Shown: in pieces, positions 1-64,000 of the stretch
Position numbering within the stretch: the first letter of the stretch is position 1
Layout: each line of letters begins with the position of its first letter
From: Escherichia phage BAU.Micro_ELP-22
Sequence record: OR699282.2
Length of the DNA stretch: 64,000 nucleotides
Reading direction: 5' to 3' (one strand)
Notes under the pieces: generated by a model
Seen by the model: the letters and a program-made list of their open reading frames with translations, nothing else
Told to the model about the DNA's origin: nothing
Database searches by the model: none
Position numbers and translations under genes: made by a program

Positions 1-1
1 G

Positions 2-160
2 TTCAAACATCTAAATTATTTTTGTAAAGTTGATCGAGATGTTCATGTACACTTCCCGAAAATTGGAGCCGATTTGGGCGGCGGTAACTGGAACGTTATC
101 AAAGAAATCATTGATCACCGACTGGTCAATGCAGAAAAACACTTATACATTCTAAAATAA
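2..160 (+). CDS. 3' end of an upstream gene (partial, product unknown)
   Basis: Frame open from window edge to TAA at 158-160; no start codon inside the window. Confidence 0.3.
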   Translation, partial: FKHLNYFCKVDRDVHVHFPKIGADLGGGNWNVIKEIIDHRLVNAEKHLYILK

Positions 161-179
161 ACAAAAGGACTTGACAAAA

Positions 180-488
180 ATGACTATGACCGTTAAACTA
201 CTAAACATCAATAACATTGGCCCAGTACTAGCAGTTCTACAAACCGATTCTGCTGAAGCTGTTGTAGTTAACTACCCAGCACAACTAGGGACTGACGAAA
301 ATGGTGAAATCATTCTTCGTGATTATCTAGAGTTTGTTAGTATGGAGAAAAATGTTATTTTTTATAAATCCAACATTATTAGTGTTAGTGATGCAAACCC
401 TGCATTAGTTGATGCTTATGTGGATGCTATTAAAGCAATCGAAAACACTCCAAAAGTTTTCGTTCCTGAGAATAAAATCATTCTATAA
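180..488 (+). CDS. hypothetical protein
   Basis: ORF-track start at 171 is TTG; first in-frame ATG is at 180 (MTMTVKL...), with AAGGA upstream. Confidence 0.45.
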   Translation: MTMTVKLLNINNIGPVLAVLQTDSAEAVVVNYPAQLGTDENGEIILRDYLEFVSMEKNVIFYKSNIISVSDANPALVDAYVDAIKAIENTPKVFVPENKIIL

Positions 489-500
489 TAGAGGTATATA

Positions 501-878
501 ATGGCTGCTAATGACGTTAAAGTAAAAACTATCCAAGCTATCGTAGTACTGAAAGATTCTACACCATCCCCTAAAGAATTAGTAATGGCTGGGATGACTA
601 TGTTACATCAATACAACCCTGAATCACCTAACTATGTTCAAGAATACGAAGCTAAGAAGTTTAAAGAACATTGGCAGTCATGGATTAAAGATAATGAAAT
701 GGAGCAGGTAGTTTATGCTGCTGATGACATTTTCGAACTGGAACAAATTGAATATCTAGCTGGTCAGCAATCAGTACCATTGAGCATTTTCGGTAATGGT
801 GAAGAAGTTCTGGTATTGGGACCATTCACTGCTGATGATATCATTCACTTACTGAGTAATTGTAAGAAAATTGAATAA
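501..878 (+). CDS. hypothetical protein
   Basis: ATG start 12 bp after the previous stop; no recognisable motif. Confidence 0.45.
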   Translation: MAANDVKVKTIQAIVVLKDSTPSPKELVMAGMTMLHQYNPESPNYVQEYEAKKFKEHWQSWIKDNEMEQVVYAADDIFELEQIEYLAGQQSVPLSIFGNGEEVLVLGPFTADDIIHLLSNCKKIE

Positions 879-1094
879 AAATTCGAAACTGTCAGGTTAC
901 CGTAACAACACGTTGAAGTACAATGATATTAAGTACTGGGTTGATCCTTACTTAAATAAATCATTGTTAATGTACAGAGATAAATCACGAGATCTATATG
1001 GAATATATGTTACTCAGTTAATATATATAATAGATTCCGAGCATTTTACTCCATTGGTATACCTGTACTGCTTGTATAATTCAAAATAACTATT

Positions 1095-1139
1095 AGCACC
1101 TCTAAATAATGTATATAAACATTAATGAGGTGCTTTTTT
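1095..1139 (+). promoter_or_regulatory. hairpin (8-bp perfect stem AGCACCTC/GAGGTGCT, 24-nt loop, then T-tract) overlapping the SD of the downstream gene
   Basis: Inverted repeat 1095-1102 / 1127-1134 followed by TTTTTT; stem 2 contains the GAGG SD for the ATG at 1140. Confidence 0.4.
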
Positions 1140-1931
1140 ATGTCTTACGATTATATGGGTGGAAACCCTGATGCTCCTAACTTTGACCATCGTGAAAAAC
1201 TGAAAGATGTTATCACTCAAATGTTGGGTGCTGGGGCCGTTGAGGTAGAAATTACTGATGGTCAATTAGAAATTGCAATTGATAATGCGGTATCGAATTA
1301 CAGAGCGTGGAGTTCTGCTTCTAAAGAAGAAGCATTTTTAAATATGAAATTTTATGATTCACAATCTGTATATATGCTACCAACTGAAGTTGAAATTGTT
1401 AAAAAGATTTATCGTTATGGTAATGGTTACTTAAGTTCTGGTAGTGGGAACTCAGTAGATCCGTTTTCTCTAGCATTCACCAACACTTACTTATTGACTT
1501 CAGCACGAAATGCAGGTGGATATGATCTAACTACATATGATTTTAGTTTTCAGTTCCAAGAACTGGTAGGTCGTATGTTTGGTCGTGATATTATATTTCA
1601 ATTTAACCCAATGACCAAAAAATTAATTATAGATCGTGATATTCGCGGTACTGAAGAAGTACTATTACACGTATATCATAATATTCCTGAACCATTGTTG
1701 TTTCAAAGACAGCAAAGTTATCCTTGGCTACGTGATTGGGCATTGTCTGAAGCCATGATTATGTTGGGTCGTAACCGTGCCAAATTTGCTTCTCTTCCAG
1801 GTCCACAGGGAACGTTTTCTATGGATGGTGATACATTACGTAATGAAGGATTACAACTTCAGGAACAGCTTAAAGAGCGTTTGAAACGTTATCAAGATGG
1901 TGCTGAACCACTAGGTATGATTATTGGTTAA
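1140..1931 (+). CDS. hypothetical protein (possible virion protein by position)
   Basis: ORF 1125-1931; ATG at 1140 preferred (GAGGTG 8 nt upstream); no recognised motif. Confidence 0.45.
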   Translation: MSYDYMGGNPDAPNFDHREKLKDVITQMLGAGAVEVEITDGQLEIAIDNAVSNYRAWSSASKEEAFLNMKFYDSQSVYMLPTEVEIVKKIYRYGNGYLSSGSGNSVDPFSLAFTNTYLLTSARNAGGYDLTTYDFSFQFQELVGRMFGRDIIFQFNPMTKKLIIDRDIRGTEEVLLHVYHNIPEPLLFQRQQSYPWLRDWALSEAMIMLGRNRAKFASLPGPQGTFSMDGDTLRNEGLQLQEQLKERLKRYQDGAEPLGMIIG

Positions 1932-1940
1932 ATTAAAAAA

Positions 1941-1962
1941 GACTCCTATATGGAGTCTTTTT
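1941..1962 (+). terminator. rho-independent terminator
   Basis: GACTCC-tatat-GGAGTC stem-loop followed by TTTTT. Confidence 0.55.
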
Positions 1963-1971
1963 CACATTATG

Positions 1972-1980
1972 TGATATAAT
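1972..1980 (+). promoter_or_regulatory. extended -10 element TGnTATAAT
   Basis: GTGATATAAT; the same 10-mer recurs at 14314-14323 and 40171-40180. Confidence 0.4.
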
Positions 1981-2007
1981 GATAATATTAATCTTAAGGA
2001 ACCTAAC

Positions 2008-2277
2008 ATGAATAACAACATAGATGCAATGTATAACAAATATAGTTGTGGTGCACCTACATTAGATTATGAGTCAACTGAAAAATTCTGGAAATTTTTA
2101 AAAGAATCAATCGTTGATGTTTTCGGTAGAGATCGAATAAACGCGTGGGCGAGTATATGTCGTGATGATAATGGAGAAACATTCTACATCACTTATGTTA
2201 CTATATATTATGGGAGCGAGTTTATAGTTCAATTACTTGAATGTTTAGTAGGAAAGGATTTAGTAGTACTTATATAA
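2008..2277 (+). CDS. hypothetical protein
   Basis: 89-aa ORF with ATG start; no motif. Confidence 0.4.
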   Translation: MNNNIDAMYNKYSCGAPTLDYESTEKFWKFLKESIVDVFGRDRINAWASICRDDNGETFYITYVTIYYGSEFIVQLLECLVGKDLVVLI

Positions 2278-2295
2278 TATACATGGAGAAGTATT

Positions 2296-2922
2296 ATGGA
2301 AAGACAAATAATTGCAATTAACGGTACTATTGGAAGTGGTAAAGATACTTTTGGAGAAACTTTTATTAATAATGGTTACACCAGAATGTCATTTGCAACT
2401 AATCTTAAAGATTCCGTTGCTGCTATTTTTGGATGGGATCGTGAAATGCTTGAAGGTTCAACTAAGGAAAGTCGTAAGATTCGTGAAGAACCGGACCAGT
2501 ACTGGTGTGATAAGTTAGGTCGTAGTGATGTATCCCCTCGATGGGTATTGCAGAATTATGGTACTAATATTTTGCGTAAGTATTTTCATAATGATATTTG
2601 GGTATTCAGTTTAGAAAAATCAATGCAAGAAATAGATGGAAATATCATCATCACTGATTGCCGTTTTCCAAATGAATTAAAAATGATTAGATCGCAAAAT
2701 GGGACTATTATTGAAGTTCAACGTGTTCTACCACATTGGTATGGTTTGGCGGCCTCTTATAATAAAGGGGATATTAATATTAAACCAGTTGAACTAGAAT
2801 CAGTACACGAATCTGAGTGGGCTTGGATTGGCATAAACAATCCTGATATAATTGTACAGAATAACAGTACTATTGATGATTTACATAAAAAAGCAATGGA
2901 CATTATTTATTCTAATACATAA
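2296..2922 (+). CDS. P-loop nucleotide kinase, dNMP-kinase-like
   Basis: N-terminal Walker A GTIGSGKDT; size and layout resemble phage deoxynucleoside monophosphate kinases; GGAG SD 7 nt upstream. Confidence 0.5.
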   Translation: MERQIIAINGTIGSGKDTFGETFINNGYTRMSFATNLKDSVAAIFGWDREMLEGSTKESRKIREEPDQYWCDKLGRSDVSPRWVLQNYGTNILRKYFHNDIWVFSLEKSMQEIDGNIIITDCRFPNELKMIRSQNGTIIEVQRVLPHWYGLAASYNKGDINIKPVELESVHESEWAWIGINNPDIIVQNNSTIDDLHKKAMDIIYSNT

Positions 2923-3016
2923 ATTATAAACAATAAGGACTGGACAATTAAATCCTTCAATAAATAAGACTATACGAATATATTTCGAATAACCAATTAT
3001 TTTTGGAGGATTTAAT

Positions 3017-5680
3017 ATGGCAGGAGATCTACTCTCACCTGGCGTTTCCATTTCAGTAACTGATGAAAGTATGAGTACCGCTGCTGCTCCTGGCACTGTA
3101 CCACTATTTGTAATCGCTACTGCTGAAGACAAACTTGTCCCAGGAAGCAGTGCAATAGCTGCGGGAACTACTAAAGCAAACGCTGGAAAACTACAGCTTC
3201 TAACATCACAAAAAAGCTCACTTGATACCTATGGTACACCAATTTTTCAAATGAATAACGGTTCTGTTGTTCAAGGTGATGAACTAAACGAATATGGCCT
3301 ACATGCAGTATATTCTTATCTAGGCATTACTAACCGTGCATATGTAATTCGTGCTGATATCGATCTAGCACAACTAGCACCAAGTGCTGAAGCACCAACT
3401 GGCCCAGTATCCAATGGTACTTTGTGGTTTGATACCGCACAATCACAAGTAGAAGCGTATGTAGCGAAGAAAGATAGTCCAAGCAGTTTTTATGATTGGC
3501 AACTTAAGCCAGTAACTATTGTAAGTGCTGAAGAAGTTGAAGATGTAAGTCTAGTAGGTTTAAATGTTGATGATTTAGTTCTACGTTACAAACCAAGCAA
3601 TGGTCAGATGCTAATGTATAAACGTTCTGCTTCTGGGCTAGTGCAAATGGAAACTTATCTATCACCAATTAACAAAGTTCCAGTTGGCTCAACTGTAGAA
3701 AAAGGTAACATTTGGATTCGTGATGGTTACACCCAAAATGGTTCAAACTATTTTGGTACTCGTTTTGTTATTAAACGTTATGCATCCCTAACTCAAGTTT
3801 GGAATATTGTACCAGCATATACTGGTAATTCATTCCAAGAAATTGAAGCGAAAAGTGGTGTACTAAACAATAGTTATATCGCATCTCGTTTTGATGAAGA
3901 TAGTAAGAGTTTCTCTTTCTATATTCAAAGTGCAAAACTAACAACAATTAGTGCTCCTGCTTTGCCACTTGGTGAAACTATTATTGAACAAGCAGGTGCT
4001 GATAGTTATATGACTTTTGTTTATTTGAATAAATCAGTTAAAGTACTAGCAGTTCCACAAGGCGGTGTTATTAATACCCAAACTATCATCAATAATCTAA
4101 ATGCAAATGCTGAAATTATTAACGATGGTTTTAAATTTAAACGTGAAACTAATGGTGGTTTAGTTGTTTCCAATACAAAAGGTTACAGTTTCAAAATCAC
4201 ACAAAGTGGTGATGATATTTTTGCTGAATCTGAACTACAAAAACTAACAGTAGATAGTAACAACTACTCTCTAATTAACGTGAATAACTTCCGTGTTAGT
4301 TATTCAGTACCACGTAGTGTAGCAAAAGAAGGAACTCTCTGGTATGATTTCGGGAACTCCGATAATCTAACTGTAACTATGTATGTTGCTGATGTTGCTA
4401 ATGATGAATGGGATCTAGTACAAGAAGAAAACAAATATGTACAAGTTGATGAACCAGCGGCTGACCGTTTAATTTGGGTTTGTCCTTTGTCTCAAGGCAT
4501 TGATGGTTATGATTTCTATCGTAACGTTGATGGTGAATGGGTTAAACTTGACAGTACTGATCAAAGTACACTAAATGGTATGATTTTCCAAGACTTTAAT
4601 TTCCCAAGCCAAGTTCCTGCTGCGGCATTGTATCAAAATGGTATGCTTGCAGTTGACCTAGGTAACACTGAAGGTGTTGTTAAGAAAATGGTTAATGGTC
4701 AATGGGAAGTTGTTAGTGGTGTAAGTCTTGATGGTGCTGGCCTATTTGGTCGTGCTGCACAACGTCAACTAGTAGTTGAAGCACTAGCTGCTGTTATTAT
4801 TGGTAATGATGACATTCGTTCTGAATTTATTGATTTTAACCTAATTTGTGTACCTGGTTACGTTGAAACACTTGATGAATGTGTAACTTTAAACACTGAT
4901 CGTAAAGAAACTGCATTTATTGTTACTGACGTTCCAGCACGTTTGAATCCAACTGGAAACGGTAGTGCTGTACAACAATGGGCTACTAATGCTAACAATG
5001 CACCAAGCAACGGTTCAGTTGGTCGTACAACTGCTTATGATTATGCTGCTCAGTATATGGGTTGGTGTCTAAGTACTAACGTTGATGGTGAAGAAGTTGC
5101 AGTTCCTGGTAGTACTATTGCAATGCGTACATATGCATACAGTGATAGTGTTAGTTATGTATGGTATCCACCTGCTGGTACAACTCGTGGTGTTGTAACA
5201 AACGCTGCAAGTACTGGTTTTATCAACAGCGAAGGTGAATATCAACCAGTAGTATACAACCAAGGTCAACGTGACGTTATGTATACTAACAACATTAACC
5301 CAATTGCAATGCGTCCTAACCGTGGTTTGCTTGTTTATGGAGATAAAACTCTATCTGCTAATCAAACTTCTGCACTAAGTCGTGTTAACGTTGCTCGTTT
5401 AGTTGTTTATATTCGTCGTCAACTAGAAATTATTTCCGAACCATTCCTATTCCGTTTGAATACTCCAAGTACTCGTCAGGAATTTAGTGGTGTAGTTAAT
5501 AGCTTCTTGGCTGAAATTGTTCAACAACAGGGTCTTTATAACTTCGCAGTGGTTTGTGATGAAAGTAACAACACCGCAGAGCGTATTGACCGTAATGAAC
5601 TTTGGATGGATATTGCAATTCAACCAACTAAGAGTATTAACTTCATTTACGTACCAATCCGTATCGAGAAAACTCAATAA
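3017..5680 (+). CDS. tail sheath protein (large, 887 aa)
   Basis: N-terminal MAGDLLSPGVSISVTDES... and C-terminal ...RLVVYIRRQLEIISEPFLF... have the character of contractile tail sheath proteins; sits directly upstream of tube-like genes; strong SD. Confidence 0.75.
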   Translation: MAGDLLSPGVSISVTDESMSTAAAPGTVPLFVIATAEDKLVPGSSAIAAGTTKANAGKLQLLTSQKSSLDTYGTPIFQMNNGSVVQGDELNEYGLHAVYSYLGITNRAYVIRADIDLAQLAPSAEAPTGPVSNGTLWFDTAQSQVEAYVAKKDSPSSFYDWQLKPVTIVSAEEVEDVSLVGLNVDDLVLRYKPSNGQMLMYKRSASGLVQMETYLSPINKVPVGSTVEKGNIWIRDGYTQNGSNYFGTRFVIKRYASLTQVWNIVPAYTGNSFQEIEAKSGVLNNSYIASRFDEDSKSFSFYIQSAKLTTISAPALPLGETIIEQAGADSYMTFVYLNKSVKVLAVPQGGVINTQTIINNLNANAEIINDGFKFKRETNGGLVVSNTKGYSFKITQSGDDIFAESELQKLTVDSNNYSLINVNNFRVSYSVPRSVAKEGTLWYDFGNSDNLTVTMYVADVANDEWDLVQEENKYVQVDEPAADRLIWVCPLSQGIDGYDFYRNVDGEWVKLDSTDQSTLNGMIFQDFNFPSQVPAAALYQNGMLAVDLGNTEGVVKKMVNGQWEVVSGVSLDGAGLFGRAAQRQLVVEALAAVIIGNDDIRSEFIDFNLICVPGYVETLDECVTLNTDRKETAFIVTDVPARLNPTGNGSAVQQWATNANNAPSNGSVGRTTAYDYAAQYMGWCLSTNVDGEEVAVPGSTIAMRTYAYSDSVSYVWYPPAGTTRGVVTNAASTGFINSEGEYQPVVYNQGQRDVMYTNNINPIAMRPNRGLLVYGDKTLSANQTSALSRVNVARLVVYIRRQLEIISEPFLFRLNTPSTRQEFSGVVNSFLAEIVQQQGLYNFAVVCDESNNTAERIDRNELWMDIAIQPTKSINFIYVPIRIEKTQ

Positions 5681-5687
5681 AACACTA

Positions 5688-5712
5688 AGGGAACCTTTTG
5701 GTTCCCTTTTTT
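5688..5712 (+). terminator. rho-independent terminator
   Basis: AGGGAACC-tttt-GGTTCCCT then TTTTTT, immediately after the sheath stop. Confidence 0.65.
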
Positions 5713-5759
5713 ATTGATTAAAATTAAATACCTTTATATTGATGTTATAAAGGAACATT

Positions 5760-5885
5760 ATGGATATGGAAGAAATACTAAAAAAAACAATACAAGATGT
5801 CAGTAAAATAGTTTTAACTCAGTTGGAATCAGTACACATACTAAATATATTTTTAAAAAATTTGGAAGATTGTCGGTATAATTGA
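5760..5885 (+). CDS. possible small protein (41 aa)
   Basis: ATG preceded by AAGGAA at 5-6 nt spacing, inside a 380-bp gap between sheath and tube genes; below the ORF-track size cutoff. Confidence 0.25.
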   Translation: MDMEEILKKTIQDVSKIVLTQLESVHILNIFLKNLEDCRYN

Positions 5886-6075
5886 AAAATACGAAGTATA
5901 CACAAATGGAAAATGGTCTATATCAGTAAACTATATTGACCACACTAAACGAAAAAGATACTTATATTGTGTTAATATTAATTGGTTCCCTGTTGATGAC
6001 ACTTTAGTTAATTAAAAATATACTTCCAGATAGATAAATAATATAAAGATGTCATTCCATAATAGGAGAATATAA

Positions 6076-6762
6076 ATGGCTACAATGCTTGATCGATATG
6101 GCGTACCGCTCGCTGGCGGTGGTCGTATCTCTATGAAACAACCAAAAGCAAAATACAAATTTCGTGTTATTTTCTTTGGTTTTGGTACTAATGATGATGG
6201 TAATATGATTACACTAGACACCAATACAGTTGGGGCAGTATCTGTATCACATGAAAATGTCACTGTTCATAGTTACAACAGTTCTGCACACTATAAAGGT
6301 AAGTACACTTGGGATACAATTGATGTTGCTTTCCGTGACTCAGTAGGTAATGCTTCTGCTAAAGCACTATACAACCAAATGCGTAAAGAATTCAACTACT
6401 ACAGTCAAGAATCTCGCATGACTGATTCACAATTTAAATTCGAAATGTGGATTCAAGAACTTGATGGTTCTAATAGTGAAAATACAACAAACTTGTTTGA
6501 AGGAACATTGAGTACTTGGGTATGTCAAGGTTGCTTTATTGAATCCAGCAACTTTGGTGATTGGGATTATTCCTCAAGTGAAGCACAAGTTATTTCAATG
6601 ACTGTTCAACCAGATGGTTGTGCTAAATTGGGTCCAAATGGCGAAGCGTTCGGTGATGAAGTTAGTGGCTTCGGTAATCCATCAACTGCTACCTCTATTT
6701 CTGGTGCACAAACTAATATTAGTAGTACTACTCTACCAGATAGTAACTTCTACGAAAATTAA
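6076..6762 (+). CDS. tail tube-like protein, paralog 1
   Basis: Follows the sheath gene; shares YGVPL..RSM.QPKAKYKFRVI and FRDSVGNASAKAL blocks with the next ORF; AGGAGAA SD. Confidence 0.5.
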   Translation: MATMLDRYGVPLAGGGRISMKQPKAKYKFRVIFFGFGTNDDGNMITLDTNTVGAVSVSHENVTVHSYNSSAHYKGKYTWDTIDVAFRDSVGNASAKALYNQMRKEFNYYSQESRMTDSQFKFEMWIQELDGSNSENTTNLFEGTLSTWVCQGCFIESSNFGDWDYSSSEAQVISMTVQPDGCAKLGPNGEAFGDEVSGFGNPSTATSISGAQTNISSTTLPDSNFYEN

Positions 6763-6783
6763 TTTTATTTAAACTTAATATAT

Positions 6784-6811
6784 AGCCTCGAATCTATTCG
6801 GGGCTTTTTTT
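6784..6811 (+). terminator. rho-independent terminator
   Basis: AGCCTCGAA-tcta-TTCGGGGCT stem (one G-U pair) followed by TTTTTTT. Confidence 0.55.
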
Positions 6812-6857
6812 ATGCTAAATAAAGTATAATGCCTTATAAAATAAAAAAGAGGTTGCT

Positions 6858-7634
6858 ATGGCAAATAACATGATTAATAAATATGGCGTTCCTTTACCAT
6901 CGGGGCGTAATCGTTCAATGCTACAACCGAAAGCAAAATACAAGTTTCGTGTTATTGTGTATAATTTCGGTACTGATATAGATGAACGTGATCACATCGC
7001 ATTAGATGTTGATAAAATTGATAGACCTACTGTAACATTTAGTACTCATAAACTATATCAATTTACTACTAATACTTCCTATATAGGTAGTCATGATTGG
7101 GAACCAATTACAATATCTATCCGTGATTCAGTTGGTAATGCATCAGCAAAAGCATTATCACGCCAATTACAAAAACAACTTGACTTTCAACGCAGAATAA
7201 CTTCAAGAAGTGACCAAGATTATGGTTCTTATAAATTTGGTTTGGTTATACAGATGTTGAGTGGACGTAACTCAGATGATACACTAGGAAATCTAGGAAG
7301 AGATACTCTAGTAGATGCTGCAACTGCTGCAACAAATAATTCTGGCTTAGTAAATGCAGTAGATCAATTTATTGGTGGTTCTTCATATAACAGTGCTGGT
7401 GTTATGGAATACTTTGTTTTAACCGGATGTGTTATTCAAAACATATCATACGATTCATTAGATTATAGCTCAAGTTCTCCAGTTGAAATGGTAGTGACTA
7501 TCAAACCAGATAATTGTATACAATTTGATAATATTGAAGAAATGTATAGTACCAGAATTAATTCACTTTTACCTGAAAATGTCAATCAAGGTTTAGATAT
7601 CATTGATCGTGTTTTTGGTAGTGTAGGATTTTAA
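6858..7634 (+). CDS. tail tube-like protein, paralog 2
   Basis: Paralogous to 6076-6762 (shared N-terminal and central blocks). Confidence 0.5.
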   Translation: MANNMINKYGVPLPSGRNRSMLQPKAKYKFRVIVYNFGTDIDERDHIALDVDKIDRPTVTFSTHKLYQFTTNTSYIGSHDWEPITISIRDSVGNASAKALSRQLQKQLDFQRRITSRSDQDYGSYKFGLVIQMLSGRNSDDTLGNLGRDTLVDAATAATNNSGLVNAVDQFIGGSSYNSAGVMEYFVLTGCVIQNISYDSLDYSSSSPVEMVVTIKPDNCIQFDNIEEMYSTRINSLLPENVNQGLDIIDRVFGSVGF

Positions 7635-7645
7635 GGAGATAATGA

Positions 7646-9753
<2,108 letters not shown>

Positions 9754-9780
9754 CTTAAACGACCTTATGGAGTTATTAAA

Positions 9781-10317
9781 ATGAATAGATTACAACAAAT
9801 CCTAACTGAAAAGAAACCAGTTTATGAATACCGAGTTAAGTTTGCAGTTGAACCAACACCTGAACAACTTAGTAAAGTAACACAGCGACTAATGGATCGC
9901 TATGATGCGTTTGAAATTGGAGCACTAAAGAAAACAATTTTTATGGAAAAACCATTAGATTTCTATGAATTAGATTGTGGTGAAATTTGGATGTTTGACT
10001 TTAAATGTCATCGTGGCGTTCAATCAAATGTACTAATGTATGAAATTGGCAATTTACTAAGCATGACAGAAGCATTGATTCGTGTTCGTAGTAAAGATGA
10101 ACCTCGTCAAATTGAAATGACTGATTTGGAAGATGATATCGATTTTGATGATGTTGATGAACCAGTTATTGGAGTGGATTTTGGCAAACCAGAAGACAGT
10201 TATGACTTAGCTGGACAACAACGTGCAGACACTGCCGTTGATGATGCAATTGAAGCATCGAAAAAAGACAATAAATACTCTCAATATATGAGTGCTGGTT
10301 TTGGTAAAAAGGATTAA
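9781..10317 (+). CDS. hypothetical acidic protein
   Basis: ATG start; acidic DDIDFDDVDE stretch. Confidence 0.4.
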   Translation: MNRLQQILTEKKPVYEYRVKFAVEPTPEQLSKVTQRLMDRYDAFEIGALKKTIFMEKPLDFYELDCGEIWMFDFKCHRGVQSNVLMYEIGNLLSMTEALIRVRSKDEPRQIEMTDLEDDIDFDDVDEPVIGVDFGKPEDSYDLAGQQRADTAVDDAIEASKKDNKYSQYMSAGFGKKD

Positions 10318-10320
10318 CAC

Positions 10321-10863
10321 ATGAGTATACTTAATGAAATGTTAGATTATGAAGACAATGAGTTAAATGAAGCTCGTCCTTATAGTCGTTCACAAAGTGC
10401 AGTTGATAGTGCAAAAGGAAAAGTAAAAGGCTTTTTTGGTAGTGGACAGATTGAACAAGGTGCACAAGAAGTTGGTGCTGAAGCCAACCGCTTATGGGCA
10501 GAGTTTAAACGTTATGTTGGACGTAAATATGGTAAAGCTCAACCATCAGTACCTTACGCTGATGTGGCACAGTTTTTTAAAGGTAACAATCTTGATATTA
10601 AACATTTAGGGAACAATCCTCGTCGTTCTTTTACACCAAAAGATGTAGGTACTGCTCTATTAAATGCTGCTCGTGATATAATGAATGACTACCGTGACCA
10701 ACAAGGTGGCGAAGAAAGTTCAGAATCACAACCATCACAATCGACCTCAACTGAGCAACCAGCACAACAAGAACAACCAAAAGCACAAGGTTCCAGTATC
10801 CCTGATGCTCTACAAAAATTAAGTCCAGAGCAACGCGACCAACTGTTACGTATGCTTTCTTAA
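10321..10863 (+). CDS. hypothetical protein
   Basis: ATG 4 bp after previous stop; Q/E/S-rich tail ending ...QLLRMLS. Confidence 0.4.
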   Translation: MSILNEMLDYEDNELNEARPYSRSQSAVDSAKGKVKGFFGSGQIEQGAQEVGAEANRLWAEFKRYVGRKYGKAQPSVPYADVAQFFKGNNLDIKHLGNNPRRSFTPKDVGTALLNAARDIMNDYRDQQGGEESSESQPSQSTSTEQPAQQEQPKAQGSSIPDALQKLSPEQRDQLLRMLS

Positions 10864-10876
10864 GGAGAATCAACAC

Positions 10877-12394
10877 ATGGATAATTTTTTCAGTACTGAA
10901 ACTACCACAGTTCCTAATGGATATGTATATACGTCACATACTGGTGCAAAATATGTATTTCTTGAAGGATTCTGGTTCAATGACAATAATATGTTAATGG
11001 TAGACCCTAGAAAATACCCATCCATGTACGCAAGTGCTCGACAACAGATTGTCGAGCACAATCTAGCTTCAAATGAATATAAGATTGGTAACAAATATAT
11101 TGTTGAAGGTAAAGAGTGTACATTTATTGGTGAAAACCGTTTCAATTCAAAAGATGGAATTCTATTAACTGAAAGTGAATTCATCACTGAATTAATGGCA
11201 GATGATCATCGAGTATATAATGTTTCTAAAGAAACACTACAAAAAGAATGGAATGCATTAAAATTTTACATTCTTCCACCATATGCTGATGATATATCAA
11301 TTCCAGCAGGTATGGAAGTAAGTGGTTTTAAATTTGTTCCAAAGAATCACCGTTTTGTTGATATGAAATCAGGCCGAGCAGTTGATCCAGCAATGACCCG
11401 TAAACTATCAGATGAAGGTATGCGTATTGCTCGTCAGTTAGCTTCTAAAAATAAACTAATTCCAATCAAATCAACCTTAGTACAAGGCAATACACGTTGT
11501 GAGTGGAATGGTAAAGAATTTTGTGATAATGATGGTAATGTAGTAATTCCAGAACAAAATGCACATGCAATTATTAATGCATATCAGCAATTTGTTAAGA
11601 ATAACCCAAGTGATTTTCCAACATTAACTGGTGAACAAGAACATAGTGAGCAACGTTTTGGTTCAGGTGAAAAGCCACAACAAGCTTCACAACCTGCTAA
11701 ACAGCCAGTATTTGCAACTAAAGAATCAATTAATGAAGCAGATGAAGAAATTGAAGAATTTGAAAGCATTACTGTTCCTGACGGTTATAGAATGACTTCT
11801 TCTAAAGGAAAAACATACGCTAAGAAAAATAACTTGTGGTATGATATCGAAAGTAAAAAGCAACTTAACACAAGTGCTTCTAAAAGTGTTGAACGAGCAG
11901 CACAGCGTGATATTTTCCGTCATAACAATTCCGGTGCTATGAAAATCGGTACAAAAGTTAAATCCAAACAAGGCAAAGAATATTCGTATGTTGGTGGTGA
12001 CAGATTCATTAGTGCTGATGGTAAGTTTATACCAAAAGCAACTGCTGCTAAATTACTTGCCAAATATGAACAAGATAAAGAAGTTAAAAGTGATGAAACA
12101 CCTGAAGTAGACTCTGGTACTGAGCAAATTCAATCAAAAGAAGAACCTAAGAAAGAACCAGAATCTGAACAAAAACCAGACGAAGTTTCTGAACCAGAAA
12201 CTAAATCTGAAACAATTGCTGGTGATGATGTACAATCATTAGCTTCTAAAATTAAAGAGTCACCTTATGCTAAAAAAATCACAGTACTACTAACTCGTGG
12301 TGATGAGGTTTCTCTACTTGCTGCTGACATTTTACTTTCAGGTAAAAAGGATGAAACAGTGCAAATTTTAAAATCATTAAATAATAATGATTGA
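10877..12394 (+). CDS. hypothetical protein with two tandem homologous domains
   Basis: TVPNGYVYTSHTGAKY... and TVPDGYRMTSSKGKTY... open two ~80-aa repeats; AAGGAG SD. Confidence 0.45.
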   Translation: MDNFFSTETTTVPNGYVYTSHTGAKYVFLEGFWFNDNNMLMVDPRKYPSMYASARQQIVEHNLASNEYKIGNKYIVEGKECTFIGENRFNSKDGILLTESEFITELMADDHRVYNVSKETLQKEWNALKFYILPPYADDISIPAGMEVSGFKFVPKNHRFVDMKSGRAVDPAMTRKLSDEGMRIARQLASKNKLIPIKSTLVQGNTRCEWNGKEFCDNDGNVVIPEQNAHAIINAYQQFVKNNPSDFPTLTGEQEHSEQRFGSGEKPQQASQPAKQPVFATKESINEADEEIEEFESITVPDGYRMTSSKGKTYAKKNNLWYDIESKKQLNTSASKSVERAAQRDIFRHNNSGAMKIGTKVKSKQGKEYSYVGGDRFISADGKFIPKATAAKLLAKYEQDKEVKSDETPEVDSGTEQIQSKEEPKKEPESEQKPDEVSEPETKSETIAGDDVQSLASKIKESPYAKKITVLLTRGDEVSLLAADILLSGKKDETVQILKSLNNND

Positions 12395-12416
12395 TAACTA
12401 AAAGGATTTATTTAAA

Positions 12417-13397
12417 ATGGCTAAAAAAATTAATGAAGCACAAGTTAAAATCGATATCGCAGGTTTAGAATCTGATGATTTGGAAACTCTATCACGTATG
12501 TTAGCTCTTGCTGGTCAAGCTGAACGTCAAGACCCAGTAGTTGCTGCTCCAGTACCATCTATGGGGTCTATGACTCCATCTCTTCCACCTATTGCTCCAC
12601 TAGATCTCGATTCTATTGGTGCTGAAGAAGAAATTGGTGGAATTGAAACTTCAGTTGAAGACCCACTAGCAGCGGCAGTTGATGATCTTTCCGCTGATGT
12701 TGGTGATTTTGGTGCTGACACAGATGAAGTTAGTATGGATGCTGAATTTTCAGAACCAGGTGTAGAAGGTGAAGAAGATTTTTCTCTTGACCTTAGTGGT
12801 CAACCTCAACTAGAATCAGTTGAAGAAGACGATGAGGAAGAAGAGGAAATTATTGAAGAAGAATTCGATTTTAGTCGTATGCTATCCCTTGCTGGTATTA
12901 ACGAAGAAGAAGACGAAGATTTTTCCGTAGAGGGTAATCCTGCTACCGATAAAGAAATGAAAGATACCCAATTTCTACCAGATCTAAGTATCTCTGAAGA
13001 TGAAGAACCATCTAACAGTACTGATTATGGTCCATATGAAACAGAAGCTGATGCCGTTCGTGATGGTCAACTAAAGACTAATGGTGTTGAAGGTGACCAT
13101 TTTGTTGTAATTGCAAAAGGCAATCAATTTTATTGGAGACGTGTTGTAGATGAAGATCTTGACAATCGTCCAGAACCTGAGTATTATGATAATGAAGGGA
13201 ACGAAAATCGTGTTCATAAATTTGAACCAAAATTCCCAGGCACTGCATTAGGAGATAACCCACTAAATGTTAATGAAAGTGAAGAAGATGATTCACCTGA
13301 AGGTAACATTGACTTGGAAGATGATTCTGATGAAGAAGTAGAAGATATTTTTGAAAGTCTCCAAGAAAAATACAAGAAATTTTTAGGAGACAAATAA
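12417..13397 (+). CDS. highly acidic low-complexity protein
   Basis: Long D/E runs (EEDDEEEEEIIEEEFDF); repeated SRMLxLAG motif. Confidence 0.45.
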   Translation: MAKKINEAQVKIDIAGLESDDLETLSRMLALAGQAERQDPVVAAPVPSMGSMTPSLPPIAPLDLDSIGAEEEIGGIETSVEDPLAAAVDDLSADVGDFGADTDEVSMDAEFSEPGVEGEEDFSLDLSGQPQLESVEEDDEEEEEIIEEEFDFSRMLSLAGINEEEDEDFSVEGNPATDKEMKDTQFLPDLSISEDEEPSNSTDYGPYETEADAVRDGQLKTNGVEGDHFVVIAKGNQFYWRRVVDEDLDNRPEPEYYDNEGNENRVHKFEPKFPGTALGDNPLNVNESEEDDSPEGNIDLEDDSDEEVEDIFESLQEKYKKFLGDK

Positions 13398-13398
13398 T

Positions 13399-13794
13399 AT
13401 GCAATATAATTATCGTGAACTAGTTGAAGCGTTAGACGAAATTACCGGAAGAGATGAAGACGAAAGTTTTTCAGTTGAAGTTGAATCCGATGTTGTAGCA
13501 GTTGATGTTCTTAAGGATATTACCAAATGTCTTATTGATATTGTTGATAAGATTAAATCTGGTGAAGACCAAAAAGAAATTGTAGATAAACTACAAAAAG
13601 CCTGTGACATTTTGTCTGACATTCGATATAATGATGAAAGTACTGAAGTTGCTGATGAAGAAGTGTTGGAAGCCATTGCAGGTTGTTTTGGAACTGAAGG
13701 TATGGGACCAACAATTGACAAAGAAGGCGTACAACACTATAATGAGCCTGGTGCACCATCTTATGCTGCACGTCAAGGTTTTGTTGGAGACTAA
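13399..13794 (+). CDS. hypothetical acidic protein
   Basis: ATG 2 bp after previous stop. Confidence 0.4.
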   Translation: MQYNYRELVEALDEITGRDEDESFSVEVESDVVAVDVLKDITKCLIDIVDKIKSGEDQKEIVDKLQKACDILSDIRYNDESTEVADEEVLEAIAGCFGTEGMGPTIDKEGVQHYNEPGAPSYAARQGFVGD

Positions 13795-13797
13795 TAT

Positions 13798-14178
13798 ATG
13801 TTTCCAGAACCATCACATAACAGTACTGAATATCAAAATAATGTACTTTCCAAAGTTAGGGAAGTACATGAATCAGATTCAGAAATAACAGACCGTATGC
13901 TTCTGATGTCAATTTTTGAAAATTTCAGAACTGGCGGTGGTTTACGTCTTAGCAAGTTTGGGTATGGAATTTGTAAAGAAAATAATCTTTATGAATTTAC
14001 AAAAATCCCCTTGCAAAGAGAATTTAAAAGTTCTATAATGTTTACATCACTTGACAGAATATGTACTTCACCTTATTATGTTGAAGGTCAGTACATATAT
14101 CTGACAGATGCAATGATAATAACTGAATTAACATTGTGTTGTGATGATTTTAAACAGTTATTTTCTATTCATATGTAA
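13798..14178 (+). CDS. hypothetical protein
   Basis: ATG start; no motif. Confidence 0.4.
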   Translation: MFPEPSHNSTEYQNNVLSKVREVHESDSEITDRMLLMSIFENFRTGGGLRLSKFGYGICKENNLYEFTKIPLQREFKSSIMFTSLDRICTSPYYVEGQYIYLTDAMIITELTLCCDDFKQLFSIHM

Positions 14179-14201
14179 GAAAAATGAATTAAAAATAAAT
14201 G

Positions 14202-14229
14202 TTGACAAGATAGAATGATGTGATACAAT
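14202..14229 (+). promoter_or_regulatory. sigma70-type promoter P1 (TTGACA, 16 nt, TGaTACAAT)
   Basis: -35 TTGACA 14202-14207; extended -10 at 14221-14229. Confidence 0.6.
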
Positions 14230-14295
14230 AAGCATCAGACATAAAGTTTTCAAGCGACACAAGATGTGAGTTTGAAAAAAAAAGAAAAAAAGTGA

Positions 14296-14323
14296 TTGAC
14301 AAGTTGAAACGATGTGATATAAT
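14296..14323 (+). promoter_or_regulatory. sigma70-type promoter P2 (TTGACA, 16 nt, TGaTATAAT), a tandem copy of P1
   Basis: -35 14296-14301; -10 TATAAT 14318-14323 with upstream TG; flanks align with P1 (GTTGACAAG...GATGTGATA). Confidence 0.65.
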
Positions 14324-14492
14324 GTTCACATCAAGACAGCAAAGAGATTTACCTTTTAAACACACGGATGATTCATGAAGTAACAAAGGAACTGATAAGT
14401 TAAATTATTTTAACACAGTTCCTTTACTTTTGCCCACGGATTGGCTATAATAGAAACTTAAACGATTTTATCCAACAAAAGGAAATATATAC

Positions 14493-15818
14493 ATGACTAC
14501 TCAAAACGATATCCTGAACGTTAAACTGACTCCAAAGAAAGCTAAAGAAGCAATGGCACTAGCTGACATGATTCAAGATAGCCTGATGATTTGGGGTAGC
14601 CCAGGTATCGGTAAGTCTGCAATCGCTCGTCAATACGCTGATGAAAATTACCCACTGCGTAAAGATAACGTAGCTAAAATCGAGTTCATGAAACAACAAA
14701 TCGAAGCTGACCCTGAAAATGCTGATCAGCTACGTCGTGAACTGGCTGCATTTGAAGCAAAACTAATCGACCAAGATACTAACTTTATCGATTTCCGTTT
14801 GTCTCAAATCGAACCAAGTGACCTTCGCGGTATTCCAGTACCAGAGAAGCTTTTCCGTAAAACTGACGGTTCTCTTCTGAAAGAATCTGAGCTTGCCGAA
14901 GCAAAAGATTATGTAGCTGAAACTGCGGTAGTATGGGCTGCACCTAAAGTTCTGAAATTGTCCGAAGATTGGAAAGGTGTTATTCTGTTTGACGAAATTA
15001 ACTCTGCAATGCCTATTGTTCAGGCAGCGTCTTATCAGCTAATCCTCGACCGTTGTGTTGGTGAGATGAAGCTACCTAAGACTGCACTGATTCTTGCAGC
15101 AGGTAACCGTGAAACTGATGGCGGTGTAACTTTCTCTCTTGCTACACCACTGCGTGACCGTATGACTCACATTGAGATGATTCCTTATCATCAAGATTGG
15201 ATTAACGATTATGCGATTGCAAAACGTTTGAACCCAGCAACTGTTGCGTTCATCAACAACACTGGTTCTAAGTACTTTAACACACTTAGTCCACAAGATC
15301 CTTCTCACAGTGGTGGTACTTCTCCACGTTCATGGGAAGCAGTAGCACGCTACGAAGATCTCAAGAAAACTAAGACAATTGATAAAGAAGTGTTCCGTGC
15401 AATGATTGCTGGTCGTGTTGGTGAAGGTGTTGCAACTGAATACATTGAGTACGTTGAGAACGTTGCTAAACTACCAGATACTATGTCTATTCTGTCTGGT
15501 GAAATCAAAGAAATCGACGCAACGCTGGATATTTCTGCGAACTACTTTATCACTCTGAACTTGGTTTATAAAATTATCGACCTGTTCAATGAGAAGCAAG
15601 AACAACGTCTACCAGTGGAAGAATGGGGTAAACTGTGTAACAACTTCATCACCTTCCTAGACCATAACTTCTCTGCAACTCAAGCAGAACTGGCAGTACT
15701 GGCAATTCGTACCATCACGCTTCATAAGGTTGCGATTTCCATTAAAGATGTACCAGCGTTTAAAGATTTCATCGCTAAGTACTCTGATCTTGTACGTAAA
15801 GCACGCTCTCTTGGCTAA
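14493..15818 (+). CDS. MoxR-family AAA+ ATPase
   Basis: Walker A GSPGIGKS (14595-14618); Walker B ILFDEINSA; MoxR-like blocks RLSQIEPSDLRGIP and ALILAAGNRETDGG. Confidence 0.8.
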   Translation: MTTQNDILNVKLTPKKAKEAMALADMIQDSLMIWGSPGIGKSAIARQYADENYPLRKDNVAKIEFMKQQIEADPENADQLRRELAAFEAKLIDQDTNFIDFRLSQIEPSDLRGIPVPEKLFRKTDGSLLKESELAEAKDYVAETAVVWAAPKVLKLSEDWKGVILFDEINSAMPIVQAASYQLILDRCVGEMKLPKTALILAAGNRETDGGVTFSLATPLRDRMTHIEMIPYHQDWINDYAIAKRLNPATVAFINNTGSKYFNTLSPQDPSHSGGTSPRSWEAVARYEDLKKTKTIDKEVFRAMIAGRVGEGVATEYIEYVENVAKLPDTMSILSGEIKEIDATLDISANYFITLNLVYKIIDLFNEKQEQRLPVEEWGKLCNNFITFLDHNFSATQAELAVLAIRTITLHKVAISIKDVPAFKDFIAKYSDLVRKARSLG

Positions 15819-15833
15819 TTAACAAAGAGTTGT

Positions 15834-15870
15834 TGACAAGAAGGATGCCTAATGGTATCCTTCTTTTATC
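15834..15870 (+). promoter_or_regulatory. intergenic TTGACA box overlapping a weak hairpin (possible internal promoter or attenuator)
   Basis: GTTGACAAG at 15833-15841; AAGGAT...ATCCTT stem then T-rich tract; -10 candidate TATCCT is weak. Confidence 0.3.
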
Positions 15871-15892
15871 TTAACTAAACGAGGAAATATAC

Positions 15893-17317
15893 ATGTCAGA
15901 TAACAAATCTACTTCAAGATTCAATGAAGTATCTCCGGCACTCCAGAAAGAATGTCAAGAACGTCTGGTTCTGGCTCGTACATCTTTGATGTTAACTGCA
16001 CCATTCTTTGGTGTACTCGCTTCACGTTTACGTCCAGTTCCTAATAATACATGGTGTCGTACTCTAGCAGTGGATGGTAAACATCTATTCTACAACGTAG
16101 AATTTGTAATGGGCATTCAAGACCCATCTAAAAAGAAAGAATATGAAGAAGCTATTCGTGAAAAGCACCCTGAAGTTACAGACGAACAATTAAAAGAAAT
16201 GACTGAAGGTTTGACTGATGAAAACCTTGTTGCTGTAATTTGTCATGAAATTCTACACTGTGCTTACGATCACTTCCTTCGTCGTGGTATGCGTGATCCG
16301 CAACGTTATAACCGTGCAGCGGATTATGCCATTAACCAAATCATCGTTCGTGAGAAAATTGGAAAAATCCAAAGTTCATGGTTGTATGATAAAAAATATG
16401 AAGGTATGACCGCAGAAGAGATTTACATTCTTCTTGAAGAAGAAGAACAAAAAGAAGATGGTGAAGGTGAAGGTCAACCACAAAGTGGTGGTGGCGAAGG
16501 TGAAGGTAAAAATCGCGGTACTTTTGGCGATATTAAAGATGGTAAGGGTAAACCAAAAGGTACTACCATTGACCAGCATGACGTTCCACAAGAAGGTCAA
16601 GAGGGTGGTTCAAGTGAACAGCAAAAACGTGATTACATGGATGATTTCAAAACAGCAATGATGAATGCTGCTCGTGCAGGTGGTACACCAGCAGAAATCG
16701 CTCGTATGATTAACAACTTTAAAGAACCAAAGATTGACTGGCGTTCAAAACTTCAACGTACACTTCGTAGTTGGTTGAAGTCTGATGCAACATATCAAAA
16801 TCCGAATCGTCGTTCTTGGGGTGCAGGTTTTGGTTCTAATGGTTCATTCTATGGTAATCCAATTTACCCAGGGATGAAACCAGATGATGATATTGATATT
16901 GCGATTGCACTAGATGCTTCTGGGTCTATTTCTGAAGATATGCTTCGTGATTTCATTAGTGAAGTTCTTGGCATCACTAAACAATTCAAACAGTTTAAGA
17001 TTCGTATCATGACTTTTGATACTGAAGTTTATACTGTAAAGGATTACAAAACTGGCGAAGAACGTAAGATTCTGGAATATCCAGTAAAAGGTGGTGGTGG
17101 TACTGACTTTGAAGCAGTATGGGTTCATATGAAGAACGACAACTACAAGCCTAAACAGCTTGTAATGTTTACTGATGGTGAACCGTGGCAGTCATGGGGT
17201 GATCCAAACTACTGTAAAACACTGTTCGTGATTCACAGTAACCCAAATAAAGTTGCACCATTTGGTGAGACTGTACACTACGAATATGAAGCTGATAAAA
17301 AGCGTCAACGTAGTTAA
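15893..17317 (+). CDS. VWA-domain protein with an N-terminal HExxH (metallopeptidase-like) domain
   Basis: HEILHCAYDH in the N-terminal half; complete MIDAS in the C-terminal half (DASGS ... GGGTD ... FTDGEP). Confidence 0.75.
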   Translation: MSDNKSTSRFNEVSPALQKECQERLVLARTSLMLTAPFFGVLASRLRPVPNNTWCRTLAVDGKHLFYNVEFVMGIQDPSKKKEYEEAIREKHPEVTDEQLKEMTEGLTDENLVAVICHEILHCAYDHFLRRGMRDPQRYNRAADYAINQIIVREKIGKIQSSWLYDKKYEGMTAEEIYILLEEEEQKEDGEGEGQPQSGGGEGEGKNRGTFGDIKDGKGKPKGTTIDQHDVPQEGQEGGSSEQQKRDYMDDFKTAMMNAARAGGTPAEIARMINNFKEPKIDWRSKLQRTLRSWLKSDATYQNPNRRSWGAGFGSNGSFYGNPIYPGMKPDDDIDIAIALDASGSISEDMLRDFISEVLGITKQFKQFKIRIMTFDTEVYTVKDYKTGEERKILEYPVKGGGGTDFEAVWVHMKNDNYKPKQLVMFTDGEPWQSWGDPNYCKTLFVIHSNPNKVAPFGETVHYEYEADKKRQRS

Positions 17318-17329
17318 GTACTAAATAAT

Positions 17330-17360
17330 GAGAACGGAATTTTCCGTTCTCTTCTTTTAT
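17330..17360 (+). terminator. rho-independent terminator
   Basis: GAGAACGG-aatt-CCGTTCTC stem followed by TTCTTTTAT. Confidence 0.65.
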
Positions 17361-17362
17361 AA

Positions 17363-17392
17363 GTGGGACAACTTATAAAAATATGATATAAT
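17363..17392 (+). promoter_or_regulatory. sigma70-type promoter (GTGGGACAA, 16 nt, TGaTATAAT)
   Basis: -35-like GGGACA 17365-17370; TG 17384-17385; TATAAT 17387-17392; same architecture at 63127-63154. Confidence 0.5.
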
Positions 17393-17411
17393 AGTTAATG
17401 TACCAATATAC

Positions 17412-17672
17412 ATGGAGAGTATTAAAATGGAACAAGAAAATAATCAAATTCAACTAACCCTTCTAGACCTAATCAATGCTGCAAAAATCATGGAAGCTGC
17501 TGTTGCACGAAACACCTTTAAAGTTGAAGAACTTGTCGAGGTTGCTCCAGTTGTATCTAAATTTGTTTCTTTTGCAAATGTCGCTCTTGAAGATATTAAA
17601 GCACAAGAAGATGCAGCTAAAGAAGAAGCTGAATCACAAGATAGTGAAACTCAAGAAGATAAAGGAGAATAA
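17412..17672 (+). CDS. small acidic hypothetical protein
   Basis: ORF from ATG 17412; the ATG at 17427 has a GGAG SD 9 nt upstream and may be the real start. Confidence 0.4.
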   Translation: MESIKMEQENNQIQLTLLDLINAAKIMEAAVARNTFKVEELVEVAPVVSKFVSFANVALEDIKAQEDAAKEEAESQDSETQEDKGE

Positions 17673-17674
17673 TT

Positions 17675-18331
17675 ATGGCAGCTATTCGTCATGTTGGTGT
17701 AATGCGTAATACAGGTTCTCGTGTTTTTGTTGTTTGGCGTTCACTACCAGATGATCCTGAACACTGCCTTATCGTTTATCGTGATTCACTACCAGAAGCA
17801 TATGTTCACGCAGTAACTGATATTGTTATGGGTCATGGTCAATCTAATATTGATTTGTGGGAAGTAATGCATAAAATTGGTTATCTCGATGGACGCAAAA
17901 TGCTAGATGTTCTACACAACATGCAGCATCTACGTCGCGTTCGTACTTGTGACATTGATATGCACACTGGTGGTAATAATAAAATTTCTCTTGATGTTCT
18001 AAACAAAGCATTAGATGAGAATCAAGCGAAAGTACAAGAAGATGGTAAAGTAAAAGACTTTAACCCATTCAATCCACAAGAAGCAGACACTAAAGTAGAA
18101 GAAGCTACTATTGTAGAAAAACTTCTCTCTGATGCACAAAAATTTGAACAACTGGCTAAAGAACATTATGAACGTGCATACAATTTAGAGCCAAGCTTGC
18201 GTCCGCAAACACAAGTTGTTGAACAACCGAAAGATAGTAAAACAATTTATCTAGAAATTCCAGAAGGTATTTCACAGACTAAAGCTATTGAGAAAGTAAA
18301 ACAACTATTTGCAGAACGTAAAGCAAAATAA
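17675..18331 (+). CDS. hypothetical protein
   Basis: ATG 3 bp after previous stop. Confidence 0.4.
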   Translation: MAAIRHVGVMRNTGSRVFVVWRSLPDDPEHCLIVYRDSLPEAYVHAVTDIVMGHGQSNIDLWEVMHKIGYLDGRKMLDVLHNMQHLRRVRTCDIDMHTGGNNKISLDVLNKALDENQAKVQEDGKVKDFNPFNPQEADTKVEEATIVEKLLSDAQKFEQLAKEHYERAYNLEPSLRPQTQVVEQPKDSKTIYLEIPEGISQTKAIEKVKQLFAERKAK

Positions 18332-18334
18332 AAT

Positions 18335-18928
18335 ATGAAAAAGAATGAATTAGATGAAGCAATTAAAGGTTTATCTAATGTATGTTTTAGTGGCGGGGCA
18401 GCAGGTGCTGACCGCCTTTTTTCTATCTATGCAAAAAATAATGGATTTGAAGTTATTAATTTTTCATTCAAAGGTCATGAGCATAGTGTAGATGAAAGTA
18501 CTATATTAGAAATACCATCCAATATTCTATCTGATATTTCTATATTAAATCAACTAAACATTGCATGTTACTCGTTGCAGCGAAAAGTGCCAAAGCCTGG
18601 TTCTTATGTTTACAACTTACTTGCAAGGAATAGTTATCAGATACTTAATACAGAAAGAATATATTGTATTGCAAATATCACATCACCAACTAAGGTAAGT
18701 GGTGGTACTGCATGGGCAGTACAGATGTATATGGATTCAGTTGAAAATCCTGAAATTTATTGTTATGATATGAATTCACGTTCAGTATTTTATTTCGATA
18801 CAGTACTGAAAGAGTTCACACAAACATTCGTCGTTCCAGCACCACATGGTAACTGGACTGGTATTGGTTCACGCAATGCCACAGAAAAACATATGGAACA
18901 TTTTATTACATTTTTCAAGGAAGAATAA
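18335..18928 (+). CDS. Rossmann-like protein with GGAxGxD motif (SLOG/DprA/YpsA-like)
   Basis: N-terminal FSGGAAGADRLF; stop overlaps the thymidylate synthase start. Confidence 0.4.
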   Translation: MKKNELDEAIKGLSNVCFSGGAAGADRLFSIYAKNNGFEVINFSFKGHEHSVDESTILEIPSNILSDISILNQLNIACYSLQRKVPKPGSYVYNLLARNSYQILNTERIYCIANITSPTKVSGGTAWAVQMYMDSVENPEIYCYDMNSRSVFYFDTVLKEFTQTFVVPAPHGNWTGIGSRNATEKHMEHFITFFKEE

Positions 18929-19857
18929 TGAAACAACTACAAGAACTATATCAAAAAATTCTAGATGAAGGCGTAGAAAGCGTTGACCGTACTGGTGTTG
19001 GAACAATCAAACTTATCGGTCAACAAATGCGTTTTGACCTTAAAGATGGTTTCCCAGCAGTGACGACAAAACGTCTAGCTTGGAAAGCAATGACTTCAGA
19101 ATTACTATGGTTTATTGAAGGTTCCCATGATGAGCGTCGCCTTTGTGAAATTTTGCATGGAACTCGTGATACAGAAAAGAAAACTATTTGGACAGATAAT
19201 TACCTAAATCAAGGCGTTGCTCTTGGTTATACTGATGGTGAGTTAGGTCCAGTGTATGGTAAGCAATGGCGTGAATGGGAAGATTATAAATTTAGTTCCA
19301 GTACTGAAGAAATTCAAGAATTAAAAGATAAAGGATACAAAGTTATCGATTATACTGGTTCACATGGTGTTGTTATGAAACGTACAACTGACCAATTACA
19401 GGAACTAATCAATGGTATAAATTCCGATCCATATGGTCGTCGCCATATTCTAAGTGCATGGAACGTTGGTGAGCTTGATGATATGACGTTGCCACCTTGT
19501 CATAGCTTTGTACAATTTTGTGTAGTACAAGGGAAACTAAGCTGCATTCTACATCAAAGATCCGCTGATCTATTTTTGGGAGTTCCATTTAATATCAGTA
19601 GTTATTCACTACTAACTCATATGATTGCACAAATTACGGGTTTAGATGTTGGTGAATTTATTTGGAATGGTGGTGATTGCCACATTTATAAAAACCACGT
19701 TGAACAAGTAAAAGAACAACTACAGAGAAAACCTCGTGAATTACCTGAATTATGGCTTGATCCTACAATTACTAATATTGAAGATTTCACAATGGATTCT
19801 TTCAAATTAATGAATTACAATCCAATGCCAACAATTAAAGCACCGATGGCTGTATAA
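18928..19857 (+). CDS. thyA: thymidylate synthase
   Basis: Hallmark blocks LGPVYGKQWREW, LPPCHSFVQF (catalytic Cys), QRSADLFLGVPFNISSYSLL, GDCHIYKNH; reading frame uninterrupted. Confidence 0.9.
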   Translation: MKQLQELYQKILDEGVESVDRTGVGTIKLIGQQMRFDLKDGFPAVTTKRLAWKAMTSELLWFIEGSHDERRLCEILHGTRDTEKKTIWTDNYLNQGVALGYTDGELGPVYGKQWREWEDYKFSSSTEEIQELKDKGYKVIDYTGSHGVVMKRTTDQLQELINGINSDPYGRRHILSAWNVGELDDMTLPPCHSFVQFCVVQGKLSCILHQRSADLFLGVPFNISSYSLLTHMIAQITGLDVGEFIWNGGDCHIYKNHVEQVKEQLQRKPRELPELWLDPTITNIEDFTMDSFKLMNYNPMPTIKAPMAV

Positions 19858-19864
19858 AAGAAAA

Positions 19865-19890
19865 GGGAGAACTGATGTTCTCCCTTTTTT
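19865..19890. terminator. bidirectional rho-independent terminator between convergent genes
   Basis: GGGAGAAC-tgat-GTTCTCCC flanked by AAAA upstream and TTTTTT downstream. Confidence 0.7.
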
Positions 19891-19891
19891 A

Positions 19892-21856
19892 TTATCTAAT
19901 TGTTACCAATGTTCTTCCGTCGAAACGTACATCAGGTGTTGAAGGTATACTGAACACTACGTTAGTGCCGTTAAACGTCACGCTATCGACCTCAACACGA
20001 GTATAGACACCAGGACTAACCTGTTCCTGTATCTCTGCTGTGACGATGTTTGAGGCTGTTACAGTAAGGGTGTAGTAGTTACCACTTAAGACCCAAGATG
20101 AAATGGTAAAAGCATCGGTTCTCACTGAACCTGAACCAATTGGAACCCATTGACCTTGAACTTTTTGCATTGAAGTACGCTCGGTATTGGAGTATGCAAT
20201 CATACCATCAACGCCAACAGAGTTATCAATAGTAGCTAGTACTGGTAATTGGATACCATATCTATTAAAACGTGTTCTTATAGTTCCATTATCATAGATA
20301 CTTACATCAGCATAATTACCCATTGATAGTTTTAAATCAGAACTAACTAATTGGATTGTACTTTGATTAGTAGCACTTTCTAATGTAATTATACCATTAG
20401 CTAATAGATTTATATTTTTAAATTTATTAGTTGTTCCATTAAAATTAGTATTAGCTGTAAAAGTACTAACACCATTAACTGTAATGGTATCTGATGCAGC
20501 ATCACCTAATGTGGTATTACCTTGAATGTTCAAATTACCACTAGCAGTTATATTACTAGCTGATGTATCCCCAGTTAATGTACTTGTACCATCAACAACA
20601 ATATTACCATGAAACGCACTTTCGCCATTTTTAAATTCAACTTGAACTTTATTCATTGAACTAAATGAAATAATATTACTACTAGCACTTAATCCCACAT
20701 TAGTATTAGTTGCATTATCAAATCTTAGTACTGGCGTTGATGCAGGTGTTGATGTTGATTGATATAATGTTAGTGTTGAATTATTAATTCGAACACGTTC
20801 TGTACCAGCAGTACTGAACCCAATTGCGTCATCGGCTGGATGAAATATACCAGTATTAGCATCGGACCACTTAGTTGGGTCATTACCTGGGTTATTCGTT
20901 GGGTCAAACGGATTATTGTTAAATGTCAATGCTGGTGCTGCTGCACTTCCATACACCACCCCAAAACGCCCAGAGCCGTCTGTTCCATCATTATACATGG
21001 AATCACCAGTTCTACGTAAACACTCAATCACAACGTTATCTATGGATGTTTGAACGGTCCCTGCGTTTGTCCTAAATTGACGATGATTTGCAATCATTAC
21101 AGTATTGTCATATAATACTGAAGCAGCGGAAATGCTTGTTCTTGACTGGCGTAGACGTATGTTTTTATCTTCAGTTATAATAATCCAATCACCATCTGAT
21201 AGTGCGGTTTGGTTCATTGGAACACCTGAAGCAAATGGTTTGGTTAAGTCAGCATCTGTTGCTAAATTTTTAAGACCATCATGACCAGTACTCGGAATAG
21301 ATGCAGGAATAATTCTAGCGAAAGCGTATGTTACTAGTTTAGCACCAGATATATTTGGATTAGAGTCAACATAATATAAAATTTCAATCCAATTACCTTG
21401 TCCAGTTGGATTTGTAGGAGTAAATGTAACAGGACTTGTTTGTGGATTATTTGCTTCATAATGGGCTTGTGCGGCATCCATAATACCACGAACAACATAA
21501 TAATCACCATTTAGTGATGCTGCTGGTGCTGGTAGTGGAGTTTGTGCTAAAGGTGGATCAATATCATCTGGAATAGGATTATATGTACCAACAAATTGTA
21601 AACCACTAGTTACTGAATCTGGTAATTGGGAAGTAAGAAGTTTACCATTTGCATCTAAGTTTGCAAAACGGCGATATGCCATCGTACCATCTTCAAAATC
21701 CAGAACACCTTCAAACGATTTCCATTCCTTATTGTATCTAATCATCCCTGATCTTATTACATCAGCGGTTTCTTTTGATGGTGCTTTCGGTAACTCTAAA
21801 AAAGATTTACTATCAATAATTACACCACCATCACCTCTAATTCGATTTATACTCAT
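19892..21856 (-). CDS. tail fibre protein
   Basis: 654 aa, Thr/Ser/Asn/Gly-rich fibrous composition; GAGGAAA SD. Confidence 0.55.
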   Translation of the reverse strand: MSINRIRGDGGVIIDSKSFLELPKAPSKETADVIRSGMIRYNKEWKSFEGVLDFEDGTMAYRRFANLDANGKLLTSQLPDSVTSGLQFVGTYNPIPDDIDPPLAQTPLPAPAASLNGDYYVVRGIMDAAQAHYEANNPQTSPVTFTPTNPTGQGNWIEILYYVDSNPNISGAKLVTYAFARIIPASIPSTGHDGLKNLATDADLTKPFASGVPMNQTALSDGDWIIITEDKNIRLRQSRTSISAASVLYDNTVMIANHRQFRTNAGTVQTSIDNVVIECLRRTGDSMYNDGTDGSGRFGVVYGSAAAPALTFNNNPFDPTNNPGNDPTKWSDANTGIFHPADDAIGFSTAGTERVRINNSTLTLYQSTSTPASTPVLRFDNATNTNVGLSASSNIISFSSMNKVQVEFKNGESAFHGNIVVDGTSTLTGDTSASNITASGNLNIQGNTTLGDAASDTITVNGVSTFTANTNFNGTTNKFKNINLLANGIITLESATNQSTIQLVSSDLKLSMGNYADVSIYDNGTIRTRFNRYGIQLPVLATIDNSVGVDGMIAYSNTERTSMQKVQGQWVPIGSGSVRTDAFTISSWVLSGNYYTLTVTASNIVTAEIQEQVSPGVYTRVEVDSVTFNGTNVVFSIPSTPDVRFDGRTLVTIR

Positions 21857-21943
21857 TTAAATATTTCCTCAGAATAGATTTATATGATGTATTTATTTTA
21901 GTTAAAAGAAAAGGCCAAGCATAGACTTGACCTTAATATGTTA

Positions 21944-23680
21944 TTAAACTACAGAAACTCCACTCATTGAAGGTGGAACGATTTGTTCAGCAATTAATAA
22001 TAAATTAGTTACTGTAAACTTACCACCATGTGACATTAACGTAATAGGTGTTCCATTAGTTACTAGGTTACCATTTTCATCAACACTTAAAAATGTATTA
22101 AATGAAATAGTATCAACCGTGATAGTTGGTGTTCTAACTTGATTGATATTATTAAATTGAGTATTTGTAAAATTAATAGCAAAACTCATATTAGACGAAC
22201 TAGTAGTCCATGTACCGTATATATTTAATTTGAAATTTAGAGAGGAATTGAAATTATAAACATTTAACTTATTACTTGTTGTATTGAAGAAACTATCTAG
22301 TGTTCCACTAGTGGGTGTGAATGATTTAAGTATTTGAATTAAATTTTGTTCAATTCCATCAGTGAATTGTATATTTAAGTTTGAATAATATAATTCTCTT
22401 TTTCGACGAATTAGGTTAGTAGTATTATTACCATTAACAAATAATCCAGTACTATCTGATGTTAATATATTACCAGAGGTATTACTGATTTTAGATGAAA
22501 TTACATTAGCGTCAATAGATATACCATTTCCCGCAGTATATGAGGATGGCCCAGATGGAACATACAACCCATTTACGTCAGTTGTTAACGTATTTCCTGG
22601 CGTTGTGCTTATTTTAGTTGAAATTGTTTCAGAACTAATAGATATACCAGTACCACCAACGTAATTTATTCTTGTATTAGGTACAAATAATCCAGTACTG
22701 TCAGTAGATAGTATATTACCAGAAGTAGAACTAATTTTAGTACTGATTACTTCACCACTGATAGAAACACCGGAACCAGCACTATAAGATACTGAATTAT
22801 CAGGCACAAATAAACCATTACTTGTAGAAGATAGTATGTTTTCTGATGTCGGGTCAACCTTCACACTTATTACATCATCACTAATTGAAATTCCATTTCC
22901 TCCATTATAAGTAATTGAGCTATTAGGTACGAATAATCCATTAATATCTGATGTTAGTATATTACCAACAGTAGAACTAATTTTAGTACTTATTTGGTCA
23001 TCACTAATAGTAATGCCAGTACCAGCATTATAAGTTATCGAATTATCCGGCACGAATAGACCAGTACTATCAGTTGTAAGGATATTTCCTAAAGATGTGC
23101 TTATTTTTGATGATATAATATTATTATCTATTTTAATACTTTCACTACCTGTATATGTTACGGTATTATCAGGTACATATAAACCATCTTCGGCAATCGT
23201 GAGGATGTTACTAGGTGATGTACTGATTTTAGTTGAGATAGTATTATCACTTATTGATACACCCGTGCCACCAGAATACACAATTGAGGTATTAGGTACA
23301 TATAAACCATTAGCATCAGATATCAGAATATTTCCAGAATTTAAACTCACTTTAGCAGATATAACATTTGTATTAACATCTATACCATTTCCAGCTACAT
23401 AACTTACAGTATTATCAGGAACATACAAACCATTAGAATCATTACTAAGAATATTGCCTTGTGTTGAACTTATTTTTGTGGATATTAAATTAGAAGATAT
23501 TGATATACCAGTTCCACCTTGATAGTTAATAGTATTATCTGGAACATATAAACCATCACTTTCATGAATTAAAATATTTTTATTTTTAGTACTAATATCA
23601 GGCACTGGTATCTTGCCTATTAGTTCGCCGTCATAACTGATATCACCATTTACAATAATATCTGTTCTTATATTATACAT
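21944..23680 (-). CDS. tail fibre protein with about eleven tandem ~35-aa repeats
   Basis: Repeats of ...ISTKISSTxGNILTxDSxGLFVPDNSxxYxxGxGISIS...; ORF-track start 23704 is TTG, first ATG with SD at 23680. Confidence 0.55.
   Translation of the reverse strand: MYNIRTDIIVNGDISYDGELIGKIPVPDISTKNKNILIHESDGLYVPDNTINYQGGTGISISSNLISTKISSTQGNILSNDSNGLYVPDNTVSYVAGNGIDVNTNVISAKVSLNSGNILISDANGLYVPNTSIVYSGGTGVSISDNTISTKISTSPSNILTIAEDGLYVPDNTVTYTGSESIKIDNNIISSKISTSLGNILTTDSTGLFVPDNSITYNAGTGITISDDQISTKISSTVGNILTSDINGLFVPNSSITYNGGNGISISDDVISVKVDPTSENILSSTSNGLFVPDNSVSYSAGSGVSISGEVISTKISSTSGNILSTDSTGLFVPNTRINYVGGTGISISSETISTKISTTPGNTLTTDVNGLYVPSGPSSYTAGNGISIDANVISSKISNTSGNILTSDSTGLFVNGNNTTNLIRRKRELYYSNLNIQFTDGIEQNLIQILKSFTPTSGTLDSFFNTTSNKLNVYNFNSSLNFKLNIYGTWTTSSSNMSFAINFTNTQFNNINQVRTPTITVDTISFNTFLSVDENGNLVTNGTPITLMSHGGKFTVTNLLLIAEQIVPPSMSGVSVV
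22460..23600 (-). repeat. in-frame tandem coding repeats (~105 bp unit, about 11 copies)
   Basis: Periodic peptide repeat visible in the translation of 21944-23680. Confidence 0.6.
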
Positions 23681-23700
23681 ATATTTTTCCTTATAATGAA

Positions 23701-23728
23701 ACAAAAAAAGGTCAACTATTGTTGACCT
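23701..23728 (-). terminator. rho-independent terminator (minus strand)
   Basis: AGGTCAAC-tatt-GTTGACCT with a T-tract on the minus strand. Confidence 0.55.
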
Positions 23729-23735
23729 TTATTAA

Positions 23736-24515
23736 TTAACGTATACGTTCAGGAATATCAATACCTTCATATACCCAAATTGCAGCTTGTTGTGCTTTAT
23801 AAATTGCATCAGGATCTAAATCATCAACCGCATCAATTGCAGAACACTGTTTATCACATTCGGTAAACAATTGCTCAATCATTGCAAATGCTTCAGTATA
23901 TAGTTGTGTCATTTCAGCAGCAGATAATTTAACAATTGCATCATCAAGAAAAATAGAAACACTTTCAGAGCCTGAAGTGACTTGTGTATAATAATTAAGA
24001 AGCATTTGACGACCAGACATATCAGTACTGTAACGATGACCATTGAACATATAACCAGAATTCATACGATTTGTACGTTCTGATATAGTTCTTGCTTTTA
24101 AATCAGCTTTAACATCTGCTATTGGCATATCAATATAATGATATGTTTTAAGAACAGTTAGTGCTTTATATTCTTCGGTAGCGTCTTCTAAAAATTCAAC
24201 AATAGGTTGATTTTCATCTTTTAATTTAATAAACTCCAACGGTTGTTCAATAGCATTAACATTTCCAACATTTTTATACACTAACCACCAAAAACCTTCT
24301 TCTTTTCTAACAGCATCATTAGGTTCTACTGGGGAACCATCTTTACTTGAAATACCATAAAGAGTTCTAATATCACTATAAAGATAACGATAGGTTTGTG
24401 GATCTTCTGGTGTTGCACCAGGACGTTCTTTAAGTCCTTTTACACCAATTGGATTGGAAATAATGTTTCCCAATTCATAATTTTCTTTTGAATTTCCTTT
24501 CACATATGTGAACAT
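23736..24515 (-). CDS. hypothetical protein (within the fibre locus)
   Basis: ATG start with GAGGT SD; no motif. Confidence 0.4.
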   Translation of the reverse strand: MFTYVKGNSKENYELGNIISNPIGVKGLKERPGATPEDPQTYRYLYSDIRTLYGISSKDGSPVEPNDAVRKEEGFWWLVYKNVGNVNAIEQPLEFIKLKDENQPIVEFLEDATEEYKALTVLKTYHYIDMPIADVKADLKARTISERTNRMNSGYMFNGHRYSTDMSGRQMLLNYYTQVTSGSESVSIFLDDAIVKLSAAEMTQLYTEAFAMIEQLFTECDKQCSAIDAVDDLDPDAIYKAQQAAIWVYEGIDIPERIR

Positions 24516-24579
24516 ATAACTACCTCACTTGTTATGATGGTGTCACCCAAAATGAGTGACACCTTTATTATTATAATTA

Positions 24580-27500
24580 TTAAGCTGTACGTTGTGCAAT
24601 AAACATATCTGCTACTGGACTCACACCGTCATAAATGACTTGGTAAATGGTCACACTACCAGCAGTTTTGTTTAGAGTTCCATCAACAACCGCATAAGTA
24701 CCGTCAGTAGTAAAGTTTCTATTACCTGTTGCATCTTGTTTTACATAAATGTATACTGAAGATGCTTTACCACCACCAATTAGACCAGTGATTGGTGCTA
24801 GAGTTGTATCTTGATCTAGAGTGATAAAGTATACGTTGCTAGTACCGTCTGGGGTCCAAGTACCAGTTGGTGCGATAACAGAAGAAGTTACTTGATTAGG
24901 AATAACATCATATTTTTTAGTAGTTACTGTTGTAGTAGTTAGGTCAGCATTAGTAGTTGTTAATTGACCAGTTACAGTTACATCTTTATCAAATACCGCA
25001 TTTTCTTTGAAAGAAGATGTTGCATTGACAGTTAATGTATCAGCAGCAGCGTCACCTAAAACAACACTACCATTTGCAGTCATTAAACCAGTAACAGTTA
25101 AAGTACCACCGATGGTTGCTGCTCCAGTAACAGATGCACTAGCAAGTGTTGCTGCACCAGAAGTAGTAATGGTAGTTACTGAAGTTGCTGCTAGGGTTGC
25201 AGTACCTGTTGCAGAAATATCACCACCAACAGTTAGGTTACCAGAAGTAATTCCAACGGTTCCAGTAATGTTAGCACCACTTGACATTGTTACTGCACCA
25301 CCAAATGAACCAGTAGTAGTTACTTCAAGGGTGTTCCCTTTTAGTAGACCAGTTGCAGTAATACTTGTACCTGCGGTAATGCTAGTACCAGCAGCAACAC
25401 TGTTGGTTGCAGTTAATGATTTAACAGCTACATCAGAGTTTGCTTGGTTTAGTGTTGCGTTTAGAAGACCAGTTACTGTAAAGTTACCGTTGTTAACTAC
25501 GTTACCATTGATTGTTAAGTTGTTGTTTTGTGAACCAACATCACCAATAGTTGCTGATTTGGAAATCAACTCTGCACCAGAAGTAATGTTACCCGCTGCA
25601 CTAATAGTGTCAGCCGCAACAACTGCATAAGGTTCAATTGTTTGACCACTAACGTCAATATCAGCGTTGATACCACCATCTACACGCAAGGAGCCTGCAA
25701 TGTAAGTATTAGGGAAAATCTGAACTGTCTCTGGTTGATCACCAATTTTAGTACCAATAATAACATCAGAACCAGTTTTAACTGCACCAGAGGTTGTTAG
25801 AGAACCTAAAGTTGTAGCACCAGTTACGCCTAATGTTCCACCAATTGTTGCGTTATTGGTAACTGCTAATGCAGCACCTTCACCATTAAGAGCGATTGAT
25901 GGAGCAGATACTGCACCAGTTACGCCTAATGTTCCACCAATTGTTGCGTTGCCATCTGAATGTAGAGTTGTAGCTACAGAAAGACTGTTAGCAACTACAT
26001 CAGTACTAGCTAAATCCAATGCACCTGGGGTTAATGTACCAGTAATGTTAACATTATTACCAAAGGTTGCTGCACCAGTCACATCTAGTGTAGTACTAAA
26101 TGTACCAGAGGTTGCAGAGATTGCACCTGAATCTAGTGATCCAACAGTTGCTTTACCAGTTACACCTAAAGTTCCACCAACAGTTCCATTTGTGGTTACA
26201 TCCAATGTACCAGTACTTAGTTCTTGTGCGGTTACCTTACCGGATGCAGTAACAGTTGAAGTGGAAACGCCACCAGTTAGAGTACTAGCACCAGTAACAC
26301 TTAATGTGGTTGCAGCAGTTACGCTATTTACGCTAAGATCAGCACCGGATAAGTCCAAACCACCTTCAGGAACAAATACACCCTTAACAGTTAGTTTTTG
26401 TACTGTACTATCACCTGTTACATCCAAGGTAGAAGCAGTTAAACCACCATTCATACTTGCTGCACCAGTAACACCTAGTGTAGTGGTTACAGTAGCACTA
26501 TTAAGTGTTGAACTACCAGAAATATTAGCACTAGGAGCAGTAATAGTTCCAGAATCAACTTGTATACCACCTGCAACAACCTGAATTCCACCAGCATTAA
26601 CTGTTAGTTTACCAGCAGTATTCAATGTATTTGAAACTGTTGTTGCACCAGTTAAAGTTGTAGTACCAGTTACACCTAAGTTACCAGAAATAGATGGACT
26701 ACCTGTAATATTACCAGTAGTTAGTATCAAATCAGTACCTACGGTAGTGGAGCCAGTACTTTCTAGTGTTACACCAACGATGTTTGCAGAACTTAGGTTA
26801 ATAGTACCATCAACAGTTAAGTTACCTTGAACGGTTGCATCACCTAGAGAAGTTAATGTCTTCACAGACACATCAGTTGTGCTAAGATCAATAACACCCG
26901 CAGTTAGTGTTCCAGATACTGCTAAATTACCAGTAATCGCGGTATTTTTAGTAATGGATACATTTTCTGCCGCTGAAGTAATAGAACCAACAGTAAGTAC
27001 ACCACCAACAGTTGCGTTATTAGTTACATTTAGAGCAGTTCCAACACCAGATAGTGTTGCTGACCCACCAGTAATTGCACCTGAGATTGAAGCTGTTGCT
27101 GCTGAAACATCACCAGAAACTACTGCATTTGTTGCATTTAGAGCAGACACTGTTACTTCAGTACTTTGAACTTTAGGTAGAACGTTGATACCTTCTGCAC
27201 TACTAACTGTAATAATACCAGTACTTGTTATAGATTTAACAGATACATCAGCACCACTTAAATCAACTGTACCAGAAACAACAAGATCTCCACCAATATT
27301 TGCTCCAGCGGTAGTAGTAATGGATTTTGCACTTACATCAGTTGTGCTCAAATCAATTGCACCTGGTGTTACTGTACCAGAAACTGTTAGGTCACCAGTA
27401 ATAGATGTATTATTGGAAATAGATACACCATCAACGTTACTAATTGTTGGGGTTTCTACAGAAACTGCTTTAACTTTACCTGAAGAAGTTACGTCAGCTA

Positions 27501-30105
27501 CGGTAGATGCACCAGTAACATTCAAATTAGTAATATTTGCAGTTGTTGAACCAAGGGTTGCAATAGTTGCATCAGTACTTTGAAGTTTAGGTAGAACACT
27601 ACTAATTGTGGATTCATTACTAACAATTGCACCAGTACTAGTTAAAGATTTGACAGTAACATCAGCCGTAGTAAGATCTACTGTACCATTAACAGTTAGG
27701 TTACCACCAATAGTTGCACCAGCAGTAGTAGTAATGGATTTAGCATTAACATCAGTTGTTGCTAGATCGATAGAGCCTGGAATAACTGCACCAGTAACGG
27801 TTAGGTCACCAGTTACATTTGTATTATTGGAAATAGTGACACCACTTGCATTTGAAATGGTTGGGGTAACCAACGATGCAGTTGTAGTTTCACCAGTTAC
27901 AGTTAAAGTTGACCCAACTAGAACAGATGAGCTTGAGTAAATTGTACCCAAATTAGCAGATCCGGAAACAGTTATATCATCAGCATTAACAGTAGTTGCC
28001 GTTATGGTAGTACTATTAAGTACTGGAAGTACGTTAGCATTAACAAGATCATTACTTTTAACAATACCAGAAGTAGTTAATGATTTAACATTAAGGTCGG
28101 CTGCTGATAAATCAAAAGAGCCTTGAACTACTAAATCACCACCAATAGTTGCACCAGCAGTAGTAGTGATTGATTTAGCATTAATATCGGTAGTGCTCAA
28201 GTCTAGAGAACCAACAGTTAAGCTACCAGTAATATCAACATTTTCTGTAAAGTTAGTATTACCACTAATAGTTGGTGCAGTCAGAGTTGTTGCACTAATA
28301 TTAGTACCGTTAATTGTTTGCCCACTTACAGTTCCACTCGCAGTGATAGTAGGAGCCGTTACTTCAGTAGATGCACTAATTGTTGGTGCAGATACAGAAG
28401 TTGTACCAGTAATAGAACCAGAACTTACTGAACCAGCGGATAATGCACCAGAAAGAGTTGCAGTTGTACCAGCAATATCACCAGTAACAGTTAGTTTAGC
28501 ACCCACGGTAGTGTTACCAGTACTTTCAAGTGTTGCACCTTTAATATTTGCTGCCGCGACAACAGAATTAGGTGTTAGATCCTGACCACTAACATCAACA
28601 GTTAGTCCAGTTACTGTTCCAGTAAATTCAACATCATTAAGAATTGCTTTACCACCAACTTGTAGGAATGGTGTACCTGGAGCTTGTGTTTCGTTACCAG
28701 TAATAGTTAGGTAATCTAGTTTGTTTAGACCGTTACCAGTAATACCATAAGTGGAAAGAGAAGCGTTACCGAAAGTTGCTGTTTTAAGAACGTTCAATGT
28801 AGAAGGAGAAACAACTTCTGATTGAACTTCGTTAGGTAGAATAACTGTTGGGCGTTGACCTGGTGCAGTATATCCAAAACCTAGTTTCACTGCCGCATCT
28901 TGACTATTTTGACCTAAGCTGATAGCTTTAAAGGATGCAGTACTGTTATAACCAGTAATATTAGAACCAAGAGTAACACCACCAACTAATGAAGTTACAC
29001 CAGTAACGTTCAAAGATACTGCATTGATATCGTCTAGTTGGAACGTTCCACCAAGAAGTCCAGAAACATTAATGTTATTAAAATTAGCAGTACCAGTACT
29101 TTCGATATTTGGAATAGTTGCAGTTCCGGTTACTTCAAAGTCCGCAACTTTAGTTTTGCCTTTTTGAACTTCTAATAGTGGTGTGTCTGGTGATTGTGTA
29201 TTGTTACCAGAAACTGTTAGATAATCTAATTTGTTTAGACCATTACCAGTAATACCATAAGAAGATAATGACGCATTACCAAAAGAAGCAGAGGTCAATA
29301 CTGTCAAGTTTGCAGGTGACATTAGCTCGGACTGAATTTCGTTTTGTAGAATAACAGTTGGGCGTTTACCAGGAGCAGTGTAAGGGAAGCTTAATCTGAA
29401 GGTTTGTGATTCAGAGTTAGAACCAATACGAATGTCTTTAAAAGTAGCAGTACTGTTAATACCAGTTACGTTAGCACCGAAAGTTACTGCACCTTGTTGG
29501 TTAGATGCACCAGTAACGTTCAATGTTACTGCATTTAAGTCAGATAGATTAAACTCACCACCAAGTGTACCACTAATTGTCACATCTTTAAATGTAGCAG
29601 TACCAGTACTACTAATATCTGTTGTACTTACATTAGTAATTTCTGCGGTATTAGCAGTAATTTTATCAAATGCAGCAGTAGTCCCAACATCAGCAGTAAT
29701 ATTACCTTTAAATGCTGTTGTTTCAGCAACTTCTAAGTTTTTAACTTTAGTTGCTTGTAGAGTGGTTGTACCAGCAGTTTGTGTAAAATCAGAACCAACT
29801 GATACAGTACCGTTAAAGGTAGCGTTTGAATTAATTGTTGCTGTATCAGACCCGACAACTGCACTACCGATTGTAGTATTACCCTCAACACCAAGACCAC
29901 CAGAAAGTGTTGCTTTGCCACCTACATCTAAAGTAGATGTAATATTGGCAGTTGATGATTCAATGGCAGTAAAAGTTGCATTTGCAAAAGTTACAGTACC
30001 ATTTACAGTTAGGTTATTATTGAAAACAGCATTTCCTTTGACTAAAAGATCCTTACCAACCGTACCAGCACCAGTAATATCTAAGTCAGTTTTTATTGAG
30101 TACAT
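24580..30105 (-). CDS. giant fibrous protein (1841 aa), probable tail fibre
   Basis: Thr/Gly/Ser/Val-rich beta-rich repeats; GGAGGG SD; internal duplications at two scales. Confidence 0.65.
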   Translation of the reverse strand: MYSIKTDLDITGAGTVGKDLLVKGNAVFNNNLTVNGTVTFANATFTAIESSTANITSTLDVGGKATLSGGLGVEGNTTIGSAVVGSDTATINSNATFNGTVSVGSDFTQTAGTTTLQATKVKNLEVAETTAFKGNITADVGTTAAFDKITANTAEITNVSTTDISSTGTATFKDVTISGTLGGEFNLSDLNAVTLNVTGASNQQGAVTFGANVTGINSTATFKDIRIGSNSESQTFRLSFPYTAPGKRPTVILQNEIQSELMSPANLTVLTSASFGNASLSSYGITGNGLNKLDYLTVSGNNTQSPDTPLLEVQKGKTKVADFEVTGTATIPNIESTGTANFNNINVSGLLGGTFQLDDINAVSLNVTGVTSLVGGVTLGSNITGYNSTASFKAISLGQNSQDAAVKLGFGYTAPGQRPTVILPNEVQSEVVSPSTLNVLKTATFGNASLSTYGITGNGLNKLDYLTITGNETQAPGTPFLQVGGKAILNDVEFTGTVTGLTVDVSGQDLTPNSVVAAANIKGATLESTGNTTVGAKLTVTGDIAGTTATLSGALSAGSVSSGSITGTTSVSAPTISASTEVTAPTITASGTVSGQTINGTNISATTLTAPTISGNTNFTENVDITGSLTVGSLDLSTTDINAKSITTTAGATIGGDLVVQGSFDLSAADLNVKSLTTSGIVKSNDLVNANVLPVLNSTTITATTVNADDITVSGSANLGTIYSSSSVLVGSTLTVTGETTTASLVTPTISNASGVTISNNTNVTGDLTVTGAVIPGSIDLATTDVNAKSITTTAGATIGGNLTVNGTVDLTTADVTVKSLTSTGAIVSNESTISSVLPKLQSTDATIATLGSTTANITNLNVTGASTVADVTSSGKVKAVSVETPTISNVDGVSISNNTSITGDLTVSGTVTPGAIDLSTTDVSAKSITTTAGANIGGDLVVSGTVDLSGADVSVKSITSTGIITVSSAEGINVLPKVQSTEVTVSALNATNAVVSGDVSAATASISGAITGGSATLSGVGTALNVTNNATVGGVLTVGSITSAAENVSITKNTAITGNLAVSGTLTAGVIDLSTTDVSVKTLTSLGDATVQGNLTVDGTINLSSANIVGVTLESTGSTTVGTDLILTTGNITGSPSISGNLGVTGTTTLTGATTVSNTLNTAGKLTVNAGGIQVVAGGIQVDSGTITAPSANISGSSTLNSATVTTTLGVTGAASMNGGLTASTLDVTGDSTVQKLTVKGVFVPEGGLDLSGADLSVNSVTAATTLSVTGASTLTGGVSTSTVTASGKVTAQELSTGTLDVTTNGTVGGTLGVTGKATVGSLDSGAISATSGTFSTTLDVTGAATFGNNVNITGTLTPGALDLASTDVVANSLSVATTLHSDGNATIGGTLGVTGAVSAPSIALNGEGAALAVTNNATIGGTLGVTGATTLGSLTTSGAVKTGSDVIIGTKIGDQPETVQIFPNTYIAGSLRVDGGINADIDVSGQTIEPYAVVAADTISAAGNITSGAELISKSATIGDVGSQNNNLTINGNVVNNGNFTVTGLLNATLNQANSDVAVKSLTATNSVAAGTSITAGTSITATGLLKGNTLEVTTTGSFGGAVTMSSGANITGTVGITSGNLTVGGDISATGTATLAATSVTTITTSGAATLASASVTGAATIGGTLTVTGLMTANGSVVLGDAAADTLTVNATSSFKENAVFDKDVTVTGQLTTTNADLTTTTVTTKKYDVIPNQVTSSVIAPTGTWTPDGTSNVYFITLDQDTTLAPITGLIGGGKASSVYIYVKQDATGNRNFTTDGTYAVVDGTLNKTAGSVTIYQVIYDGVSPVADMFIAQRTA
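27050..28280 (-). repeat. three to four tandem ~135-aa coding repeats inside the giant fibre gene
   Basis: Recurring G(S/A)IDLSTTDV(N/S)AKSITTTAGAxIGGxLxVxG...DLSxADVxVKSxT. Confidence 0.55.
28640..29640 (-). repeat. two tandem ~165-aa coding repeats (~500 bp each) near the N-terminus of the giant fibre
   Basis: DNA around 28690-29160 and 29200-29630 aligns by eye; peptide blocks FGNASLS(S/T)YGITGNGLNKLDYLT and YTAPG(K/Q)RPTVIL repeat. Confidence 0.6.
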
Positions 30106-30194
30106 TTATACCCTCCATTATAACCTTGTTAATATGTATATATTTAGTTTTATTATGCTGTTATCCAACAATTAATATGTTATTTGACAAAAGC

Positions 30195-30240
30195 AAATAT
30201 AATAAAAAACCAGACTTATTTAGAACAAGTCTGGTTAATT
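30195..30240. terminator. hairpin with T-tracts on both strands, just after the 30244-31140 stop
   Basis: AACCAGACTT-9 nt-AAGTCTGGTT. Confidence 0.55.
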
Positions 30241-30243
30241 TTT

Positions 30244-31140
30244 TTACTTACCAGAGATTACAATCTTACCACTGAAAGAAATATCAGAAGTGAAGATTAC
30301 ATCACCAGTACTACTAATTTGTGTATCAGTCACTACCAATTCAAATGGAGATGACGCAACACTCCCAGGTGTTTTATTTGCATAAATTGAAATATACAAA
30401 TTATCTGGTGTTTGATTGTGTTCAGATGCAGGAATAGTGATTGTAAAATCACCAGCACTAGAAACCCAATCTGCTTGGTTTACCAATTTACTATAAGGTA
30501 CTGTCATTGTTGTTGCTCCTATAATGTTTACTTTAACACTTGCATAATCTGTGATTTGACCAATCACATCAATTGTTATATCCCCAATACCACTAACTGT
30601 TACTGTGGTTTGGAATACTGATTCCAATGCAACATTACCTGGGTCACCTTGTAGTTGGATCATAATATCAGAACCTCTACCATGAACTGATTCTGGTAGT
30701 GTGTAAGTATAATGATCAGTAGTATCTGGTACTAATGTAAATGCAGAAACAGGAACTATTTCAGTAGTTACATATGAACTATCAGTCCCAGGTGAGCTAC
30801 CTTTAAATGGTTTCCAAATACCAAGATCTTTAATATAAATTTGAAGAACATTAGTACTATCAACCAAAAAGTAAACGTCACCATCTAGACCGATTGAATC
30901 GGATGGTGCTGTTGTTCCACGTAAGATACCAGAACTACCACCACCACTGTGTGCGTTTAAATATCCCAATGTAACCAAGTGTGTGTTTGCAGTTGGTTCA
31001 CCTGCTGAAATTGGAAGAAGTTGTGTTCCTGAGTAGTTTTGAATTTGCACAACACTACCATTTGTGGTAATCTGTGCACCATTCTTCCCAAGAATGAAGG
31101 ACTTCTTCATGGTTCCTTCTAAATTAGAAAAAACTGCCAT
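30244..31140 (-). CDS. receptor-binding protein (short) sharing an N-terminal domain with the adjacent tailspike
   Basis: N-terminus MAVFSNLEGTMKKSFILGKNGAQI... parallels MAVFSNFEGTMQPKFILGKKGASI... of 31157-33298. Confidence 0.5.
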   Translation of the reverse strand: MAVFSNLEGTMKKSFILGKNGAQITTNGSVVQIQNYSGTQLLPISAGEPTANTHLVTLGYLNAHSGGGSSGILRGTTAPSDSIGLDGDVYFLVDSTNVLQIYIKDLGIWKPFKGSSPGTDSSYVTTEIVPVSAFTLVPDTTDHYTYTLPESVHGRGSDIMIQLQGDPGNVALESVFQTTVTVSGIGDITIDVIGQITDYASVKVNIIGATTMTVPYSKLVNQADWVSSAGDFTITIPASEHNQTPDNLYISIYANKTPGSVASSPFELVVTDTQISSTGDVIFTSDISFSGKIVISGK

Positions 31141-31156
31141 TTTAATATAATCTCCT

Positions 31157-33298
31157 TTATGGTAGGGTTATGTAAGTTACGGGTTGGGCAGCTTTTAATG
31201 CTGCACCAGCGGCAGTTGCTGTTATGATAGGATCTGCAATATCAATTCTATATACGTTGTTTACAACATACACTGCACGAGTTATATACGTTCTCAAATC
31301 ACCACCATTTTCACCAGCACCGGATATAATGATCTCAGTACCAGCAGCTTTTGCATATTGGTTTTCACCCCATGACACACCCAATGCTTCTATGTATGTT
31401 TGTCCTACTACCGTTTGTCTAATTGTGTCATATTTTCCGAAAAAAGAACCACCAACAGTTACAATATATTTTCCACCCGATTGTTTATGAATAATCGTGC
31501 CTTCAGAGAAATAGCGTCCCCCAGGAAAAGTATCGTATGGAATATAATATTGCTCAACTACAGGTATCAGTACTGGGCCACGGTGACCTGTACCATCGAT
31601 TGCAGTTGTAACTTTAAAGTTATTAGATGATTGGTCTATTCTGTCTACATACATTTTAGAAAAACTATATTTTGAAACATTACAATCATCTTGAACAACA
31701 CAGTTAGTCCAATTAGTATAAGTATATTTAGAGCGAGTATAGATACCACCACCTTCGCCTTCGGTAGAGAGGTGTTGACCAATTACATCTAATTCTTTAG
31801 TTCTAATATCACTAAATTTAGATGATGATGGCAAACCACGCCAAAGGATTTTAGAACAGGTGATATTGCTCAATTCTGTATTATTTAACCAATTATCAGA
31901 ACCGGAAGTATAAACAAGTATAGAAGACTCTGGAATATAGAGATTAGAAATTTTAAAGTTTCTAGGTGGTCCAGCAAAACGACCAGAAGTTACACCCCAG
32001 TTTATTGAAACCATTCTATTTGTGATAGAAGGATCATTAAGCAAATGACCAGTCAACCCATCAATAATGAATTCTTTCGAACCATAAGTTATAACACCAG
32101 CAGTGGTTAATCCAGTACCAACAGAAACTAAAGATGATGGATAAACTTCATTATTAAGTATTTTAAAGTCCATTCCTAATTCAACGTGGATACATTGTCT
32201 AACATTATATAGTCTGTTATTTTTAATAACAAAGTTTCTGACATATTGTGTATCTGGTGCATCTAAACCATAAGGTCCAGAACCAGCAACGCCAATACCA
32301 ATACCCCAGTTTGAAAGTGGGATTGGAGCGTTAGAACCATCAACGTTTTCAATTACGTTTCCTTCAATCACAAAACCATCAGGATAATGTGAGTTAATTA
32401 CGTTTAGTTCAATTGCATCACCATAGATATCATGAATATGGTTATATGAATATCTACCAACCTTCATTTTCTCACCAGTACCTTGTTGAAGAACACCATA
32501 CTTACATTGGGTCATTTCATTAAAGCAAAAATCTATTGTTCCTGGTTGTGTCATACCTTGCATTAAAAATGCAGCAGTACTTGTGATGTTTATAAATTTA
32601 TTAAAATAAAACTTACCATCTCCACCGAAGAATTTTAAATAACATCCAGTAAGTGTTGCAAATTGTATTTGGGAATTAATAACGGATACCATAGTACCAC
32701 CATTACCAGTAATAGTTCCCCCAAACCAAGTTACATCTTCCAGGTATATTGCAGTTTTGATACGGTAATTACCACCAGCCTGAATTTGGATTTTATTTTC
32801 TTTAGCATAAGCAGCACATAAATTTACAGCAGCAGTGTCATCAGTTTCGCCATCACCTTTAGCACCAAATTCTTCTGGTGTTATATAAAACTGTGCCTGT
32901 TGAACTGTACCTCCAGTAATAAGTCCGATGAAATCTCCACCATTTTTACTGGATAGAACTTTTTTATTAATGTATAATGATTTTACCCATGTACCATTGC
33001 TTTTTGCAAAAATATCAACAATACCATCTTCATCAATTTGAAAATACGTATTATTGTTCTTTCCTATATCATCTGTAGGTGGTACAACACCAAATAATGC
33101 ATTAGGGTTATCTTCAAGATATTTTACGTTAACTGCTGAATTAGGGTCAGATGAAGTTCCTACCTTCAGTGGTAGGAACTGTTCTCCTAGATAATCTTTT
33201 ATAGAAACTGAATCATTGATAAAATTTATTGAAGCACCTTTTTTCCCCAATATGAATTTGGGCTGCATAGTTCCTTCAAAATTAGAAAATACTGCCAT
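31157..33298 (-). CDS. tailspike with a pectate-lyase-fold polysaccharide depolymerase domain
   Basis: Signature EEFGAKGDGETDDTAAV typical of right-handed beta-helix glycanases; N-terminal domain shared with the neighbour. Confidence 0.7.
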   Translation of the reverse strand: MAVFSNFEGTMQPKFILGKKGASINFINDSVSIKDYLGEQFLPLKVGTSSDPNSAVNVKYLEDNPNALFGVVPPTDDIGKNNNTYFQIDEDGIVDIFAKSNGTWVKSLYINKKVLSSKNGGDFIGLITGGTVQQAQFYITPEEFGAKGDGETDDTAAVNLCAAYAKENKIQIQAGGNYRIKTAIYLEDVTWFGGTITGNGGTMVSVINSQIQFATLTGCYLKFFGGDGKFYFNKFINITSTAAFLMQGMTQPGTIDFCFNEMTQCKYGVLQQGTGEKMKVGRYSYNHIHDIYGDAIELNVINSHYPDGFVIEGNVIENVDGSNAPIPLSNWGIGIGVAGSGPYGLDAPDTQYVRNFVIKNNRLYNVRQCIHVELGMDFKILNNEVYPSSLVSVGTGLTTAGVITYGSKEFIIDGLTGHLLNDPSITNRMVSINWGVTSGRFAGPPRNFKISNLYIPESSILVYTSGSDNWLNNTELSNITCSKILWRGLPSSSKFSDIRTKELDVIGQHLSTEGEGGGIYTRSKYTYTNWTNCVVQDDCNVSKYSFSKMYVDRIDQSSNNFKVTTAIDGTGHRGPVLIPVVEQYYIPYDTFPGGRYFSEGTIIHKQSGGKYIVTVGGSFFGKYDTIRQTVVGQTYIEALGVSWGENQYAKAAGTEIIISGAGENGGDLRTYITRAVYVVNNVYRIDIADPIITATAAGAALKAAQPVTYITLP

Positions 33299-33312
33299 TA
33301 TGACATCCTCCC

Positions 33313-34428
33313 TTAAATATTATCTTGAATCGGTTGGATAGGAGCTTGCCATGAAAGAGTACAAATAATTTCCATTTTTCCATAAGGACTGTTGTTAACA
33401 GAATCGTTGAATACACATGAAATAATTTCATCAACATCGGATGCTGCATGATTAGTTTCATTAACAATAAAACGCATCTGACGATTGATATCAAAGTAGG
33501 AAGTTGGTGCAATTACCGTCCCGCCAATATCTTCTTGTGCTTCACCACCAAAACGTACAAACATATCAGTTACTGGAAGAGAATAAGGTTGTATAACGTT
33601 TACATCAATATTAGAAACTACATATCCAGCAGGACATGTACCAATAACTAATAGTGCGTTAGTCCATGAGCTATCTATGGTATTTCTAATAGAAATTGTA
33701 TCTTTACCTGGTGCACCTGGTTCGCCTTGTATACCTTGAATACCTTGCTGACCTTCTTTACCACGGAATAGAATACCATCACTCCACTCTTTTGAAGGAG
33801 GGGTAGTTGTAGTTACTTCATCAACATAATATAGTTTTCCATCAGTGTTGTTATAAAAACAATAATCAACTGGAAGATTTTCAATACTTGGAAATTGATC
33901 ACCACTGCTATCAATATGGAAACGACCACGCGGACCTTGTTCACCACGGAAAGGTATACCATCACTCCAAGTAGCAGTTACACTTTGATAGAAATAAAGT
34001 TTACCATCTTGAGTATTATAAAATGTATAGTTATTAAAAAGACCAGTTGTTGGGAAAGTAGTTCCAGCACTATCAATGTGGAACGGCTTACCCGCTTCAC
34101 CCGTATCACCTTTACCAAACTCAACACTAATCCATGTACTTGTCGGATCTTGTGCATCATTTGATTTAAAGTATAGAGTACTGGTATTGTTAGCCAAGCT
34201 TAAGTAGCACCACCCAAGTGGTTCACCAACTTTAAATTGTTCGGAAGGAATTTCAAAACCAATCTCATTAGGATAAAAGTTTTTACCATTCTCGCCATTC
34301 TGTCCTACAACAAGACCTAAATCTTGAATTGTGTTATCTGCATAGGTTACAATTAAATGCCCAGCACCATTAATAACTAGACTTTTGATGCCGGAGTTAT
34401 TACATGAACCATTAAATGAAATTGTCAT
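33313..34428 (-). CDS. tail fibre protein with short collagen-like Gly-X-Y runs
   Basis: RGEQGPRG and GKEGQQGIQGIQGEPGAPGKD; ORF-track start 34464 is TTG, first ATG with AAGGGAAA SD at 34428. Confidence 0.5.
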   Translation of the reverse strand: MTISFNGSCNNSGIKSLVINGAGHLIVTYADNTIQDLGLVVGQNGENGKNFYPNEIGFEIPSEQFKVGEPLGWCYLSLANNTSTLYFKSNDAQDPTSTWISVEFGKGDTGEAGKPFHIDSAGTTFPTTGLFNNYTFYNTQDGKLYFYQSVTATWSDGIPFRGEQGPRGRFHIDSSGDQFPSIENLPVDYCFYNNTDGKLYYVDEVTTTTPPSKEWSDGILFRGKEGQQGIQGIQGEPGAPGKDTISIRNTIDSSWTNALLVIGTCPAGYVVSNIDVNVIQPYSLPVTDMFVRFGGEAQEDIGGTVIAPTSYFDINRQMRFIVNETNHAASDVDEIISCVFNDSVNNSPYGKMEIICTLSWQAPIQPIQDNI

Positions 34429-34538
34429 AATATTTCCCTTGTATGAGTTAATGTCATATACCAATATTTATCAGTACAAAATACATTTCGTTATCATTAA
34501 TAAATAAATGAAAGTTCACTACTAAAAGGGCTTAAACA

Positions 34539-35036
34539 ATGGCATTAAGATCAAAAGACTTTCTCTTCAGAAGAAAAACAAAAGATGGTTCATGGCAAGA
34601 TTTTCCTGAATCTGATAGCTGGTATCCAGCTAACTTGGATTATCACTGGAATGAACAAACGTTACCACTCGCAAGTGGTGGCTACTATGGCTGTACTACA
34701 GGTTTACATACTATTTCATTTACACTACGTAATTTTATTGGTAGAATTTATGTATTAGCTACATTAGCTAGTAATCCTACTGATGATGATTGGTTTCCAA
34801 TTAAATTCACTGAAAGTTGTAATTATTATCTTGAATTTACTGATATGGTTATTTTAAATCCAAATGGTGGGGATTTAATTAGACAACAAGGAACTACCGG
34901 AACATTTGCTGAAACAGTAACTGGTAATTTTACTTACCTTAAAGTTGGTATAGACCGTGATTATATTAGTAAGTATCCATCAGATGTCCAAAAAAGTTTA
35001 GCTGGGAAGTTAGAACAAATTTTAATTAACTACTAA
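34539..35036 (+). CDS. hypothetical protein
   Basis: ATG start, divergent from the fibre block. Confidence 0.4.
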   Translation: MALRSKDFLFRRKTKDGSWQDFPESDSWYPANLDYHWNEQTLPLASGGYYGCTTGLHTISFTLRNFIGRIYVLATLASNPTDDDWFPIKFTESCNYYLEFTDMVILNPNGGDLIRQQGTTGTFAETVTGNFTYLKVGIDRDYISKYPSDVQKSLAGKLEQILINY

Positions 35037-35045
35037 GGATTAGAA

Positions 35046-35654
35046 ATGAAATTAGAAACAGAACAACCAAAACTATTTGTTAAAGGTCATGTCCTAATTA
35101 CTGACGTTACTGATCCATCAAATCAAAAAATCGTTTTAGATAAATCTAACGCTATTCACCCTGAAAATATGAGTACTGCCATTGCTAATGCGTTAGCATA
35201 TAATCAAGACAGTACTGGTATTCCTATTGGTTCTATTAGCGAGATGCGTTTTGGTAATGGTGGTACAGTAGTTTTAAGTACTGGTCGTGTTACTTATAAA
35301 AAACCACGTGTTACATCATTCGGTGGTTTGTATTCACAAACATATTTGAAAAAAATCAACCCACGAATTACGGCAGGTATTGATTCACAATACAATAATA
35401 TTACAACTGTACATATACCAGGACAGTCCTATACTGATATTGTATGTATTTGTACTCTAGGGTTAGGTGAACCATCCGACCAAGGTGTAAGCTCAGGGAC
35501 AAGCATGGATGGAACTTATGTATTTGATGAATTGGGATTGTACACGGATGGCGATAGTGGTATTCCTTTAACCCATATCATTTTTCACCCAGTTGAGAAA
35601 AGTGCAAACCGTGTCTTACAAATTAAATACACAGTTCGTGTACAATTACAATAA
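35046..35654 (+). CDS. hypothetical protein (possible baseplate or fibre accessory)
   Basis: ATG start; position only. Confidence 0.4.
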   Translation: MKLETEQPKLFVKGHVLITDVTDPSNQKIVLDKSNAIHPENMSTAIANALAYNQDSTGIPIGSISEMRFGNGGTVVLSTGRVTYKKPRVTSFGGLYSQTYLKKINPRITAGIDSQYNNITTVHIPGQSYTDIVCICTLGLGEPSDQGVSSGTSMDGTYVFDELGLYTDGDSGIPLTHIIFHPVEKSANRVLQIKYTVRVQLQ

Positions 35655-35666
35655 TGGGGACATATA

Positions 35667-36767
35667 ATGAGTGTTAATTATACAATTTATAGAAGTAATG
35701 GTAGTGTTTATGCTACCATTCCAAATAATGTTATTTTAGGACCAAACCAACCCGGAAGTAACCCAGTTCCGTTAAATTTAGTTGGTAGAAATAAAGTAAG
35801 TTACGGTCAAGCATGGAATGAAAACTTTTTACATTTAGTTGAAAATTTCAGTTCAGCATCTGCACCACGTGGCAACGTCAATGGTCAACTTTGGTATAGA
35901 AACACTGGTAGTACTGGTGAGTTATTGATATCATTAGTTGATAATGCTAGACAACCTGCTGATATGGTAAGTGAAGCTGAATGGGCGTCTATCCCTATGA
36001 TTACTGTTTTTAACACAGTACCTGATGGTGAAAATAGTGTTATGGGTCGTATGGTATTAACTAGTAACGGTGATTCTCTTCGTGTGTTAATGAAAAACAA
36101 AGAATGGCGTGAAATTCAAACATCTAGACCAGAAAACAAAGAGTATTCATCATTATTAGATATTAACTATGATAATGGTAAAAAATATATAGAGTTCACA
36201 CAAAGTAATAGTACTAAACCGATTGCGTATTTTAACTTAGGTGGTACTTCACAAGTAGATACAAATAACTGGACAACATTAACTAATGGTACTGGTGTCT
36301 TTGAATTTGGTAGCAACTATTTCTATGAATTAAAAATTATGATTAGAGAAGTAAATGATTCTTCTGGTGAGATAGTTTCTCTTCCATACAATTCCAAAAC
36401 CTTTTTTATAAAAGGGCAATTTTATGTAGATAATCAAGGAACTTTTGTTCCTGGTTCGGTGGGGGCAAGTCAAATGCCAGACCCACGTAGGATTACACAA
36501 TTAGAATCCATTAAAGATGTTATTACCAGTAGTCGCCCAAACTGGGACGTAAATATTGTTATTAATGGTGTAGATCCATCTATCCCAAATCCTAATGGAA
36601 CATCTAAAGCTGATTATGAAAATTGGGTTATCAATTCTCTAAACTCAAATAAAAATTTAGGTTTTCGAGTTGATGGTAGTATTAGTAATCTAACTGCTGG
36701 TGAATCCGTTAAACTACAAGCATCCGTGTTGTTAAATATTACAGGTATTCCGATTATTGGAGTATAA
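35667..36767 (+). CDS. hypothetical protein
   Basis: ATG start; no motif. Confidence 0.4.
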   Translation: MSVNYTIYRSNGSVYATIPNNVILGPNQPGSNPVPLNLVGRNKVSYGQAWNENFLHLVENFSSASAPRGNVNGQLWYRNTGSTGELLISLVDNARQPADMVSEAEWASIPMITVFNTVPDGENSVMGRMVLTSNGDSLRVLMKNKEWREIQTSRPENKEYSSLLDINYDNGKKYIEFTQSNSTKPIAYFNLGGTSQVDTNNWTTLTNGTGVFEFGSNYFYELKIMIREVNDSSGEIVSLPYNSKTFFIKGQFYVDNQGTFVPGSVGASQMPDPRRITQLESIKDVITSSRPNWDVNIVINGVDPSIPNPNGTSKADYENWVINSLNSNKNLGFRVDGSISNLTAGESVKLQASVLLNITGIPIIGV

Positions 36768-36800
36768 AAAAAAAGGAGCCACACGGCTCCTTTTTGTTTT
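36766..36800. terminator. bidirectional rho-independent terminator
   Basis: AAAAAAAA-GGAGCC-acac-GGCTCC-TTTTTGTTTT between convergent genes. Confidence 0.7.
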
Positions 36801-37263
36801 AATATCTATATGGTAAACTGTTGACAAACTGTGTACCTTCACGTATACTTTCCCATAGTGAGTAAAAATCTTTCATTAAGTTTGTGTTAAGTAAAGTATT
36901 TTTAGCACCAGGGTGTAATGGTTTAGGCCAAGAACCAATTCTAACCCAAGCATAACCAGAGCTTTCATGATTTAAAGTTGGTACAAATTCATTCTCAACT
37001 ACAATAACAAATGAATAATATTTAAATTTACCATTTTTTGTACAAAATACATCAAACGGTATAATATCAATAATGTTAGGTATTGAGTTGCCCAACTCTT
37101 CTTTAATTTCTCTCATCAGACCTTGTAGTGGTGTTTCGTTATGTTCAAGCTTTCCACCAACAAATGCCCAGTTGTTAGAATAGGTACTTCTTTCAGAACG
37201 CAAGTTTAACATCATATGTCCAGTACTTTTTGATAAAAATATAGCACCAACCGCTTCATTCAT
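36799..37263 (-). CDS. Nudix hydrolase
   Basis: Canonical Nudix box GGKLEHNETPLQGLMREIKEELG (Gx5Ex7REUxEExGU); AGGAGG SD. Confidence 0.8.
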   Translation of the reverse strand: MNEAVGAIFLSKSTGHMMLNLRSERSTYSNNWAFVGGKLEHNETPLQGLMREIKEELGNSIPNIIDIIPFDVFCTKNGKFKYYSFVIVVENEFVPTLNHESSGYAWVRIGSWPKPLHPGAKNTLLNTNLMKDFYSLWESIREGTQFVNSLPYRY

Positions 37264-37276
37264 AACAACACCTCCT

Positions 37277-38620
37277 TTATTTGTCAGTGAAAGTTATTTT
37301 CCAATATCCCTGACGATACACAGGCATGATACTTTTATGCCATTTAAATTTGTCATTATATCTATAATAACCATTGTCTTCTTTATTATAAATGTAATTT
37401 CGTACAGTAGATGGTTCAATTAATTGTGCACCGTCATTTGTAATTTTAAACAAATAATTTGATGGGATTTCGGTTTCTTTATAAATGATGTTATGTATAC
37501 TGTTATTTACATAATATTGTTCAGGTAATGCACTTGAAAGTACTGAATCTTTCTGCACAAACCCATGTATAGTGTAATCAACAGTATAATTGGTATTATC
37601 AAGCTGTACTATAATTTTGTTGGCATCTTCATTTTCACCATACGACGCTATATGACCTTTTAGTGGGTTGTCTTCTTCAATAGATTGTTGAAATTTAATC
37701 CCTACTTTTTTGTCATCAAAATTTGGTTCTAGATATTTAAGATATTTTTCCCATGAATATATTCCACCGTTGGGAGAAACCGCAGATAGCGATTGGCTAA
37801 CCAAGGTAAGTTGGTATGTATCAGGTAAATTATACTTGGAATTAGTAATTTCTTCAACTTTAATGCATAAATTCTTGGGTGTAAAAACATCTGTTATTAT
37901 ATCTGAATAATTTCCCATTTCAAAATCAAATTCGTCACGAGCACCTTTAATATTTGTAGTAATCTGTTGGATTAATTTGGGTTTTTCAACAATAGCTGGT
38001 AAAGAAAACCATATTGTCGTTTCAAATGTTAAAACCATTATATCCAAATCTGGGTCAGTTCCTTGTGGAAAACCACGAGTAGAAAACTGACAATCTATTA
38101 GTTCAACATCACTAAGCGATGTCCAATCTAACGGGTTATCAGATAATTGAAGTTGTATACTAGGTGCAAACAAAGTTGAGATTTGTTCGAATAATTCCAT
38201 TTTAGTTTGAGTTTGAGTTACCCAAATATTCAAATCAAACGTAAAAGTCCAAGGTACTGGGTTATGTCTTACAATTTTGTATTGTGTGTCAAGATCTTTT
38301 GTGTACTCATTAATAGCAGGGGACTTGTTAGACCCCATTACTATAGTTTCGTTGGCATTAGAACGAATATTTTTACGATCCAACTTTAGTTGATTAACAC
38401 TTATGGTCATTATAGGTGCTGATGGGAGAACATTTTCACTATTCCCATTTATAATTGCTGCTGCCATTCTTGAAATATCGGCATAGCGACATGGAACCTT
38501 TTTGTATTTTGGGTTTCCATTAGCATCAATACCATTTTGTACTTGAAATTCACCAAAAACTCTGATAAGATGTTTCAGTACTCTGCGAAATTGACCGTCA
38601 TAATAATAATCTATTTTCAT
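37277..38620 (-). CDS. hypothetical protein
   Basis: ATG start overlaps the upstream stop (ATGA). Confidence 0.45.
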   Translation of the reverse strand: MKIDYYYDGQFRRVLKHLIRVFGEFQVQNGIDANGNPKYKKVPCRYADISRMAAAIINGNSENVLPSAPIMTISVNQLKLDRKNIRSNANETIVMGSNKSPAINEYTKDLDTQYKIVRHNPVPWTFTFDLNIWVTQTQTKMELFEQISTLFAPSIQLQLSDNPLDWTSLSDVELIDCQFSTRGFPQGTDPDLDIMVLTFETTIWFSLPAIVEKPKLIQQITTNIKGARDEFDFEMGNYSDIITDVFTPKNLCIKVEEITNSKYNLPDTYQLTLVSQSLSAVSPNGGIYSWEKYLKYLEPNFDDKKVGIKFQQSIEEDNPLKGHIASYGENEDANKIIVQLDNTNYTVDYTIHGFVQKDSVLSSALPEQYYVNNSIHNIIYKETEIPSNYLFKITNDGAQLIEPSTVRNYIYNKEDNGYYRYNDKFKWHKSIMPVYRQGYWKITFTDK

Positions 38621-40110
38621 TCTGTGTCCTTATGTATGCGATAAACAGTATTAGGCTTAACTGCGTCATGTAATGGAACTTTGTTATCACTATTTACAAA
38701 CTGTGTAAGTGCTAAGTCTGCACCTTCCCACGGTTTTCTTCCACCATAATCAAAAATAACCCATGAATTCTTAGTTGCATTGAATTCCCATAACGTAACT
38801 GGAGTATAATCGGTGCGATAGAAATAGTCACCATCTACTGCATCAGTTGGGAACATATTTCCTTCAGGGACTGTACCTCGTGCTGGTGGAATTTTAGGAC
38901 GATAATCTTGTTGCGAATCAATATTACCATATACACAATTGGACGTGAATGGTTCATTGACATAAGTTACCTTTGGTTCCCCCCACTTGTCATCATTATA
39001 CTGATAAATGTGTGGTTCTTTATAAAAAATACAAAAATCTTCCACATCTTCTGGTGGAACATCACTGGTAGTATATTCTACATCACAATTTAACCATTTT
39101 TTAGCACTTTTATCATATTGATACAACGTATAACCTGTCACATCTGCGTCATTTTCTTTAAAGAAGAAGTCACCATCCATTGGTTTTCTGGGAAAGATGG
39201 TTCCACGCTTGACTTCCACAGAAATCCATGTATCATTAACAAACTCTTTGAGTACTGGGTATGTTTTTTTCAAAAAATACATTCCATTGGCAGGTTCTTC
39301 TGGAAAATCATAACCGTTAAGCATATATTTTGATAAATCTACTGTATCAGGTCGATCATCATACAAATGTTCATTTGTATAATGAATATAGGGTACTTCA
39401 TCATCAGCTTGCATGATGATACGGTTCATGATATCCATTTCATTGCCATAGTTACTGTTTTCCGACGAACCATCATCGGTATTTCCATTACCATTATTAG
39501 GGTCATCTGGATTATCAGGATAATTATTGTTACCGAGTAAATCGGAGTACTCAGGTGAGTCGGTTAGCGGTTTAACTCTAAGTTTATAAATGTGATGTTG
39601 CCACGTAACCGAGTATCCCTCAGATGTACGAAATGCATCTTGGACGACATAGAAGCGGTTTAGACCTGTATCTTTACCCAATACATCAAAATCACGTAAA
39701 TTTGGTAGTTCTATCACATCCCCTGGCATGATTTTTCTACCTAAACGCTGCATCATTGTATTATAATGGATTGTGATGTCCATAGTGTTGAAATTAAAGA
39801 ACAATCCTGGGATTTTCAAGTCTGGAGTTGCTTCTTGAACTTGATAGACACAACTAAGTGTGATAGCTTCAAGGTTGTAGTTTCTGTTTGGTGTGTCACC
39901 AAAAATTAAATCGCCAATACTTGACACAACTGATCCTGAAGATGTATAATCACCTCCATAGGATAAGTCAGTGTTGTCAGCAACTTGTTTTGGACCGACA
40001 TATGCATAAAGCCACATGTCAACTCCACCAATGTTGTATTGTTCAGCAATGGCAGAATCAATGAACTTGTAATCATTGGTTCTACCTTTTTTCCACATTC
40101 TATATGTCAT
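38617..40110 (-). CDS. hypothetical protein
   Basis: ORF-track start 40122 is TTG; first ATG with GGAGA SD at 40110; D/N/G-rich low-complexity segment. Confidence 0.45.
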   Translation of the reverse strand: MTYRMWKKGRTNDYKFIDSAIAEQYNIGGVDMWLYAYVGPKQVADNTDLSYGGDYTSSGSVVSSIGDLIFGDTPNRNYNLEAITLSCVYQVQEATPDLKIPGLFFNFNTMDITIHYNTMMQRLGRKIMPGDVIELPNLRDFDVLGKDTGLNRFYVVQDAFRTSEGYSVTWQHHIYKLRVKPLTDSPEYSDLLGNNNYPDNPDDPNNGNGNTDDGSSENSNYGNEMDIMNRIIMQADDEVPYIHYTNEHLYDDRPDTVDLSKYMLNGYDFPEEPANGMYFLKKTYPVLKEFVNDTWISVEVKRGTIFPRKPMDGDFFFKENDADVTGYTLYQYDKSAKKWLNCDVEYTTSDVPPEDVEDFCIFYKEPHIYQYNDDKWGEPKVTYVNEPFTSNCVYGNIDSQQDYRPKIPPARGTVPEGNMFPTDAVDGDYFYRTDYTPVTLWEFNATKNSWVIFDYGGRKPWEGADLALTQFVNSDNKVPLHDAVKPNTVYRIHKDTE

Positions 40111-40152
40111 GATTGTCTCCAAAATAAATCGGGTATATCTTTATTTACCTTG

Positions 40153-40180
40153 TAGACAAACCGTAAGAATGTGATATAAT
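40153..40180 (+). promoter_or_regulatory. sigma70-type promoter (TAGACA, 16 nt, TGaTATAAT)
   Basis: -35-like 40153-40158; TG 40172-40173; TATAAT 40175-40180. Confidence 0.55.
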
Positions 40181-40220
40181 GTTTATTAATTAGAGTGACG
40201 TGAATCACATAGGAGAATAC

Positions 40221-42509
40221 ATGAATCTTACTCAATTGTTCAAAAAAAGCGACGAACTGGCAACATCTCTAGGTCATACATTCTTGACTATTGACCACGT
40301 AAGTGCCACAGTACTGACTATTGATAGCATCAAGAACGTATTTGAAGATATGAACATTGATGCAGACAAACTGCACAACCGCCTGATGAACTATCTTAAA
40401 AATACAACAGTTCCACATGCACCAAAAAGTGTTAAAGATGAAGACGCGAATCGCACTTCACTTCTAGTGAATCGCGTTGTACATGAGCTTTCTAAAAAAT
40501 CAGTTATTGAACAACTAAAAAGTGATGATTTTTCGATTGATGCATATTTTGTTCTATTCGAATGTCTGTCTTTCCCTAACACAGCACTAGAAGCTGCGTT
40601 AAAAGAAGAAGGTGTTAGCTGTACTGAAGCTGCACGTGCATTACAGAAACATGTTGAGTCACTTGATAAGGGTATCAACTTACAAAGTATTAATGACGAA
40701 CCGATTGGAGATAAAAAAGTGGCCCAACAGCAGCAATCATCTAAACAAAAAGGTTTGGAAGACTATACAACGAATCTAACTGCTCTTGCAAAAGAAGGCA
40801 AACTAGATCCTATGATTGGTCGCCAGAAAGAATTGTCTGCATTGATTGAGACTCTTGCTCGCAAAACCAAAAAGAATGCTATTCTCACTGGTGAAGCTGG
40901 TGTAGGTAAAACACAAATCATCGACGGGCTTGCACAAGCTATTGCTGATGGTAACGTACCTGAACACTTGAAAGACGTTGAAATTCTTTCACTAAATGTT
41001 GGTGCATTGACTGCTGGTACTAAGTATCGTGGTGAGTTTGAAGAACGCATCGACAATTTGCTAAAAGAACTAAAGAAACGTGAAAATACTATTGTTTTCA
41101 TTGATGAAATTCATATTATGGTTGGGGCTGGTTCCGCAAGTAATGGTTCTATGGACATGAGCAATATGCTTAAGCCAGCACTTTCACGTGGTGAGATTCG
41201 TGTAATTGGTGCAACAACATATGATGAATATCGTAAAAATATCGAGAAAGATAGTGCATTAACTCGTCGTTTTATGAAAATTGACGTAGTTGAGCCGACA
41301 ATTGATGAAACTCGTGCAATTGTTAATGGTTTGAAACCAACGTATGAAAAATTCCATAATGTTGAGTTCACATCTGATGCAATGGATGCTGTAATTTCTC
41401 TCAGTGATAAATTCCTGAAGAATAAGCACTTCCCAGATAAAGCAATTGATCTAATGGATGCTGCTGCGGCTAAAGTTCGTTCACGTGACAACAATAGTAA
41501 GCTTATTACTGCCAATTTGATTCAAGAAGTTGTTGCTGGTATTGCCAATTTGGATATCAACGTGGTTGCATGTACTGAAAGTGATCGTATGCGTAATCTA
41601 CCAGATGCACTACGCTCACGTGTATACGGTCAAGAGGAAGCTATTCAAAAATTAGTTGATAACGTGATGGTAGCTCGTGCAGGACTGCGTGACAAATCTA
41701 GTGTTCAGGGTGCATTTATGTTTGTTGGACCATCTGGTACTGGTAAAACAGAAATTACCAAAGCATTAGCAGACGCAACTGGTGCGGAACTCATTCGCTT
41801 TGATATGTCAGAATTTTCACAAGAACATACTGTTTCTAAACTAATTGGTTCACCTCCAGGTTATGTTGGTCATGATTCTGGTAACGGTTTACTGTTGGAT
41901 AAAATTGAGCAGTTCCCTAATGCAGTACTGTTACTTGATGAAATTGAAAAAGCAGATCGTAAAGTACTACTAACCTTCCTACAGGTTTTGGATGAAGGTC
42001 GTCTGACTGGTTCTCAAGGTAAAACTGTATATTTTAATAACGTAACTGTTATTATGACTACAAACCTTGGTGCGGCTGATTCAACAAAGCGTAGCATTGG
42101 TATGAGCGGTAGTGACACTGCACAGGACAAGGCAATTAAAGCATTCTTGCCACCAGAGTTTATTAACCGTATTGATAGTATCGTTACGTTTAAAGACCTA
42201 AGCAGTGAAGCTATTGACAGCATCATTGATAAGTTCATGGGTGGTTTGAATGAACAAGTCAAAGACCGTAATGTTAAAGTTACATTGACAAAAGCTGCAC
42301 GTGAATGGCTTGCGAAAAATGGGGTAAAAGTTGGTATGGGTGCACGTCCAATGAAACGTACCATTGAACAAAACATTCGTGTGCCACTAGCTAAAGAAAT
42401 GTTGTGTGGTTCACTTGTGAATGGTGGTAACATTACATTTGATGTTATTGATGGTAAAATCGGTATTAAGCCGAAACGTACCAAAGCTGTAGATAAAGCA
42501 CTAGTATAA
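40221..42509 (+). CDS. ClpA-like double AAA+ unfoldase
   Basis: D1 Walker A GEAGVGKT and Walker B IVFIDEIH; D2 Walker A GPSGTGKT and Walker [10 protein letters not shown]; C-terminal [13 protein letters not shown]; IGM tripeptide in the D2 loop; ORF-track start 40200 is GTG, ATG with AGGAG SD at 40221. Confidence 0.85.
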
Positions 42510-42546
42510 AAAAAAGAAAAGGAGAGCATTATGCTCTCCTTTTTTA
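42508..42546. terminator. bidirectional rho-independent terminator
   Basis: A-run, GGAGAGC-attat-GCTCTCC, then TTTTTTATT between convergent genes. Confidence 0.7.
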
Positions 42547-45500
42547 TTACTTAACTAATAATATATTTTTAATATCATTACCACTAACTTGTAGACTATC
42601 AGTGTATACTGAAAGATCTATAGTGTAACTATTTTGTGTGTAACGTTTTAACATATCATAATTACCTAAATTAATTCCATTGAAAGAATATGTAGTATTA
42701 AGTTTAAAATCATGTTCTGCACTATACATTACACCACGGAGTAAATTATTTGCATTTCTAACTTCAACTTTTTCATATCCAATCGATATAATATCATTCA
42801 TGTTCGCGGCTGAACCGGATAAAACATTATTTCTAATACTATAAGGACTTATTGATTTAGGTTGAGAAACATAGGTTGTATTTTCTTCACTAATGGTTGT
42901 GATGTTAGTAACAGTACCCCCAACAACACCGATATACATACCGTCAACCATTGGGAATCCATAAACCCATATCCCTTCATTATTTCTAAACGGTTGAATA
43001 ACACTTGAATCATATTCGATAACGTTGATTTCTAAACTATCAGTCATTTTAGTTCTTGCCAATTCACTAAGAACTCCCGCACCCGTAATTGGTAAGTTAT
43101 AACCGTTATCGATAGTAATTCCATCAACATCAAATATTTCATTGGAGATTATCCAAACGTCAACGTCATCTGGTGTTATTCCGTCATTGTACTTACCACC
43201 ATTTAAAGTAGTATCGTAGAAAACATCATAATTAATTACATCAATGGTGTAATTTCTATTTTGTTCATACAATTTAATACCATTCTTGACAAATTCAGGG
43301 TCAGCAAATGTTCTAACACGAACAATGTTCAATGCTAGAGGCTGTACTGGCTCATTTTGTTGTGCAAGAGTGATGTTATCATAACGGAGAACTGCACCAG
43401 TACTCTCATCAATCAATTCAATCGTTTCCTTACCTGTATTTCTTACAGTGAATAGGATCGGAGTTGTATTGTTTTTGATGTTAGATACACGCAAGATTGT
43501 TTCCCATGTGTGATTTTGATATCTCACAAAATCTTCACCATCAGGAGTGAAAATCATCACCTTATCACCATCAGATAGGTCATTGTCAACTATTTCTGCT
43601 TCAGTTAAGCTATTAATAGATCTCACACGATAGAAATATTTTTCATCAAACTTCGATGTTGTTTTATTAATATCATTTTCAATCTTAGCATATGAAGGAA
43701 TACTTACAATTGCTTCTGTATGTTTATATGGATTGATAATTGCCATACCTTCAGTTTGATATCTGCTGTTATCACGTAATTGTACAAGAGATACATTGTC
43801 AAACCCATATCCATCAACTGTAAATCTAATTTGTCCAACATCACGCCCAGAAGGGTTTATGTCAGATATATCCACAATATAAGGATCAACTTCATCATCT
43901 TTAACTTCCCATTTTATTGAAGAAGTTTGAGATTCCAATGCTAGGTTATCAAATGCATTCATATCATTGAAGTACTTAGCTTCAGTAATACTATCAAGTA
44001 TATATTGATAATCAGAATACATTGGATTATTTTGATCTAGTGGTAAATCATCAAGATTTATTTCAGCTAGTTCAACCATTTCACCATTTGTGATAAAATA
44101 ATCTTCCATGAAATCATCAATACTTTGTTCATCAGGTATACTTTGATATACACCGTTAACATTTAAGTAAACATATTTTCGTGGAATCATTGTAATTGCA
44201 TAGATATCAATTGGGGTCTTACTAAGAATCTCTTCAGCTTTTTCGTACTTATCAGTAGCGTCTTTGTCGAATAACCCTCTCATACCTGCTAATACGTGAA
44301 TAGCATCAGTATAGAAACGGGTATCACCACCTACTTCATCATAACGATAAACATATACACCATACTCAACTTCAAGTTTAACTTTTACTTCATAGTCTGA
44401 TGCGTCAGGATTTTTATCTTTAATTAATGAAATGTATTTTTGATACAATTCACTGCTTATTTCAAAATATCCATAGTTATAATCATTACTAGAAGAAAAG
44501 CCTAATGGAAGTCTAGTACTAGGATTGTCATTATAAGTAAGTCCACTAAATCCACATCCAACTTCATCGTGAATTTTCTCATCACTTATATCTTTATAAA
44601 GTTTCAAACGGTTTGCCAATGTGTTATACTGAACATATTGTCTAAGGTCAGTAAACATATCGTTATGCGTTGATTCTTTATAAACACGTTCCAATGTAGC
44701 AGTGAATTCATCAGTTGCTTCTAAATCTTCCGCATGGTCTTTATACCACTGGTTAACGCCATATGCTGTTCCTAGTGTTACATCCAATTCTGGATAGTAG
44801 ATTTGCATTTGATAAGCAATAAGAAGATCGAAAGTTTCTTCACTATATTCTGGGAAAGAATATATATAACGTTGTAATTCATAGTTACTAACAGCATCCT
44901 TTTCATTGGATTGATATTTGTTATTAACACTTACTAATTCATTTATGCTTGCCAAATCTTCATTTGGTTTACACTGAATATTATCATAATGCATAATAAT
45001 ATCAATTTCTTGGAATCTTCTATTTGGTGTAACGAAATCACTTGGTAGTGAACCTACCTGTTCCCATTTTTGGGTAATTTCATTAAATTGAGCGTACTCA
45101 TAATCCCAAATATCTTTTTCAGTTTTGATCCAAGAACTGTCAACGAAAATATATCCATTAGGATCTAAATCATTACATAGACCTTTTATTAAATCATCAT
45201 CAGATGTCTTTTGCTCTATTTGTGAACGAATTTTAGTTCTATAAGGTTTAACTTCTTCAAAATATTCAACAATTTGATTAATCAAATTATCGTTTGAATA
45301 GTTTTGAACTAATGATTGTTCCAAACCAACAATATAGATATATGATGTTTTAAATACCCAATCCACAACACTTTGTTCAACATGTACATATTTGACCATA
45401 TCAAAAACAATTTCGCTTTGATGTAAATCGAAAGAATTTTTGAGTAAAGCTAGTGCTTTACGAACGTTGATTTCACGATTGCTTAGTGAACCATTATCAT

Positions 45501-48500
45501 TATGAACACTATAATCTGCGTAAAGCATATCATTGAGTTCAACTGTACTGTTTTCACGACCAATCGCTTTCCAATAAATTGAATCGCGTGATTGTGATTT
45601 AATATACAATGTCCAAATGTTTTCACTATCGGTAACTCTGATAATATCGCCAACTTGGTAGTTTTTAGTATTAGCATCTTCTAAGCTTGACTCTTGAGTA
45701 TAAGTCGTGTTACTATCATATCCAACATCATACCAATCAGCATATGACCAGTACTGAGTCATGTCTAATGAGGTTCCTAGTGATTCAACATAATCAGATT
45801 GTTTAATCATTTTATGTTGTCCCTCACCTTTGTTTTCTAACGTTATAGTAACAACACTACCCGCGTTTGCTGGACTATTCATTAACTGAATATATCCATT
45901 TTCGTCGAAGTGAATAAAATAAACAGCACTAGAAGTTAATGGATTTGGTAGATATCCACTAGTACTTAAAATAACAGCGTCATTTTCTTTAAATTTATCA
46001 CTTTCAACTGCAATAACTAATTCATTATTGTAAGACAACACACGGAAAGAAACTTCATTAGGGTTAACTTCAGTGGTTTTAACATTAAACACATCTTCCA
46101 TAACAACACTATTAGTGGTTATGTTTTGTGACCTATAATAATTATTAGCACTTTCTACAAAGTTTCTACGAGCTTCTATAACATTTTGGAACCAAGTTTT
46201 GTTTGATCCTAAACCGTTATCAACATCTGGATATAATAAATTAATCACAGAACCTGATTCAGTTGTTTCTTGACCAATTAGTGAGTTCCACATTGAATCC
46301 CAAATTAGTGGGTTAAAGTTATAGCTGTCACCTTCTTTACATAGTTGATACTGGTCATGTTTAACAACTTCAGTACTATCCATGTAATAAGAAACAGTTA
46401 AAATACTGGTATCATCATTCACTTTAAATTGCATATTACTAAGAATAAACGAGTTTTCATTTATTGGAGCGAACCAAGGAATGTTTAGCTGTGTTGGATC
46501 TTTAATAATACGAGCAATGTCAGTACATGATTTCGTTCTGGTATGTAGTGGTGGTACATAAATTGTATCACGTACCCAGAAATAGTATTTTGTCACATAA
46601 CTATCAGTTGAACTATCATATTCCAAAAATGTACTATAATTATCTTCAAGTGCAGTTCCACTTGGTAGATACATAGTATTATTTTTGTTTTTCTTAGCAA
46701 CATCTTTACAGTATTTGTCCCAGTTATATGGCTCAACTGGTGAACAAACCCACTCTAACACATCAATGGTACTATGTGGCAACAAACGGCCCCAGTTGTA
46801 ACGTTTGTATTCATTGGTTGCATCAATATCAACATTACCGTCTGCGTCATAAATTGCACGAGTATAATCCAAATAAAATGCAGTGCTAGTGTTCCACCAT
46901 ACTTGACCAACTTTATCAGCACCCCAAGCCTGGATTAACTCTCCATTACTATTATACTGTGCAGGATCAACTGGTGAAGTATATGTTACGTTTTGCATAG
47001 CCGCACCTGGAATAACACCATTAATTGGGTCATAAACATTTAGATATAGCTCAGTAATGTTAGTACGTTCATCATATGTCGTTGGACGATCAAATAAAGT
47101 ACTTTGTGGTGCTTTAAAACTATATTTCTTGTCAATGTAAGCTTGACGTTCATCAGTACTGGCAAAACGTGATACATAACGATACAAACGTGGACGTGTA
47201 TCTGGATCAGTAAATTCAATATCAATAGAAGTGTCAAATGGAACTACCATAACTTTAGGATCAGAACCAGCAGTATAATATTGACTTTCTACTGTTAAAG
47301 TATCTGGCATAAAGTTAGTTTCATCAACAAAATAATAATAATCACCATCTTCAAGTGGTACATTATCAGTTAAAGTTACTTTACAAAATTGTTCAGCATA
47401 CACATCGGTATTTTCAATAGGTGTTATAGAAACCATTTGCACATTAGTATCAACCAATTCAAAAATGTTCCACAAACCATTACCGTCTTTAAACATCCAC
47501 ACAGATTCAGGATTTTCACCTTTACCATTAGTATAAGTTATGCGGTCATTATATGCAGTACTGAAATCTTTTGTTGTGTACGATACTTCATCCAATGTTA
47601 CTGGACCAATATCTGGAAGTTGGATGTTTTCACTTCTTCCACTACGCATTGGGAATGAGAACTTACCATTTGGACGTGTAATCCAACGAGGATCTTTACC
47701 TTGCTCACCGAAGTATACAATATGATTACCATTACCATTTGAAGTTGCATTTACATCAAAAGAAACCATTTGAGGTTGTTGTTTAAATTGGTCATTGATT
47801 AGTTTAAATTGAAGGTTTTTCTTACCATCAATATTACCATATGTACCAATTTTAAATGCCCATTCTTGTAATGCTTTATATTCATCAGTGTCATATGATT
47901 TAGAAACACGAAGTACACGTTCTAAAACTTGGTTAGTACCTTTATCGTGAATGAATCCTTTATAGAAATCAACACGACTAACATCACTACTAATCATACG
48001 CTGTAGATAATCACGAGATTGATAACCAATCAAATGGTTTGACAACTCTTGTAATTGTACATCACTTACTGGAGTTTCACTATCATAATAATGTTGGAAA
48101 TCCGACACTAATTTTTCAAATGATGGTAGTGTTCCAGCTTCCAAGATAATAAATCCAGGAGCTTGTAGGCGACCAGTCCATGAACCAGTAATATATCCAT
48201 ACATTTTAATTAGTTCTTGAATAGAACCATATGTTGGCTGATAAATGTAATCACCAAAAATAGTTTTATCATCAAAAATAACAGCATGTTCATATGAACA
48301 CAAACTTAAACGAATCAATGCAATGCGTTTATTAGATTCTAAAGTTCTAACAGTGAAGATATTTCCAATACGAGAAGTTTCAATTTCATATTGGCGAATA
48401 CCTTGGTTATTATCATCAAGTAATGACCATACACCACCATTATTTTGCGTAATAGATTGTACTGAACCAAAGTCTGCCCCAAATTTAGCGTTTGCAGCAC

Positions 48501-51500
48501 TTGGGGTACAAGAAATAAATTCACCAGTTACTAGAGAATTCTGACTCCAGATCACGAAATCTTTAGCAATAGTGTTCCAATCTTGTTGAGCACCACTATC
48601 ATTTACATCTTCAAAAATCCAACCATGTTCTTTAAGATATTCACCATATCCACAAATAAAAGTATAAACTTCTTGGTAACTATTGAAAACTTTACCATAT
48701 TCAATTGAAGCTTCAGACTTCCATTCATTATAATGAACAACATTACGGTTTTCCAATTTAAGAGTTACTTTTCTACCATTTTTTACTGGAAGTTTATATT
48801 TAAATTTAGCACCAACTAGATCATATCCATCAATCTGATATGCACTACCATTCCAAGTAATTTTGATCGCACTCATTTGCTCATCACGGATATTATTAGA
48901 ACGAACAAGACCAATGGTTTGGTTTTCTTGTGAAATAAGACCGAAAGATTTAGCATTGAATGTTAGCTGATCTGCTTTAGTAAATCCTCCAATTTTATGA
49001 CCAACATTTATATAAGAAGAACGAACTACATCCCCATACTTGGTAGTAATATTTTTATTTTGATACATCAAATGGTCACTTACAAACATTTGATAACCAA
49101 TTGTTCTTGTGCTATTTTCACCATGAACTACTGTATTTTTATCAAAATTAATACGCTTACGTGTATCACCATAAAGGAATTGTGAACCATCAGTGAATAC
49201 TTCTTTTAAGTTATCGTTGCGGGTATCCCAGAAATAGTTAGCAAATTGTGCTGGTTTAGCTTTATACAAAAGCATCATTTGGTCATATGCAAACAATGTA
49301 GTGTTCATGTATGTAAATTCCATGTCACCCATATCACCATATGTCCAAGGTTCTGCTCTATGATTTAAAGATCCAGACACTAAACCTAAAATTTCAGGTG
49401 CAATATATTCAACCACACAAATATCAATACCAGAAGATGTTTTATTTCCAGTTTTTGTAATTTTGAATGGCTGTACACCAAATCTTTTATATTTGTCATA
49501 TTGACCACGACGATCACCAAATAAAATAGTTCCAGTACTGCTATCGCCAATAGTTCCGTCAATATCCCAAAGACCACTAGGAACTAAATCACCTTGCTCA
49601 TTCATAACAAGTGCTTCATATACATATACAACATCACTATCACGTTCACCAACTTGAACAGCCGTTGGTTCGTATTCTTGGTTCCACCAAGTTGGACGTT
49701 GTGTAAAGCCAAACATTTCCCACGGATGGGTAGCTGGGCGATATGTACCATATTGGTCAGTGTAAATGGCACGCCATGAACCACGTGCAGGAATTTCAGT
49801 ACTTTGACCATTAACTACATAATAAGTGCCAGTATAGTTCCAAGTTCTCCAATTGTTAGGATCATAATCATGTGTACTATTACTGATACCATTAGTTGCG
49901 GTGAAGTTAATGTATCCACGTAGTAATAATGTTTGTTTCTCTTCAGCACTATATTCAGTTTTAGTGAAATATGGTGTAGGGAAAAGGTCATCACTATTCA
50001 ATACTGGTACGTAATCAACATCTTTGAATTTATTATCAATACTATTAAAAATTCTATTTTCTAATTCATATACAACATCATCCATTTTATCAACACCATT
50101 GATAACACGGTATGCTTTGGAAATAATACCAGTATGACTGATGTTATAACAGCTTGGTTTACTACCAGCAGTGAGGAATGTCGCTTTTTCTGGTACATAT
50201 GCTTGAAGAATACCTAAGAACTGTGGTGTTGGTGGTATAAATGCACGAATGAATCCAGAAGTACTTCCAACATTATCATAATAGAATGGGAATGAACTAT
50301 CACGTCCCATATTAATAGTAGTTAAAATTGCATCAACAATGTTTGCAGCACTATTTTGTAAAAAGTCTGATGGATTTTCATCATACATACGAAGCATTTG
50401 TGTATTAAATTTATTAATGAATCTAAAATATTCAGATTGCATAAACATAGTTGCTTCAAACAAATCAATATCTTCATTTGCAGTATGTGCCATCAATGGA
50501 AGCATAGATGCTTCATTTTGGATAATTTTAGTACCTACGCCATTATTAACCAATCCTTTAGCCAAACGTTCTTCATAGTCATTGAAATCATCAGAAGAAC
50601 CACGTGTAATGTTCTTTTGAATAATATCCTGAAAATGTAAAGTGTAGTCACCTTGGTTAATGTATATAATATTAGAATTATATGGGTTATTTTGTAGGTT
50701 GATTGGAACTTCATATGCACCTAATTCTTTATTAGGAGTTACAGTACTGCTATAAGTTCTAATTTGAATAACAGAATCTTCATCCAATTCTACAGTACTA
50801 TCTAGAGTGATGCTTTGTACTTGACCTTTTGAAACATTTTTGGTATATTTGGACACATCAACACCATCAACCACAACTTCAATAATATCAGAATCATTAT
50901 CTAAAACTTTTTGTGCCAATTCGAATGTATGGTCATATTTTACAATCTGAACACCATCACCAGTAATTGGATGCCAATCTAGATAAGTTTCACGGTCAGC
51001 TTTATAGTACTGATATGTTCTATCAACTTCAATAACATATGCATACATACCATCAACTGGTTCTTTAAAAACTTCCATATCATAAACAGTACTGAATACA
51101 CGATACATATCAGTACGTTGGACTTGTGGAGTTTGTTTTACAAATTGTTTAGAGTACTCTTCTGAACGAACCCAATCGGTTTGAAGATTCATTTCATTAT
51201 TTTCATCAATAATGTTATAATAGTATAAACCATCAATTTCAACTTCTTTTCCAAGATGGTCATAGGTATAACGTTGGGATTGTAAAAAGTTTTCATAAAT
51301 GTAATAATTATAATCACCAAGTTCAATGTTATATCCATATACACTATCAGTTGCATAGTTGTAATTTATTTTAAAACCAAACAACTCTGAACCTTTAAAG
51401 TTACTTGATGGATATGTAGTACTGTTGTCAAGTTTGATACCATTACGATCATAAAGTTGGAATTTAGGGAATACGTTAACACTAGTTTTTGATTGTGCAC

Positions 51501-52548
51501 GAACCCACAAAGATCCATTCCAGTACATAGAACTATTACCATACTCATTACCTTTAGTGATTAGAACAACATCACCATCTTGAGGTTCACCACTTGGGCG
51601 TGATTCGGTTTCTTCTTCTGGATCTAGTGCTAAACCATAAACACGAGTACCATCTTGCATTTTTTTCACATATACATTATAAATTCTATTGTTTTCACCA
51701 TTGTTACCAATACTGGTGAATAGAATACGCATTCCATCTTGCGGAATAATACCATCAATACGTATACCACTATTAATATCTTTTTGAACGATATCTTCAG
51801 GTTTAATAATATCAGAGAACAGATCAACAGTTCCACGGAATTTTGTACCGTAGTTAATTAGCTCAATATTTTTATTATATTCAATAATTGGTGCACGTGC
51901 ACGAATAAAACGTGAATCTTGCATTAATTCTTCAGTTAATATTGAGCCATCTTCTAATGTTTCACCTAAAGTATACCAAAAGTTTTGTAGTGACCATGTA
52001 TTACCATTAAGTGCTCCACGTTCCATTACAATGTAATCAGGTGAAGTAATATTATAAGAGTTTTTAGTATCCCAAAGATATGAGCTAAAATTGTTCATTT
52101 TATTTGGGTTAATAGCTGGAGTCCATGCATAAAACTTACCGTTGAACAAACGGCTTTCATTATCGGTTAGTGCTCCATAATGATTCATGTATCCAACTAG
52201 ATCATCATAAAATTGAATTGAACGAATTGTCGAATCATCATTTTTTGAGACGTAAGCAGTGGACAACTGATAAAGTTGACGTGCTACAGTACTTTCATGT
52301 AAGAAGATATTACCAGCAGCGGCAGGAGAACCCATATCACCAATATAGCCGTCAACTAATTCGTTTTCAGCCGGATTAAACCATTGTTGAATAACATCAT
52401 CACTGACTTTTTGAATATCTTCTAAGCCTTGCATCCACTCAGGCAATCTTTTAATAAAAAGCTTCTTCTGTACTGCTTCAGCCATCTGTGTAGGTTGAAA
52501 CTTAAAATTATTAGTCATTTTTGGACTCCATATAATTCGTTCATTCAT
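42547..52548 (-). CDS. giant protein (3333 aa), probable baseplate or tail component
   Basis: Uninterrupted 10 kb frame directly downstream of the baseplate-J-like gene; alternative ATG at 52518 has a GGAG SD. Confidence 0.65.
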   Translation of the reverse strand: MNERIIWSPKMTNNFKFQPTQMAEAVQKKLFIKRLPEWMQGLEDIQKVSDDVIQQWFNPAENELVDGYIGDMGSPAAAGNIFLHESTVARQLYQLSTAYVSKNDDSTIRSIQFYDDLVGYMNHYGALTDNESRLFNGKFYAWTPAINPNKMNNFSSYLWDTKNSYNITSPDYIVMERGALNGNTWSLQNFWYTLGETLEDGSILTEELMQDSRFIRARAPIIEYNKNIELINYGTKFRGTVDLFSDIIKPEDIVQKDINSGIRIDGIIPQDGMRILFTSIGNNGENNRIYNVYVKKMQDGTRVYGLALDPEEETESRPSGEPQDGDVVLITKGNEYGNSSMYWNGSLWVRAQSKTSVNVFPKFQLYDRNGIKLDNSTTYPSSNFKGSELFGFKINYNYATDSVYGYNIELGDYNYYIYENFLQSQRYTYDHLGKEVEIDGLYYYNIIDENNEMNLQTDWVRSEEYSKQFVKQTPQVQRTDMYRVFSTVYDMEVFKEPVDGMYAYVIEVDRTYQYYKADRETYLDWHPITGDGVQIVKYDHTFELAQKVLDNDSDIIEVVVDGVDVSKYTKNVSKGQVQSITLDSTVELDEDSVIQIRTYSSTVTPNKELGAYEVPINLQNNPYNSNIIYINQGDYTLHFQDIIQKNITRGSSDDFNDYEERLAKGLVNNGVGTKIIQNEASMLPLMAHTANEDIDLFEATMFMQSEYFRFINKFNTQMLRMYDENPSDFLQNSAANIVDAILTTINMGRDSSFPFYYDNVGSTSGFIRAFIPPTPQFLGILQAYVPEKATFLTAGSKPSCYNISHTGIISKAYRVINGVDKMDDVVYELENRIFNSIDNKFKDVDYVPVLNSDDLFPTPYFTKTEYSAEEKQTLLLRGYINFTATNGISNSTHDYDPNNWRTWNYTGTYYVVNGQSTEIPARGSWRAIYTDQYGTYRPATHPWEMFGFTQRPTWWNQEYEPTAVQVGERDSDVVYVYEALVMNEQGDLVPSGLWDIDGTIGDSSTGTILFGDRRGQYDKYKRFGVQPFKITKTGNKTSSGIDICVVEYIAPEILGLVSGSLNHRAEPWTYGDMGDMEFTYMNTTLFAYDQMMLLYKAKPAQFANYFWDTRNDNLKEVFTDGSQFLYGDTRKRINFDKNTVVHGENSTRTIGYQMFVSDHLMYQNKNITTKYGDVVRSSYINVGHKIGGFTKADQLTFNAKSFGLISQENQTIGLVRSNNIRDEQMSAIKITWNGSAYQIDGYDLVGAKFKYKLPVKNGRKVTLKLENRNVVHYNEWKSEASIEYGKVFNSYQEVYTFICGYGEYLKEHGWIFEDVNDSGAQQDWNTIAKDFVIWSQNSLVTGEFISCTPSAANAKFGADFGSVQSITQNNGGVWSLLDDNNQGIRQYEIETSRIGNIFTVRTLESNKRIALIRLSLCSYEHAVIFDDKTIFGDYIYQPTYGSIQELIKMYGYITGSWTGRLQAPGFIILEAGTLPSFEKLVSDFQHYYDSETPVSDVQLQELSNHLIGYQSRDYLQRMISSDVSRVDFYKGFIHDKGTNQVLERVLRVSKSYDTDEYKALQEWAFKIGTYGNIDGKKNLQFKLINDQFKQQPQMVSFDVNATSNGNGNHIVYFGEQGKDPRWITRPNGKFSFPMRSGRSENIQLPDIGPVTLDEVSYTTKDFSTAYNDRITYTNGKGENPESVWMFKDGNGLWNIFELVDTNVQMVSITPIENTDVYAEQFCKVTLTDNVPLEDGDYYYFVDETNFMPDTLTVESQYYTAGSDPKVMVVPFDTSIDIEFTDPDTRPRLYRYVSRFASTDERQAYIDKKYSFKAPQSTLFDRPTTYDERTNITELYLNVYDPINGVIPGAAMQNVTYTSPVDPAQYNSNGELIQAWGADKVGQVWWNTSTAFYLDYTRAIYDADGNVDIDATNEYKRYNWGRLLPHSTIDVLEWVCSPVEPYNWDKYCKDVAKKNKNNTMYLPSGTALEDNYSTFLEYDSSTDSYVTKYYFWVRDTIYVPPLHTRTKSCTDIARIIKDPTQLNIPWFAPINENSFILSNMQFKVNDDTSILTVSYYMDSTEVVKHDQYQLCKEGDSYNFNPLIWDSMWNSLIGQETTESGSVINLLYPDVDNGLGSNKTWFQNVIEARRNFVESANNYYRSQNITTNSVVMEDVFNVKTTEVNPNEVSFRVLSYNNELVIAVESDKFKENDAVILSTSGYLPNPLTSSAVYFIHFDENGYIQLMNSPANAGSVVTITLENKGEGQHKMIKQSDYVESLGTSLDMTQYWSYADWYDVGYDSNTTYTQESSLEDANTKNYQVGDIIRVTDSENIWTLYIKSQSRDSIYWKAIGRENSTVELNDMLYADYSVHNDNGSLSNREINVRKALALLKNSFDLHQSEIVFDMVKYVHVEQSVVDWVFKTSYIYIVGLEQSLVQNYSNDNLINQIVEYFEEVKPYRTKIRSQIEQKTSDDDLIKGLCNDLDPNGYIFVDSSWIKTEKDIWDYEYAQFNEITQKWEQVGSLPSDFVTPNRRFQEIDIIMHYDNIQCKPNEDLASINELVSVNNKYQSNEKDAVSNYELQRYIYSFPEYSEETFDLLIAYQMQIYYPELDVTLGTAYGVNQWYKDHAEDLEATDEFTATLERVYKESTHNDMFTDLRQYVQYNTLANRLKLYKDISDEKIHDEVGCGFSGLTYNDNPSTRLPLGFSSSNDYNYGYFEISSELYQKYISLIKDKNPDASDYEVKVKLEVEYGVYVYRYDEVGGDTRFYTDAIHVLAGMRGLFDKDATDKYEKAEEILSKTPIDIYAITMIPRKYVYLNVNGVYQSIPDEQSIDDFMEDYFITNGEMVELAEINLDDLPLDQNNPMYSDYQYILDSITEAKYFNDMNAFDNLALESQTSSIKWEVKDDEVDPYIVDISDINPSGRDVGQIRFTVDGYGFDNVSLVQLRDNSRYQTEGMAIINPYKHTEAIVSIPSYAKIENDINKTTSKFDEKYFYRVRSINSLTEAEIVDNDLSDGDKVMIFTPDGEDFVRYQNHTWETILRVSNIKNNTTPILFTVRNTGKETIELIDESTGAVLRYDNITLAQQNEPVQPLALNIVRVRTFADPEFVKNGIKLYEQNRNYTIDVINYDVFYDTTLNGGKYNDGITPDDVDVWIISNEIFDVDGITIDNGYNLPITGAGVLSELARTKMTDSLEINVIEYDSSVIQPFRNNEGIWVYGFPMVDGMYIGVVGGTVTNITTISEENTTYVSQPKSISPYSIRNNVLSGSAANMNDIISIGYEKVEVRNANNLLRGVMYSAEHDFKLNTTYSFNGINLGNYDMLKRYTQNSYTIDLSVYTDSLQVSGNDIKNILLVK

Positions 52549-52563
52549 TTGATTTATTTATGA

Positions 52564-52590
52564 TATAAAAAAGGCGTTCCGAAGAACGCC
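52564..52590 (-). terminator. rho-independent terminator with UUCG tetraloop (minus strand)
   Basis: GGCGTTC-cgaa-GAACGCC; T-tract on the minus strand; lies between the J-like gene and the giant ORF. Confidence 0.55.
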
Positions 52591-52597
52591 CGTTATA

Positions 52598-55500
52598 TTA
52601 AGAACCGATATTAATATTACTTTTAGCTAGTGAGTTAACAATTTGAACATTTTCAACAGATGCAGTACTCAAAAATATTTGGTCTGAACGTGAAGGGATT
52701 TCAAATAGAGAGCCAAATTTTGAATTTGGATTTTGTGCAACTATAACAATGGTACTAATATGCCTACCTAACTGTGAGTGTATGTAAGTACACAAATCAG
52801 TATAATAGAAACTTTCACCGAAATCCCAGTTATCAACATTGAAGTATTCATTAGTTAATGCTATGACATTTTGACGAATTTCATCATCACTCATTGTGCT
52901 GTTTGGTAATTTCACTACTTTAAAATCAGCTTTGTAATCTTCAGCAGCACTGTTGCCAAATAAAGGTAAGTACTCAGCACTATGCCAAATAATACTATCA
53001 CTAATGACTATTTTTTGTTCAACATCTTTGAACATATCTTTCAATTCAACAGATGTAGGTGGTTTAGGAATACTACCAACAGCATTATTTTTCAACCAAA
53101 CGTCAACTTCAGTTTTATATGAATTGGTTAATACATACATATCAATTAAGTTTGTTCTACTAGGATCAATGCGATTGTCGTCAGGTGCATAGTGTTTCCA
53201 ATGGAAGTCTATACTAGTACGTGCATTAGTTTTAACAGTGTACTGTGAAGTAACATCTTTGTATCCATAATAATCTAGCTTCTGATTCTCGTCAGCATTA
53301 GTTCCCATGTTATTAATTGCACGATAAAAAGCCAATTCAGGACTAACAGTGCCAGTATCATCGGAATAAGTTAAATTACTAATTAGCTGTCCTAAACGAT
53401 CATTGTTATTACCAACTGTTTGTTCAATAAAATAATATTTACCATCATAGTTAAAACCAACTAAAAATCCAGAACCTTTACTATATAATCCACTCAATGT
53501 GGTTGAACGAATTGCGTTATTTCTAACAAATTCAGTTCTTTTATATGCATTCGGCTCTGCCAAGGCTTGTTCCATTGTATAAGACCACGATGAATCAAGA
53601 AGTGTGAAGGTATCATTTGGTAACGACAGTACTGATATAGTGAAATCACTATTTTCCTGAAATACCAAAATACCACCATATTTTAATGCATCGGTTCCAG
53701 TCCAAGTAGGAACAATTTCTTTAAATTGGTTTGGTTCCAATGGTATACCATTACTATCTACTTTCCTAGATGTAACAATAACACGAGAACCATCTAGATA
53801 GCCATTCTCTTGTTGAATTGTGTCATAAATTTGAAAATCTATATTACTTGTCAATCCTGAATTACTACTACTAGTAGTGTTAGATGATAAAATTTCAATC
53901 TTATCACTTTGAACTGTACCAGTACTAATATCAGTAATTTTTTTAGATGATACAAAGTAAAATCTTACTTTTTCTCCACCCACAAAAATATATTCAATAC
54001 CGTTAGCATCAAATTCCCAAGTTTCTGCTGTATATTTTACATTAATTATAATTAAAACTTCATTGCCATTATATACAATAGTATCATCGTTGGTACTTAC
54101 TTCAATAGGAACCCATGATGTCGTTTCTTTGTCATGTACAATAACAAAATCAGTTTTTTTATCTAGCATAGCAGAAATTGCTTGAACTTCAACCGAGTTA
54201 AATCTAGTTCTATATGGTAAAATGTACTCTATGGCTTGCATTCCACTTGGAACCGATGTACTCAGTACATAAAATCCATTATCCAATACACTAACTACAC
54301 TAGCCCATATAGTAGTTCCAGAATTAGAAAATTTAATTAGAGTACCAACCTGATATGAACCATAAACTGTACCAGATGAACCCAAAATTCTACCATATGT
54401 GTTAGTTGTATAATTTGAATTGTATACCGGAGTCCATGCTTGTTGTATTTCAATACCAATTGTATTTGATGGAAACGCTTGGTAACGTTGTATTACCGCA
54501 TTTTCACCAATCAATGGTTGAATATTGTCAATAACAATACTAGCATTTGTTTTTGTAGTTGGTAGCAATAATGACCTATTAAATTGTGTGTTTTCTTGAT
54601 ATAATGCACCATCATCACTAAAAACATCGGTATTTTGATACTTACCAGTAGGATCATTAATATCAATAAATCTTGATTGTCCACTATAAATTCTATTAAT
54701 AGCTTTAGATTTAAGTACAGTATTGCCTAAACTAAGTGGTGCAATATTATAATCTTCACCATTGACAAAACGGTTTTGTGTATAGTACATTTGTGGTGCA
54801 CGTGCTTTAATCTGCTCAATAGTCTCTGCACTTTGTGCACGGTCGGACTCATATTGTAATGAAAAACGTATATCCAATGTACTAGATTCATAACTTGACT
54901 GTGTTTTTGTACGATATGTATATTTTACGCTTTTGTTTTGAATTTCAGAAGTTTTAATGTTATATGTTTTACCATTACTAACACGATACCATACGCGGAA
55001 CGTCCCACGGGGAACAACACCACTTCTTGAGTCTGGATACTTAATTGTTATTTGATCTTTATCACGAGTAGTAACAGCAAAAATTGTTTTTAATTGACGA
55101 TTAACAGTGTTATATGCAATACTTTCCATTGATGGAACTTTTGTCCATTTGGTACGAACAATACCATCTTCATTTATTTCTTGAACCCATACATCAGTTT
55201 CGTTGATATTATCAACGTTAATATCTTGTATACGGTTCTCTTCACGGATAGCATATTGATAATCTTGATATGTCAATGTACCTTGTACGAAATATACAAA
55301 AAAACCAGTATTTGGTGAGCTAAATCCATTACCATCATTTTGATAAACAATATATTTTTGCTCTTGTGGTTCTGGATGTCGTTCTTCAACACCAACAGAC
55401 GTAATATCAGGATTCACTACTTCAAATGTCATAGATTCACCATTGACAGTTGCAATAAATGGAATACTGGGTGCTGTCATTGGGATTGTGTTCATTCGAT

Positions 55501-56059
55501 ATAGTTGACGGGAGACACCATTAACATCAATACGCTTGACTGGATTACCAAATTGGTTAGTACTGACAAATGAACTGTTCATTACTAGAATGAAGTTTTC
55601 ATACCAGTTAGCATCCATCGGGTCATTCCAACGAATGATTTTATCTTTTAATGATTCATTAAAACTATTACGAACATCTTGGTTTGTTTTAATTTCGGTT
55701 AATTTAGCAACTGCACGACCTGGATATGAGCGGCGTGGTGAGTAAGAAATCATTTTAGCTAGTTTTAGTACTGATGCACGACGAGTTGCAGTATCTAAAA
55801 AGTTTTCACGTGTGTTCAAATCCATACGAAATGCCAAGTTCTGCCCTAGCATAGAAATCGTATCTAAAATAAAAATAAACTGGTCGTTTTCGATCCAGTC
55901 GTTGAATGAGTCTGGGTAAGTTGCACGTAGATAATCAATCATACTCTGACGGATAGTATCGAAGTCATAAGCTGTAAGATTGATTTTATAAAAACTTTCA
56001 TATACTTGAGTCCAATCCTCACCAGCGTATAAATTTGATTGCCTTTTTTGTTGTGACAT
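52598..56059 (-). CDS. baseplate wedge protein, baseplate-J-like
   Basis: N-terminal pattern YDFDTIRQSMIDYLRATYPD...RENFLDTATRRASVLKLAK resembles baseplate-J family N-termini; synteny with a gp25-like gene. Confidence 0.55.
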   Translation of the reverse strand: MSQQKRQSNLYAGEDWTQVYESFYKINLTAYDFDTIRQSMIDYLRATYPDSFNDWIENDQFIFILDTISMLGQNLAFRMDLNTRENFLDTATRRASVLKLAKMISYSPRRSYPGRAVAKLTEIKTNQDVRNSFNESLKDKIIRWNDPMDANWYENFILVMNSSFVSTNQFGNPVKRIDVNGVSRQLYRMNTIPMTAPSIPFIATVNGESMTFEVVNPDITSVGVEERHPEPQEQKYIVYQNDGNGFSSPNTGFFVYFVQGTLTYQDYQYAIREENRIQDINVDNINETDVWVQEINEDGIVRTKWTKVPSMESIAYNTVNRQLKTIFAVTTRDKDQITIKYPDSRSGVVPRGTFRVWYRVSNGKTYNIKTSEIQNKSVKYTYRTKTQSSYESSTLDIRFSLQYESDRAQSAETIEQIKARAPQMYYTQNRFVNGEDYNIAPLSLGNTVLKSKAINRIYSGQSRFIDINDPTGKYQNTDVFSDDGALYQENTQFNRSLLLPTTKTNASIVIDNIQPLIGENAVIQRYQAFPSNTIGIEIQQAWTPVYNSNYTTNTYGRILGSSGTVYGSYQVGTLIKFSNSGTTIWASVVSVLDNGFYVLSTSVPSGMQAIEYILPYRTRFNSVEVQAISAMLDKKTDFVIVHDKETTSWVPIEVSTNDDTIVYNGNEVLIIINVKYTAETWEFDANGIEYIFVGGEKVRFYFVSSKKITDISTGTVQSDKIEILSSNTTSSSNSGLTSNIDFQIYDTIQQENGYLDGSRVIVTSRKVDSNGIPLEPNQFKEIVPTWTGTDALKYGGILVFQENSDFTISVLSLPNDTFTLLDSSWSYTMEQALAEPNAYKRTEFVRNNAIRSTTLSGLYSKGSGFLVGFNYDGKYYFIEQTVGNNNDRLGQLISNLTYSDDTGTVSPELAFYRAINNMGTNADENQKLDYYGYKDVTSQYTVKTNARTSIDFHWKHYAPDDNRIDPSRTNLIDMYVLTNSYKTEVDVWLKNNAVGSIPKPPTSVELKDMFKDVEQKIVISDSIIWHSAEYLPLFGNSAAEDYKADFKVVKLPNSTMSDDEIRQNVIALTNEYFNVDNWDFGESFYYTDLCTYIHSQLGRHISTIVIVAQNPNSKFGSLFEIPSRSDQIFLSTASVENVQIVNSLAKSNINIGS

Positions 56060-56123
56060 AATTTATTCCTTTAAATCAGTAAAGTACTAGTTCAGTACTG
56101 GGAATTATATATAGAAATATTTA

Positions 56124-56156
56124 TTCAAAAAGAAAAGCACTCCGAAGAGTGCTTTT
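56124..56156 (-). terminator. rho-independent terminator with UUCG tetraloop (minus strand)
   Basis: GCACTC-cgaa-GAGTGC with flanking A/T runs. Confidence 0.55.
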
Positions 56157-56160
56157 GTAA

Positions 56161-56556
56161 TTATAAAGACGATACTGAATATGTTGCCATTCTGTTATTA
56201 CTTCTTGCATCGAATACAATAGTAAGTTCTTCTAATGTATCCAATACTACGTACTGTAATACAATATTCATTTGGTATCCATATTCTATTCTTGAAATTT
56301 GCAATTTCTTAAGATTTAAGCGTGGATCTAAGCTAATTATTCTACGGGCATCTGCTTCCAAAAGGTTGATAGTATTATAACCTTCCAATTCAAACAGCAA
56401 ATCCCATGCAATAAAACCATAGTCAGCATCAAATGCTCTTTCGCCTTTTTTTGTATTGAAATGATTCATTAAATCTTGGCGAACCAATTCACTATCATAC
56501 AATGTTTCAGTTCTACCCACTACTGGGGTAGAAAAACCTTTAAAAACAACTGCCAT
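56161..56556 (-). CDS. baseplate wedge protein, gp25-like
   Basis: 131 aa; KGERAFDADYGFIAWDLLFE block of the kind found in gp25-family proteins, by recollection only; AAGGAAA SD. Confidence 0.55.
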   Translation of the reverse strand: MAVVFKGFSTPVVGRTETLYDSELVRQDLMNHFNTKKGERAFDADYGFIAWDLLFELEGYNTINLLEADARRIISLDPRLNLKKLQISRIEYGYQMNIVLQYVVLDTLEELTIVFDARSNNRMATYSVSSL

Positions 56557-56571
56557 TGACTATTTCCTTTA

Positions 56572-57060
56572 TTATACGGATTCAACAATACGTGCCATCT
56601 TTTCCGCTCTTGAAGTGGTTTGTTTATACCATGTACTATCACGCAATTCCTTACCAGCAGTTTTATAATCAGCCTTACCTAATGCGGTCATTGCTTTTTT
56701 AAATTTTAAAACTTTGGTTTTGCCCATCTGGAATACCATCAACCATAATACACGTTGAACCTGTACAGGTGCGGTCATACCAAATTGTTCATAAATTGAT
56801 TTTGCATCATTGTACGCAGTTTGAGCATCTTTAAGAAGAAGTTGGTCAGCTTGTGCTTCTGTTAAACCATTCTTGAAATTTTCACCAGGTAAAACTAGGT
56901 GACCATAGCCAATAGTATCAAGACCTAAGCTGTCTTTATATACCCAAAACTTATCATTTTTAAAATAACCAAGTTTTTTCTGATAAGCAATAGTTCCTTC
57001 AAATTCTTTAATTTCCTTAAAAAATTGCTCATCTGTATTTTTAATTTCCCATTTACTCAT
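56572..57060 (-). CDS. GH24 (T4-lysozyme-type) lysozyme
   Basis: EFEG...YKDSLGLDTIGYGH...LWLMVFQMGKTKVLKF...STWYKQTTSRAEKM matches T4 lysozyme blocks, with catalytic Glu/Asp/Thr positions conserved. Confidence 0.85.
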   Translation of the reverse strand: MSKWEIKNTDEQFFKEIKEFEGTIAYQKKLGYFKNDKFWVYKDSLGLDTIGYGHLVLPGENFKNGLTEAQADQLLLKDAQTAYNDAKSIYEQFGMTAPVQVQRVLWLMVFQMGKTKVLKFKKAMTALGKADYKTAGKELRDSTWYKQTTSRAEKMARIVESV

Positions 57061-57076
57061 AAAGATATCCTCGTTT

Positions 57077-57084
57077 TATTTATA
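57077..57084 (-). promoter_or_regulatory. T4-type late promoter box TATAAATA (minus strand)
   Basis: Exact TATAAATA 16 nt upstream of the lysozyme ATG, followed by GAGGA SD. Confidence 0.5.
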
Positions 57085-57096
57085 GTACTAAAATAT

Positions 57097-59760
57097 TTAT
57101 TGACATGCCTCTAAACGACGAGCCATTAACTCAGCACGGCGAGTAGTTTGGCGATACCAAGCTGAATTACGTATTTGAGCAGCAGCTTGTTTATAATTAC
57201 CTTTAGCTAATTCAGACAACATAGTTTTAAATTTAAGTACCCCACCTTTACCCATCTGGAATACCATTTGGCATAGTACTTGTTGAGCCAAATAAGGTGT
57301 TTTCATGTTGTATGAAGCATAAATTGATTTAGCATCATATATAGCTTTACTACTATCACGAACTAACATATCGTTGGCTTGCTGTTCAGTTATTCCATCT
57401 GAAAAGTTTTCACCACTAATAATTAAGTGACCATAACCAATAGTTGGATACCCACGACTATCCAAATAACGCCAGAATTTACCATTACGATAATATCCTT
57501 TTGCTTGTTGGTATTGTAATGTACCTTCATATTCTTTTAATTCAGAAATAAATTGTGCATCACCTGGAACAACTTTCCAATCGATTGCAGTTTTATCAAC
57601 ATTTCCAATATTATAGGTAGGTTGCTCCACCGGAGTTGTTGAAGCTCCACTTCTCTGTGTTCTTCTCCTACGAGGCACATGACGAGAACCACGTTGAGAA
57701 TATCCAGTACCTATCGTTTTGATTTTTGTTGTAACTACCAATTCATCACTATCAACTGAAGGTTGTACAACTGCTTTTGGAGCAGATTGATTAGTTGCTT
57801 GACCACCAATTAATGTTTTATTCGCCGCATCAGACCCTGTTCCTGTTTGTGAAGCATAAAATAATCCTGGGTCAACAGAACCACTGAATCCAAGAACATT
57901 TGCTGATGTAACACGAATTTCAAACTGTATGACACCATTTGCTTTTCCAACAACTTGACCTTTTTGAACAACATCTTTGTTTAATAAATCAGATTGAATA
58001 TTATAAAAAATAGATTTATATCCAGACTTATGTTGTATTAAAAGAGCACCATTAGTAATTACTACCACACCACCATCTGGTGCAACTACATCACCTTTAC
58101 ATTGTATTTCCCAACCTGAACGGTCTGCCTTTCCTCCACTTTGTGTTGGAACACCTTTCCCCCAGTAACCATATTGTCGAATAGTGCCGCTACATGGCAT
58201 TAACATATGTAAACCTTCATATGTAATACTATATCCAGTCATCCCAGGATCAGATGTCATCAAATCTTGTGATTGAACTTGTTCAGTTTCTGATGTATAG
58301 TTAACAAACTGAACAGCTTCAGTGTCTTGTGCTACGGGTAATTCTGGTGATACATCATTTGCTGGTTGTGGTTGTACTGGTGATTCACTAGAACCACTTC
58401 CACCACCTTGTCTTGGTGGTTCAACATAACTACCATGATTTTCAGCGTTAACCCATGCAGCAATATCATGAATGTGTTCATTAAGACCAGCAGATGGTGT
58501 TCTAAAGTTTGGTGCAGTAAATTCAGCAGTACCGCTATTACCACCACTATTAACTGTTAATGTTTGACCACCACCACTAATAATTGCTGATGATGATCCA
58601 ATTAGGTTTGCAGATGTTGCGGCAGAAATAGAAGCATTTGAACCAGCCGTAATATCAGTACTGCTACCACTTTGCATACGTAATGATGCAGCAGTAACTA
58701 AACGAAGGTCTGCCCCAGAATTAACAACAACTTGTCCACCAACTTTTGCATCAAGAGCACCAATTAGATCTAATTTAGTATTTGCACCAACTCGTGCATT
58801 GAAATCTTGTCCGGTTTCAATATTATATGAACGTCCAGCAGTAATATTAATATCTTGACCAGCACGAATATTAATATTCTTATCACAGTGCATGTCAATA
58901 TCACCTTCACCAGTGAATTTTATACGTGCAGTTCCATCACGGTTAATTAAAAGAACATCACCAGTAGCTTCTGATAAAAGAAGTTGTGCACCACTACGTG
59001 TTTTTATTACGACACCTTCATTTTTACGAGAACCAACACGTGTATCGTTTACTGGGTTATTAAATTGTGTATCTTGATATCCATCTGGGTCTTGATCCCA
59101 CGTTGGTGCTGTTAATTCCTCTTCAGTATATCCATCATCAATAATAAAACTATTACCACGTGGCGAAGACATACCATATACAGTACTGGTGGTTTGTCGA
59201 GTACTACTACGATTCGCCAACCCAGCTTCTTCGTCATATAAAAGGTTTTGCTTTTTAAGACCTGCGATAATTGGAACGTTAGCATATTTGTCTTGCATAT
59301 CGGTAGTGATAGTGTTACGATCATAGTCAGTAACAGGAAGTGGCATATCAGTTCCACCATAATTACTTACTTCAGTTGCCATACCTGGAACCATAGTATT
59401 CATACGCTGGTCATATACACAACCAATCCAATATGCTTGGAATGTACGGGCTTGTGCAAAAATTACAACAACTGTACACCCTACGTCTGGTGGTACTGCC
59501 CAAAAACCGTATCCTTTTGGATATTGACCATATGCATCAGCACTTGGAATACCTGGTGTTTTACCAGCAAAAGGAGACATGTAAGATGCTTCTATCCATG
59601 ATTCTTTTGAGTTTTTATCACTTTGAGAACCTTGTATCCAAACTTTCAGTTTTCCTGATTTAGTTGGATCTCTGTTATCCATAACAGTTGCTAACTGCGG
59701 ATAAGATGGGTCAAAACGACCCAACTGCTGTTGTGCATACTTTTTACTTGTATCTGCCAT
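57097..59760 (-). CDS. baseplate central spike protein with C-terminal GH24 lysozyme domain
   Basis: Central NINIRAGQDINITAGRSYNIETGQDFNARVGANTKLDL-type beta-helical repeats; M23/LytM-like region lacking obvious HxxxD and HxH; C-terminal YEGT...YLDSRGYPTIGYGH...CQMVFQMGKGGVLKF...SAWYRQTTRRAELM. Confidence 0.75.
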   Translation of the reverse strand: MADTSKKYAQQQLGRFDPSYPQLATVMDNRDPTKSGKLKVWIQGSQSDKNSKESWIEASYMSPFAGKTPGIPSADAYGQYPKGYGFWAVPPDVGCTVVVIFAQARTFQAYWIGCVYDQRMNTMVPGMATEVSNYGGTDMPLPVTDYDRNTITTDMQDKYANVPIIAGLKKQNLLYDEEAGLANRSSTRQTTSTVYGMSSPRGNSFIIDDGYTEEELTAPTWDQDPDGYQDTQFNNPVNDTRVGSRKNEGVVIKTRSGAQLLLSEATGDVLLINRDGTARIKFTGEGDIDMHCDKNINIRAGQDINITAGRSYNIETGQDFNARVGANTKLDLIGALDAKVGGQVVVNSGADLRLVTAASLRMQSGSSTDITAGSNASISAATSANLIGSSSAIISGGGQTLTVNSGGNSGTAEFTAPNFRTPSAGLNEHIHDIAAWVNAENHGSYVEPPRQGGGSGSSESPVQPQPANDVSPELPVAQDTEAVQFVNYTSETEQVQSQDLMTSDPGMTGYSITYEGLHMLMPCSGTIRQYGYWGKGVPTQSGGKADRSGWEIQCKGDVVAPDGGVVVITNGALLIQHKSGYKSIFYNIQSDLLNKDVVQKGQVVGKANGVIQFEIRVTSANVLGFSGSVDPGLFYASQTGTGSDAANKTLIGGQATNQSAPKAVVQPSVDSDELVVTTKIKTIGTGYSQRGSRHVPRRRRTQRSGASTTPVEQPTYNIGNVDKTAIDWKVVPGDAQFISELKEYEGTLQYQQAKGYYRNGKFWRYLDSRGYPTIGYGHLIISGENFSDGITEQQANDMLVRDSSKAIYDAKSIYASYNMKTPYLAQQVLCQMVFQMGKGGVLKFKTMLSELAKGNYKQAAAQIRNSAWYRQTTRRAELMARRLEACQ

Positions 59761-59773
59761 AATATTTTATTCC

Positions 59774-62023
59774 TTAATCAACTATACTATCGTGACGTTT
59801 GAGTGCACGAATTACAATTGCAGCTTGAATTTGTTGTGTAAAAGAACCACCTGCACCAAAATCATGAACAATTTTATTAACACGATAAATTGTTTGGTTA
59901 AATGTGGTTGGTGTATTAATATCCAAAACACCAGTGTTATCATTTATTGATATTACTGGTTGTAATTTTAGTAATAGATACGCTTCAGATGTTATATAAT
60001 TTGCTACATGATAATCATCTGGGTTAATTTCCATATCTTCACCATTAATTACTTGTTCTAGATATTGTAAGTAAGAGTAATCACTCCACCCTAACCAGTA
60101 CGGGTCACCTACTACACGCATATCGAGTTTACACAAAAAAGGTCTATTGTAATAGTTGTCACGTATTTTACGTCTATCCATTTCATATGTGCTGCTGTTA
60201 TCGTTTAACGAAGCGGATAAAGTTGTTTCATTGTTAGTTGCTTCGGTTGGCATTGTGAACACTTCACCATAACGGTGACCAACACCATCAGTGCCACCAT
60301 CGTTTTCTTCATAAGTGGTTACATAATCTTCAATATATTGAGGTAAAACATTGACTTGATAGTTATTATAACGGTCTTGTTCTTCTGCGTTACCAACCTG
60401 CATTTGATTTTTTGCTAAAGTTTCAACTTCAGTTAACAATTGTTGTTGGGCTTGTGTTAACATCCCTCCTAAATCACGAGTTACACGTAAATCACTTGTT
60501 TTTGCCCATGCGTCTGGTATACTATTGTATTGTACACCTTGAATATTGAGTTCTTGGGATGTATGTGTACCTGCATGGTTCGCTACATCTTGTATCGGAC
60601 CAGGGTTACGTGTAGTGGCTACGAAAAATTGCTGATCAAATTTCAAATCCAAATCAAGTATCTCACTATTAAGCCCACTAAATTGATAATTATAAGTTTT
60701 CATGTTTATTTTTGGTTTTTGATCATTAGGATCTACGTATTTTTCTGCGTTCTCAAAAAAGTACTCAAATGTGAAATTTTCAGGTTGTAAATCCGATTCA
60801 TGAACAATATCACCTATTTTAAATCTAACAATATAAAAAATTACTTTATAAACAGAAGTATTACGATAATTATCAAAACCAACGTATTGTTTAACTGGTA
60901 TAATGTTTACAAATTGACGCACACTAGTACTATCATCGGCTTGTACAGTACATGTATCAATAACGTCATCAATAATTCGAGATATAGGAGTACTTGGGTT
61001 CCATGAAAAGTTTTTAGAACCTTGTGCACCACTTTTAGTTGTTCCGGCCTCTGCCATTTGTTTAGAATCATAGTTTATAAACAAATCTTGCAAATCAGGT
61101 GCTACTTTAAATTCGAAAAATTTACCTTCGGATAATTCACCAAATTTATATCTAAGATAACCATATTGTTGGTCAGCCATCTGATTTAATTTATCTTCTA
61201 AATCAAAGCAGAAGTCACCAAAGTTTTCAGCAGTACAATTGAATGGTTCTTTTAAGGTCCATTCAATGTTATCAACTAAAGCTGCTCTATTATGAACTAA
61301 GTTCATAGTATACATCATAGTACTACCACTTTGTGAAGCACTTGCAGTAACACTATTAATTTTAACTGACCAGCGTCTTGTTGTTTCTGGGATAATTTCA
61401 GGTATTCCATTTTTATTAAAGCCAATAAACTTTAATTCCAAGATCAATGGCAAGTCCATAAATTTATGATATCTAAGTTTGTTACTTAACGAAATTAATT
61501 CATCATATAGACTCATACTATTATTTTCAGACATATTAAGTACTGCTGTATTAAAACAATAGTTTGTTGTCATTCCTGGTGTTGAAGGTCCAGCTTGTGT
61601 CATTTGTACACTAGTGATATTATATTTGCCAGTAACACCACTTTCTGATATCACATGTCGTTGCACTTCTGCATCTGGGTAAAGCCAAAAGTTTTTAAAA
61701 TCATCTTTATCTAAGGCAAATAAACAAAAGTGCCAAGTTGGGTTATCATATTTCAATAATTTATTGTCATACGGTATTACAAACTGACTTAAATCGAGAT
61801 CTTCATAAACTTGATCAACACTAGCACTTTGTTTTGGTAATGATACTACATTACTTACATTTGCTTTGTAATTATTTTTTGTAATAGTTTTTACATCATT
61901 TTGTAATGTATTTGCTGTAGCTTTCAAACTATCAAGTGCATTAGATGTGGTGGTTTTAGCCTTACCAGTAATACTTGTAATATCATTTTGAAAATTATCA
62001 ACTGTACTTCGTAAATCTGCCAT
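59774..62023 (-). CDS. hypothetical baseplate protein (possibly hub-associated)
   Basis: 749 aa directly upstream of the spike gene; ATG with GGAG SD; position only. Confidence 0.4.
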   Translation of the reverse strand: MADLRSTVDNFQNDITSITGKAKTTTSNALDSLKATANTLQNDVKTITKNNYKANVSNVVSLPKQSASVDQVYEDLDLSQFVIPYDNKLLKYDNPTWHFCLFALDKDDFKNFWLYPDAEVQRHVISESGVTGKYNITSVQMTQAGPSTPGMTTNYCFNTAVLNMSENNSMSLYDELISLSNKLRYHKFMDLPLILELKFIGFNKNGIPEIIPETTRRWSVKINSVTASASQSGSTMMYTMNLVHNRAALVDNIEWTLKEPFNCTAENFGDFCFDLEDKLNQMADQQYGYLRYKFGELSEGKFFEFKVAPDLQDLFINYDSKQMAEAGTTKSGAQGSKNFSWNPSTPISRIIDDVIDTCTVQADDSTSVRQFVNIIPVKQYVGFDNYRNTSVYKVIFYIVRFKIGDIVHESDLQPENFTFEYFFENAEKYVDPNDQKPKINMKTYNYQFSGLNSEILDLDLKFDQQFFVATTRNPGPIQDVANHAGTHTSQELNIQGVQYNSIPDAWAKTSDLRVTRDLGGMLTQAQQQLLTEVETLAKNQMQVGNAEEQDRYNNYQVNVLPQYIEDYVTTYEENDGGTDGVGHRYGEVFTMPTEATNNETTLSASLNDNSSTYEMDRRKIRDNYYNRPFLCKLDMRVVGDPYWLGWSDYSYLQYLEQVINGEDMEINPDDYHVANYITSEAYLLLKLQPVISINDNTGVLDINTPTTFNQTIYRVNKIVHDFGAGGSFTQQIQAAIVIRALKRHDSIVD

Positions 62024-62034
62024 ACGTTACTCCA

Positions 62035-62349
62035 TTAGCCTATGTTTCGAGTACCATTAAGATAATTCTGTACTCTTTGATTTGCTGGTATTCTAATTGT
62101 TACTCCACTTTTAAAATTATATATAGGATCTTCTCCTAGTATGTCTGGATTTAACAATGCGAAAATATAATATAAGCGTTCATTACCATACATTTCGTAT
62201 GCTAAACGCCAAGGTTGATATTCATATTTCAATGGGATCTCATAAAAATCATCAGTATCAGCCGGAACAATATCACGTGGTAAATTATACCCAAGATACC
62301 ATGTTTGTTTCACCTTAGCGTAAGGTGAGTATTGACTATAGTTGGACAT
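62035..62349 (-). CDS. hypothetical protein
   Basis: Start overlaps the upstream stop (TAATG). Confidence 0.4.
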   Translation of the reverse strand: MSNYSQYSPYAKVKQTWYLGYNLPRDIVPADTDDFYEIPLKYEYQPWRLAYEMYGNERLYYIFALLNPDILGEDPIYNFKSGVTIRIPANQRVQNYLNGTRNIG

Positions 62350-63080
62350 TAAATGAATCCTCCTTTACGTAATAGTTCACCACGTTTGAATGCATTGAGG
62401 TTGAACGTTTTAGTCATATAATCCGATGTTGGTTGTTCTTCAAGTTGTAACATAACTGAGATTTTTTGTGGAACCCAAACTTCATCTTGTGGGTTCATAT
62501 ATCCAGTACTTCTAAGTTGTTCGAAGAATTTTCTACTATCCATGTCGGATAAATTAAAAGTACTATCGCTACTATTCAACGGAACTTGAATATAAGAAAC
62601 ATCATTTGGGTAAGTAAAATTATAAGATTTTAAAATAACAGGAATATCATTATATGTATAACGACCATATCCACTTAGAAGTAAGATTGGTGGTGGTGCA
62701 CCTGCAATTGCGAGTTCGGGGTTATTAGCCGAAGCAGCTTGTCTACCAAAATCCATCAACGAAACAGAACGTATAAAATGAACACATGCCAACGCATACA
62801 TAGCTTCTGCTGCGGTATTCGCATAAAATTCACCCTGAATCGTGAAAACTGTATTAGTAGTGTTCTTATAGTTGTTATAGTTACTGTTAGTATGTATAGG
62901 GGACTGTGTTTCATACTGAATTGACCTTTGTTCAGTAATTGTTGGTGTTACAGTCCAAACCAACCCATTAGTTGGACGCAGAAACGAAAGTAGAGTTGGT
63001 TCGGAGCTATCTCCAAAATCACCATATACATAGTTAGCACCTGCGGCTTTAGGTCGTAATCGAATTCTACGATCAATCAT
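62349..63080 (-). CDS. hypothetical protein
   Basis: ORF-track start 63170 is TTG; first ATG with GGAGAA SD at 63080. Confidence 0.4.
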   Translation of the reverse strand: MIDRRIRLRPKAAGANYVYGDFGDSSEPTLLSFLRPTNGLVWTVTPTITEQRSIQYETQSPIHTNSNYNNYKNTTNTVFTIQGEFYANTAAEAMYALACVHFIRSVSLMDFGRQAASANNPELAIAGAPPPILLLSGYGRYTYNDIPVILKSYNFTYPNDVSYIQVPLNSSDSTFNLSDMDSRKFFEQLRSTGYMNPQDEVWVPQKISVMLQLEEQPTSDYMTKTFNLNAFKRGELLRKGGFI

Positions 63081-63126
63081 CTTTTTGATTCTCCATAATA
63101 AGGGAACATTTGATGTATTTATACGT

Positions 63127-63154
63127 GGGACAAACTGCTTTTTGGTGCTATAAT
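63127..63154 (+). promoter_or_regulatory. sigma70-type promoter (GTGGGACAA, 16 nt, TGcTATAAT)
   Basis: GGGACA 63127-63132; TG 63146-63147; TATAAT 63149-63154; palindrome GGTACAAGGATTGTACC at 63164-63180 follows. Confidence 0.5.
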
Positions 63155-63211
63155 AACATTGATGGTACAAGGATTGTACCTATTGGATTTAAACATGGAG
63201 AGTAAAATACA

Positions 63212-64000
63212 ATGACAAATAGACCAAAGCGTAAAAAGTATCTCAATAATGCTGATTTACTTCGTGAAATACAAAAAAGTAAAATTTCATATTGCTGGTT
63301 ATTAGACAAATCATATAGTATGTATGATTATATTGTTTTTCATGAGTCAGAAATTACTGCTGAGTTACTAGAAAAAGCTAAGGCAGCACGAATTAAACGA
63401 CTGAACAATGAAATGCTTGATAGTATTCGTGAAAAGGAAAATATGAGTGCTAAAAAAGCTAAAGAATATGCAGATGAACACAATTTAGTTATCACTGACG
63501 TTCCAATTGATGAAGTTGTTATTCGTGTTATTACAGATGAACATATTCCACCAGATACTAGAGTTAACTTTGAACCATTCAAGCATTATATTGTAGATAA
63601 TGAAGGTATTCTCTATGAAGTTTGTCGTTCTCACTGGAAAGGCGACCTTGAAACTGGTGAATTCAGTACTGTTCATGGTAAAATTACAAATGAACTTGGG
63701 AAGATGTTCATTAAACTTGCAGAGGAAATCTCACACAAATCTAATTACAGAAACTATACATACTTAGATGAAATGATGGGTGATGCAAGAATACAATTAG
63801 TTAAAAACGCACTTCTCTTTAAAGAGAGCATTCTTTATAAAAAAGATAAACCAGCAGTTCAGCTAAATCCTTTCTCTTACTATACATCATTCGTAAACAA
63901 TAGTTTTCGTTCTATATTGAATAGTGAGAAAAATGTTCGAAATATACGTGATGATTTACTTGAAATGCATGGCTTTACGCCATCACATACACGTCAAATT
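63212..64000 (+). CDS. gp55-like late-transcription sigma factor (5' part; runs off the window)
   Basis: Frame open from ATG 63212 to the window end, not in the ORF track because no stop is present; KKYLNNADLLREIQ, GKMFIKLAEEISHKSNYRNYT and NPFSYYTSFVNNSFRSI resemble T4 gp55 regions. Confidence 0.55.
   Translation, partial: MTNRPKRKKYLNNADLLREIQKSKISYCWLLDKSYSMYDYIVFHESEITAELLEKAKAARIKRLNNEMLDSIREKENMSAKKAKEYADEHNLVITDVPIDEVVIRVITDEHIPPDTRVNFEPFKHYIVDNEGILYEVCRSHWKGDLETGEFSTVHGKITNELGKMFIKLAEEISHKSNYRNYTYLDEMMGDARIQLVKNALLFKESILYKKDKPAVQLNPFSYYTSFVNNSFRSILNSEKNVRNIRDDLLEMHGFTPSHTRQI

Follow-up and report, generated by a model that had tools for sequence, protein, structure and literature searches.

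The two adjacent genes examined here encode proteins that begin alike and continue differently, which raises the question of whether both are receptor-binding proteins that dock to one virion site through a common N-terminal anchor and carry swappable distal domains, as the initial annotation of this DNA proposed. The genes, designated A (the shorter) and B (the longer), lie in a 64,000-nucleotide stretch of Escherichia phage BAU.Micro_ELP-22 (OR699282.2), referred to as the window. The analysis addresses what the two proteins share, what each of them is, and where else their common N-terminal region occurs.

Gene layout and virion context

The window is 99.3-99.5% identical in DNA sequence to published Asteriusvirus jumbo coliphages (CRJP21, 121Q, PBECO4 and phAPEC6), and A and B lie among the tail-fibre genes of a jumbo coliphage of the 121Q/PBECO4 type (Table 1). 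In 121Q the orthologues are gp572, a "structural protein" (A), and gp573, a "colanic acid-degrading protein" (B), the latter label being given to B in all four of these phages; CBB_227 and GAP32_221 are further orthologues of A. The upstream gp574-like protein contains a weak collagen repeat, detected by profile match. Its gene has an A-type gene downstream in all relatives inspected (121Q, fEgEco12, GAP32, CBB, PHA46 and RaK2), and in those without B it directly adjoins the A-type gene on its upstream side. The order in GAP32, CBB and PHA46 is tail protein, A-type gene and long fibre, with no colanidase; in 121Q and fEgEco12, an inserted B separates the tail protein gene from A. Among the relatives inspected, only the coliphages carry a colanidase gene. 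The hairpin located 8 bases past the stop codon of A would, judging from its sequence pattern, close a gp574-B-A transcription unit ahead of the long-fibre gene.

Table 1. Features of the A-B locus and its neighbours, in window coordinates
Feature	Coordinates	Strand	Basis
Long fibre, repetitive, 1841 aa (121Q gp571), downstream gene	24580..30105	minus	PHROG 4549 "tail fiber protein"
Terminator-like hairpin, 13-bp stem and T-run	30208..30236	minus	Pattern scan
ORF A, conserved virion structural protein, 298 aa	30244..31140	minus	ORF; PHROG 10468, E 5.5e-100
A, two predicted beta-sandwich (Ig-like) domains, residues 120-298; conserved C-terminus FSGK(V/I)VISGK	30247..30783	minus	
A, N-domain, residues 1-112	30805..31140	minus	AlphaFold models; 42-orthologue conservation; exhaustive profile search
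ORF B, colanidase tailspike, 713 aa	31157..33298	minus	ORF; PHROG 6117 "colanic acid degradation", E 4e-264
B, colanidase body, gp150-type beta-helix glycanase, residues 96-712	31163..33013	minus	PDB 6E0V
B, GAKGDGETDDTAAV motif, residues 145-158, pectate-lyase-type beta-helix start	32825..32866	minus	Sequence
B, N-domain, residues 1-104 (N1 ~1-60, N2 ~61-104)	32987..33298	minus	BLASTP to A; HMM match 1-106, E 4e-42
gp574-like "tail protein", 371 aa from annotated ATG, upstream gene	33313..34428	minus	PHROG 13565 "tail protein", E 2e-220

Proteomic data from relatives place several of these products in the particle. ESI-MS/MS identified the A orthologue CBB_227 in virions; CBB_228 (gp574-like) is abundant in virion MS data, and CBB_226 (the long fibre) was seen in virions (PMC5259590). 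In the accessible rows of the phAPEC6 virion MS table, gp253 (gp574-like) is abundant, with 65.6% coverage, and gp256 (the long fibre) is listed; these two rows are adjacent, with no gp254 or gp255 between them, and neither B nor A was seen among the rows. Further proteome data covering the B orthologue were looked for and none found.

Elsewhere in the window there are two ORFs of 887 aa (3017-5680 and 57097-59760), which are unrelated to each other by comparison; the former is also unrelated to the 902-aa protein of L012.

The shared N-terminal region

A begins with MAVFSNLEGTMKKSFILGKNGA... and B with MAVFSNFEGTMQPKFILGKKGA..., and BLASTP aligns residues 1-109 of A with residues 1-104 of B at 39% identity (E 7e-20), with no further significant segment beyond this region. 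The similarity is thus about 105 residues long, exceeding the first ~70 residues whose alignment had been suggested as a check, and the claim of a common N-terminus followed by unlike downstream parts is borne out: related N-termini and unrelated C-termini occur inside one genome. At the DNA level the 5' ends of the two genes are about 50-55% identical, the first 33 bases (30/33) being the exception. The N-domain of B shows 37-43% identity to any A-type N-domain, being equally distant from those of E. coli, Cronobacter and Klebsiella phages, whereas the A-type domains share 62-86% among themselves. These equal distances, together with the low DNA identity, rule out a recent copy of the neighbouring gene, and the limited resemblance to the A-types suggests that A and B may use different sites.

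An exhaustive profile search divides the N-domain into two parts, N1 (residue 1 to ~65 in A) and N2 (~66-112). This type of search was needed, as the only matches to the 114-column N-domain profile in a word-indexed homologue search were five short fragments, most of them frameshifted. In the AlphaFold models, which are of monomers only and have pLDDT values below 50 at residues 1-7 and 47-70, N1 of A comprises strands within residues 14-35 and a helix at 58-64, N2 comprises strands within 72-111, and residues 47-70 form a Gly-rich linker of low confidence. Ten residues are invariant in 42 orthologues of A (M1, A2, F4, S5, N6, G9, T10, G18, K19 and G21), and the first 21 residues of N1 are the most conserved stretch of the family.

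Tblastn with three different N1 queries gives a count of two N1 genes per genome. Neither tblastn nor a domain HMM run against all six-frame ORFs revealed a third copy of the N-domain in the window. A tblastn match at 23163-23312 (E 0.4) was attributed to chance, and internal repeats of the gp574-like protein, superficially similar to N2, are not matched by the profile.

A is a conserved virion protein

Full-length homologues of A number 73 (284-309 aa), and the 41 of them that were aligned are 42-85% identical to A from end to end, the host genera of its relatives being Cronobacter, Erwinia, Yersinia and Salmonella. Over its full length, A belongs to PHROG 10468, a "virion structural protein" family that includes 121Q gp572, CBB_227 and GAP32_221, and differs in no respect from it: the profile matches residues 1-298 and synteny is conserved. 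Searched by sequence, A has no match in the PDB. Conservation of the whole chain across host genera, together with a C-terminal half predicted to consist of generic Ig-like domains, indicates that A behaves as a core component of the virion, ancestral in the RaK2-like clade, unlike a swappable receptor binder. The notion of two receptor-binding proteins thus holds in part: the longer protein is by homology a depolymerase tailspike, while receptor binding by the short one finds no support, its conserved distal half not looking like a swappable receptor-binding domain.

B is a chimeric putative colanidase

Residues 96-712 of B align with residues 11-623 of PDB 6E0V_A (E 1.8e-235), that is, along the whole crystallised chain of the colanidase Phi92 gp150 (PDB 6E0V/6E0W; Justusliebigvirus; PHROG 6117), so that the homology spans the entire catalytic body. 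B is 57% identical over 617 aa to gp31 of Justusliebigvirus "alia" and partially matches the host protein WcaM (E 2e-26). As initially noted, the depolymerase signature GAKGDGETDDTAAV occurs in B and is absent from A; it aligns with GAIGDGVTDDTQAI of Phi92 gp150, the two enzymes sharing this pectate-lyase-type start. The Pfam model PF12708 scores 24.2 bits (E 3.3e-5) on residues 143-250 of B, below its 27-bit cut-off, and the fold assignment rests on 6E0V instead. The identification of the longer protein as a polysaccharide depolymerase is therefore upheld by its close homology to a known colanidase.

Hydrolysis of colanic acid by gp150 has been shown experimentally (Xu 2025, as cited in PMC13450770). 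At 57% identity to gp150-type proteins, B would be expected to hydrolyse the same polymer. Colanic acid is a general enterobacterial slime and not a type-specific capsule, and the target consequently says little about a capsulated host, which the depolymerase had been taken to indicate.

Residue 96 of B lines up with residue 189 of the Phi92-type protein, and the alignments of other colanidases with B start no earlier than residues 96-115. The 188 N-terminal residues of Phi92-type colanidases contain no counterpart of N1 or N2 and are unrelated to the ~100-residue N1-N2 region of B, which is confined to RaK2-like jumbo phages. On this sequence evidence B is a chimera, in which a jumbo-phage N1-N2 is joined to a colanidase body at about residue 100. 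Recombination inside an N2 shared with a Phi92-type donor is ruled out, because the N-terminus of that donor type lacks both N1 and N2.

Distribution of N1 and N2

The two parts of the N-domain differ in where they occur. In the exhaustive profile search N1 sits at residue 1 in every carrier, including proteins of 705, 780 and 1204-1366 aa, whose distal parts are a Beta_helix, a pectate-lyase-type start combined with a Peptidase_S74 chaperone, or BNR/CBM5_12 modules. In metagenomes N1 heads beta-helix tailspikes and BNR-repeat fibres, and one contig of an uncultured RaK2-like phage encodes two N1 carriers 6 kb apart. One and the same N1 module of ~65 residues is thus found in other genomes on top of quite different C-terminal modules, which agrees with the earlier suggestion of an attachment module with exchangeable cargo. 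The examples of such swapping all come from metagenomic relatives and from a different locus; in cultured phages the slot upstream of A is occupied by the colanidase only. RaK2 and K64-1 keep only the first 115 residues of the A family. The 115-aa ORF of RaK2 is the N-domain alone, the Ig half of A, the long fibre and gp570 all being lost, and tblastn (one place per record) located no N1 in the nine fibre proteins that RaK2 itself encodes.

N1 has no match among Pfam and NCBIfam models, and its PHROG matches are restricted to families of unknown function or described just as "virion structural protein". NCBIfam searches with A, gp574, P0103 and P0107 gave no match, and IMG/VR scans with N1-bearing metagenomic proteins returned only C-terminal chaperone matches, or none.

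N2, on the other hand, is a widespread fibre repeat, present in 4-15 copies in long proteins (exhaustive profile search). Its units are interleaved with PF01391 collagen repeats and also occur in BFVD collagen-like proteins, resembling in placement the units that flank collagen repeats in viral and bacterial collagen-like proteins. The best structural matches of N2 (~45 residues) are these viral proteins and the NC1 trimerisation domains of collagen XV/XVIII, on which it superposes at 1.8-2.5 Å over 40-50 residues. On this structural resemblance of a predicted model, N2 is probably a trimerisation nucleus.

These likenesses, and the fact that hundreds of long fibre proteins contain N2 as an internal repeat, a position that excludes anchoring, lend themselves to a different reading, namely that the entire shared region serves to nucleate folding or trimerisation and that attachment is achieved by other surfaces or proteins. 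This is unlikely for the region as a whole: in contrast to N2, N1 never occurs anywhere but at residue 1 of the proteins that carry it, and its strongest conservation lies in the very first residues, a pattern typical of a terminal docking element, and RaK2 retains the N-domain with nothing downstream to trimerise.

Discussion

The explanation that best accounts for these observations jointly, with a probability of roughly 0.6, takes A as a core virion protein, B as a chimera, N1 as an anchor, N2 as a trimerisation unit and the enzyme of B as a slime cutter. A presents N1 at its extreme N-terminus, followed by a Gly-rich hinge, the N2 beta unit and two predicted Ig-like domains. B would have arisen by fusion, at about residue 100, of a paralogous N1-N2 to a Phi92 gp150-type catalytic body, whose original 188-residue N-terminus was replaced. 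We infer that N1 would fix A and B, at whatever stoichiometry, to a conserved component of the virion, located in the baseplate or at the base of the fibres, for which the gp574-like protein is a candidate, and that N2 would help trimer formation. With the enzyme of B, the particle would be able to clear a path through colanic-acid slime to its receptor, and A would keep a structural or weak-adhesion role.

The relationship between the two proteins might also be more direct, with A serving as an adaptor for B: their N-domains would associate or mix in trimers and the colanidase would ride on A, comparable to the primary and secondary tailspikes of G7C or KP32-type phages. The genes are adjacent, separated by 16 bases and apparently co-transcribed up to the terminator-like hairpin, and all genomes with B also have A. 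Such an arrangement is nevertheless rather improbable, since mixed trimers are not expected of N-domains that are only 39% identical, the uncultured RaK2-like phage has its two N1-bearing spikes at a locus with no A-type gene nearby, and no T4 gp10-like branching domain was detected in A. That B is a non-structural, diffusible enzyme, with an N-terminal similarity that is a functionless relic of duplication or recombination, is very unlikely, for although B is missing from the accessible phAPEC6 proteome rows and 121Q labels gp573 by function and its neighbours as "structural protein", its N-domain has not decayed as a relic would (78% identity to fEgEco12, with 88% for the enzyme body, and a B-type N-domain also in the metagenomic colanidase P0084), and homologous colanidases of other phages are annotated as tailspikes.

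The preferred reading, an N1 anchor on both proteins, has parallels in modular tailspike systems such as CBA120 TSP1-4, RaK2 gp526-gp534 and the KP32-type dual RBPs, which combine related N-termini with differing distal modules, as do A and B; the N-termini of modular tailspikes mediate assembly on the particle (review PMC10253068). The present pair differs from them in that no T4 gp10-like (XD) or CBA120-type domains were detected by sequence or fold, and in that only one member is an enzyme, the other being a conserved core protein.

A broader proposition, tentative and of somewhat less than even probability, is that N1 (MA-x-F-S-N-x-x-G-T-M ... G-K-x-G, ~65 residues) is a docking module so far undescribed and common to the whole clade of RaK2-like jumbo phages, by which accessory spikes plug into a socket conserved on the virion. 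One socket would then serve three architectures: A would be its ancestral occupant, RaK2, which has no long-fibre gene, would retain in its truncated A only the 115-residue "plug", and the coliphages and uncultured relatives would have loaded it with the colanidase, other beta-helix depolymerases or BNR fibres.

The biology itself is not surprising, given that phage tailspikes are well known to combine an N-terminal anchor with an exchangeable enzymatic module and that about 30 published genomes already carry an annotation for the colanidase gene. The case is an ordinary but clean example of a common attachment module on phage tail proteins. What the analysis adds is the precise chimeric junction of the colanidase near residue 100, the evidence that its partner gene encodes a conserved core virion protein and not a second receptor binder, and the delimitation of an N1 module with which several different jumbo-phage depolymerases and fibres begin. 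As a docking element, if it is one, N1 would offer a defined graft point for host-range engineering of RaK2-like jumbo phages and a landmark for interpreting their unassigned baseplate densities; should the common socket prove true, N1 would be a ready-made handle by which jumbo phages may be re-targeted.

Genomic organization of the two genes

The two adjacent genes, A (ortholog of 121Q gp572) and B (ortholog of gp573), lie on the minus strand exactly where the initial annotation had placed them, and are separated by 16 bases, with a Shine-Dalgarno-like GGAG/GGGAGG ahead of each. Over 3.5 kb, the region shares 99.3-99.5% identity with its counterparts in seven Escherichia phages with Asteriusvirus-type genomes of ~350 kb (CRJP21, SHEFM2K, 121Q, phAPEC6, PBECO4, SP27 and G17). 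In 121Q, gp572 is labelled 'structural protein' and gp573 'colanic acid-degrading protein', and the pair is flanked by gp574 ('structural protein', PHROG 'tail protein') and gp571 ('long tail fiber proximal subunit'). A 138-base intergenic region with a terminator-like hairpin separates the gp574, B and A genes from the long-fibre gene; since the hairpin directly follows A, these three genes may form a single transcription unit.

In the gp574-like protein, residues about 235-253 hold short Gly-X-Y runs resembling collagen, and a pattern of the type G..FH IDS.G..FP...Y.FYN..DGKLY...W occurs as two internal repeats; the listed start is a TTG, 12 codons upstream of the ATG annotated in 121Q and RaK2. 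Between the gp569- and gp570-like genes lies a 586-aa ORF with a C-terminal match to PHROG 1030 'tail needle knob'. PBECO4 (overlapping feature annotated 'YadA domain protein'), CRJP21 and UB carry it, and it is absent from 121Q, phAPEC6, G17, Sharanji and others, whose matches span only 63% of the query. This ORF looks like a strain-variable accessory fibre gene; the composition profile drops to a G+C of 0.30 in its 22001-24000 bin.

Table. Features of the A/B region and architectures of proteins carrying N1, the first part of the shared domain
Feature	Position	Strand	Description	Source
ORF A	30244-31140	minus	298 aa	ORF listing
ORF B	31157-33298	minus	713 aa	ORF listing
Terminator-like hairpin	30236-30208	minus	strong; 13-bp stem and T-run, 8 bases past A stop	
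gp574-like ORF	33313-34464	minus		
586-aa ORF	21944-23704	minus		
A part 1	strands 14-35		small beta region	AlphaFold model
A part 2	residues 47-70		Gly-rich stretch, low confidence	AlphaFold model
A part 3	residues 72-111		second beta unit	AlphaFold model
A part 4	residues 120-298		two beta-sandwich domains	AlphaFold model
P0103			780 aa; N1, pectate-lyase-type start, Peptidase_S74 chaperone	
P0107			705 aa; N1, Pfam Beta_helix	
P0113, P0118, P0157, P0175			1204-1366 aa; N1, BNR/Asp-box matches, CBM5/12 in some	

The shared N-terminal domain

BLASTP aligns A 1-109 with B 1-104 at 39% identity (E 7e-20) and finds no further significant segment, which bears out the common N-terminal module initially proposed and extends it from ~70 to about 105 residues. 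Neither tblastn nor a domain HMM detected a third copy in the 64-kb window. The A-type domains of E. coli, Cronobacter and Klebsiella phages are all similarly far from the B domain (37-43% identity), while among themselves A-types share 62-86% identity; the 5' DNA of A and B is only about 50-55% identical, the first 33 bases excepted. These values rule out a recent copy of the neighbouring A and indicate, at the level of sequence, an old or fast-diverged paralogue; divergent coliphage lineages still share 78% identity in this B domain.

When a 14-sequence profile of the domain was run exhaustively with HMMER against 1.84 billion representatives, 441 matches reached E 1e-3 or better, and they divide the shared region into two parts. 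N1 (profile positions 1 to ~70) always starts at residue 1 of the matched protein, the first 21 residues (MA-x-F-S-N-x-x-G-T-M ... G-K-x-G) being best conserved. It heads A-like proteins, colanidases (P0084, 723 aa), several short proteins and the further architectures listed in the Table; the four longest proteins there are those covered by the domain scan, and two further N1 proteins, P0176 and P0205, are of similar length. Hundreds of long proteins contain 4-15 internal copies of N2 (positions about 65-112); collagen triple-helix repeats accompany it in some of them, an LPXTG anchor in one. N1 has no match among Pfam and NCBIfam models, and its PHROG matches are phrog_4302 (unknown function) and phrog_10468 ('virion structural protein' only).

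In cultured phages N1 turned up solely in RaK2-like jumbo phages, bar one weak partial match in the 440-kb Salicola phage SCTP-2. A single 120-kb contig carries, at a distance of 6 kb, P0103 and an N1-bearing 705-aa Beta_helix gene with an N-terminus identical to that of P0107; a neighbouring 902-aa protein, with 65-67% identity to counterparts in Erwinia, Serratia, CBB and GAP32 jumbo phages, assigns the contig to an uncultured RaK2-like phage. On this contig (L012), the two N1 tailspikes (genes 8001-10343 and 16571-18343) flank two paralogous ~900-aa proteins (10428-13136 and 13757-16516; PHROG 3573, unknown function), which have their own common N-terminal motif, MSKKI.G.L.V..., and number three per genome in relatives. 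Precomputed Pfam matches to both tailspikes list PF27114 'Phage_tail_beta', a family that the Pfam scan of P0103 and P0107 did not return, apparently because the Pfam release used lacks it; it probably spans the stretch following N1 (residues about 70-170) and not N1 itself.

B as a chimeric, predicted colanidase and A as a virion component

B 96-712 matches the crystallised Phi92 gp150 (PDB 6E0V; E 1.8e-235), and the motif GAKGDGETDDTAAV (residues 145-158) occurs in B and not in A. Hydrolysis of the beta-1,4 glucose-fucose linkage of colanic acid by gp150 has been demonstrated (Xu 2025, cited in PMC13450770). In addition, B has a match to PHROG 6117 'colanic acid degradation' and is 57% identical to a full-length Justusliebigvirus homolog, the alignment beginning at homolog residue 189; the first 188 residues of the Phi92-type enzyme are unlike the N-terminus of B throughout. 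Alignments of B with more distant colanidases, from rV5-like myophages and about 41-kb phages, begin only at B residues 96-115. Judged from these alignments, B is a chimera with its junction near residue 100. Residues 262-459 match the host WcaM of the colanic-acid cluster (NCBIfam TIGR04004, E 2e-26, with a score well short of the equivalog cut-off), which accounts for the misleading label 'colanic acid biosynthesis protein' in several phage records. In papers on these coliphages the colanidase figures solely as an annotation.

A is not a variable protein: the homolog search returned 73 proteins, nearly all of them full-length (100% of A) at 284-309 aa, and the 41 aligned are 42-85% identical to A. 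Phages of Cronobacter (GAP32), Yersinia and Erwinia are among the named sources, and tblastn adds Pectobacterium CBB, Serratia BF and Salmonella PHA46. Four parts can be told apart in the AlphaFold model (mean pLDDT 78; Table). ESI-MS/MS identified the CBB ortholog, CBB_227, in virions (5 peptides, 32% coverage), together with the products of the adjacent genes, CBB_228 and CBB_226 (PMC5259590). A is thus a conserved virion component, and nothing among the homolog, model and virion-MS results marks it as a host-specific receptor binder. The initial interpretation was therefore partly right: it holds for the N-terminal module and for the depolymerase, by homology a colanidase, and was overstated for a swappable receptor binder, a single (putative) docking site and a capsulated host, colanic acid not being a type-specific capsule.

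Functional interpretation

Most likely, N1 attaches the protein that bears it to a conserved partner in the virion, N2 nucleates a trimer and the distal part supplies the function. The gp574-like tail protein, whose gene is always directly upstream and whose product is abundant in virion proteomes, is a reasonable, putative docking partner. Against this reading, neither A nor B is among the listed rows of the phAPEC6 virion proteome table, and the two N-domains are divergent enough that they may use different sites. In the phAPEC6 record (MK817115.1) the A-type gene carries no annotated feature in its 5' part (188038-188379), which may partly explain the absence of A from that table.

Two less likely alternatives are that N1-N2 serves as a folding or trimerisation nucleus only, or that B acts in soluble form and its N-terminus is a relic; that the B N-domain is conserved and N1 strictly N-terminal argues against both. 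A third alternative considered is that A is an adaptor carrying B.

GAP32, CBB and Salmonella phage PHA46 have the order tail protein, A-type gene and long fibre without a colanidase, and 121Q and fEgEco12 have the colanidase between the tail protein gene and A. Among the records listed, tblastn finds two N-domain copies in E. coli phages (EJP2, with one, excepted) and near-identical Salmonella SD phages, and one in all remaining relatives. In RaK2 (region L002 12001-14045) the A-type ORF is the N-domain alone (115 aa), stopping just past the conserved GIWKP, and is intact although RaK2 is without the Ig half of A, the long fibre and gp570; the next gene, ORF060w, is the ortholog of the ORF at 19892-21856 (121Q gp569; 48% identity). 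This fits a structural role of the N-domain itself, an argument that is not strong, the Alcyoneusvirus genomes being too alike. In Klebsiella phage K64-1, A is likewise reduced to a 115-aa version, and in both Klebsiella phages the Ig-like half, the ~1550-1840-aa long fibre and the gp570-like gene are absent as one block.

Related N-terminal assembly domains with differing distal modules are well documented for CBA120, the nine-protein fibres of RaK2 and KP32-type podophages (PMC10253068). A and B resemble these systems in this respect, yet they have no detectable gp10-like branching domain, and one partner is an enzyme while the other is a clade-wide core protein. The literature searched contained no mention of the gp572/gp573 N-terminal relationship. 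The pair is of modest interest, being modular tail proteins of a known kind in a phage group already sequenced and annotated. With N1 as the anchor, B would provide the particle with a colanic-acid hydrolase that may help the phage cross the enterobacterial slime layer, and A would act as a short stub with a structural or decorative role.

Follow-up and report, generated by a model that had tools for sequence, protein, structure and literature searches.

A ClpA-type AAA+ protein of an Asteriusvirus jumbo phage and its putative phage-encoded ClpP and ClpS-like partners

The clpA locus

The window, a stretch of 64,000 nucleotides from Escherichia phage BAU.Micro_ELP-22 (OR699282.2), is Asteriusvirus genome sequence and matches phage UB at 99.8%. 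On its plus strand an open reading frame encoding a ClpA-like protein runs from a GTG codon at 40200 to position 42509. We place the coding sequence at 40221-42509 (762 aa plus stop), with the start that is also annotated in G17 and phAPEC6. As start codon we dropped the GTG at 40200, since a Shine-Dalgarno sequence, read directly, stands 5 nt before the ATG at 40221 (AGGAG, 40211-40215, plus strand) and this ATG agrees with the existing annotations. A sequence-only reading of this DNA had described a 763-aa product; the gene stands, while the length is corrected to 762 aa because the earlier count included the stop codon. The gene is not new. Dozens of GenBank records, including 121Q, PBECO4, slurp01, SP27, RaK2, GAP32 and CBB, already label it ClpA, the protein is 100% identical in SHEFM2K, slurp01, SP27 and ECO103 4-12-1, and phrog_4871 ('ATP-dependent protease'), a full-length match with 1035 bits, is the same gene. 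The literature notes clpA as conserved in Rak2-like phages, and our search for experiments on phage ClpA, ClpP or ClpS returned genome-description papers and one comparative review only.

A scan of the upstream region revealed a sigma-70-type promoter with an extended -10 element (TAGACA-16 nt-TGaTATAAT, 40153-40180, plus strand) that matches 11 of 12 positions and carries the TG. The extended -10 is kept at this position in JNE01, RaK2, PHA46 and CBB despite divergent surroundings. The promoter element TGATATAAT occurs 11 times on the plus strand of the window, and overall, promoter-like sites are no more frequent in this AT-rich region than expected (10 vs 10.1). Downstream lies a bidirectional intrinsic terminator, AAAAGGAGAGCAT T ATGCTCTCCTTTT (42517-42543), common to clpA and the convergent gene for a 3333-aa virion protein. 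The palindrome is bordered by an A-run and a T-run, the G17 annotation also gives it as a terminator, and in CBB and PHA46 the stem is kept with compensatory changes. The genes on both sides of clpA are virion genes on the opposite strand. That clpA is monocistronic, lies between structural operons and has an extended -10 promoter and a bidirectional terminator of its own, as the sequence-only description had it, is hence borne out, and promoter and terminator are conserved across genera. A T4-type late promoter before the divergent virion operon was considered as well. That region has kept a motif resembling TAAATA, but the window as a whole shows no excess of ATAAATAC (3 occurrences vs 7.5 expected), and this argument was dropped.

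From Asteriusvirus to Mimasvirus, clpA keeps its place, with the 3333-aa virion gene on one side and the tail-completion operon on the other. This could speak for a lone unfoldase or remodeller that works independently of ClpP and aids the folding or assembly of giant virion proteins, the adjacent 3333-aa one among them. E. coli ClpA is active as a chaperone on its own. A suggestion of Iyer et al., as given in PMC7824862, assigns phage ClpA and ClpX such a helper role. We consider such a role quite unlikely here. The whole gene order of these genomes is collinear and therefore the conserved position carries little weight. Moreover, clpA is encoded on the opposite strand from its neighbours, is preceded by a sigma-70-type promoter unlike theirs and has its own terminator. 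The list of 62 virion proteins of phAPEC6 contains gp244, gp245 and gp248 but none of gp246c (ClpA), gp353c (ClpP) and gp164c (ClpS-like); CBB_235 (ClpA) is likewise absent from the CBB virion proteome, where 233, 234, 236 and 237 are present and a single ClpP peptide was detected. Since ClpA is missing from two virion proteomes that contain products of the genes on both sides, a direct role in the virion, which the sequence-only reading had entertained as assistance in assembly, is unlikely.

A ClpA-type double-ring protein

The protein begins with a divergent Clp_N double repeat (aa 1-148; 40221-40664, plus strand, like all features of the protein given below), identified by Pfam and in the structure model. 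Repeat 1 at residues 11-59 scores 24.6 bits against the Pfam cutoff of 20.7, and in the AlphaFold model this N-terminal domain forms eight helices in a 4 + 4 arrangement. A flexible linker rich in Gln and Lys follows (aa 149-180; 40665-40760), with pLDDT below 50 at residues 156-176. The D1 AAA+ module (aa ~181-445; 40761-41555) contains Walker A GEAGVGKT at residues 224-231 (40890-40913), the pore loop KYRGEFE at 268-274 (41022-41042) and Walker B IVFIDEIH at 291-298 (41091-41114). The D2 module with its small domain (aa ~446-745; 41556-42455) carries Walker A GPSGTGKT at 503-510 (41727-41750), the pore loop GYVGH at 547-551 (41859-41873), a second Walker B at 569-578 (41925-41954) and the sensor-2 motif GMGARPMKR at 705-713 (42333-42359). 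The Pfam matches to these modules are AAA (D1), AAA_lid_9, AAA_2 (D2) and ClpB_D2-small.

Motif reading thus confirms that both AAA+ modules have their Walker A and B motifs intact, as had been claimed, and the same holds for the clade: little or no variation is seen in the catalytic motifs of both rings, in the pore-loop tyrosines or in the arginine fingers across 114 members. This conservation argues for an active motor. Phages do inhibit host proteases, T4 PinA acting on Lon being one example, and a protein of this kind might in principle be a decoy that ties up host ClpS, ClpP or substrates and performs no productive unfolding. Nothing specific to this gene favours a decoy, and with the motor motifs so well preserved we regard it as highly improbable.

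The best profile for the protein is TIGR02639 (ClpA), which matches in one stretch from residue 3 to 740 with 754.7 bits. Against E. coli ClpA, phmmer gives E = 2.4e-180, again in one stretch (phage 17-741 on ClpA 20-734). By domain, identity to E. coli ClpA is 21.8% in the N domain, 50.6% in D1 and 46.0% in D2. The C-terminal region had been described as close to that of E. coli ClpA, and indeed the residues concerned align under 'mgarpmarviqd' in the phmmer alignment. The best-superposing solved structures in Foldseek are the ClpA chains of ClpAP complexes (TM 0.81-0.87, target-normalised). At the same time the scores stay below the NCBIfam equivalog cutoffs (TIGR02639, 754.7 vs 993.15; NF008263, 654.6 vs 1350). 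Within the phage clade identity is at least 54%, and the next-best matches are at 46% and lower. The protein is best placed in a separate phage clade of ClpA-like proteins and not as an equivalog of bacterial ClpA.

Models of ClpB, ClpV and ClpK match the protein in two separate stretches only, which indicates that it has no middle domain. An alignment check for this domain had been proposed with the original description, and its outcome agrees: the ClpA match is in one stretch and the two Walker A motifs are 279 aa apart, compared to 281 aa in E. coli ClpA. ClpB, ClpC and ClpX were ruled out as identities by profile and alignment searches. To our knowledge ClpB has no ClpP-docking loop. The features of a ClpB/Hsp104 disaggregase, an M domain together with the lack of such a loop, are not found in phage ClpA. 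On sequence grounds, the predicted gene product is confirmed as a double-ring AAA+ protein of the ClpA type that lacks a middle domain.

The docking loop and candidate ClpP partners

A ClpP-docking-type loop spans residues 617-636 (42069-42128), with the tripeptide IGM at residues 626-628 (42096-42104). The proposal that IGM occupies the position of the ClpA docking loop is upheld by the alignment, in which I626-G627-M628 fall into the same columns as ClpA I617-G618-L619, under 'erksIGLihqd'. In the AlphaFold model a coil of residues 615-633 connects a strand and a helix, and pLDDT drops below 50 at 624-630. Cryo-EM of ClpAP has shown that ClpA I617-G618-L619 insert into the ClpP pocket, while H621 and Q622 of the same loop contact ClpP R192 and E26 (bioRxiv 10.1101/820209). 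The phage loop is about five residues shorter than that of E. coli ClpA; Leu is replaced by Met, and the I620-H621-Q622 segment is missing. IGM fits the docking motif [ILV]-G-[FL] on a flexible D2 loop as a conservative variant, with Met for Leu/Phe.

Across the clade the tripeptide is variable. IGM, IGV, LGL and MGM occur alongside IGA, IGG, MSM and MNM; a hydrophobic-Gly-hydrophobic pattern is kept in 77 of 114 members and the strict motif [ILV]-G-[FL] in 21 of them. The remaining 37 have a non-canonical tripeptide (IGA, IGG, MSM, MNM and others), and their lineages retain ClpP. In column entropy, the three positions rank at the 87th, 61st and 93rd percentile among the positions of D2. In lineages with non-canonical tripeptides docking may be weak, different or perhaps lost, judging from these residues. 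That a third of the clade members are of this type would suit the ClpP-independent chaperone introduced above, whereas retention of the loop and of the hydrophobic-Gly-hydrophobic motif in the other 77 speaks against it.

The variation also bears on the identity of the peptidase. Phage ClpA might dock mainly on host ClpP through IGM, and so redirect host proteolysis or compete with host ClpX and ClpA. IGM is chemically near the IGL and IGF loops accommodated by the E. coli pocket and lies at the same position, and host ClpP is there from the start of infection. Against this stands the distribution of the tripeptide by host: E. coli phages have IGM or LGL, Klebsiella phages IGV and Salmonella phages MNM, even though the ClpP proteins of E. 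coli, Klebsiella and Salmonella should be nearly identical. Because the tripeptide differs among phages of hosts with such similar ClpP, it is unlikely, as far as these alignments indicate, that the conserved host pocket is the constraint on it. In addition, the ClpP-contacting residues H621 and Q622 of ClpA are deleted in the shorter phage loop, and the phage has its own ClpP, with an intact triad, that is co-conserved with ClpA. We therefore regard host ClpP as an unlikely main target.

The search for clpP or clpS homologues elsewhere in the genome, which the sequence-only reading had proposed, was positive. In Asteriusvirus they correspond to 121Q gp464 (ClpP) and gp48 (ClpS-like) and lie outside the window. 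At an identity of at least 60%, ClpA is found in 70 records and ClpP in 69; the ClpS-like gene is found in 71 Rak2-like records, and all three genes co-occur in about 70 Rak2-like phage records. This co-occurrence of ClpA with ClpP and ClpS-like genes is a further point against a chaperone that acts without ClpP. In Asteriusvirus the three genes do not form one operon and are dispersed over the genome, with ClpA and ClpP about 84 kb apart in SP27 and 121Q. The clpP gene sits among DNA-metabolism genes, and a separate prohead protease of the T4 gp21 type is present (phAPEC6 gp227c; CBB_255).

Phage ClpP has 231 aa, matches Pfam CLP_protease with 141 bits and shares 36% identity with E. coli ClpP over 90% of its length. 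The Ser-His-Asp triad is present in 121Q gp464 and phAPEC6 gp353c and unchanged in 66 of 66 members of the ClpP clade. The docking pocket of E. coli ClpP comprises 12 contact positions, L23, L48, F49, A52, Y60, Y62, F82, I90, M92, F112, L114 and L189 (10.1101/820209). In phage ClpP two of these are identical (Y62, M92), 6-7 are conservative and three non-conservative (Y60T, F82S, L114G), the alignment of the C-terminal strand (L189, R192) being ambiguous. The pocket is still hydrophobic but reshaped compared to E. coli ClpP, and from the sequence comparison it is not certain that it would accept a ClpA-type loop. We found no clear pattern of co-variation between the ClpA tripeptide and the ClpP pocket in about 10 genome pairs, a number too small for a test. 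Mean column entropy of the phage pocket is 1.13 bits compared to a protein average of 0.82 (permutation P = 0.075), no sign of special interface co-evolution, and a set of cellular-type ClpP proteins behaves likewise (1.11 vs 0.82, P = 0.057). As predicted docking partner, the ClpP of the phage is no less plausible than that of the host. With a ClpP and a ClpS-like gene in the phage itself, the claim for host ClpP is not supported as stated, and host ClpP is not the most economical reading.

The ClpS-like protein lies just above the Pfam ClpS cutoff (24.7 bits vs 23). We take N34, D35, T38, M40 and H66 to be the residues of ClpS that bind the N-degron, and E79 and K84 those that bind ClpA. The phage protein keeps D35, T38 and E79 and carries the changes N34D, D36P, M40A, H66N and K84F. 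It is extended by about 70 aa at the N-terminus and about 35 aa at the C-terminus.

A putative phage Clp protease

We favour, with moderate confidence, the view that ClpA is the ATPase of a phage-encoded ClpS/ClpA/ClpP protease and is expressed from the sigma-70 promoter. ClpA would be the hexameric unfoldase of a proteolytic system carried by the phage, with ClpP (121Q gp464) and the ClpS-like adaptor (121Q gp48) as the other parts. Points against this view are the reshaped ClpP pocket, the non-canonical tripeptides of 37 clade members, the entropy result at the pocket, the scattered positions of the three genes and the ClpP peptide in CBB virions. Judging its timing from the promoter type, it would be produced in the infected cell apart from the surrounding virion genes. 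It might pass proteins to a ClpP tetradecamer through the IGM loops. The partner would most probably be the phage's own ClpP, whose pocket is reshaped with respect to E. coli ClpP, and host ClpP or mixed rings might serve as well. The ClpS-like protein, in which the N-degron pocket residues are partly kept, may select or modulate substrates via the ClpA N domain. Candidate substrates are host proteins, defence proteins and phage proteins that are misfolded or made in excess; a part in host proteolysis or in countering defence is at this stage speculation.

A bolder version, which we offer tentatively, is that ClpA, ClpP and the ClpS-like protein of Rak2-like jumbo phages constitute a degradation machine that is complete in itself and isolated from the Clp network of the host. 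The short and variable loop (IGM here, IGV, MGM, MSM or IGG elsewhere) would be matched to the reshaped ClpP pocket (Y60T, F82S/N, L114G), and the ClpS-like protein, altered in its N-degron pocket and extended at both ends, would deliver substrates chosen by the phage, for example host defence or housekeeping proteins.

By itself the gene is of small weight, being a catalogued ClpA homologue in a well-sequenced phage genus. About 70 enterobacterial jumbo phages, however, retain ClpA, ClpP and ClpS-like genes with intact catalytic motifs. If the autonomous protease were real, it would be a compact case of a virus importing a whole pathway of regulated proteolysis, and it would provide naturally diverged pairs of ATPase loops and peptidase pockets, useful for studies of Clp ATPase-ClpP recognition.

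Comparison with known Clp systems

One of the closest known relatives is E. coli ClpA (PDB 1KSF, 6W1Z, 7UIV), with which phage ClpA shares 42-43% identity, unbroken over 725 residues. The order of domains is common to both, a Clp_N double repeat followed by linker, D1, D2 and D2-small, with no middle domain. The Walker, pore-loop, arginine-finger and sensor-2 motifs agree, as does the column of the docking tripeptide. In D2 the phage protein differs from E. coli ClpA also by a one-residue insertion after the pore loop. The class I Hsp100 proteins with a middle domain, ClpC, ClpB and Hsp104, have two AAA+ rings and the Clp_N domain in common with phage ClpA, and ClpC-ClpP complexes are also among its Foldseek matches. 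They differ by the middle domain itself, and their models or structures fit phage ClpA as two separate stretches only.

Among phages, the nearest parallels are the Pseudomonas PA5oct/MIJ3 group and Agrobacterium phage Atu_ph07. The main text of an RNA-seq study of PA5oct does not mention Clp. In the PA5oct group the three clp genes lie within about 21 kb and are accompanied by ClpX, whereas in Asteriusvirus they are dispersed and no ClpX-like match was found among the matches listed (40 of 326 records; 14 Escherichia records matched, compared to about 33 Asteriusvirus records). ClpA of the PA5oct group is 41% identical to the protein described here, and in both of these parallels, as in Asteriusvirus, homologues of ClpA, ClpP and ClpS are found together in one jumbo phage genome (PMC6102473, PMC7824862).

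Phage ClpA and its relatives

The clpA-like gene (40221-42509, + strand) encodes a product of 762 aa, and its ORF, start codon and ribosome-binding site were confirmed. Pfam identifies AAA, AAA_lid_9, AAA_2 and ClpB_D2-small in the protein, and Clp_N is matched above its cutoff when the N-terminal 175 residues are searched alone. The ClpA model ranks top in NCBIfam and is matched as a single stretch; the ClpB, ClpV, ClpK and ClpG models are matched in two. The Walker A motifs are 279 aa apart, compared to 281 aa in E. coli ClpA. Both observations show that a middle domain is absent, as the sequence-only reading had expected. Identity to E. coli ClpA is lowest in the N domain (22%) and higher in D1 (51%) and D2 (46%). 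In a phmmer search of PDB sequences, residues 17-741 align with ClpA 20-734 (E = 2.4e-180), placing the tripeptide IGM (I626-G627-M628) under the ClpA IGL and the C-terminal 13-residue segment under AMGARPMARVIQD. In an AlphaFold2 model (58-sequence alignment, mean pLDDT 79) eight helices make up the N domain, and the Gln-rich linker after it is disordered. Between the final strand of the D2 large subdomain and the helix that comes next, residues 615-633 are modelled as a coil (pLDDT <50 at 624-630); this is the location of the ClpA IGL loop. The ClpA-like C-terminal region and the IGM at the loop position, both proposed from the sequence alone, are thus upheld by the alignment and the modelled loop. 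The best Foldseek superpositions of the model are ClpA chains of ClpAP complexes (TM 0.81-0.87, target-normalised).

The 2394-base region with promoter and terminator (40153-42546) is 99.4-99.8% identical in about 20 Asteriusvirus genomes (UB, PBECO4, 121Q, slurp01, phAPEC6, G17 and others), and SHEFM2K, slurp01, SP27 and ECO103 4-12-1 encode an identical protein (100%). Remoter relatives of the region occur in jumbo phages of Klebsiella (RaK2, K64-1), Salmonella, Yersinia, Pectobacterium, Erwinia and Xanthomonas. Given these genome matches, the full-length match to the PHROG family phrog_4871 and the earlier literature, which includes Attai et al. and Iyer et al. 2021 (PMC7824862), the gene is therefore known and had been annotated before, even though the sequence observation was correct. 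The literature searched yielded no experiments on it.

Transcription unit and gene neighborhood

A sigma-70-type promoter (TAGACA-16-TGaTATAAT, 40153-40180, +) lies 41 nt 5' of the ATG, in an AT-rich stretch where such sites show no statistical enrichment. At the equivalent place JNE01, PHA46 and CBB carry TGTG(A/C)TATAAT and RaK2 carries TTGACA-18 with TGaTATAAT; across these phages the extended -10 persists while the remaining intergenic region has diverged. The terminator palindrome (42517-42543, both directions) is flanked by an A-run and a T-run, and its stem shows compensatory changes in CBB (GGGAGCCAT/ATGGCTCCC) and PHA46 (AGAGGGC/GCCCTCT). This cross-genus comparison of both elements bears out the idea of a single-gene unit with its own extended -10 promoter and bidirectional terminator, and support for the regulatory details is stronger than might be expected. 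The conserved elements argue that clpA forms a unit of its own, transcribed by the host sigma-70 RNA polymerase and antisense to both flanking virion operons. Since such a unit is of sigma-70 type and antisense to those operons, clpA would be expressed before the late genes.

The exact nonamer TGATATAAT occurs in 11 copies on the + strand of the window, including 1972, 2844, 8572, 10674, 14315, 17384, 20760, 23111, 40172 and 54597, and TGNTATAAT in 15, where 7.9 ± 2.9 would be expected. A number of copies sit directly 5' of + strand non-structural ORFs, and this suggests a common class of extended -10 promoters in the phage. A further site, a perfect TTGACA-18-TATAAT (39921-39950, +) followed by a terminator-like hairpin (40054-40083, +), lies about 270 nt upstream of clpA within a minus-strand virion gene. 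Hexamers and spacing are conserved in PHA46 and CBB with a different spacer sequence; JNE01 has the same TTGACA and spacing but GATAAT at -10, and RaK2 is without the site. The site might serve as a second clpA promoter or give rise to antisense RNA, or its conservation might be no more than that of virion-gene codons (VSS, DY).

ClpA itself is not a virion protein. The phAPEC6 order is that of the window: gp244 (baseplate wedge), gp245 (3333-aa protein), gp246c (ClpA), gp247 and gp248. The 62-protein phAPEC6 virion list contains gp244, gp245 and gp248 and lacks gp246c, as well as ClpP and the ClpS-like protein. CBB shares the gene order, and its ClpA (CBB_235, 62% identical) was undetected in a virion proteome in which CBB_233, 234, 236 and 237 were found; CBB ClpP is represented there by a single peptide. 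The ORF convergent with clpA (42547-52548, -; full-length match to phrog_10938) encodes the 3333-aa virion protein seen as phAPEC6 gp245 (381.9 kDa, 17 peptides) and CBB_236 (21 peptides). A MutT/NUDIX hydrolase gene (36799-37263, -) sits inside the tail-completion operon, a position kept in G17, phAPEC6 and CBB.

Phage-encoded ClpP and ClpS-like proteins

Neither clpP nor a clpS-like gene lies inside the window. The sequence-only reading had raised the question of such genes elsewhere in the genome, and both exist in related phages, as noted for other jumbo phages (Iyer et al. 2021, PMC7824862). With E. coli ClpP as tblastn query we found a 231-aa homolog in Asteriusvirus genomes (Ecwhy_1 gp313, 121Q gp464, phAPEC6 gp353c, SP27 'clpP1'). 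It scores 141 bits with Pfam CLP_protease, the Ser-His-Asp triad does not vary among the 66 clade members retrieved, its gene neighbors DNA-ligase, phosphatase and dCMP-deaminase genes, and it is separate from the T4 gp21-type prohead protease. In the ClpAP cryo-EM structure ClpA I617, G618, L619 and I620 enter a ClpP pocket formed by L23, L48, F49, A52, Y60, Y62, F82, I90, M92, F112, L114 and L189 (10.1101/820209). In the phage protein Y62 and M92 are identical, L23M, L48V, F49W, A52S, I90V and F112L are conservative, and at three positions a small residue takes the place of a bulky one: Y60T, F82S (N in most other lineages) and L114G. The pocket thus appears still largely hydrophobic, yet reshaped. 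Beyond the L189/R192 strand, where the alignment is ambiguous, the phage proteins carry a conserved C-terminal extension of about 25 aa. This extension (consensus about G-x-R-N-E-x-G-x-Y-x-V-K-R-R-x-G-x-x-x-W-V in the phage ClpP clade) is absent from cellular ClpP, and in E. coli the strand is part of the ATPase-docking pocket. Near clpP in 121Q (209364-220056; at 57-284, 9057-9665 and 9993-10589 of that stretch) are three further proteostasis-type genes: gp457, DnaJ zinc-finger-like; gp473, a second, very weak ClpP-like protein (16.7 bits, below cutoff); and gp475, annotated HslV-like and without a Pfam match. Together they point to a larger set of phage proteostasis genes.

An E. coli ClpS query reaches only GAP32, Yersinia and Erwinia relatives. 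With the GAP32 protein as query, a ClpS-like protein of 181 aa was found in 71 Rak2-like records, among them that of 121Q, where gp48 carries the annotation 'protease adapter protein ClpS'. Its Pfam ClpS score is just above the cutoff; the protein has long N- and C-terminal extensions and a ClpS fold. Judged by the functional residues of E. coli ClpS, D35, T38 and E79 are kept and N34D, D36P, M40A, H66N and K84F are changed, and its substrate pocket probably differs from that of the canonical N-degron reader. In 121Q (4472-6151 of the stretch 29473-40003) an IF3-like translation initiation factor gene precedes the clpS-like gene by 13 nt and a KTSC-domain gene comes directly after it; genes for DHFR, RNase H and Dda helicase belong to the same run. 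The organization in GAP32 is the same.

Record counts agree for the three: 70 for ClpA and 69 for ClpP (each at least 60% identity) and 71 for the ClpS-like protein. No ClpX homolog from Asteriusvirus was among the matches listed. The 100% identical E. coli clpP-clpX in short 'phage' records (OR845177.1 = EC22.5-2, OR845448.1 and others) is host DNA, which inflates counts of phage-encoded Clp genes.

The docking partner

In the mechanism that we consider most likely, the ClpA-type unfoldase would be produced during infection and feed a ClpP peptidase, and we favor the phage's own ClpP as the more probable partner, because clpP and the clpS-like gene are co-conserved with clpA. Loop-pocket co-variation could not be shown, with too few paired genomes, and pocket variability in phage ClpP is no greater than in cellular ClpPs; the choice therefore rests on co-occurrence and parsimony. 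Docking as such is favored by the IGM at the right position and by a hydrophobic-Gly-hydrophobic tripeptide in 77 of 114 ClpA clade members. Phage ClpA and ClpX have been discussed as possible translocases or assembly chaperones (Iyer et al. 2021, PMC7824862); next to these docking features, a ClpP-independent chaperone seems quite improbable. Exclusive use of host ClpP, which the same features would allow, is also unlikely: the tripeptide positions are among the more variable of D2 (87th, 61st and 93rd percentiles), phages whose hosts are close relatives differ in the tripeptide (IGM and LGL in coliphages, IGV in RaK2, MNM in Salmonella 7t3), and a third of the clade carries IGA, IGG, MSM, MNM or similar. 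The docking loop of the phage protein, some five residues shorter than that of E. coli ClpA and without the H621 and Q622 contacts, likewise argues against host ClpP.

What the first reader, a model, noticed from the sequence alone, without database searches (positions are those of the whole stretch)
42547..52548. Single 10 kb ORF (3333 aa) downstream of the baseplate-J-like gene
One uninterrupted reading frame occupies about 16% of the window. It follows the baseplate-J-like gene after a UUCG-tetraloop terminator, where a P2 gpI or T4 gp7 analogue would sit. No catalytic motif is recognisable by eye. Its size suggests a multidomain baseplate, fibre-network or host-interaction protein.
Basis: partly seen in the sequence, partly recalled or inferred. 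Interest (0 to 1): 0.6.

Follow-up and report, generated by a model that had tools for sequence, protein, structure and literature searches.

The report
Giant baseplate protein of jumbo coliphage
The 10 kb reading frame is a real, already catalogued gene for a 382 kDa virion protein of PBECO4/121Q-like jumbo phages. It sits where the baseplate wedge protein (T4 gp7 / P2 gpI) normally sits, but it resembles no protein of known structure.

Summary
Window 42547..52548 (minus strand) is one open frame of 3333 codons. The chance of no stop over that length is about 1e-108, and dN/dS is 0.08 along its whole length.

The window is an Asteriusvirus (PBECO4/121Q/phAPEC6-like jumbo coliphage), 99.9% identical over the gene. 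RefSeq calls the gene 'virion structural protein' (PHROG 10938). Its orthologues were found in virions by mass spectrometry (phAPEC6 gp245, CBB_236). The real start is probably the second ATG (M11), giving 3323 aa and 381.9 kDa.

The gene belongs to a family of giant proteins (2780-5638 aa) in a jumbo-phage supergroup: Rak2-like, PA5oct, Atu_ph07, SCTP-2 and Xoo-sp13. In every member examined it lies directly after the gp25-like and gp6/J-like baseplate genes. In two distant metagenomic relatives, tail-fibre genes follow it.

Residues 11-2460 form a conserved core. Residues 2461-3333 are specific to the Rak2-like lineage.

Sequence, profile and fold searches found no relative of known structure. 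This includes T4 gp7 and P2 gpI; TssG was tested only through Pfam. The fold searches used AF2 models of residues 11-1210 (pLDDT 86) and 2134-3333 (pLDDT 67).

Best reading: a giant baseplate wedge/periphery scaffold in the gp7/gpI slot. This is an analogy by position; homology is unproven. The gene is known, its function is uncharacterised, and interest is moderate.

The parts
42547..52548 (-). Giant ORF from the first ATG to the stop (3333 codons plus TAA)
   Evidence: Full-length match to PHROG 10938. 99.9% identical to PBECO4 gp538, 121Q gp582 and phAPEC6 gp245.
42547..52518 (-). Probable true coding sequence, starting at the second ATG (M11): 3323 aa, 381.9 kDa, pI 4.6
   Evidence: GGAG lies 7 nt upstream. 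The phAPEC6 and Ecwhy_1 annotations and the database protein P0001 start here. The calculated mass matches the published one.
45169..52518 (-). Conserved core, residues 11-2460, shared by all giant homologues (2780-5638 aa). Insertion hot spots lie near residues 160, 460-560, 960-1010, 1660-1810 and 2160-2260.
   Evidence: The AF2 model of residues 11-1210 has pLDDT 86.2 and pTM 0.79 and no significant PDB fold match.
42550..45168 (-). Lineage-specific C-terminal region, residues 2461-3333. It diverges faster than the core but gradually, with no mosaic break.
52567..52591 (-). Hairpin GGGCGTTC-UUCG-GAACGCCU followed by five T, between the gp6-like gene and the giant gene
   Evidence: Conserved in Ecwhy_1.
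52555..52562 (-). CATAAATA, a one-mismatch variant of the T4-type late-promoter core TATAAATA, 44 nt before the M11 ATG (inferred promoter)
   Evidence: TATAAATA itself occurs only twice in the window against 10.4 expected, both upstream of minus-strand structural genes. The spacer is 100% conserved in Ecwhy_1.
52526..52529 (-). GGAG ribosome-binding site for the M11 start
42517..42543 (-). 12-bp hairpin plus T-run starting 4 nt after the stop codon, shared with the convergent ClpB-like gene
52598..56059 (-). gp6 / baseplate-J-like wedge gene (1153 aa), the conserved upstream partner
   Evidence: PHROG 10646 and 219. Listed as a gp6 homologue in the CBB paper. Found in virions by MS as phAPEC6 gp244.
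56161..56556 (-). gp25 / gpW-like wedge gene
   Evidence: Pfam PF04965, PHROG 43
57097..59760 (-). gp5-like hub/spike protein with a lysozyme domain
   Evidence: Pfam Phage_base_V, DUF2345 and Phage_lysozyme
62035..62349 (-). gp53-like wedge gene
   Evidence: Pfam PF11246

Best explanation
The gene encodes a 382 kDa structural protein of the contractile-tail baseplate. It occupies the slot of the wedge protein that pairs with gp6/J (T4 gp7, P2 gpI, T6SS TssG).

Inferred mechanism: a short N-terminal helical segment anchors the protein to the ring of gp6-like dimers. The conserved core of about 2450 residues, made of many globular alpha/beta and beta domains, forms most of each of the six wedges and the peripheral baseplate, and carries the attachment sites for the tail-fibre apparatus. 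The faster-evolving C-terminal part of about 870 residues faces outward.

Like gp7 in T4, it would transmit the fibre-binding signal to the gp6/gp25 ring that releases sheath contraction.

Shown: the gene is real and under constraint, it is in a baseplate gene module, the protein is in virions of orthologous phages, the slot is conserved, and no known domain is present.

Inferred: location in the wedge, copy number (six), contact with gp6, fibre docking, and a role in triggering.
For: - Gene order on the minus strand is gp53-like, 749-aa structural protein, gp5-like, lysozyme paralogue, gp25-like, gp6-like, giant. This parallels T4 53-5-...-6-7 and P2 J-I-H.
- The same order is kept in homologues with only 25-28% identity. 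L004 (3826 aa) and L005 (5638 aa) show gp25, gp6-like and giant, with the giant start overlapping or abutting the gp6-like stop, followed by tail-fibre genes (Gp34_trimer, Peptidase_S74, Collar). Xoo-sp13 has a 3245-aa protein after two 'baseplate wedge' genes. PA5oct gp128 lies beside gp129/gp130.
- Virion MS detected phAPEC6 gp245 (381.88 kDa, 17 peptides, 7.6% coverage, next to gp244 baseplate wedge at 24.2%) and CBB_236 (21 peptides).
- No other gp7/gpI candidate is annotated in the module.
- The protein is globular, with no repeats and no TM segment. Many of the invariant residues are W, G, P, Y or F, as expected for a scaffold.
- The N-terminal residues 31-57 are predicted as helices of lower confidence that need a partner.
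- Distant homologues carry CBM_5_12, FG-GAP and Laminin_G modules inserted at the variable sites, which suggests surface exposure.
- Six copies (2.3 MDa) plus twelve gp6-like (1.6 MDa) would fill about 30% of the 36 x 15 nm baseplate measured for CBB (dimensions; my arithmetic).
Against: - No homology to gp7, gpI or TssG was detected: hhalign probability 0.3% or less and no Pfam hit for the N-terminal 500 aa of four diverse members.
- There is no similarity to the gp6-like neighbour, although gp6 and gp7 share an N-terminal fold in T4.
- Residues 1211-2133 were not modelled.
- No localisation data exist. The published phAPEC6 tail map has only 25 Å resolution.
- In this phage, unlike distant relatives, a hairpin separates the gene from the gp6-like gene.
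Confidence: 0.6

Rival explanations
1. It is mainly a host-interaction protein: an adhesin or a stem/hub of the branched fibre apparatus attached to the baseplate. It would not be the wedge protein that pairs with gp6.
Against: The protein has no repeats, coiled coil or beta-helix signature, and the models are globular. The core is conserved across hosts as different as Escherichia, Vibrio, Pseudomonas, Agrobacterium, Salicola and Xanthomonas. The C-terminus diverges gradually, without the mosaic swaps typical of receptor-binding proteins. This protein has no recognisable binding or depolymerase domain. All fold hits are below significance.
Confidence: 0.2
2. It is another kind of virion component that merely happens to be encoded in the baseplate cluster. 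Examples would be an internal or ejected protein, or a tail-lumen or ruler-type protein.
For: Other phages package giant proteins, such as the ~3500-aa virion RNA polymerase of N4 (my own knowledge). PHROG labels the family 'head and packaging', although this is a generic label. The MS data show only virion association.
Against: There are no polymerase, enzyme or transmembrane features. The modelled residues (11-1210 and 2134-3333) are not the all-alpha pattern of tape-measure proteins. Linkage to the gp6-like gene is strict over large evolutionary distances.
Confidence: 0.08
3. The long frame is an artefact, or in reality several genes, split by a frameshift or sequencing error.
For: Three near-identical GenBank records from one study annotate it as 3-4 CDSs. 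In SD-1_S14 this comes from deletions of 13 and 11 nt.
Against: 17 of 20 records at 95% identity or more, and every listed record at 82-89%, keep one 10,002-nt ORF. dN/dS is 0.03-0.13 in every full window. Homologues of 2780-5638 aa are single genes in many metagenomes. The MS-reported mass is 381.88 kDa. The split records come from unusually short genome records (310-326 kb against about 348 kb).
Confidence: 0.01

Closest known systems
T4 gp7 (baseplate wedge subunit, 1032 aa)
   Same: Both are encoded directly downstream of the gp6 homologue in a 53/5/25/6 baseplate module. Each is the largest protein of its module. Both are virion components. By inference, it plays the same role: backbone of the wedge linking the inner gp6 ring to the periphery and the fibres.
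   Different: It is 3.2 times larger. There is no sequence similarity (hhalign probability 0.2%) and no fold match for residues 11-1210 or 2134-3333. Interaction with gp6 is untested.
P2 gpI (Pfam Tail_P2_I) and T6SS TssG, the minimal wedge partner of gpJ/TssF
   Same: The gene order W(gp25)-J(gp6)-I-H(fibre) is mirrored by gp25-like, gp6-like, giant and fibre genes in distant relatives.
   Different: gpI is 176 aa and this protein is 3323 aa. There is no Pfam or hhalign signal.
PHROG 10938: 'virion structural protein' of Rak2-like jumbo phages (PBECO4 gp538, 121Q gp582, phAPEC6 gp245, CBB_236, and the RaK2, K64-1 and GAP32 orthologues)
   Same: It is a member: a full-length profile match and 58-100% protein identity.
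   Different: Nothing differs. The family has no assigned function in the papers read.
Peripheral baseplate proteins of phiKZ/Goslar-type jumbo phages
   Different: Those baseplates use many separate proteins, including gp32/gp220 spokes. Here one chain of 3323 aa may do the job. The structural similarity is not significant.
T4-gp10-like branching/docking domains (CBA120 TSP4 N-terminus)

Membership tests
PHROG 10938 / giant virion structural protein of Rak2-like phages | Full-length sequence match to the family profile | tested here: met
   E = 0, 5792 bits, residues 11-3330 against profile positions 1-3324 of 3324. 99.9% nucleotide identity to PBECO4, 121Q and phAPEC6.
PHROG 10938 / giant virion structural protein of Rak2-like phages | Protein present in purified virions | not testable with these tools
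   This could not be tested for this isolate. Orthologues were detected by MS: phAPEC6 gp245 (99.8% nucleotide identity, 17 peptides; PMC7247149) and CBB_236 (21 peptides; PMC5259590).
T4 gp7 baseplate wedge protein | Detectable sequence or profile similarity to gp7 | tested here: not met
   hhalign of the family alignment A3 against T4 gp7: probability 0.2%. PDB sequence and profile searches found no hit.
T4 gp7 baseplate wedge protein | Fold similarity to gp7 | tested here: inconclusive
T4 gp7 baseplate wedge protein | Gene immediately downstream of the gp6 homologue within the baseplate module | tested here: met
   Window, T4 reference, distant relatives L004, L005 and Xoo-sp13.
T4 gp7 baseplate wedge protein | N-terminus forms the core bundle / trifurcation unit with two gp6 chains, six copies per baseplate | not testable with these tools
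   No multimer prediction or structure is available. The only indication is a lower-confidence N-terminal helical segment.
P2 gpI (Tail_P2_I) / T6SS TssG | Match to the Pfam models, or to P2 gpI | tested here: not met
   No Pfam hit for the whole protein at E up to 1, or for the N-terminal 500 aa of four diverse members at E up to 10. hhalign against P2 gpI gave probability 0.3%.
Tail fibre / tailspike receptor-binding protein | Fibrous or beta-helical repeats, or a known receptor-binding or depolymerase domain | tested here: not met
Tail fibre / tailspike receptor-binding protein | Mosaic replacement of the distal part between close relatives | tested here: not met
   Identity falls gradually along residues 2560-3333 in nine homologues, with no abrupt break.
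Tape measure protein | Long, almost all-alpha-helical chain | tested here: not met
   The predicted secondary structure of residues 11-1210 and 2134-3333 is mixed alpha/beta with many beta domains.

The most novel reading that the evidence does not exclude
A single chain of 2.8-5.6 thousand residues, built almost entirely of folds with no solved relative, replaces gp7 and much of the multi-protein peripheral baseplate (the gp8/9/10/11 equivalents). This would hold in a whole supergroup of jumbo phages: Rak2-like, PA5oct-like, and Atu_ph07/SCTP-2/XacN1-like. It would be a distinct baseplate architecture in which fibre docking, host-surface sensing and the contraction trigger are integrated in one polypeptide.
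Probability: 0.3. Interest if true: 0.6.

Novelty: already known. Interest (0 to 1): 0.4.

Why it matters
The gene itself is not new. It is in RefSeq, in PHROGs and in two virion proteomes, and it has been used as a landmark ('largest ORF') for aligning Rak2-like genomes.

What remains open is its function. If it is the gp7/gpI-slot wedge protein, it would be by far the largest known, and a conserved hallmark of a large jumbo-phage supergroup. About 2400 of its residues were modelled, and none shows a significant match to any solved structure.

That makes it a good target for cryo-EM of Asteriusvirus or RaK2 baseplates, and for understanding how very large, hyperbranched fibre apparatuses are mounted and coupled to sheath contraction. 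Several of these phages are candidates for therapy.

Tried and rejected
- Pfam, NCBIfam and PDB-sequence searches with the single protein found nothing.
- PDB-sequence searches with two family profiles (A6 Rak2-like, A7 broad) gave only chance hits such as GCN5 and mS25, at E of 0.086 or more.
- hhalign of the family against T4 gp7, T4 gp10 and P2 gpI, and of the giant N-terminus against the gp6-like family, gave probability 0.3% or less in every case. The built-in profile-profile call failed and was repeated locally.
- phmmer of the C-terminal 873 aa against 1.84 billion representatives found only the same family.
- The protein has no internal repeats and no TM segment.
- The literature search found no structure or functional study of this protein.
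- The 'artefact or split gene' reading was rejected.

Full report
**Observation**

The window holds an ATG-to-stop frame of 3333 codons at 42547..52548 on the minus strand. This is 15.6% of the window. With the window's composition (about 34% G+C), a stop is expected every 14 codons. A stop-free run of this length therefore has a chance of about 1e-108.

The frame is kept, at the same length, in independent phage isolates ranging from 99.9% to 82% nucleotide identity. Compared with Ecwhy_1 (dS about 1.05), dN/dS is 0.083 overall and 0.03-0.13 in every full 300-codon window. So the whole frame is coding and constrained.

Three records from one study show it split. In SD-1_S14, the one examined, the cause is deletions of 13 and 11 nt. 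Those genome records are unusually short, and I regard the splits as probable assembly artefacts.

**Identity of the window**

The 10 kb is 99.9% identical to Escherichia phages PBECO4, SP27, phAPEC6, Sharanji and G17, and 99.1% identical to 121Q (genus Asteriusvirus, 'Rak2-like' jumbo myoviruses). RefSeq annotates the gene as 'virion structural protein' (PBECO4 gp538, 121Q gp582). It matches PHROG 10938 end to end.

**Start and signals**

The first ATG (52548) has no ribosome-binding site. Nearly every other gene in the window has GGAG or AGGA 6-9 nt upstream. The ATG at 52518 (M11) has GGAG 7 nt upstream.

The phAPEC6 and Ecwhy_1 annotations, the identical database protein P0001 and the PHROG profile all begin at M11. 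The mass from M11 is 381.90 kDa, against the published 381.88 kDa. The protein is therefore most likely 3323 aa.

TATAAATA itself is strongly depleted in the window (2 against 10.4 expected), and both copies precede minus-strand structural genes. The spacer and the first 45 nt are identical in Ecwhy_1 despite saturating synonymous divergence elsewhere. A promoter of its own is an inference.

A second hairpin plus T-run starts 4 nt after the stop codon and is shared with a convergent ClpB-like gene.

**Context**

On the minus strand the order is:
- a 273-aa structural protein;
- gp53-like;
- a 749-aa structural protein;
- gp5-like hub/lysozyme;
- a 162-aa lysozyme paralogue;
- gp25/W-like;
- gp6/J-like (1153 aa);
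- the giant gene.

T4 has 53-5-...-6-7-8, and P2 has J-I-H-G. The giant gene therefore sits exactly in the gp7/gpI slot.

**Family**

A search of 5.8 billion proteins gave 198 homologues. All 120 listed are giant, at 2780-5638 aa.

Residues 11-2460 align in all of them, with insertion hot spots near residues 160, 460-560, 960-1010, 1660-1810 and 2160-2260. The last 870 residues or so align only within the Rak2-like lineage. That C-terminal part has only 7 hits among 1.84 billion representatives, all from the same family. It diverges faster than the core, but gradually and without mosaic breaks.

Among isolated phages the family covers all Rak2-like phages, a Vibrio phage, the PA5oct group, Atu_ph07, Phosso and SCTP-2. 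More weakly, it covers XacN1, Xoo-sp13 and CM1.

Synteny is conserved at these distances:
- In two metagenomic relatives (3826 and 5638 aa) the order is gp25, gp6-like, giant. The giant start overlaps or abuts the gp6-like stop, and tail-fibre genes follow.
- Xoo-sp13 has a 3245-aa protein after two 'baseplate wedge' genes.
- PA5oct gp128 lies next to the baseplate wedge gp129.

Distant members carry CBM_5_12, FG-GAP and Laminin_G modules at the variable sites or the C-terminus.

**Virion association**

phAPEC6 gp245 (17 peptides, 7.6% coverage) and CBB_236 (21 peptides, 7.7%) were found in purified virions, next to their gp6-like neighbours. None of the papers read assigns a function. I found no structure of a Rak2-like baseplate. 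The phAPEC6 tail map is at 25 Å.

**What the protein looks like**

It is acidic (pI 4.6) and has no repeats, no low-complexity stretch and no TM segment. Many of the invariant residues are W, G, P, Y or F.

AF2 with a 24-sequence alignment gave a confident model of residues 11-1210 (pLDDT 86.2, pTM 0.79). It shows a lower-confidence N-terminal helical segment (residues 31-57) followed by a series of beta-rich and alpha/beta domains.

Residues 2134-3333 gave pLDDT 67 and pTM 0.32. Several domains reach 80-90, and the inter-domain packing is unreliable.

**Comparison with known proteins**

Nothing significant turned up anywhere:
- Pfam, NCBIfam and PDB-sequence searches, with the single protein and with two profiles, were negative.
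- hhalign against T4 gp7, T4 gp10 and P2 gpI, and of the N-terminus against the gp6-like family, gave probability 0.3% or less.

**Interpretation**

The best-supported reading is a giant structural protein of the baseplate wedge and periphery in the gp7/gpI slot (confidence 0.6).

What is shown: gene reality and constraint, virion presence in orthologues, strict and ancient linkage to the gp25/gp6 genes, and absence of known domains.

What is inferred: location in the wedge, six copies, anchoring through the N-terminal helices to gp6-like dimers, docking of the fibre apparatus, and signal transmission to the sheath.

Homology to gp7, gpI or TssG is not demonstrated. I therefore file it as working like a gp7-slot protein, not as a member of the gp7 family.

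The main rival is a fibre-hub or adhesin-type host-interaction protein (0.2). The inserted carbohydrate-binding modules in relatives and the weak TSP4 hit favour it. The conservation of the core across very different hosts, and the lack of fibrous or mosaic features, argue against it. An unrelated virion role (0.08) and an artefact (0.01) are unlikely.

**Verdict**

However, the gene is an already catalogued 'virion structural protein' of known phages. The open part is its structure and role, which only structural or genetic experiments can settle. Interest is 0.4.

Noticed in passing
window 57077-57084 (-), 63116-63123 (-), 52555-52562 (-): TATAAATA (the T4-type late-promoter core) occurs only twice in 64 kb against 10.4 expected. 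Both copies lie just upstream of minus-strand structural genes. A CATAAATA variant precedes the giant gene. The window also encodes a late sigma factor according to the PBECO4 annotation.
   Followed up: partly
window 52516-52548 (-): The annotated start differs between records. PBECO4 RefSeq uses the first ATG (3333 aa). phAPEC6, Ecwhy_1 and the metagenome gene calls use M11 (3323 aa). Only M11 has a GGAG ribosome-binding site.
   Followed up: yes
window 56572-57060 (-): This 162-aa ORF is a stand-alone copy of the lysozyme domain found at the C-terminal end of the adjacent gp5-like hub protein (57097-59760). Both match PHROG 13211, the small one at profile positions 727-885.
   Followed up: no
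window 40200-42509 (+): A ClpB/ClpA-like gene with two AAA+ domains converges on the giant gene and shares its terminator-like hairpin at 42517-42543. The adjacency is kept in Asteriusvirus but not in the distant relatives L004 and L005. A chaperone role for the 382 kDa protein would be pure speculation.
   Followed up: no
window 37277-38620 (-): PBECO4 RefSeq and PHROG 11196 call this gene 'tail sheath'. It matches Pfam T4-gp15_tss (tail sheath stabiliser, E 2e-20) and PHROG 227. The real sheath protein of this group is a 97 kDa protein encoded elsewhere.
   Followed up: partly
L009 (Salmonella phage SD-1_S14), ORF nt 1742 and 5753: Deletions of 13 and 11 nt split the giant ORF into three annotated CDSs. 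Together they remove 24 nt, so the frame is restored after the second one. Two sister records from the same study are also annotated as split. These are probably assembly artefacts, but this is unverified.
   Followed up: partly
L004 10001-10008; L005 10001; window 52549-52597: In distant relatives the giant gene's start overlaps the gp6-like stop by 8 or 1 nt, which suggests translational coupling. In Asteriusvirus a 49-nt spacer with a hairpin and a promoter-like element has been inserted instead.
   Followed up: partly
window 24580-30105 (-): This 1841-aa tail-fibre ORF has eight separate stretches matching PHROG 4549, so it is internally repetitive. Six ORFs of 110-247 aa lie on the opposite strand within it, presumably as a by-product of its composition.
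   Followed up: no

Follow-up and report, generated by a model that had tools for sequence, protein, structure and literature searches.

Baseplate gene orders are available for several contractile-tailed phages. In T4 the genes run 53-5-(5.1..5.4)-6-7, and in its relative KVP40 they run 48-53-x-5-5.1-PAAR-25-6-7-8. Phage P2 has the order V-W-J-I-H-G, in which the spike gene is followed by a gp25-type gene, a gp6-type gene and directly thereafter a fourth wedge gene, all of them in an operon that has a single promoter and a single terminator. Late transcription in T4 is carried out from TATAAATA promoters that depend on the gp55 sigma factor, with transcription starting 6-7 nt downstream of the element. 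The T4 baseplate contains one gp25 per wedge. Each wedge also holds a gp6 dimer (PMC10457771). In the giant phage CBB, where gp6, gp25 and gp53 are listed as T4 core homologues, ATAAATA stands upstream of structural genes at 35 sites, and a late motif was reported for both CBB and GAP32, although, unlike in T4, homologues of gp33 and gp45 were not found by the CBB authors (PMC5259590).

The window analyzed here, a stretch of 64,000 nt from Escherichia phage BAU.Micro_ELP-22 (OR699282.2), belongs, judged by its sequence, to an Asteriusvirus (PBECO4/121Q-like) jumbo myophage with E. coli as host, on a distant branch of the T4 superfamily. It is 99.8-99.9% identical to SD-15_S21, UB and PBECO4, in whose records the same genes are annotated; PBECO4 (NC_027364, gp531-gp538) differs by 0.1-0.2%, and in nothing material. 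The genes of its baseplate cluster are identical or syntenic, with the same annotations, in 121Q (genes 582-588), G17 (MK327931), CBB (CBB_236-243) and RaK2 (gp454-465), and synteny is kept in RaK2, CBB, PA5oct and a distant cyanobacterial-MAG contig. Unlike the window, 121Q and JP4 carry an additional HNH endonuclease gene between the gp25 and gp6-like genes. The cluster is therefore not new: it consists of the previously sequenced and annotated baseplate genes of a PBECO4/121Q-type giant phage, whose gene annotations (gp53-like, hub/lysozyme, gp25, “baseplate wedge (T4 gp6-like)”), terminators (G17 record) and ATAAATA motif (CBB paper, PMC5259590) are already published. Its flanks are of T4 type, with genes for a gp55-like sigma (an annotation-based candidate, adjoining the cluster), gp47/46 and endonuclease VII on one side and a gp15-like gene on the other.

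Gene content of the cluster

All eight minus-strand ORFs described in the first-pass annotation (62349-63170, 62035-62349, 59774-62023, 57097-59760, 56572-57060, 56161-56556, 52598-56059 and 42547-52548) are present in the order given there, two of them, the first gene and the giant gene, having been over-extended at the start. With revised starts, the genes are:

62349..63080, minus strand: 243-aa virion structural protein (phrog_12050, E 3e-151)
62035..62349, minus strand: gp53-like baseplate wedge protein, 104 aa (PF11246; phrog_7145, 2e-45)
59774..62023, minus strand: 749-aa virion structural protein (phrog_11190)
57097..59760, minus strand: central spike (PF04717, PF10106 and PF00959, all exceeding the cut-off)
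56572..57060, minus strand: stand-alone GH24 lysozyme, 162 aa (PF00959, 5e-9)
56161..56556, minus strand: gp25/gpW-family sheath-initiator wedge protein, 131 aa (PF04965)
52598..56059, minus strand: gp6/gpJ/TssF-like baseplate wedge protein by predicted fold, 1153 aa (Pfam DUF8360)
42547..52518, minus strand: giant virion protein, 3323 aa from Met11 (phrog_10938)

The most likely start of the first gene is ATG 63080 and not TTG 63170, because published records give 732 nt, GGAG lies upstream, and a copy of TATAAATA at 63116-63123 falls inside the supposed extension. Similarly, ATG 52518 is the most likely start of the giant gene, since it fits a GGAG Shine-Dalgarno sequence, the G17 annotation and a PHROG alignment beginning at residue 11. 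Identities are established for all proteins except the 243-aa, 749-aa and giant ones. The 243-aa protein, whose gene occupies the place of gp48 in KVP40, yielded no match in Pfam, NCBIfam or reference-protein searches, and the 749-aa protein none in these or in the PDB. Homologues of both have been found by mass spectrometry, the former in virions as phAPEC6 gp238 and CBB_243, the latter in phAPEC6 (gp240) and CBB (CBB_241); by its position the 749-aa protein is a candidate hub protein. The gp53-like protein passes the PF11246 cut-off marginally (22.4 bits against 21), and the assignment is supported by its family HMM, which detects gp53 of KVP40 (1.8e-10) and of T4 (4e-6).

The spike comprises an OB domain (residues 23-116; PF04717, 29.8 bits, cut-off 23.8), a beta-helix (DUF2345, 278-329; PF10106, 34.7 bits, cut-off 30.7) and a C-terminal GH24 lysozyme (765-882), bearing out its initial description as a spike with lysozyme. 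An N-terminal OB domain joined to a beta-helical spike domain is the architecture of gp5/gpV/VgrG central spikes. PDB matches were to gp5 and T4 lysozyme, the lysozyme domain being 34% identical to that of T4 gp5 (E 1e-16). In T4 gp5 the lysozyme comes after the OB domain and ahead of the beta-helix, whereas it follows the beta-helix here; KVP40 gp5 has no lysozyme. In L016, a homologue of the spike gives a weak Gp5_trimer_C match as well. The stand-alone lysozyme, likewise correctly recognized at the outset, is 53% identical to spike residues 728-885 (E 3e-57), which supports its being a paralogue of the spike C-terminus.

The gp25/W-like designation held as well: homology searches placed the 131-aa protein in the gp25/gpW/TssE family (PF04965, 35.1 bits, cut-off 27.2) and not in an unrelated one, with BLASTP matches to T4 gp25 (2e-7), KVP40 gp25 (3e-6) and P2 gpW (2e-4). 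The ORF called J-like presents a more divided picture, as the name is borne out by predicted fold but not by Pfam, where no PF04865 (Baseplate_J) match appeared even at E <= 5. Its AF2 model (pLDDT 81.8) matched T4 gp6 in Foldseek (chains 5iv5_A/B, E 2.5e-10 and 4e-11, probability 1.00), with further matches of probability 1.00 to phiKZ, KP1, P1 BplA, a Streptomyces CIS, the T4 gp6 crystal structure 3h2t and Mu 9ki1_H. Profile matches were obtained to P1 BplA (2.4e-4) and phrog_219 (1e-20), and in precomputed Pfam assignments its relatives fall into DUF8360 (PF27647). Compared pairwise, the protein and T4 gp6 show marginal similarity (E 0.06). The gene follows the gp25-type gene directly and stands ahead of the gene in the third wedge position, a placement expected for the gp6/gpJ/TssF family; KVP40 gp6 is about 650 aa, compared with 1153 aa here.

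Terminator hairpins and late-promoter-like motifs

The cluster contains three hairpins and four late-promoter-like motifs:

63116..63123, minus strand: exact copy of TATAAATA, candidate T4-type late promoter (P1 site), 36 nt upstream of the first gene
57077..57084, minus strand: exact copy of TATAAATA, candidate late promoter (P2 site), 17 nt ahead of the gene for the free lysozyme
56126..56156, minus strand: predicted intrinsic terminator T2, with a UUCG loop on a 10-bp stem and a U tract (ARNOLD annotation in the G17 record)
56118..56124, minus strand: ATAAATA late-promoter-like motif (P3 site), immediately behind T2 and 59 nt ahead of the start of the gp6-like gene, invariant in 7 phages
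52565..52591, minus strand: predicted intrinsic terminator T1, with a UUCG loop on an 8-bp stem and a U tract (also annotated in G17 and UE-S1)
52555..52561, minus strand: ATAAATA late-promoter-like motif (P4 site), directly after T1, 36 nt before ATG 52518, invariant in 7 phages
42517..42543, no strand assigned: terminator hairpin T3, between the giant gene and a convergent ClpA-like gene that follows it (annotated in G17)

Two internal terminators with UUCG loops had been noticed previously, and both have the properties of intrinsic terminators. The T1 hairpin (52591..52572, 8 bp) folds with −13.1 kcal/mol (z −4.8) and the T2 hairpin (56156..56133, 10 bp) with −13.4 kcal/mol (z −5.5); none of 200 shuffled sequences folded as well, and each G+C-rich stem is capped by a C(UUCG)G loop and followed by a U tract. 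T3, also with a U tract (−16.9 kcal/mol, z −4.7), closes the giant gene. Six diverged relatives also have hairpins at both internal sites, built from other stem sequences, as at the T2 site of SE_PL, RaK2 and CBB, and four of seven pairs in the T1 stem show compensatory changes among relatives. These structures would be expected to terminate transcription, possibly with some read-through.

Such read-through underlies a reading in which the cluster is a P2-type V-W-J-I operon transcribed as a single unit, the UUCG hairpins acting as leaky attenuators that lower the dose first of the J-like and then of the giant protein. The order of spike, W-like, J-like and next gene agrees with that of P2, each strong hairpin leads into a U tract, and, by analogy with the (gp6)2-gp7 unit of T4, the last protein would be required in fewer copies per wedge than the gp6-like one (PMC10457771). 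A step-down after gp25, however, would put the gp6-like protein below gp25, while wedges of the T4 type call for two gp6 to each gp25. The gene content is also T4-type, the order is identical to that of KVP40, and PA5oct retains the order without any terminator. In that phage both terminator/promoter cassettes are missing and the intergenic gaps measure 14 and 6 nt, so the modular arrangement is not universal in the clade.

The motifs bear on this question directly. Exact copies of TATAAATA number two in 64 kb, against 10.4 expected, and both lie in the cluster in gene orientation. ATAAATA is likewise strongly depleted in the window (14 observed, about 50 expected from base composition), yet nine of the 14 are intergenic, though intergenic DNA makes up 4.4% of the window (P about 1e-9), and all nine point the same way as the genes, with a start 7-59 nt downstream. 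The spacing of the P4 site agrees with that of other sites (33-37 nt). At the position of the P1 site, Turkey5, A4, SE_PL, RaK2, CBB and PA5oct all retain (T)ATAAATA. The P2 site is present in UE-S1, Turkey5, A4 (as ATAAATA) and RaK2, degenerate in SE_PL and absent from CBB; this absence, and a distance of only 17 nt from the lysozyme ATG, speak against a promoter at that place. The terminator and ATAAATA cassettes are invariant in position across seven phages while their stems vary, and ATAAATA itself is invariant across genera while neighboring bases drift. The existence of the hairpins is established, as are the motifs' enrichment, positioning and conservation. The motifs have the same octamer or its ATAAATA core as gp55-dependent T4 promoters and are placed and oriented non-randomly upstream of late genes, which makes them candidate promoters.

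The invariant ATAAATA after each hairpin points to re-initiation rather than mere attenuation, and we consider the single attenuated operon unlikely. The proposal that partial termination tunes stoichiometry was right in that the terminators are real, but with a conserved ATAAATA a few bases after each, pure attenuation is not the simplest reading. Less likely still is that the hairpins serve mainly as 3'-end stabilizers or processing boundaries of late mRNAs, with the adjoining ATAAATA an AT-rich spacer devoid of promoter function. UUCG-capped hairpins do form very stable RNA ends, but against a mere spacer stands a heptamer that is strongly depleted overall, concentrated at gene-oriented intergenic positions and unchanged across genera despite drifting neighbors, with a gp55-type late sigma gene next door.

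Instead, because each internal terminator directly precedes ATAAATA and the full TATAAATA precedes both the first gene and the free lysozyme gene, the cluster resembles a series of three or four units transcribed late. Expression would be late, probably driven by a phage gp55-type sigma from (T)ATAAATA promoters. A first unit would run from the P1 site to the spike gene, a second from the P2 site through lysozyme and gp25 to T2, a third from the P3 site through the gp6-like gene to T1, and a fourth from the P4 site through the giant gene to T3. In RaK2 and PA5oct, opposite-strand genes separate the spike gene from those for lysozyme and gp25 and interrupt co-transcription, so that the downstream genes would need a separate promoter. 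We regard it as probable overall that this is a T4-superfamily baseplate cluster, in contractile-tail order, expressed as several late units.

The giant virion protein

The 3323-aa protein belongs to a family whose members have been detected in virions by mass spectrometry (phAPEC6 gp245, 382 kDa; CBB_236; PA5oct gp355). Its conserved N-terminal module (about 450 aa) has matches in 1303 representative clusters, where it lies almost invariably at the N-terminal end of a protein 3000-6300 aa long. The “I-like” label given to it earlier is apt by position, but sequence-profile and fold searches provide no link to T4 gp7 or P2 gpI: the protein has no PDB sequence match and no fold match to solved structures, no relation to gp7, gpI or TssG emerged through Pfam, NCBIfam, PDB phmmer or a 14-sequence profile, and the family HMM scores −4.1 bits against T4 gp7 and −4.7 bits against P2 gpI.

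We tentatively propose, at somewhat less than even likelihood, that the giant protein takes the functional place of gp7/gpI, possibly acting as a gp7-like partner of the gp6-like dimer. Should this be correct, jumbo phages would have a new way to complete the wedge and to attach a very large peripheral structure to a gp6-type dimer. Alternatively, it could be a scaffold of the peripheral baseplate or fiber network that docks via its N-terminal module, the true third wedge member being another, unrecognized small protein; we give this about one chance in three. The lack of a sequence match or a clear fold match to gp7, gpI and TssG favors such a scaffold, as do the RCC1-type repeats that follow the module in shorter family members, in the manner of exchangeable fiber proteins, and the presence nearby of virion proteins without an assigned role (243, 749 and 497 aa). 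Against it, the giant gene adjoins the gp6-like (DUF8360) gene even in very distant contigs, with a gap of only 1-2 nt, just as T4 6-7, P2 J-I and KVP40 6-7 abut or overlap, and no other gene of the cluster holds the gp7 position. Furthermore, the first ~130 residues are helical and of low confidence in the monomer model, as expected of a helix-turn-helix that acquires its fold only within the core bundle (PMC10457771).

Gene order compared with T4, KVP40 and P2

On the minus strand the window reads 53like-x-5like-lys-25-6like-giant. The spike, gp25-type and gp6-type genes and the wedge-position gene directly after them stand in the order of P2 V-W-J-I. Unlike in P2, a lysozyme gene separates the V and W counterparts, internal terminators and promoter-like motifs take the place of one promoter and one terminator, and the giant gene, which has no detected gpI similarity, is not followed by fiber genes such as H and G after I. 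The gp25, gp53 and lysozyme proteins are closer to those of T4 and KVP40 than to P2 proteins.

KVP40 shares with the window the relative order of gp53, an unnamed gene, gp5, gp25 and gp6, with a large gene in the next wedge position, and KVP40 proteins are the best reference matches of the gp53-like, gp25-like and gp6-like proteins. It differs in what follows: no recognizable gp7, gp8, gp9, gp10, gp11 or PAAR gene comes after in the window, where the gp6-like gene precedes the 3323-aa gene, unrelated in sequence to gp7. The initial claim of a P2-like rather than a T4 order was therefore a false contrast, given that the 53-5-6-7 colinearity of T4 is kept, gene 25 alone differing in place, that KVP40 has the same order and that the proteins are closer to those of T4 and KVP40. 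The order is an ordinary one, common to contractile tails including those of T4 relatives, and not specifically P2-like. It is probably ancestral for contractile injection machines and is found in P2, extracellular injection systems and T4 relatives such as KVP40, T4 itself differing only by having moved gene 25 (and hub genes) elsewhere.

Prior annotation and gene starts in the cluster

Over a 7.4-kb piece of the region, identity is 99.8-99.9% with Salmonella phage SD-15_S21 and with the Escherichia phages UB and PBECO4, and 96% with 121Q; these phages are all jumbo myophages in the genus Asteriusvirus. The genes found in the window are annotated in the public records of these relatives: in the 121Q record the 1153-aa protein bears the label "baseplate wedge (T4 gp6-like)", and the G17 record carries ARNOLD terminators at both hairpin sites discussed below and one more downstream of the giant gene. 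Public records and papers already describe the cluster, its terminators and the late motif; nothing in the main features is therefore new, and the consequence for genome annotation is small.

All eight minus-strand ORFs of the first-pass annotation are present and in the order claimed, and most of its gene calls are right, but the starts proposed for gene 1 and for the giant gene were over-extended. For gene 1 the start should be ATG 63080 (243 aa), because the T4 late promoter sequence TATAAATA at 63116-63123 falls within the TTG extension that was proposed, and the gene has 732 nt in all records. For the giant gene, ATG 52518 is the probable start, since GGAG stands in front of this codon, G17 has the same start, and the PHROG alignment runs from residue 11. 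Short minus-strand ORFs of 171, 80 and 63 aa, at 42014-42529 (-) and 63340-63676 (-), overlap the ClpA-like and gp55-like genes of the opposite strand and are most likely spurious; the 171- and 80-aa ORFs have no family match in PHROGs, and the 171-aa ORF has none in Pfam.

Predicted terminator hairpins and candidate late-promoter motifs

Both hairpins with UUCG loops reported from the first pass are present, with no equally good fold among 200 shuffles.

Hairpins and adjoining motifs
56156..56133 (-), T2 hairpin between the gp25-like and gp6-like genes, AAAAGCACUC-UUCG-GAGUGCUUUU then CUUUUU, -13.4 kcal/mol, z -5.5
56118-56124, ATAAATA directly after T2
52591..52572 (-), T1 hairpin between the gp6-like and giant genes, GGGCGUUC-UUCG-GAACGCCU then U6, -13.1 kcal/mol, z -4.8
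52555-52561, ATAAATA directly after T1, 36 nt before ATG 52518

A candidate 5'-UTR hairpin before the gp6-like gene was rejected, being no better than shuffles (z -0.17).

Exact TATAAATA occurs twice in the 64-kb window, against 10.4 copies expected, and both copies lie on the minus strand within the cluster; one precedes gene 1 by 36 nt and the other precedes the free lysozyme gene by 17 nt. For the core ATAAATA, base composition predicts about 50 copies, and 14 are found; nine of these fall in intergenic sequence, which makes up 4.4% of the window (P about 1e-9), and each of the nine has the orientation of the gene and precedes a start by 7-59 nt. Across the whole window genes strongly avoid both sequences, as would be expected if spurious late promoters were selected against. 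A sigma-70 promoter scan was uninformative, because its 88 sites were fewer than the 109 in shuffles.

A hairpin followed by an invariant ATAAATA occurs at both sites in UE-S1, Turkey5, A4, SE_PL, RaK2 and CBB, with stems that differ among relatives (GCACUC, GGCAUCC, GGCUCC and GGCAUC at the T2 site; GGCGUUC, GGCGGCC, GGCAUC and GGCGUCC at the T1 site). In PA5oct both cassettes are absent, and the gaps there are 14 and 6 nt. The CBB authors described 35 ATAAATA sites that precede structural genes and likened the motif to the T4 late promoter (PMC5259590). Judged from sequence, the two hairpins are halves of conserved, predicted terminator-promoter cassettes, and on the simplest reading these cassettes would divide the cluster into three or four late units. 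In RaK2 and PA5oct, ORFs on the opposite strand separate the spike gene from the lysozyme/gp25 genes and interrupt co-transcription, so that the downstream genes would need a separate promoter. The first-pass annotation had proposed instead that the hairpins could act as attenuators, tuning stoichiometry by partial termination. Their stability bears out the hairpins themselves, but the idea of attenuation is weakened by the promoter motifs that adjoin them. A simple step-down after gp25 would leave less gp6-like protein than gp25, the opposite of the 2:1 gp6:gp25 ratio in T4-type wedges, each of which has one gp25.

121Q (gene 584, L019 3767-4531) and JP4 carry an inserted HNH endonuclease gene, which separates gp25 from the gp6-like gene; the 121Q record notes it as 'associated with group I intron'. 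At this place the window and PBECO4 have the terminator-promoter cassette only and no HNH gene.

Baseplate proteins and the giant protein

The J-like call for the 1153-aa protein (52598..56059 (-)) is supported by its predicted fold. Sequence comparison gave no Pfam match in the library searched, even at E <= 5, and nothing useful in NCBIfam (E <= 0.1); relatives carry the newer Pfam family DUF8360 (PF27647), and the protein matches phrog_219, "baseplate wedge subunit" (1e-20). BLASTP against T4 gp6 yielded a marginal N-terminal match only (E 0.064), and hhalign of a 20-sequence profile against single T4 gp6 or P2 gpJ sequences was too weak (probability 3.8% and 0.4%). The same profile matched P1 BplA (2.4e-4) through the N-terminal motif that aligns weakly with T4 gp6. 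An AlphaFold2 model built from 64 sequences (pLDDT 81.8) was matched by Foldseek, with probability 1.00, to T4 gp6 in 5iv5_A/B (E 2.5e-10 and 4e-11; taken as gp6 from lengths of 658 and 648 against 660 aa, not from the chain label) and in the crystal structure 3h2t, and also to wedge proteins of phiKZ, Klebsiella phage KP1, P1, a Streptomyces injection system and Mu. This modelled fold allows the DUF8360 protein to be called a wedge protein of the gp6 type.

The spike with lysozyme (887 aa, 57097-59760 (-)) has three Pfam domains, all above curated cut-offs.

Pfam domains of the spike
residues 23-116, OB (PF04717)
residues 278-329, DUF2345 beta-helix
residues 765-882, Phage_lysozyme

Its lysozyme domain is 34% identical to T4 gp5 lysozyme (E 1e-16), which lies between the OB domain and the helix, whereas that of the window is C-terminal. 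The roughly 360 residues between beta-helix and lysozyme (400-760) have no family match, and a stretch at about 438-470 is Gly/Ser/Pro-rich. The stand-alone lysozyme (162 aa) is 53% identical to the spike C-terminal domain, and the 131-aa gp25/W-like protein passes PF04965, with a better match to T4 gp25 (2e-7) than to P2 gpW (2e-4). The 104-aa gp53-like protein passes PF11246 marginally; a family HMM from six relatives matches gp53 of KVP40 (1.8e-10) and T4 (4e-6).

The 749-, 243- and 497-aa proteins gave nothing useful in Pfam (E <= 5) or NCBIfam (E <= 0.1). Family HMMs of the 243- and 749-aa proteins matched no baseplate protein of T4, KVP40 or P2, so the labels gp48-like (tube initiator) for the first and gp27-like (hub) for the second are guesses from position. 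The phiKp24 cryo-EM paper concerns an unrelated family and has no baseplate protein assignment.

Genes beyond the giant gene
38617-40110 (-), 497-aa virion structural protein (phrog_11591), between the ClpA-like and gp15-like genes
40221-42509 (+), ClpA-like AAA+ ATPase (phrog_4871, 'ATP-dependent protease')

The 497-aa protein has no reference-protein match either; it is another, unassigned tail or baseplate component. The ClpA-like gene is convergent to the giant gene and separates it from the remaining tail genes, a placement kept in PBECO4, G17, RaK2 and CBB.

The giant protein had been called I-like, a label that reflects position only and gains no support from homology to T4 gp7 or P2 gpI. 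No match was found in the PDB by phmmer or to T4 gp7 by pairwise BLASTP, and nothing useful in Pfam (E <= 5) or NCBIfam (E <= 0.1). A 14-sequence profile of its N-terminal module matched no PDB chain at E <= 10 and no Pfam family, and an HMM from 142 N-termini scored below zero against T4 gp7 and P2 gpI. Its homologues phAPEC6 gp245 (382 kDa), CBB_236 and PA5oct gp355 are virion proteins by mass spectrometry. The first ~50 residues are predicted, with low confidence, to be helical, which is compatible with a gp7-like role and not evidence for it; we give that role slightly less than an even chance.

Word-indexed searches for module homologues returned only 4 and 2 proteins, and an exhaustive representative search was required; it matched 1303 representative clusters at E <= 0.001, with the module almost always at the N-terminus of 3000-6300-aa proteins. 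Shorter module proteins have RCC1-type repeats in place of the long tail. In a JGI metagenome contig (L018) and in a Richelia sp. MAG contig (L016), the module gene lies directly next to the DUF8360 gene. In L018 (3614-17612), the gene after gp6-like is a short 1332-aa version, with N-terminal module and RCC1 repeats, after which come two small ORFs, a resolvase, an IS605 OrfB/TnpB-type gene and an ORF of >2810 aa; a mobile element may have split or remodelled the giant gene. The function of this module, very widespread in metagenomes and without a solved relative, is the sole question here with some reach.

Gene order compared with P2, T4 and KVP40

The first-pass annotation read the cluster as P2-like rather than T4-like in order, a contrast that does not hold. 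P2 has V-W-J-I-H-G in one operon, and T4 has 53-5-5.1-segC-5.3-5.4-6-7-8..., with gene 25 in a separate hub cluster. The window (x-53like-x-5like-lys-25-6like-giant) keeps the 53-5-6 colinearity of T4, and gene 25 alone differs in place. Its flanks are also T4-type: upstream are a gp55-like late sigma, gp47/46 nuclease subunits and endonuclease VII, and downstream a gp15-like tail completion protein. Synteny is kept in RaK2, CBB and PA5oct, and the CBB paper counts gp6, gp25, gp53 and gp15 as T4 core genes in Rak2-like phages (PMC5259590).

The Richelia contig (L016 1-24728, GCA_012033295.1, cyanobacterium-binned), probably from a phage or prophage-like element of a very distant relative, has spike, two opposite-strand ORFs, gp25, gp6-like and module protein in that order. 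A lysozyme and an OB protein precede its spike with lysozyme, and the module protein after DUF8360 (1575 aa) is followed by Collar/Gp10_C fibre genes.

KVP40, a T4 relative in the Straboviridae, has 48-53-tail protein-5-5.1-PAAR-[two opposite ORFs]-25-6-7-8, the order of the window, including the unnamed gene between 53 and 5. As a general contractile-tail order that is also present in T4 relatives, it carries no information on P2 affinity. From the orders of P2, T4, KVP40 and the relatives, it follows that the window has the ancestral contractile-tail order and that T4 proper is the derived case.
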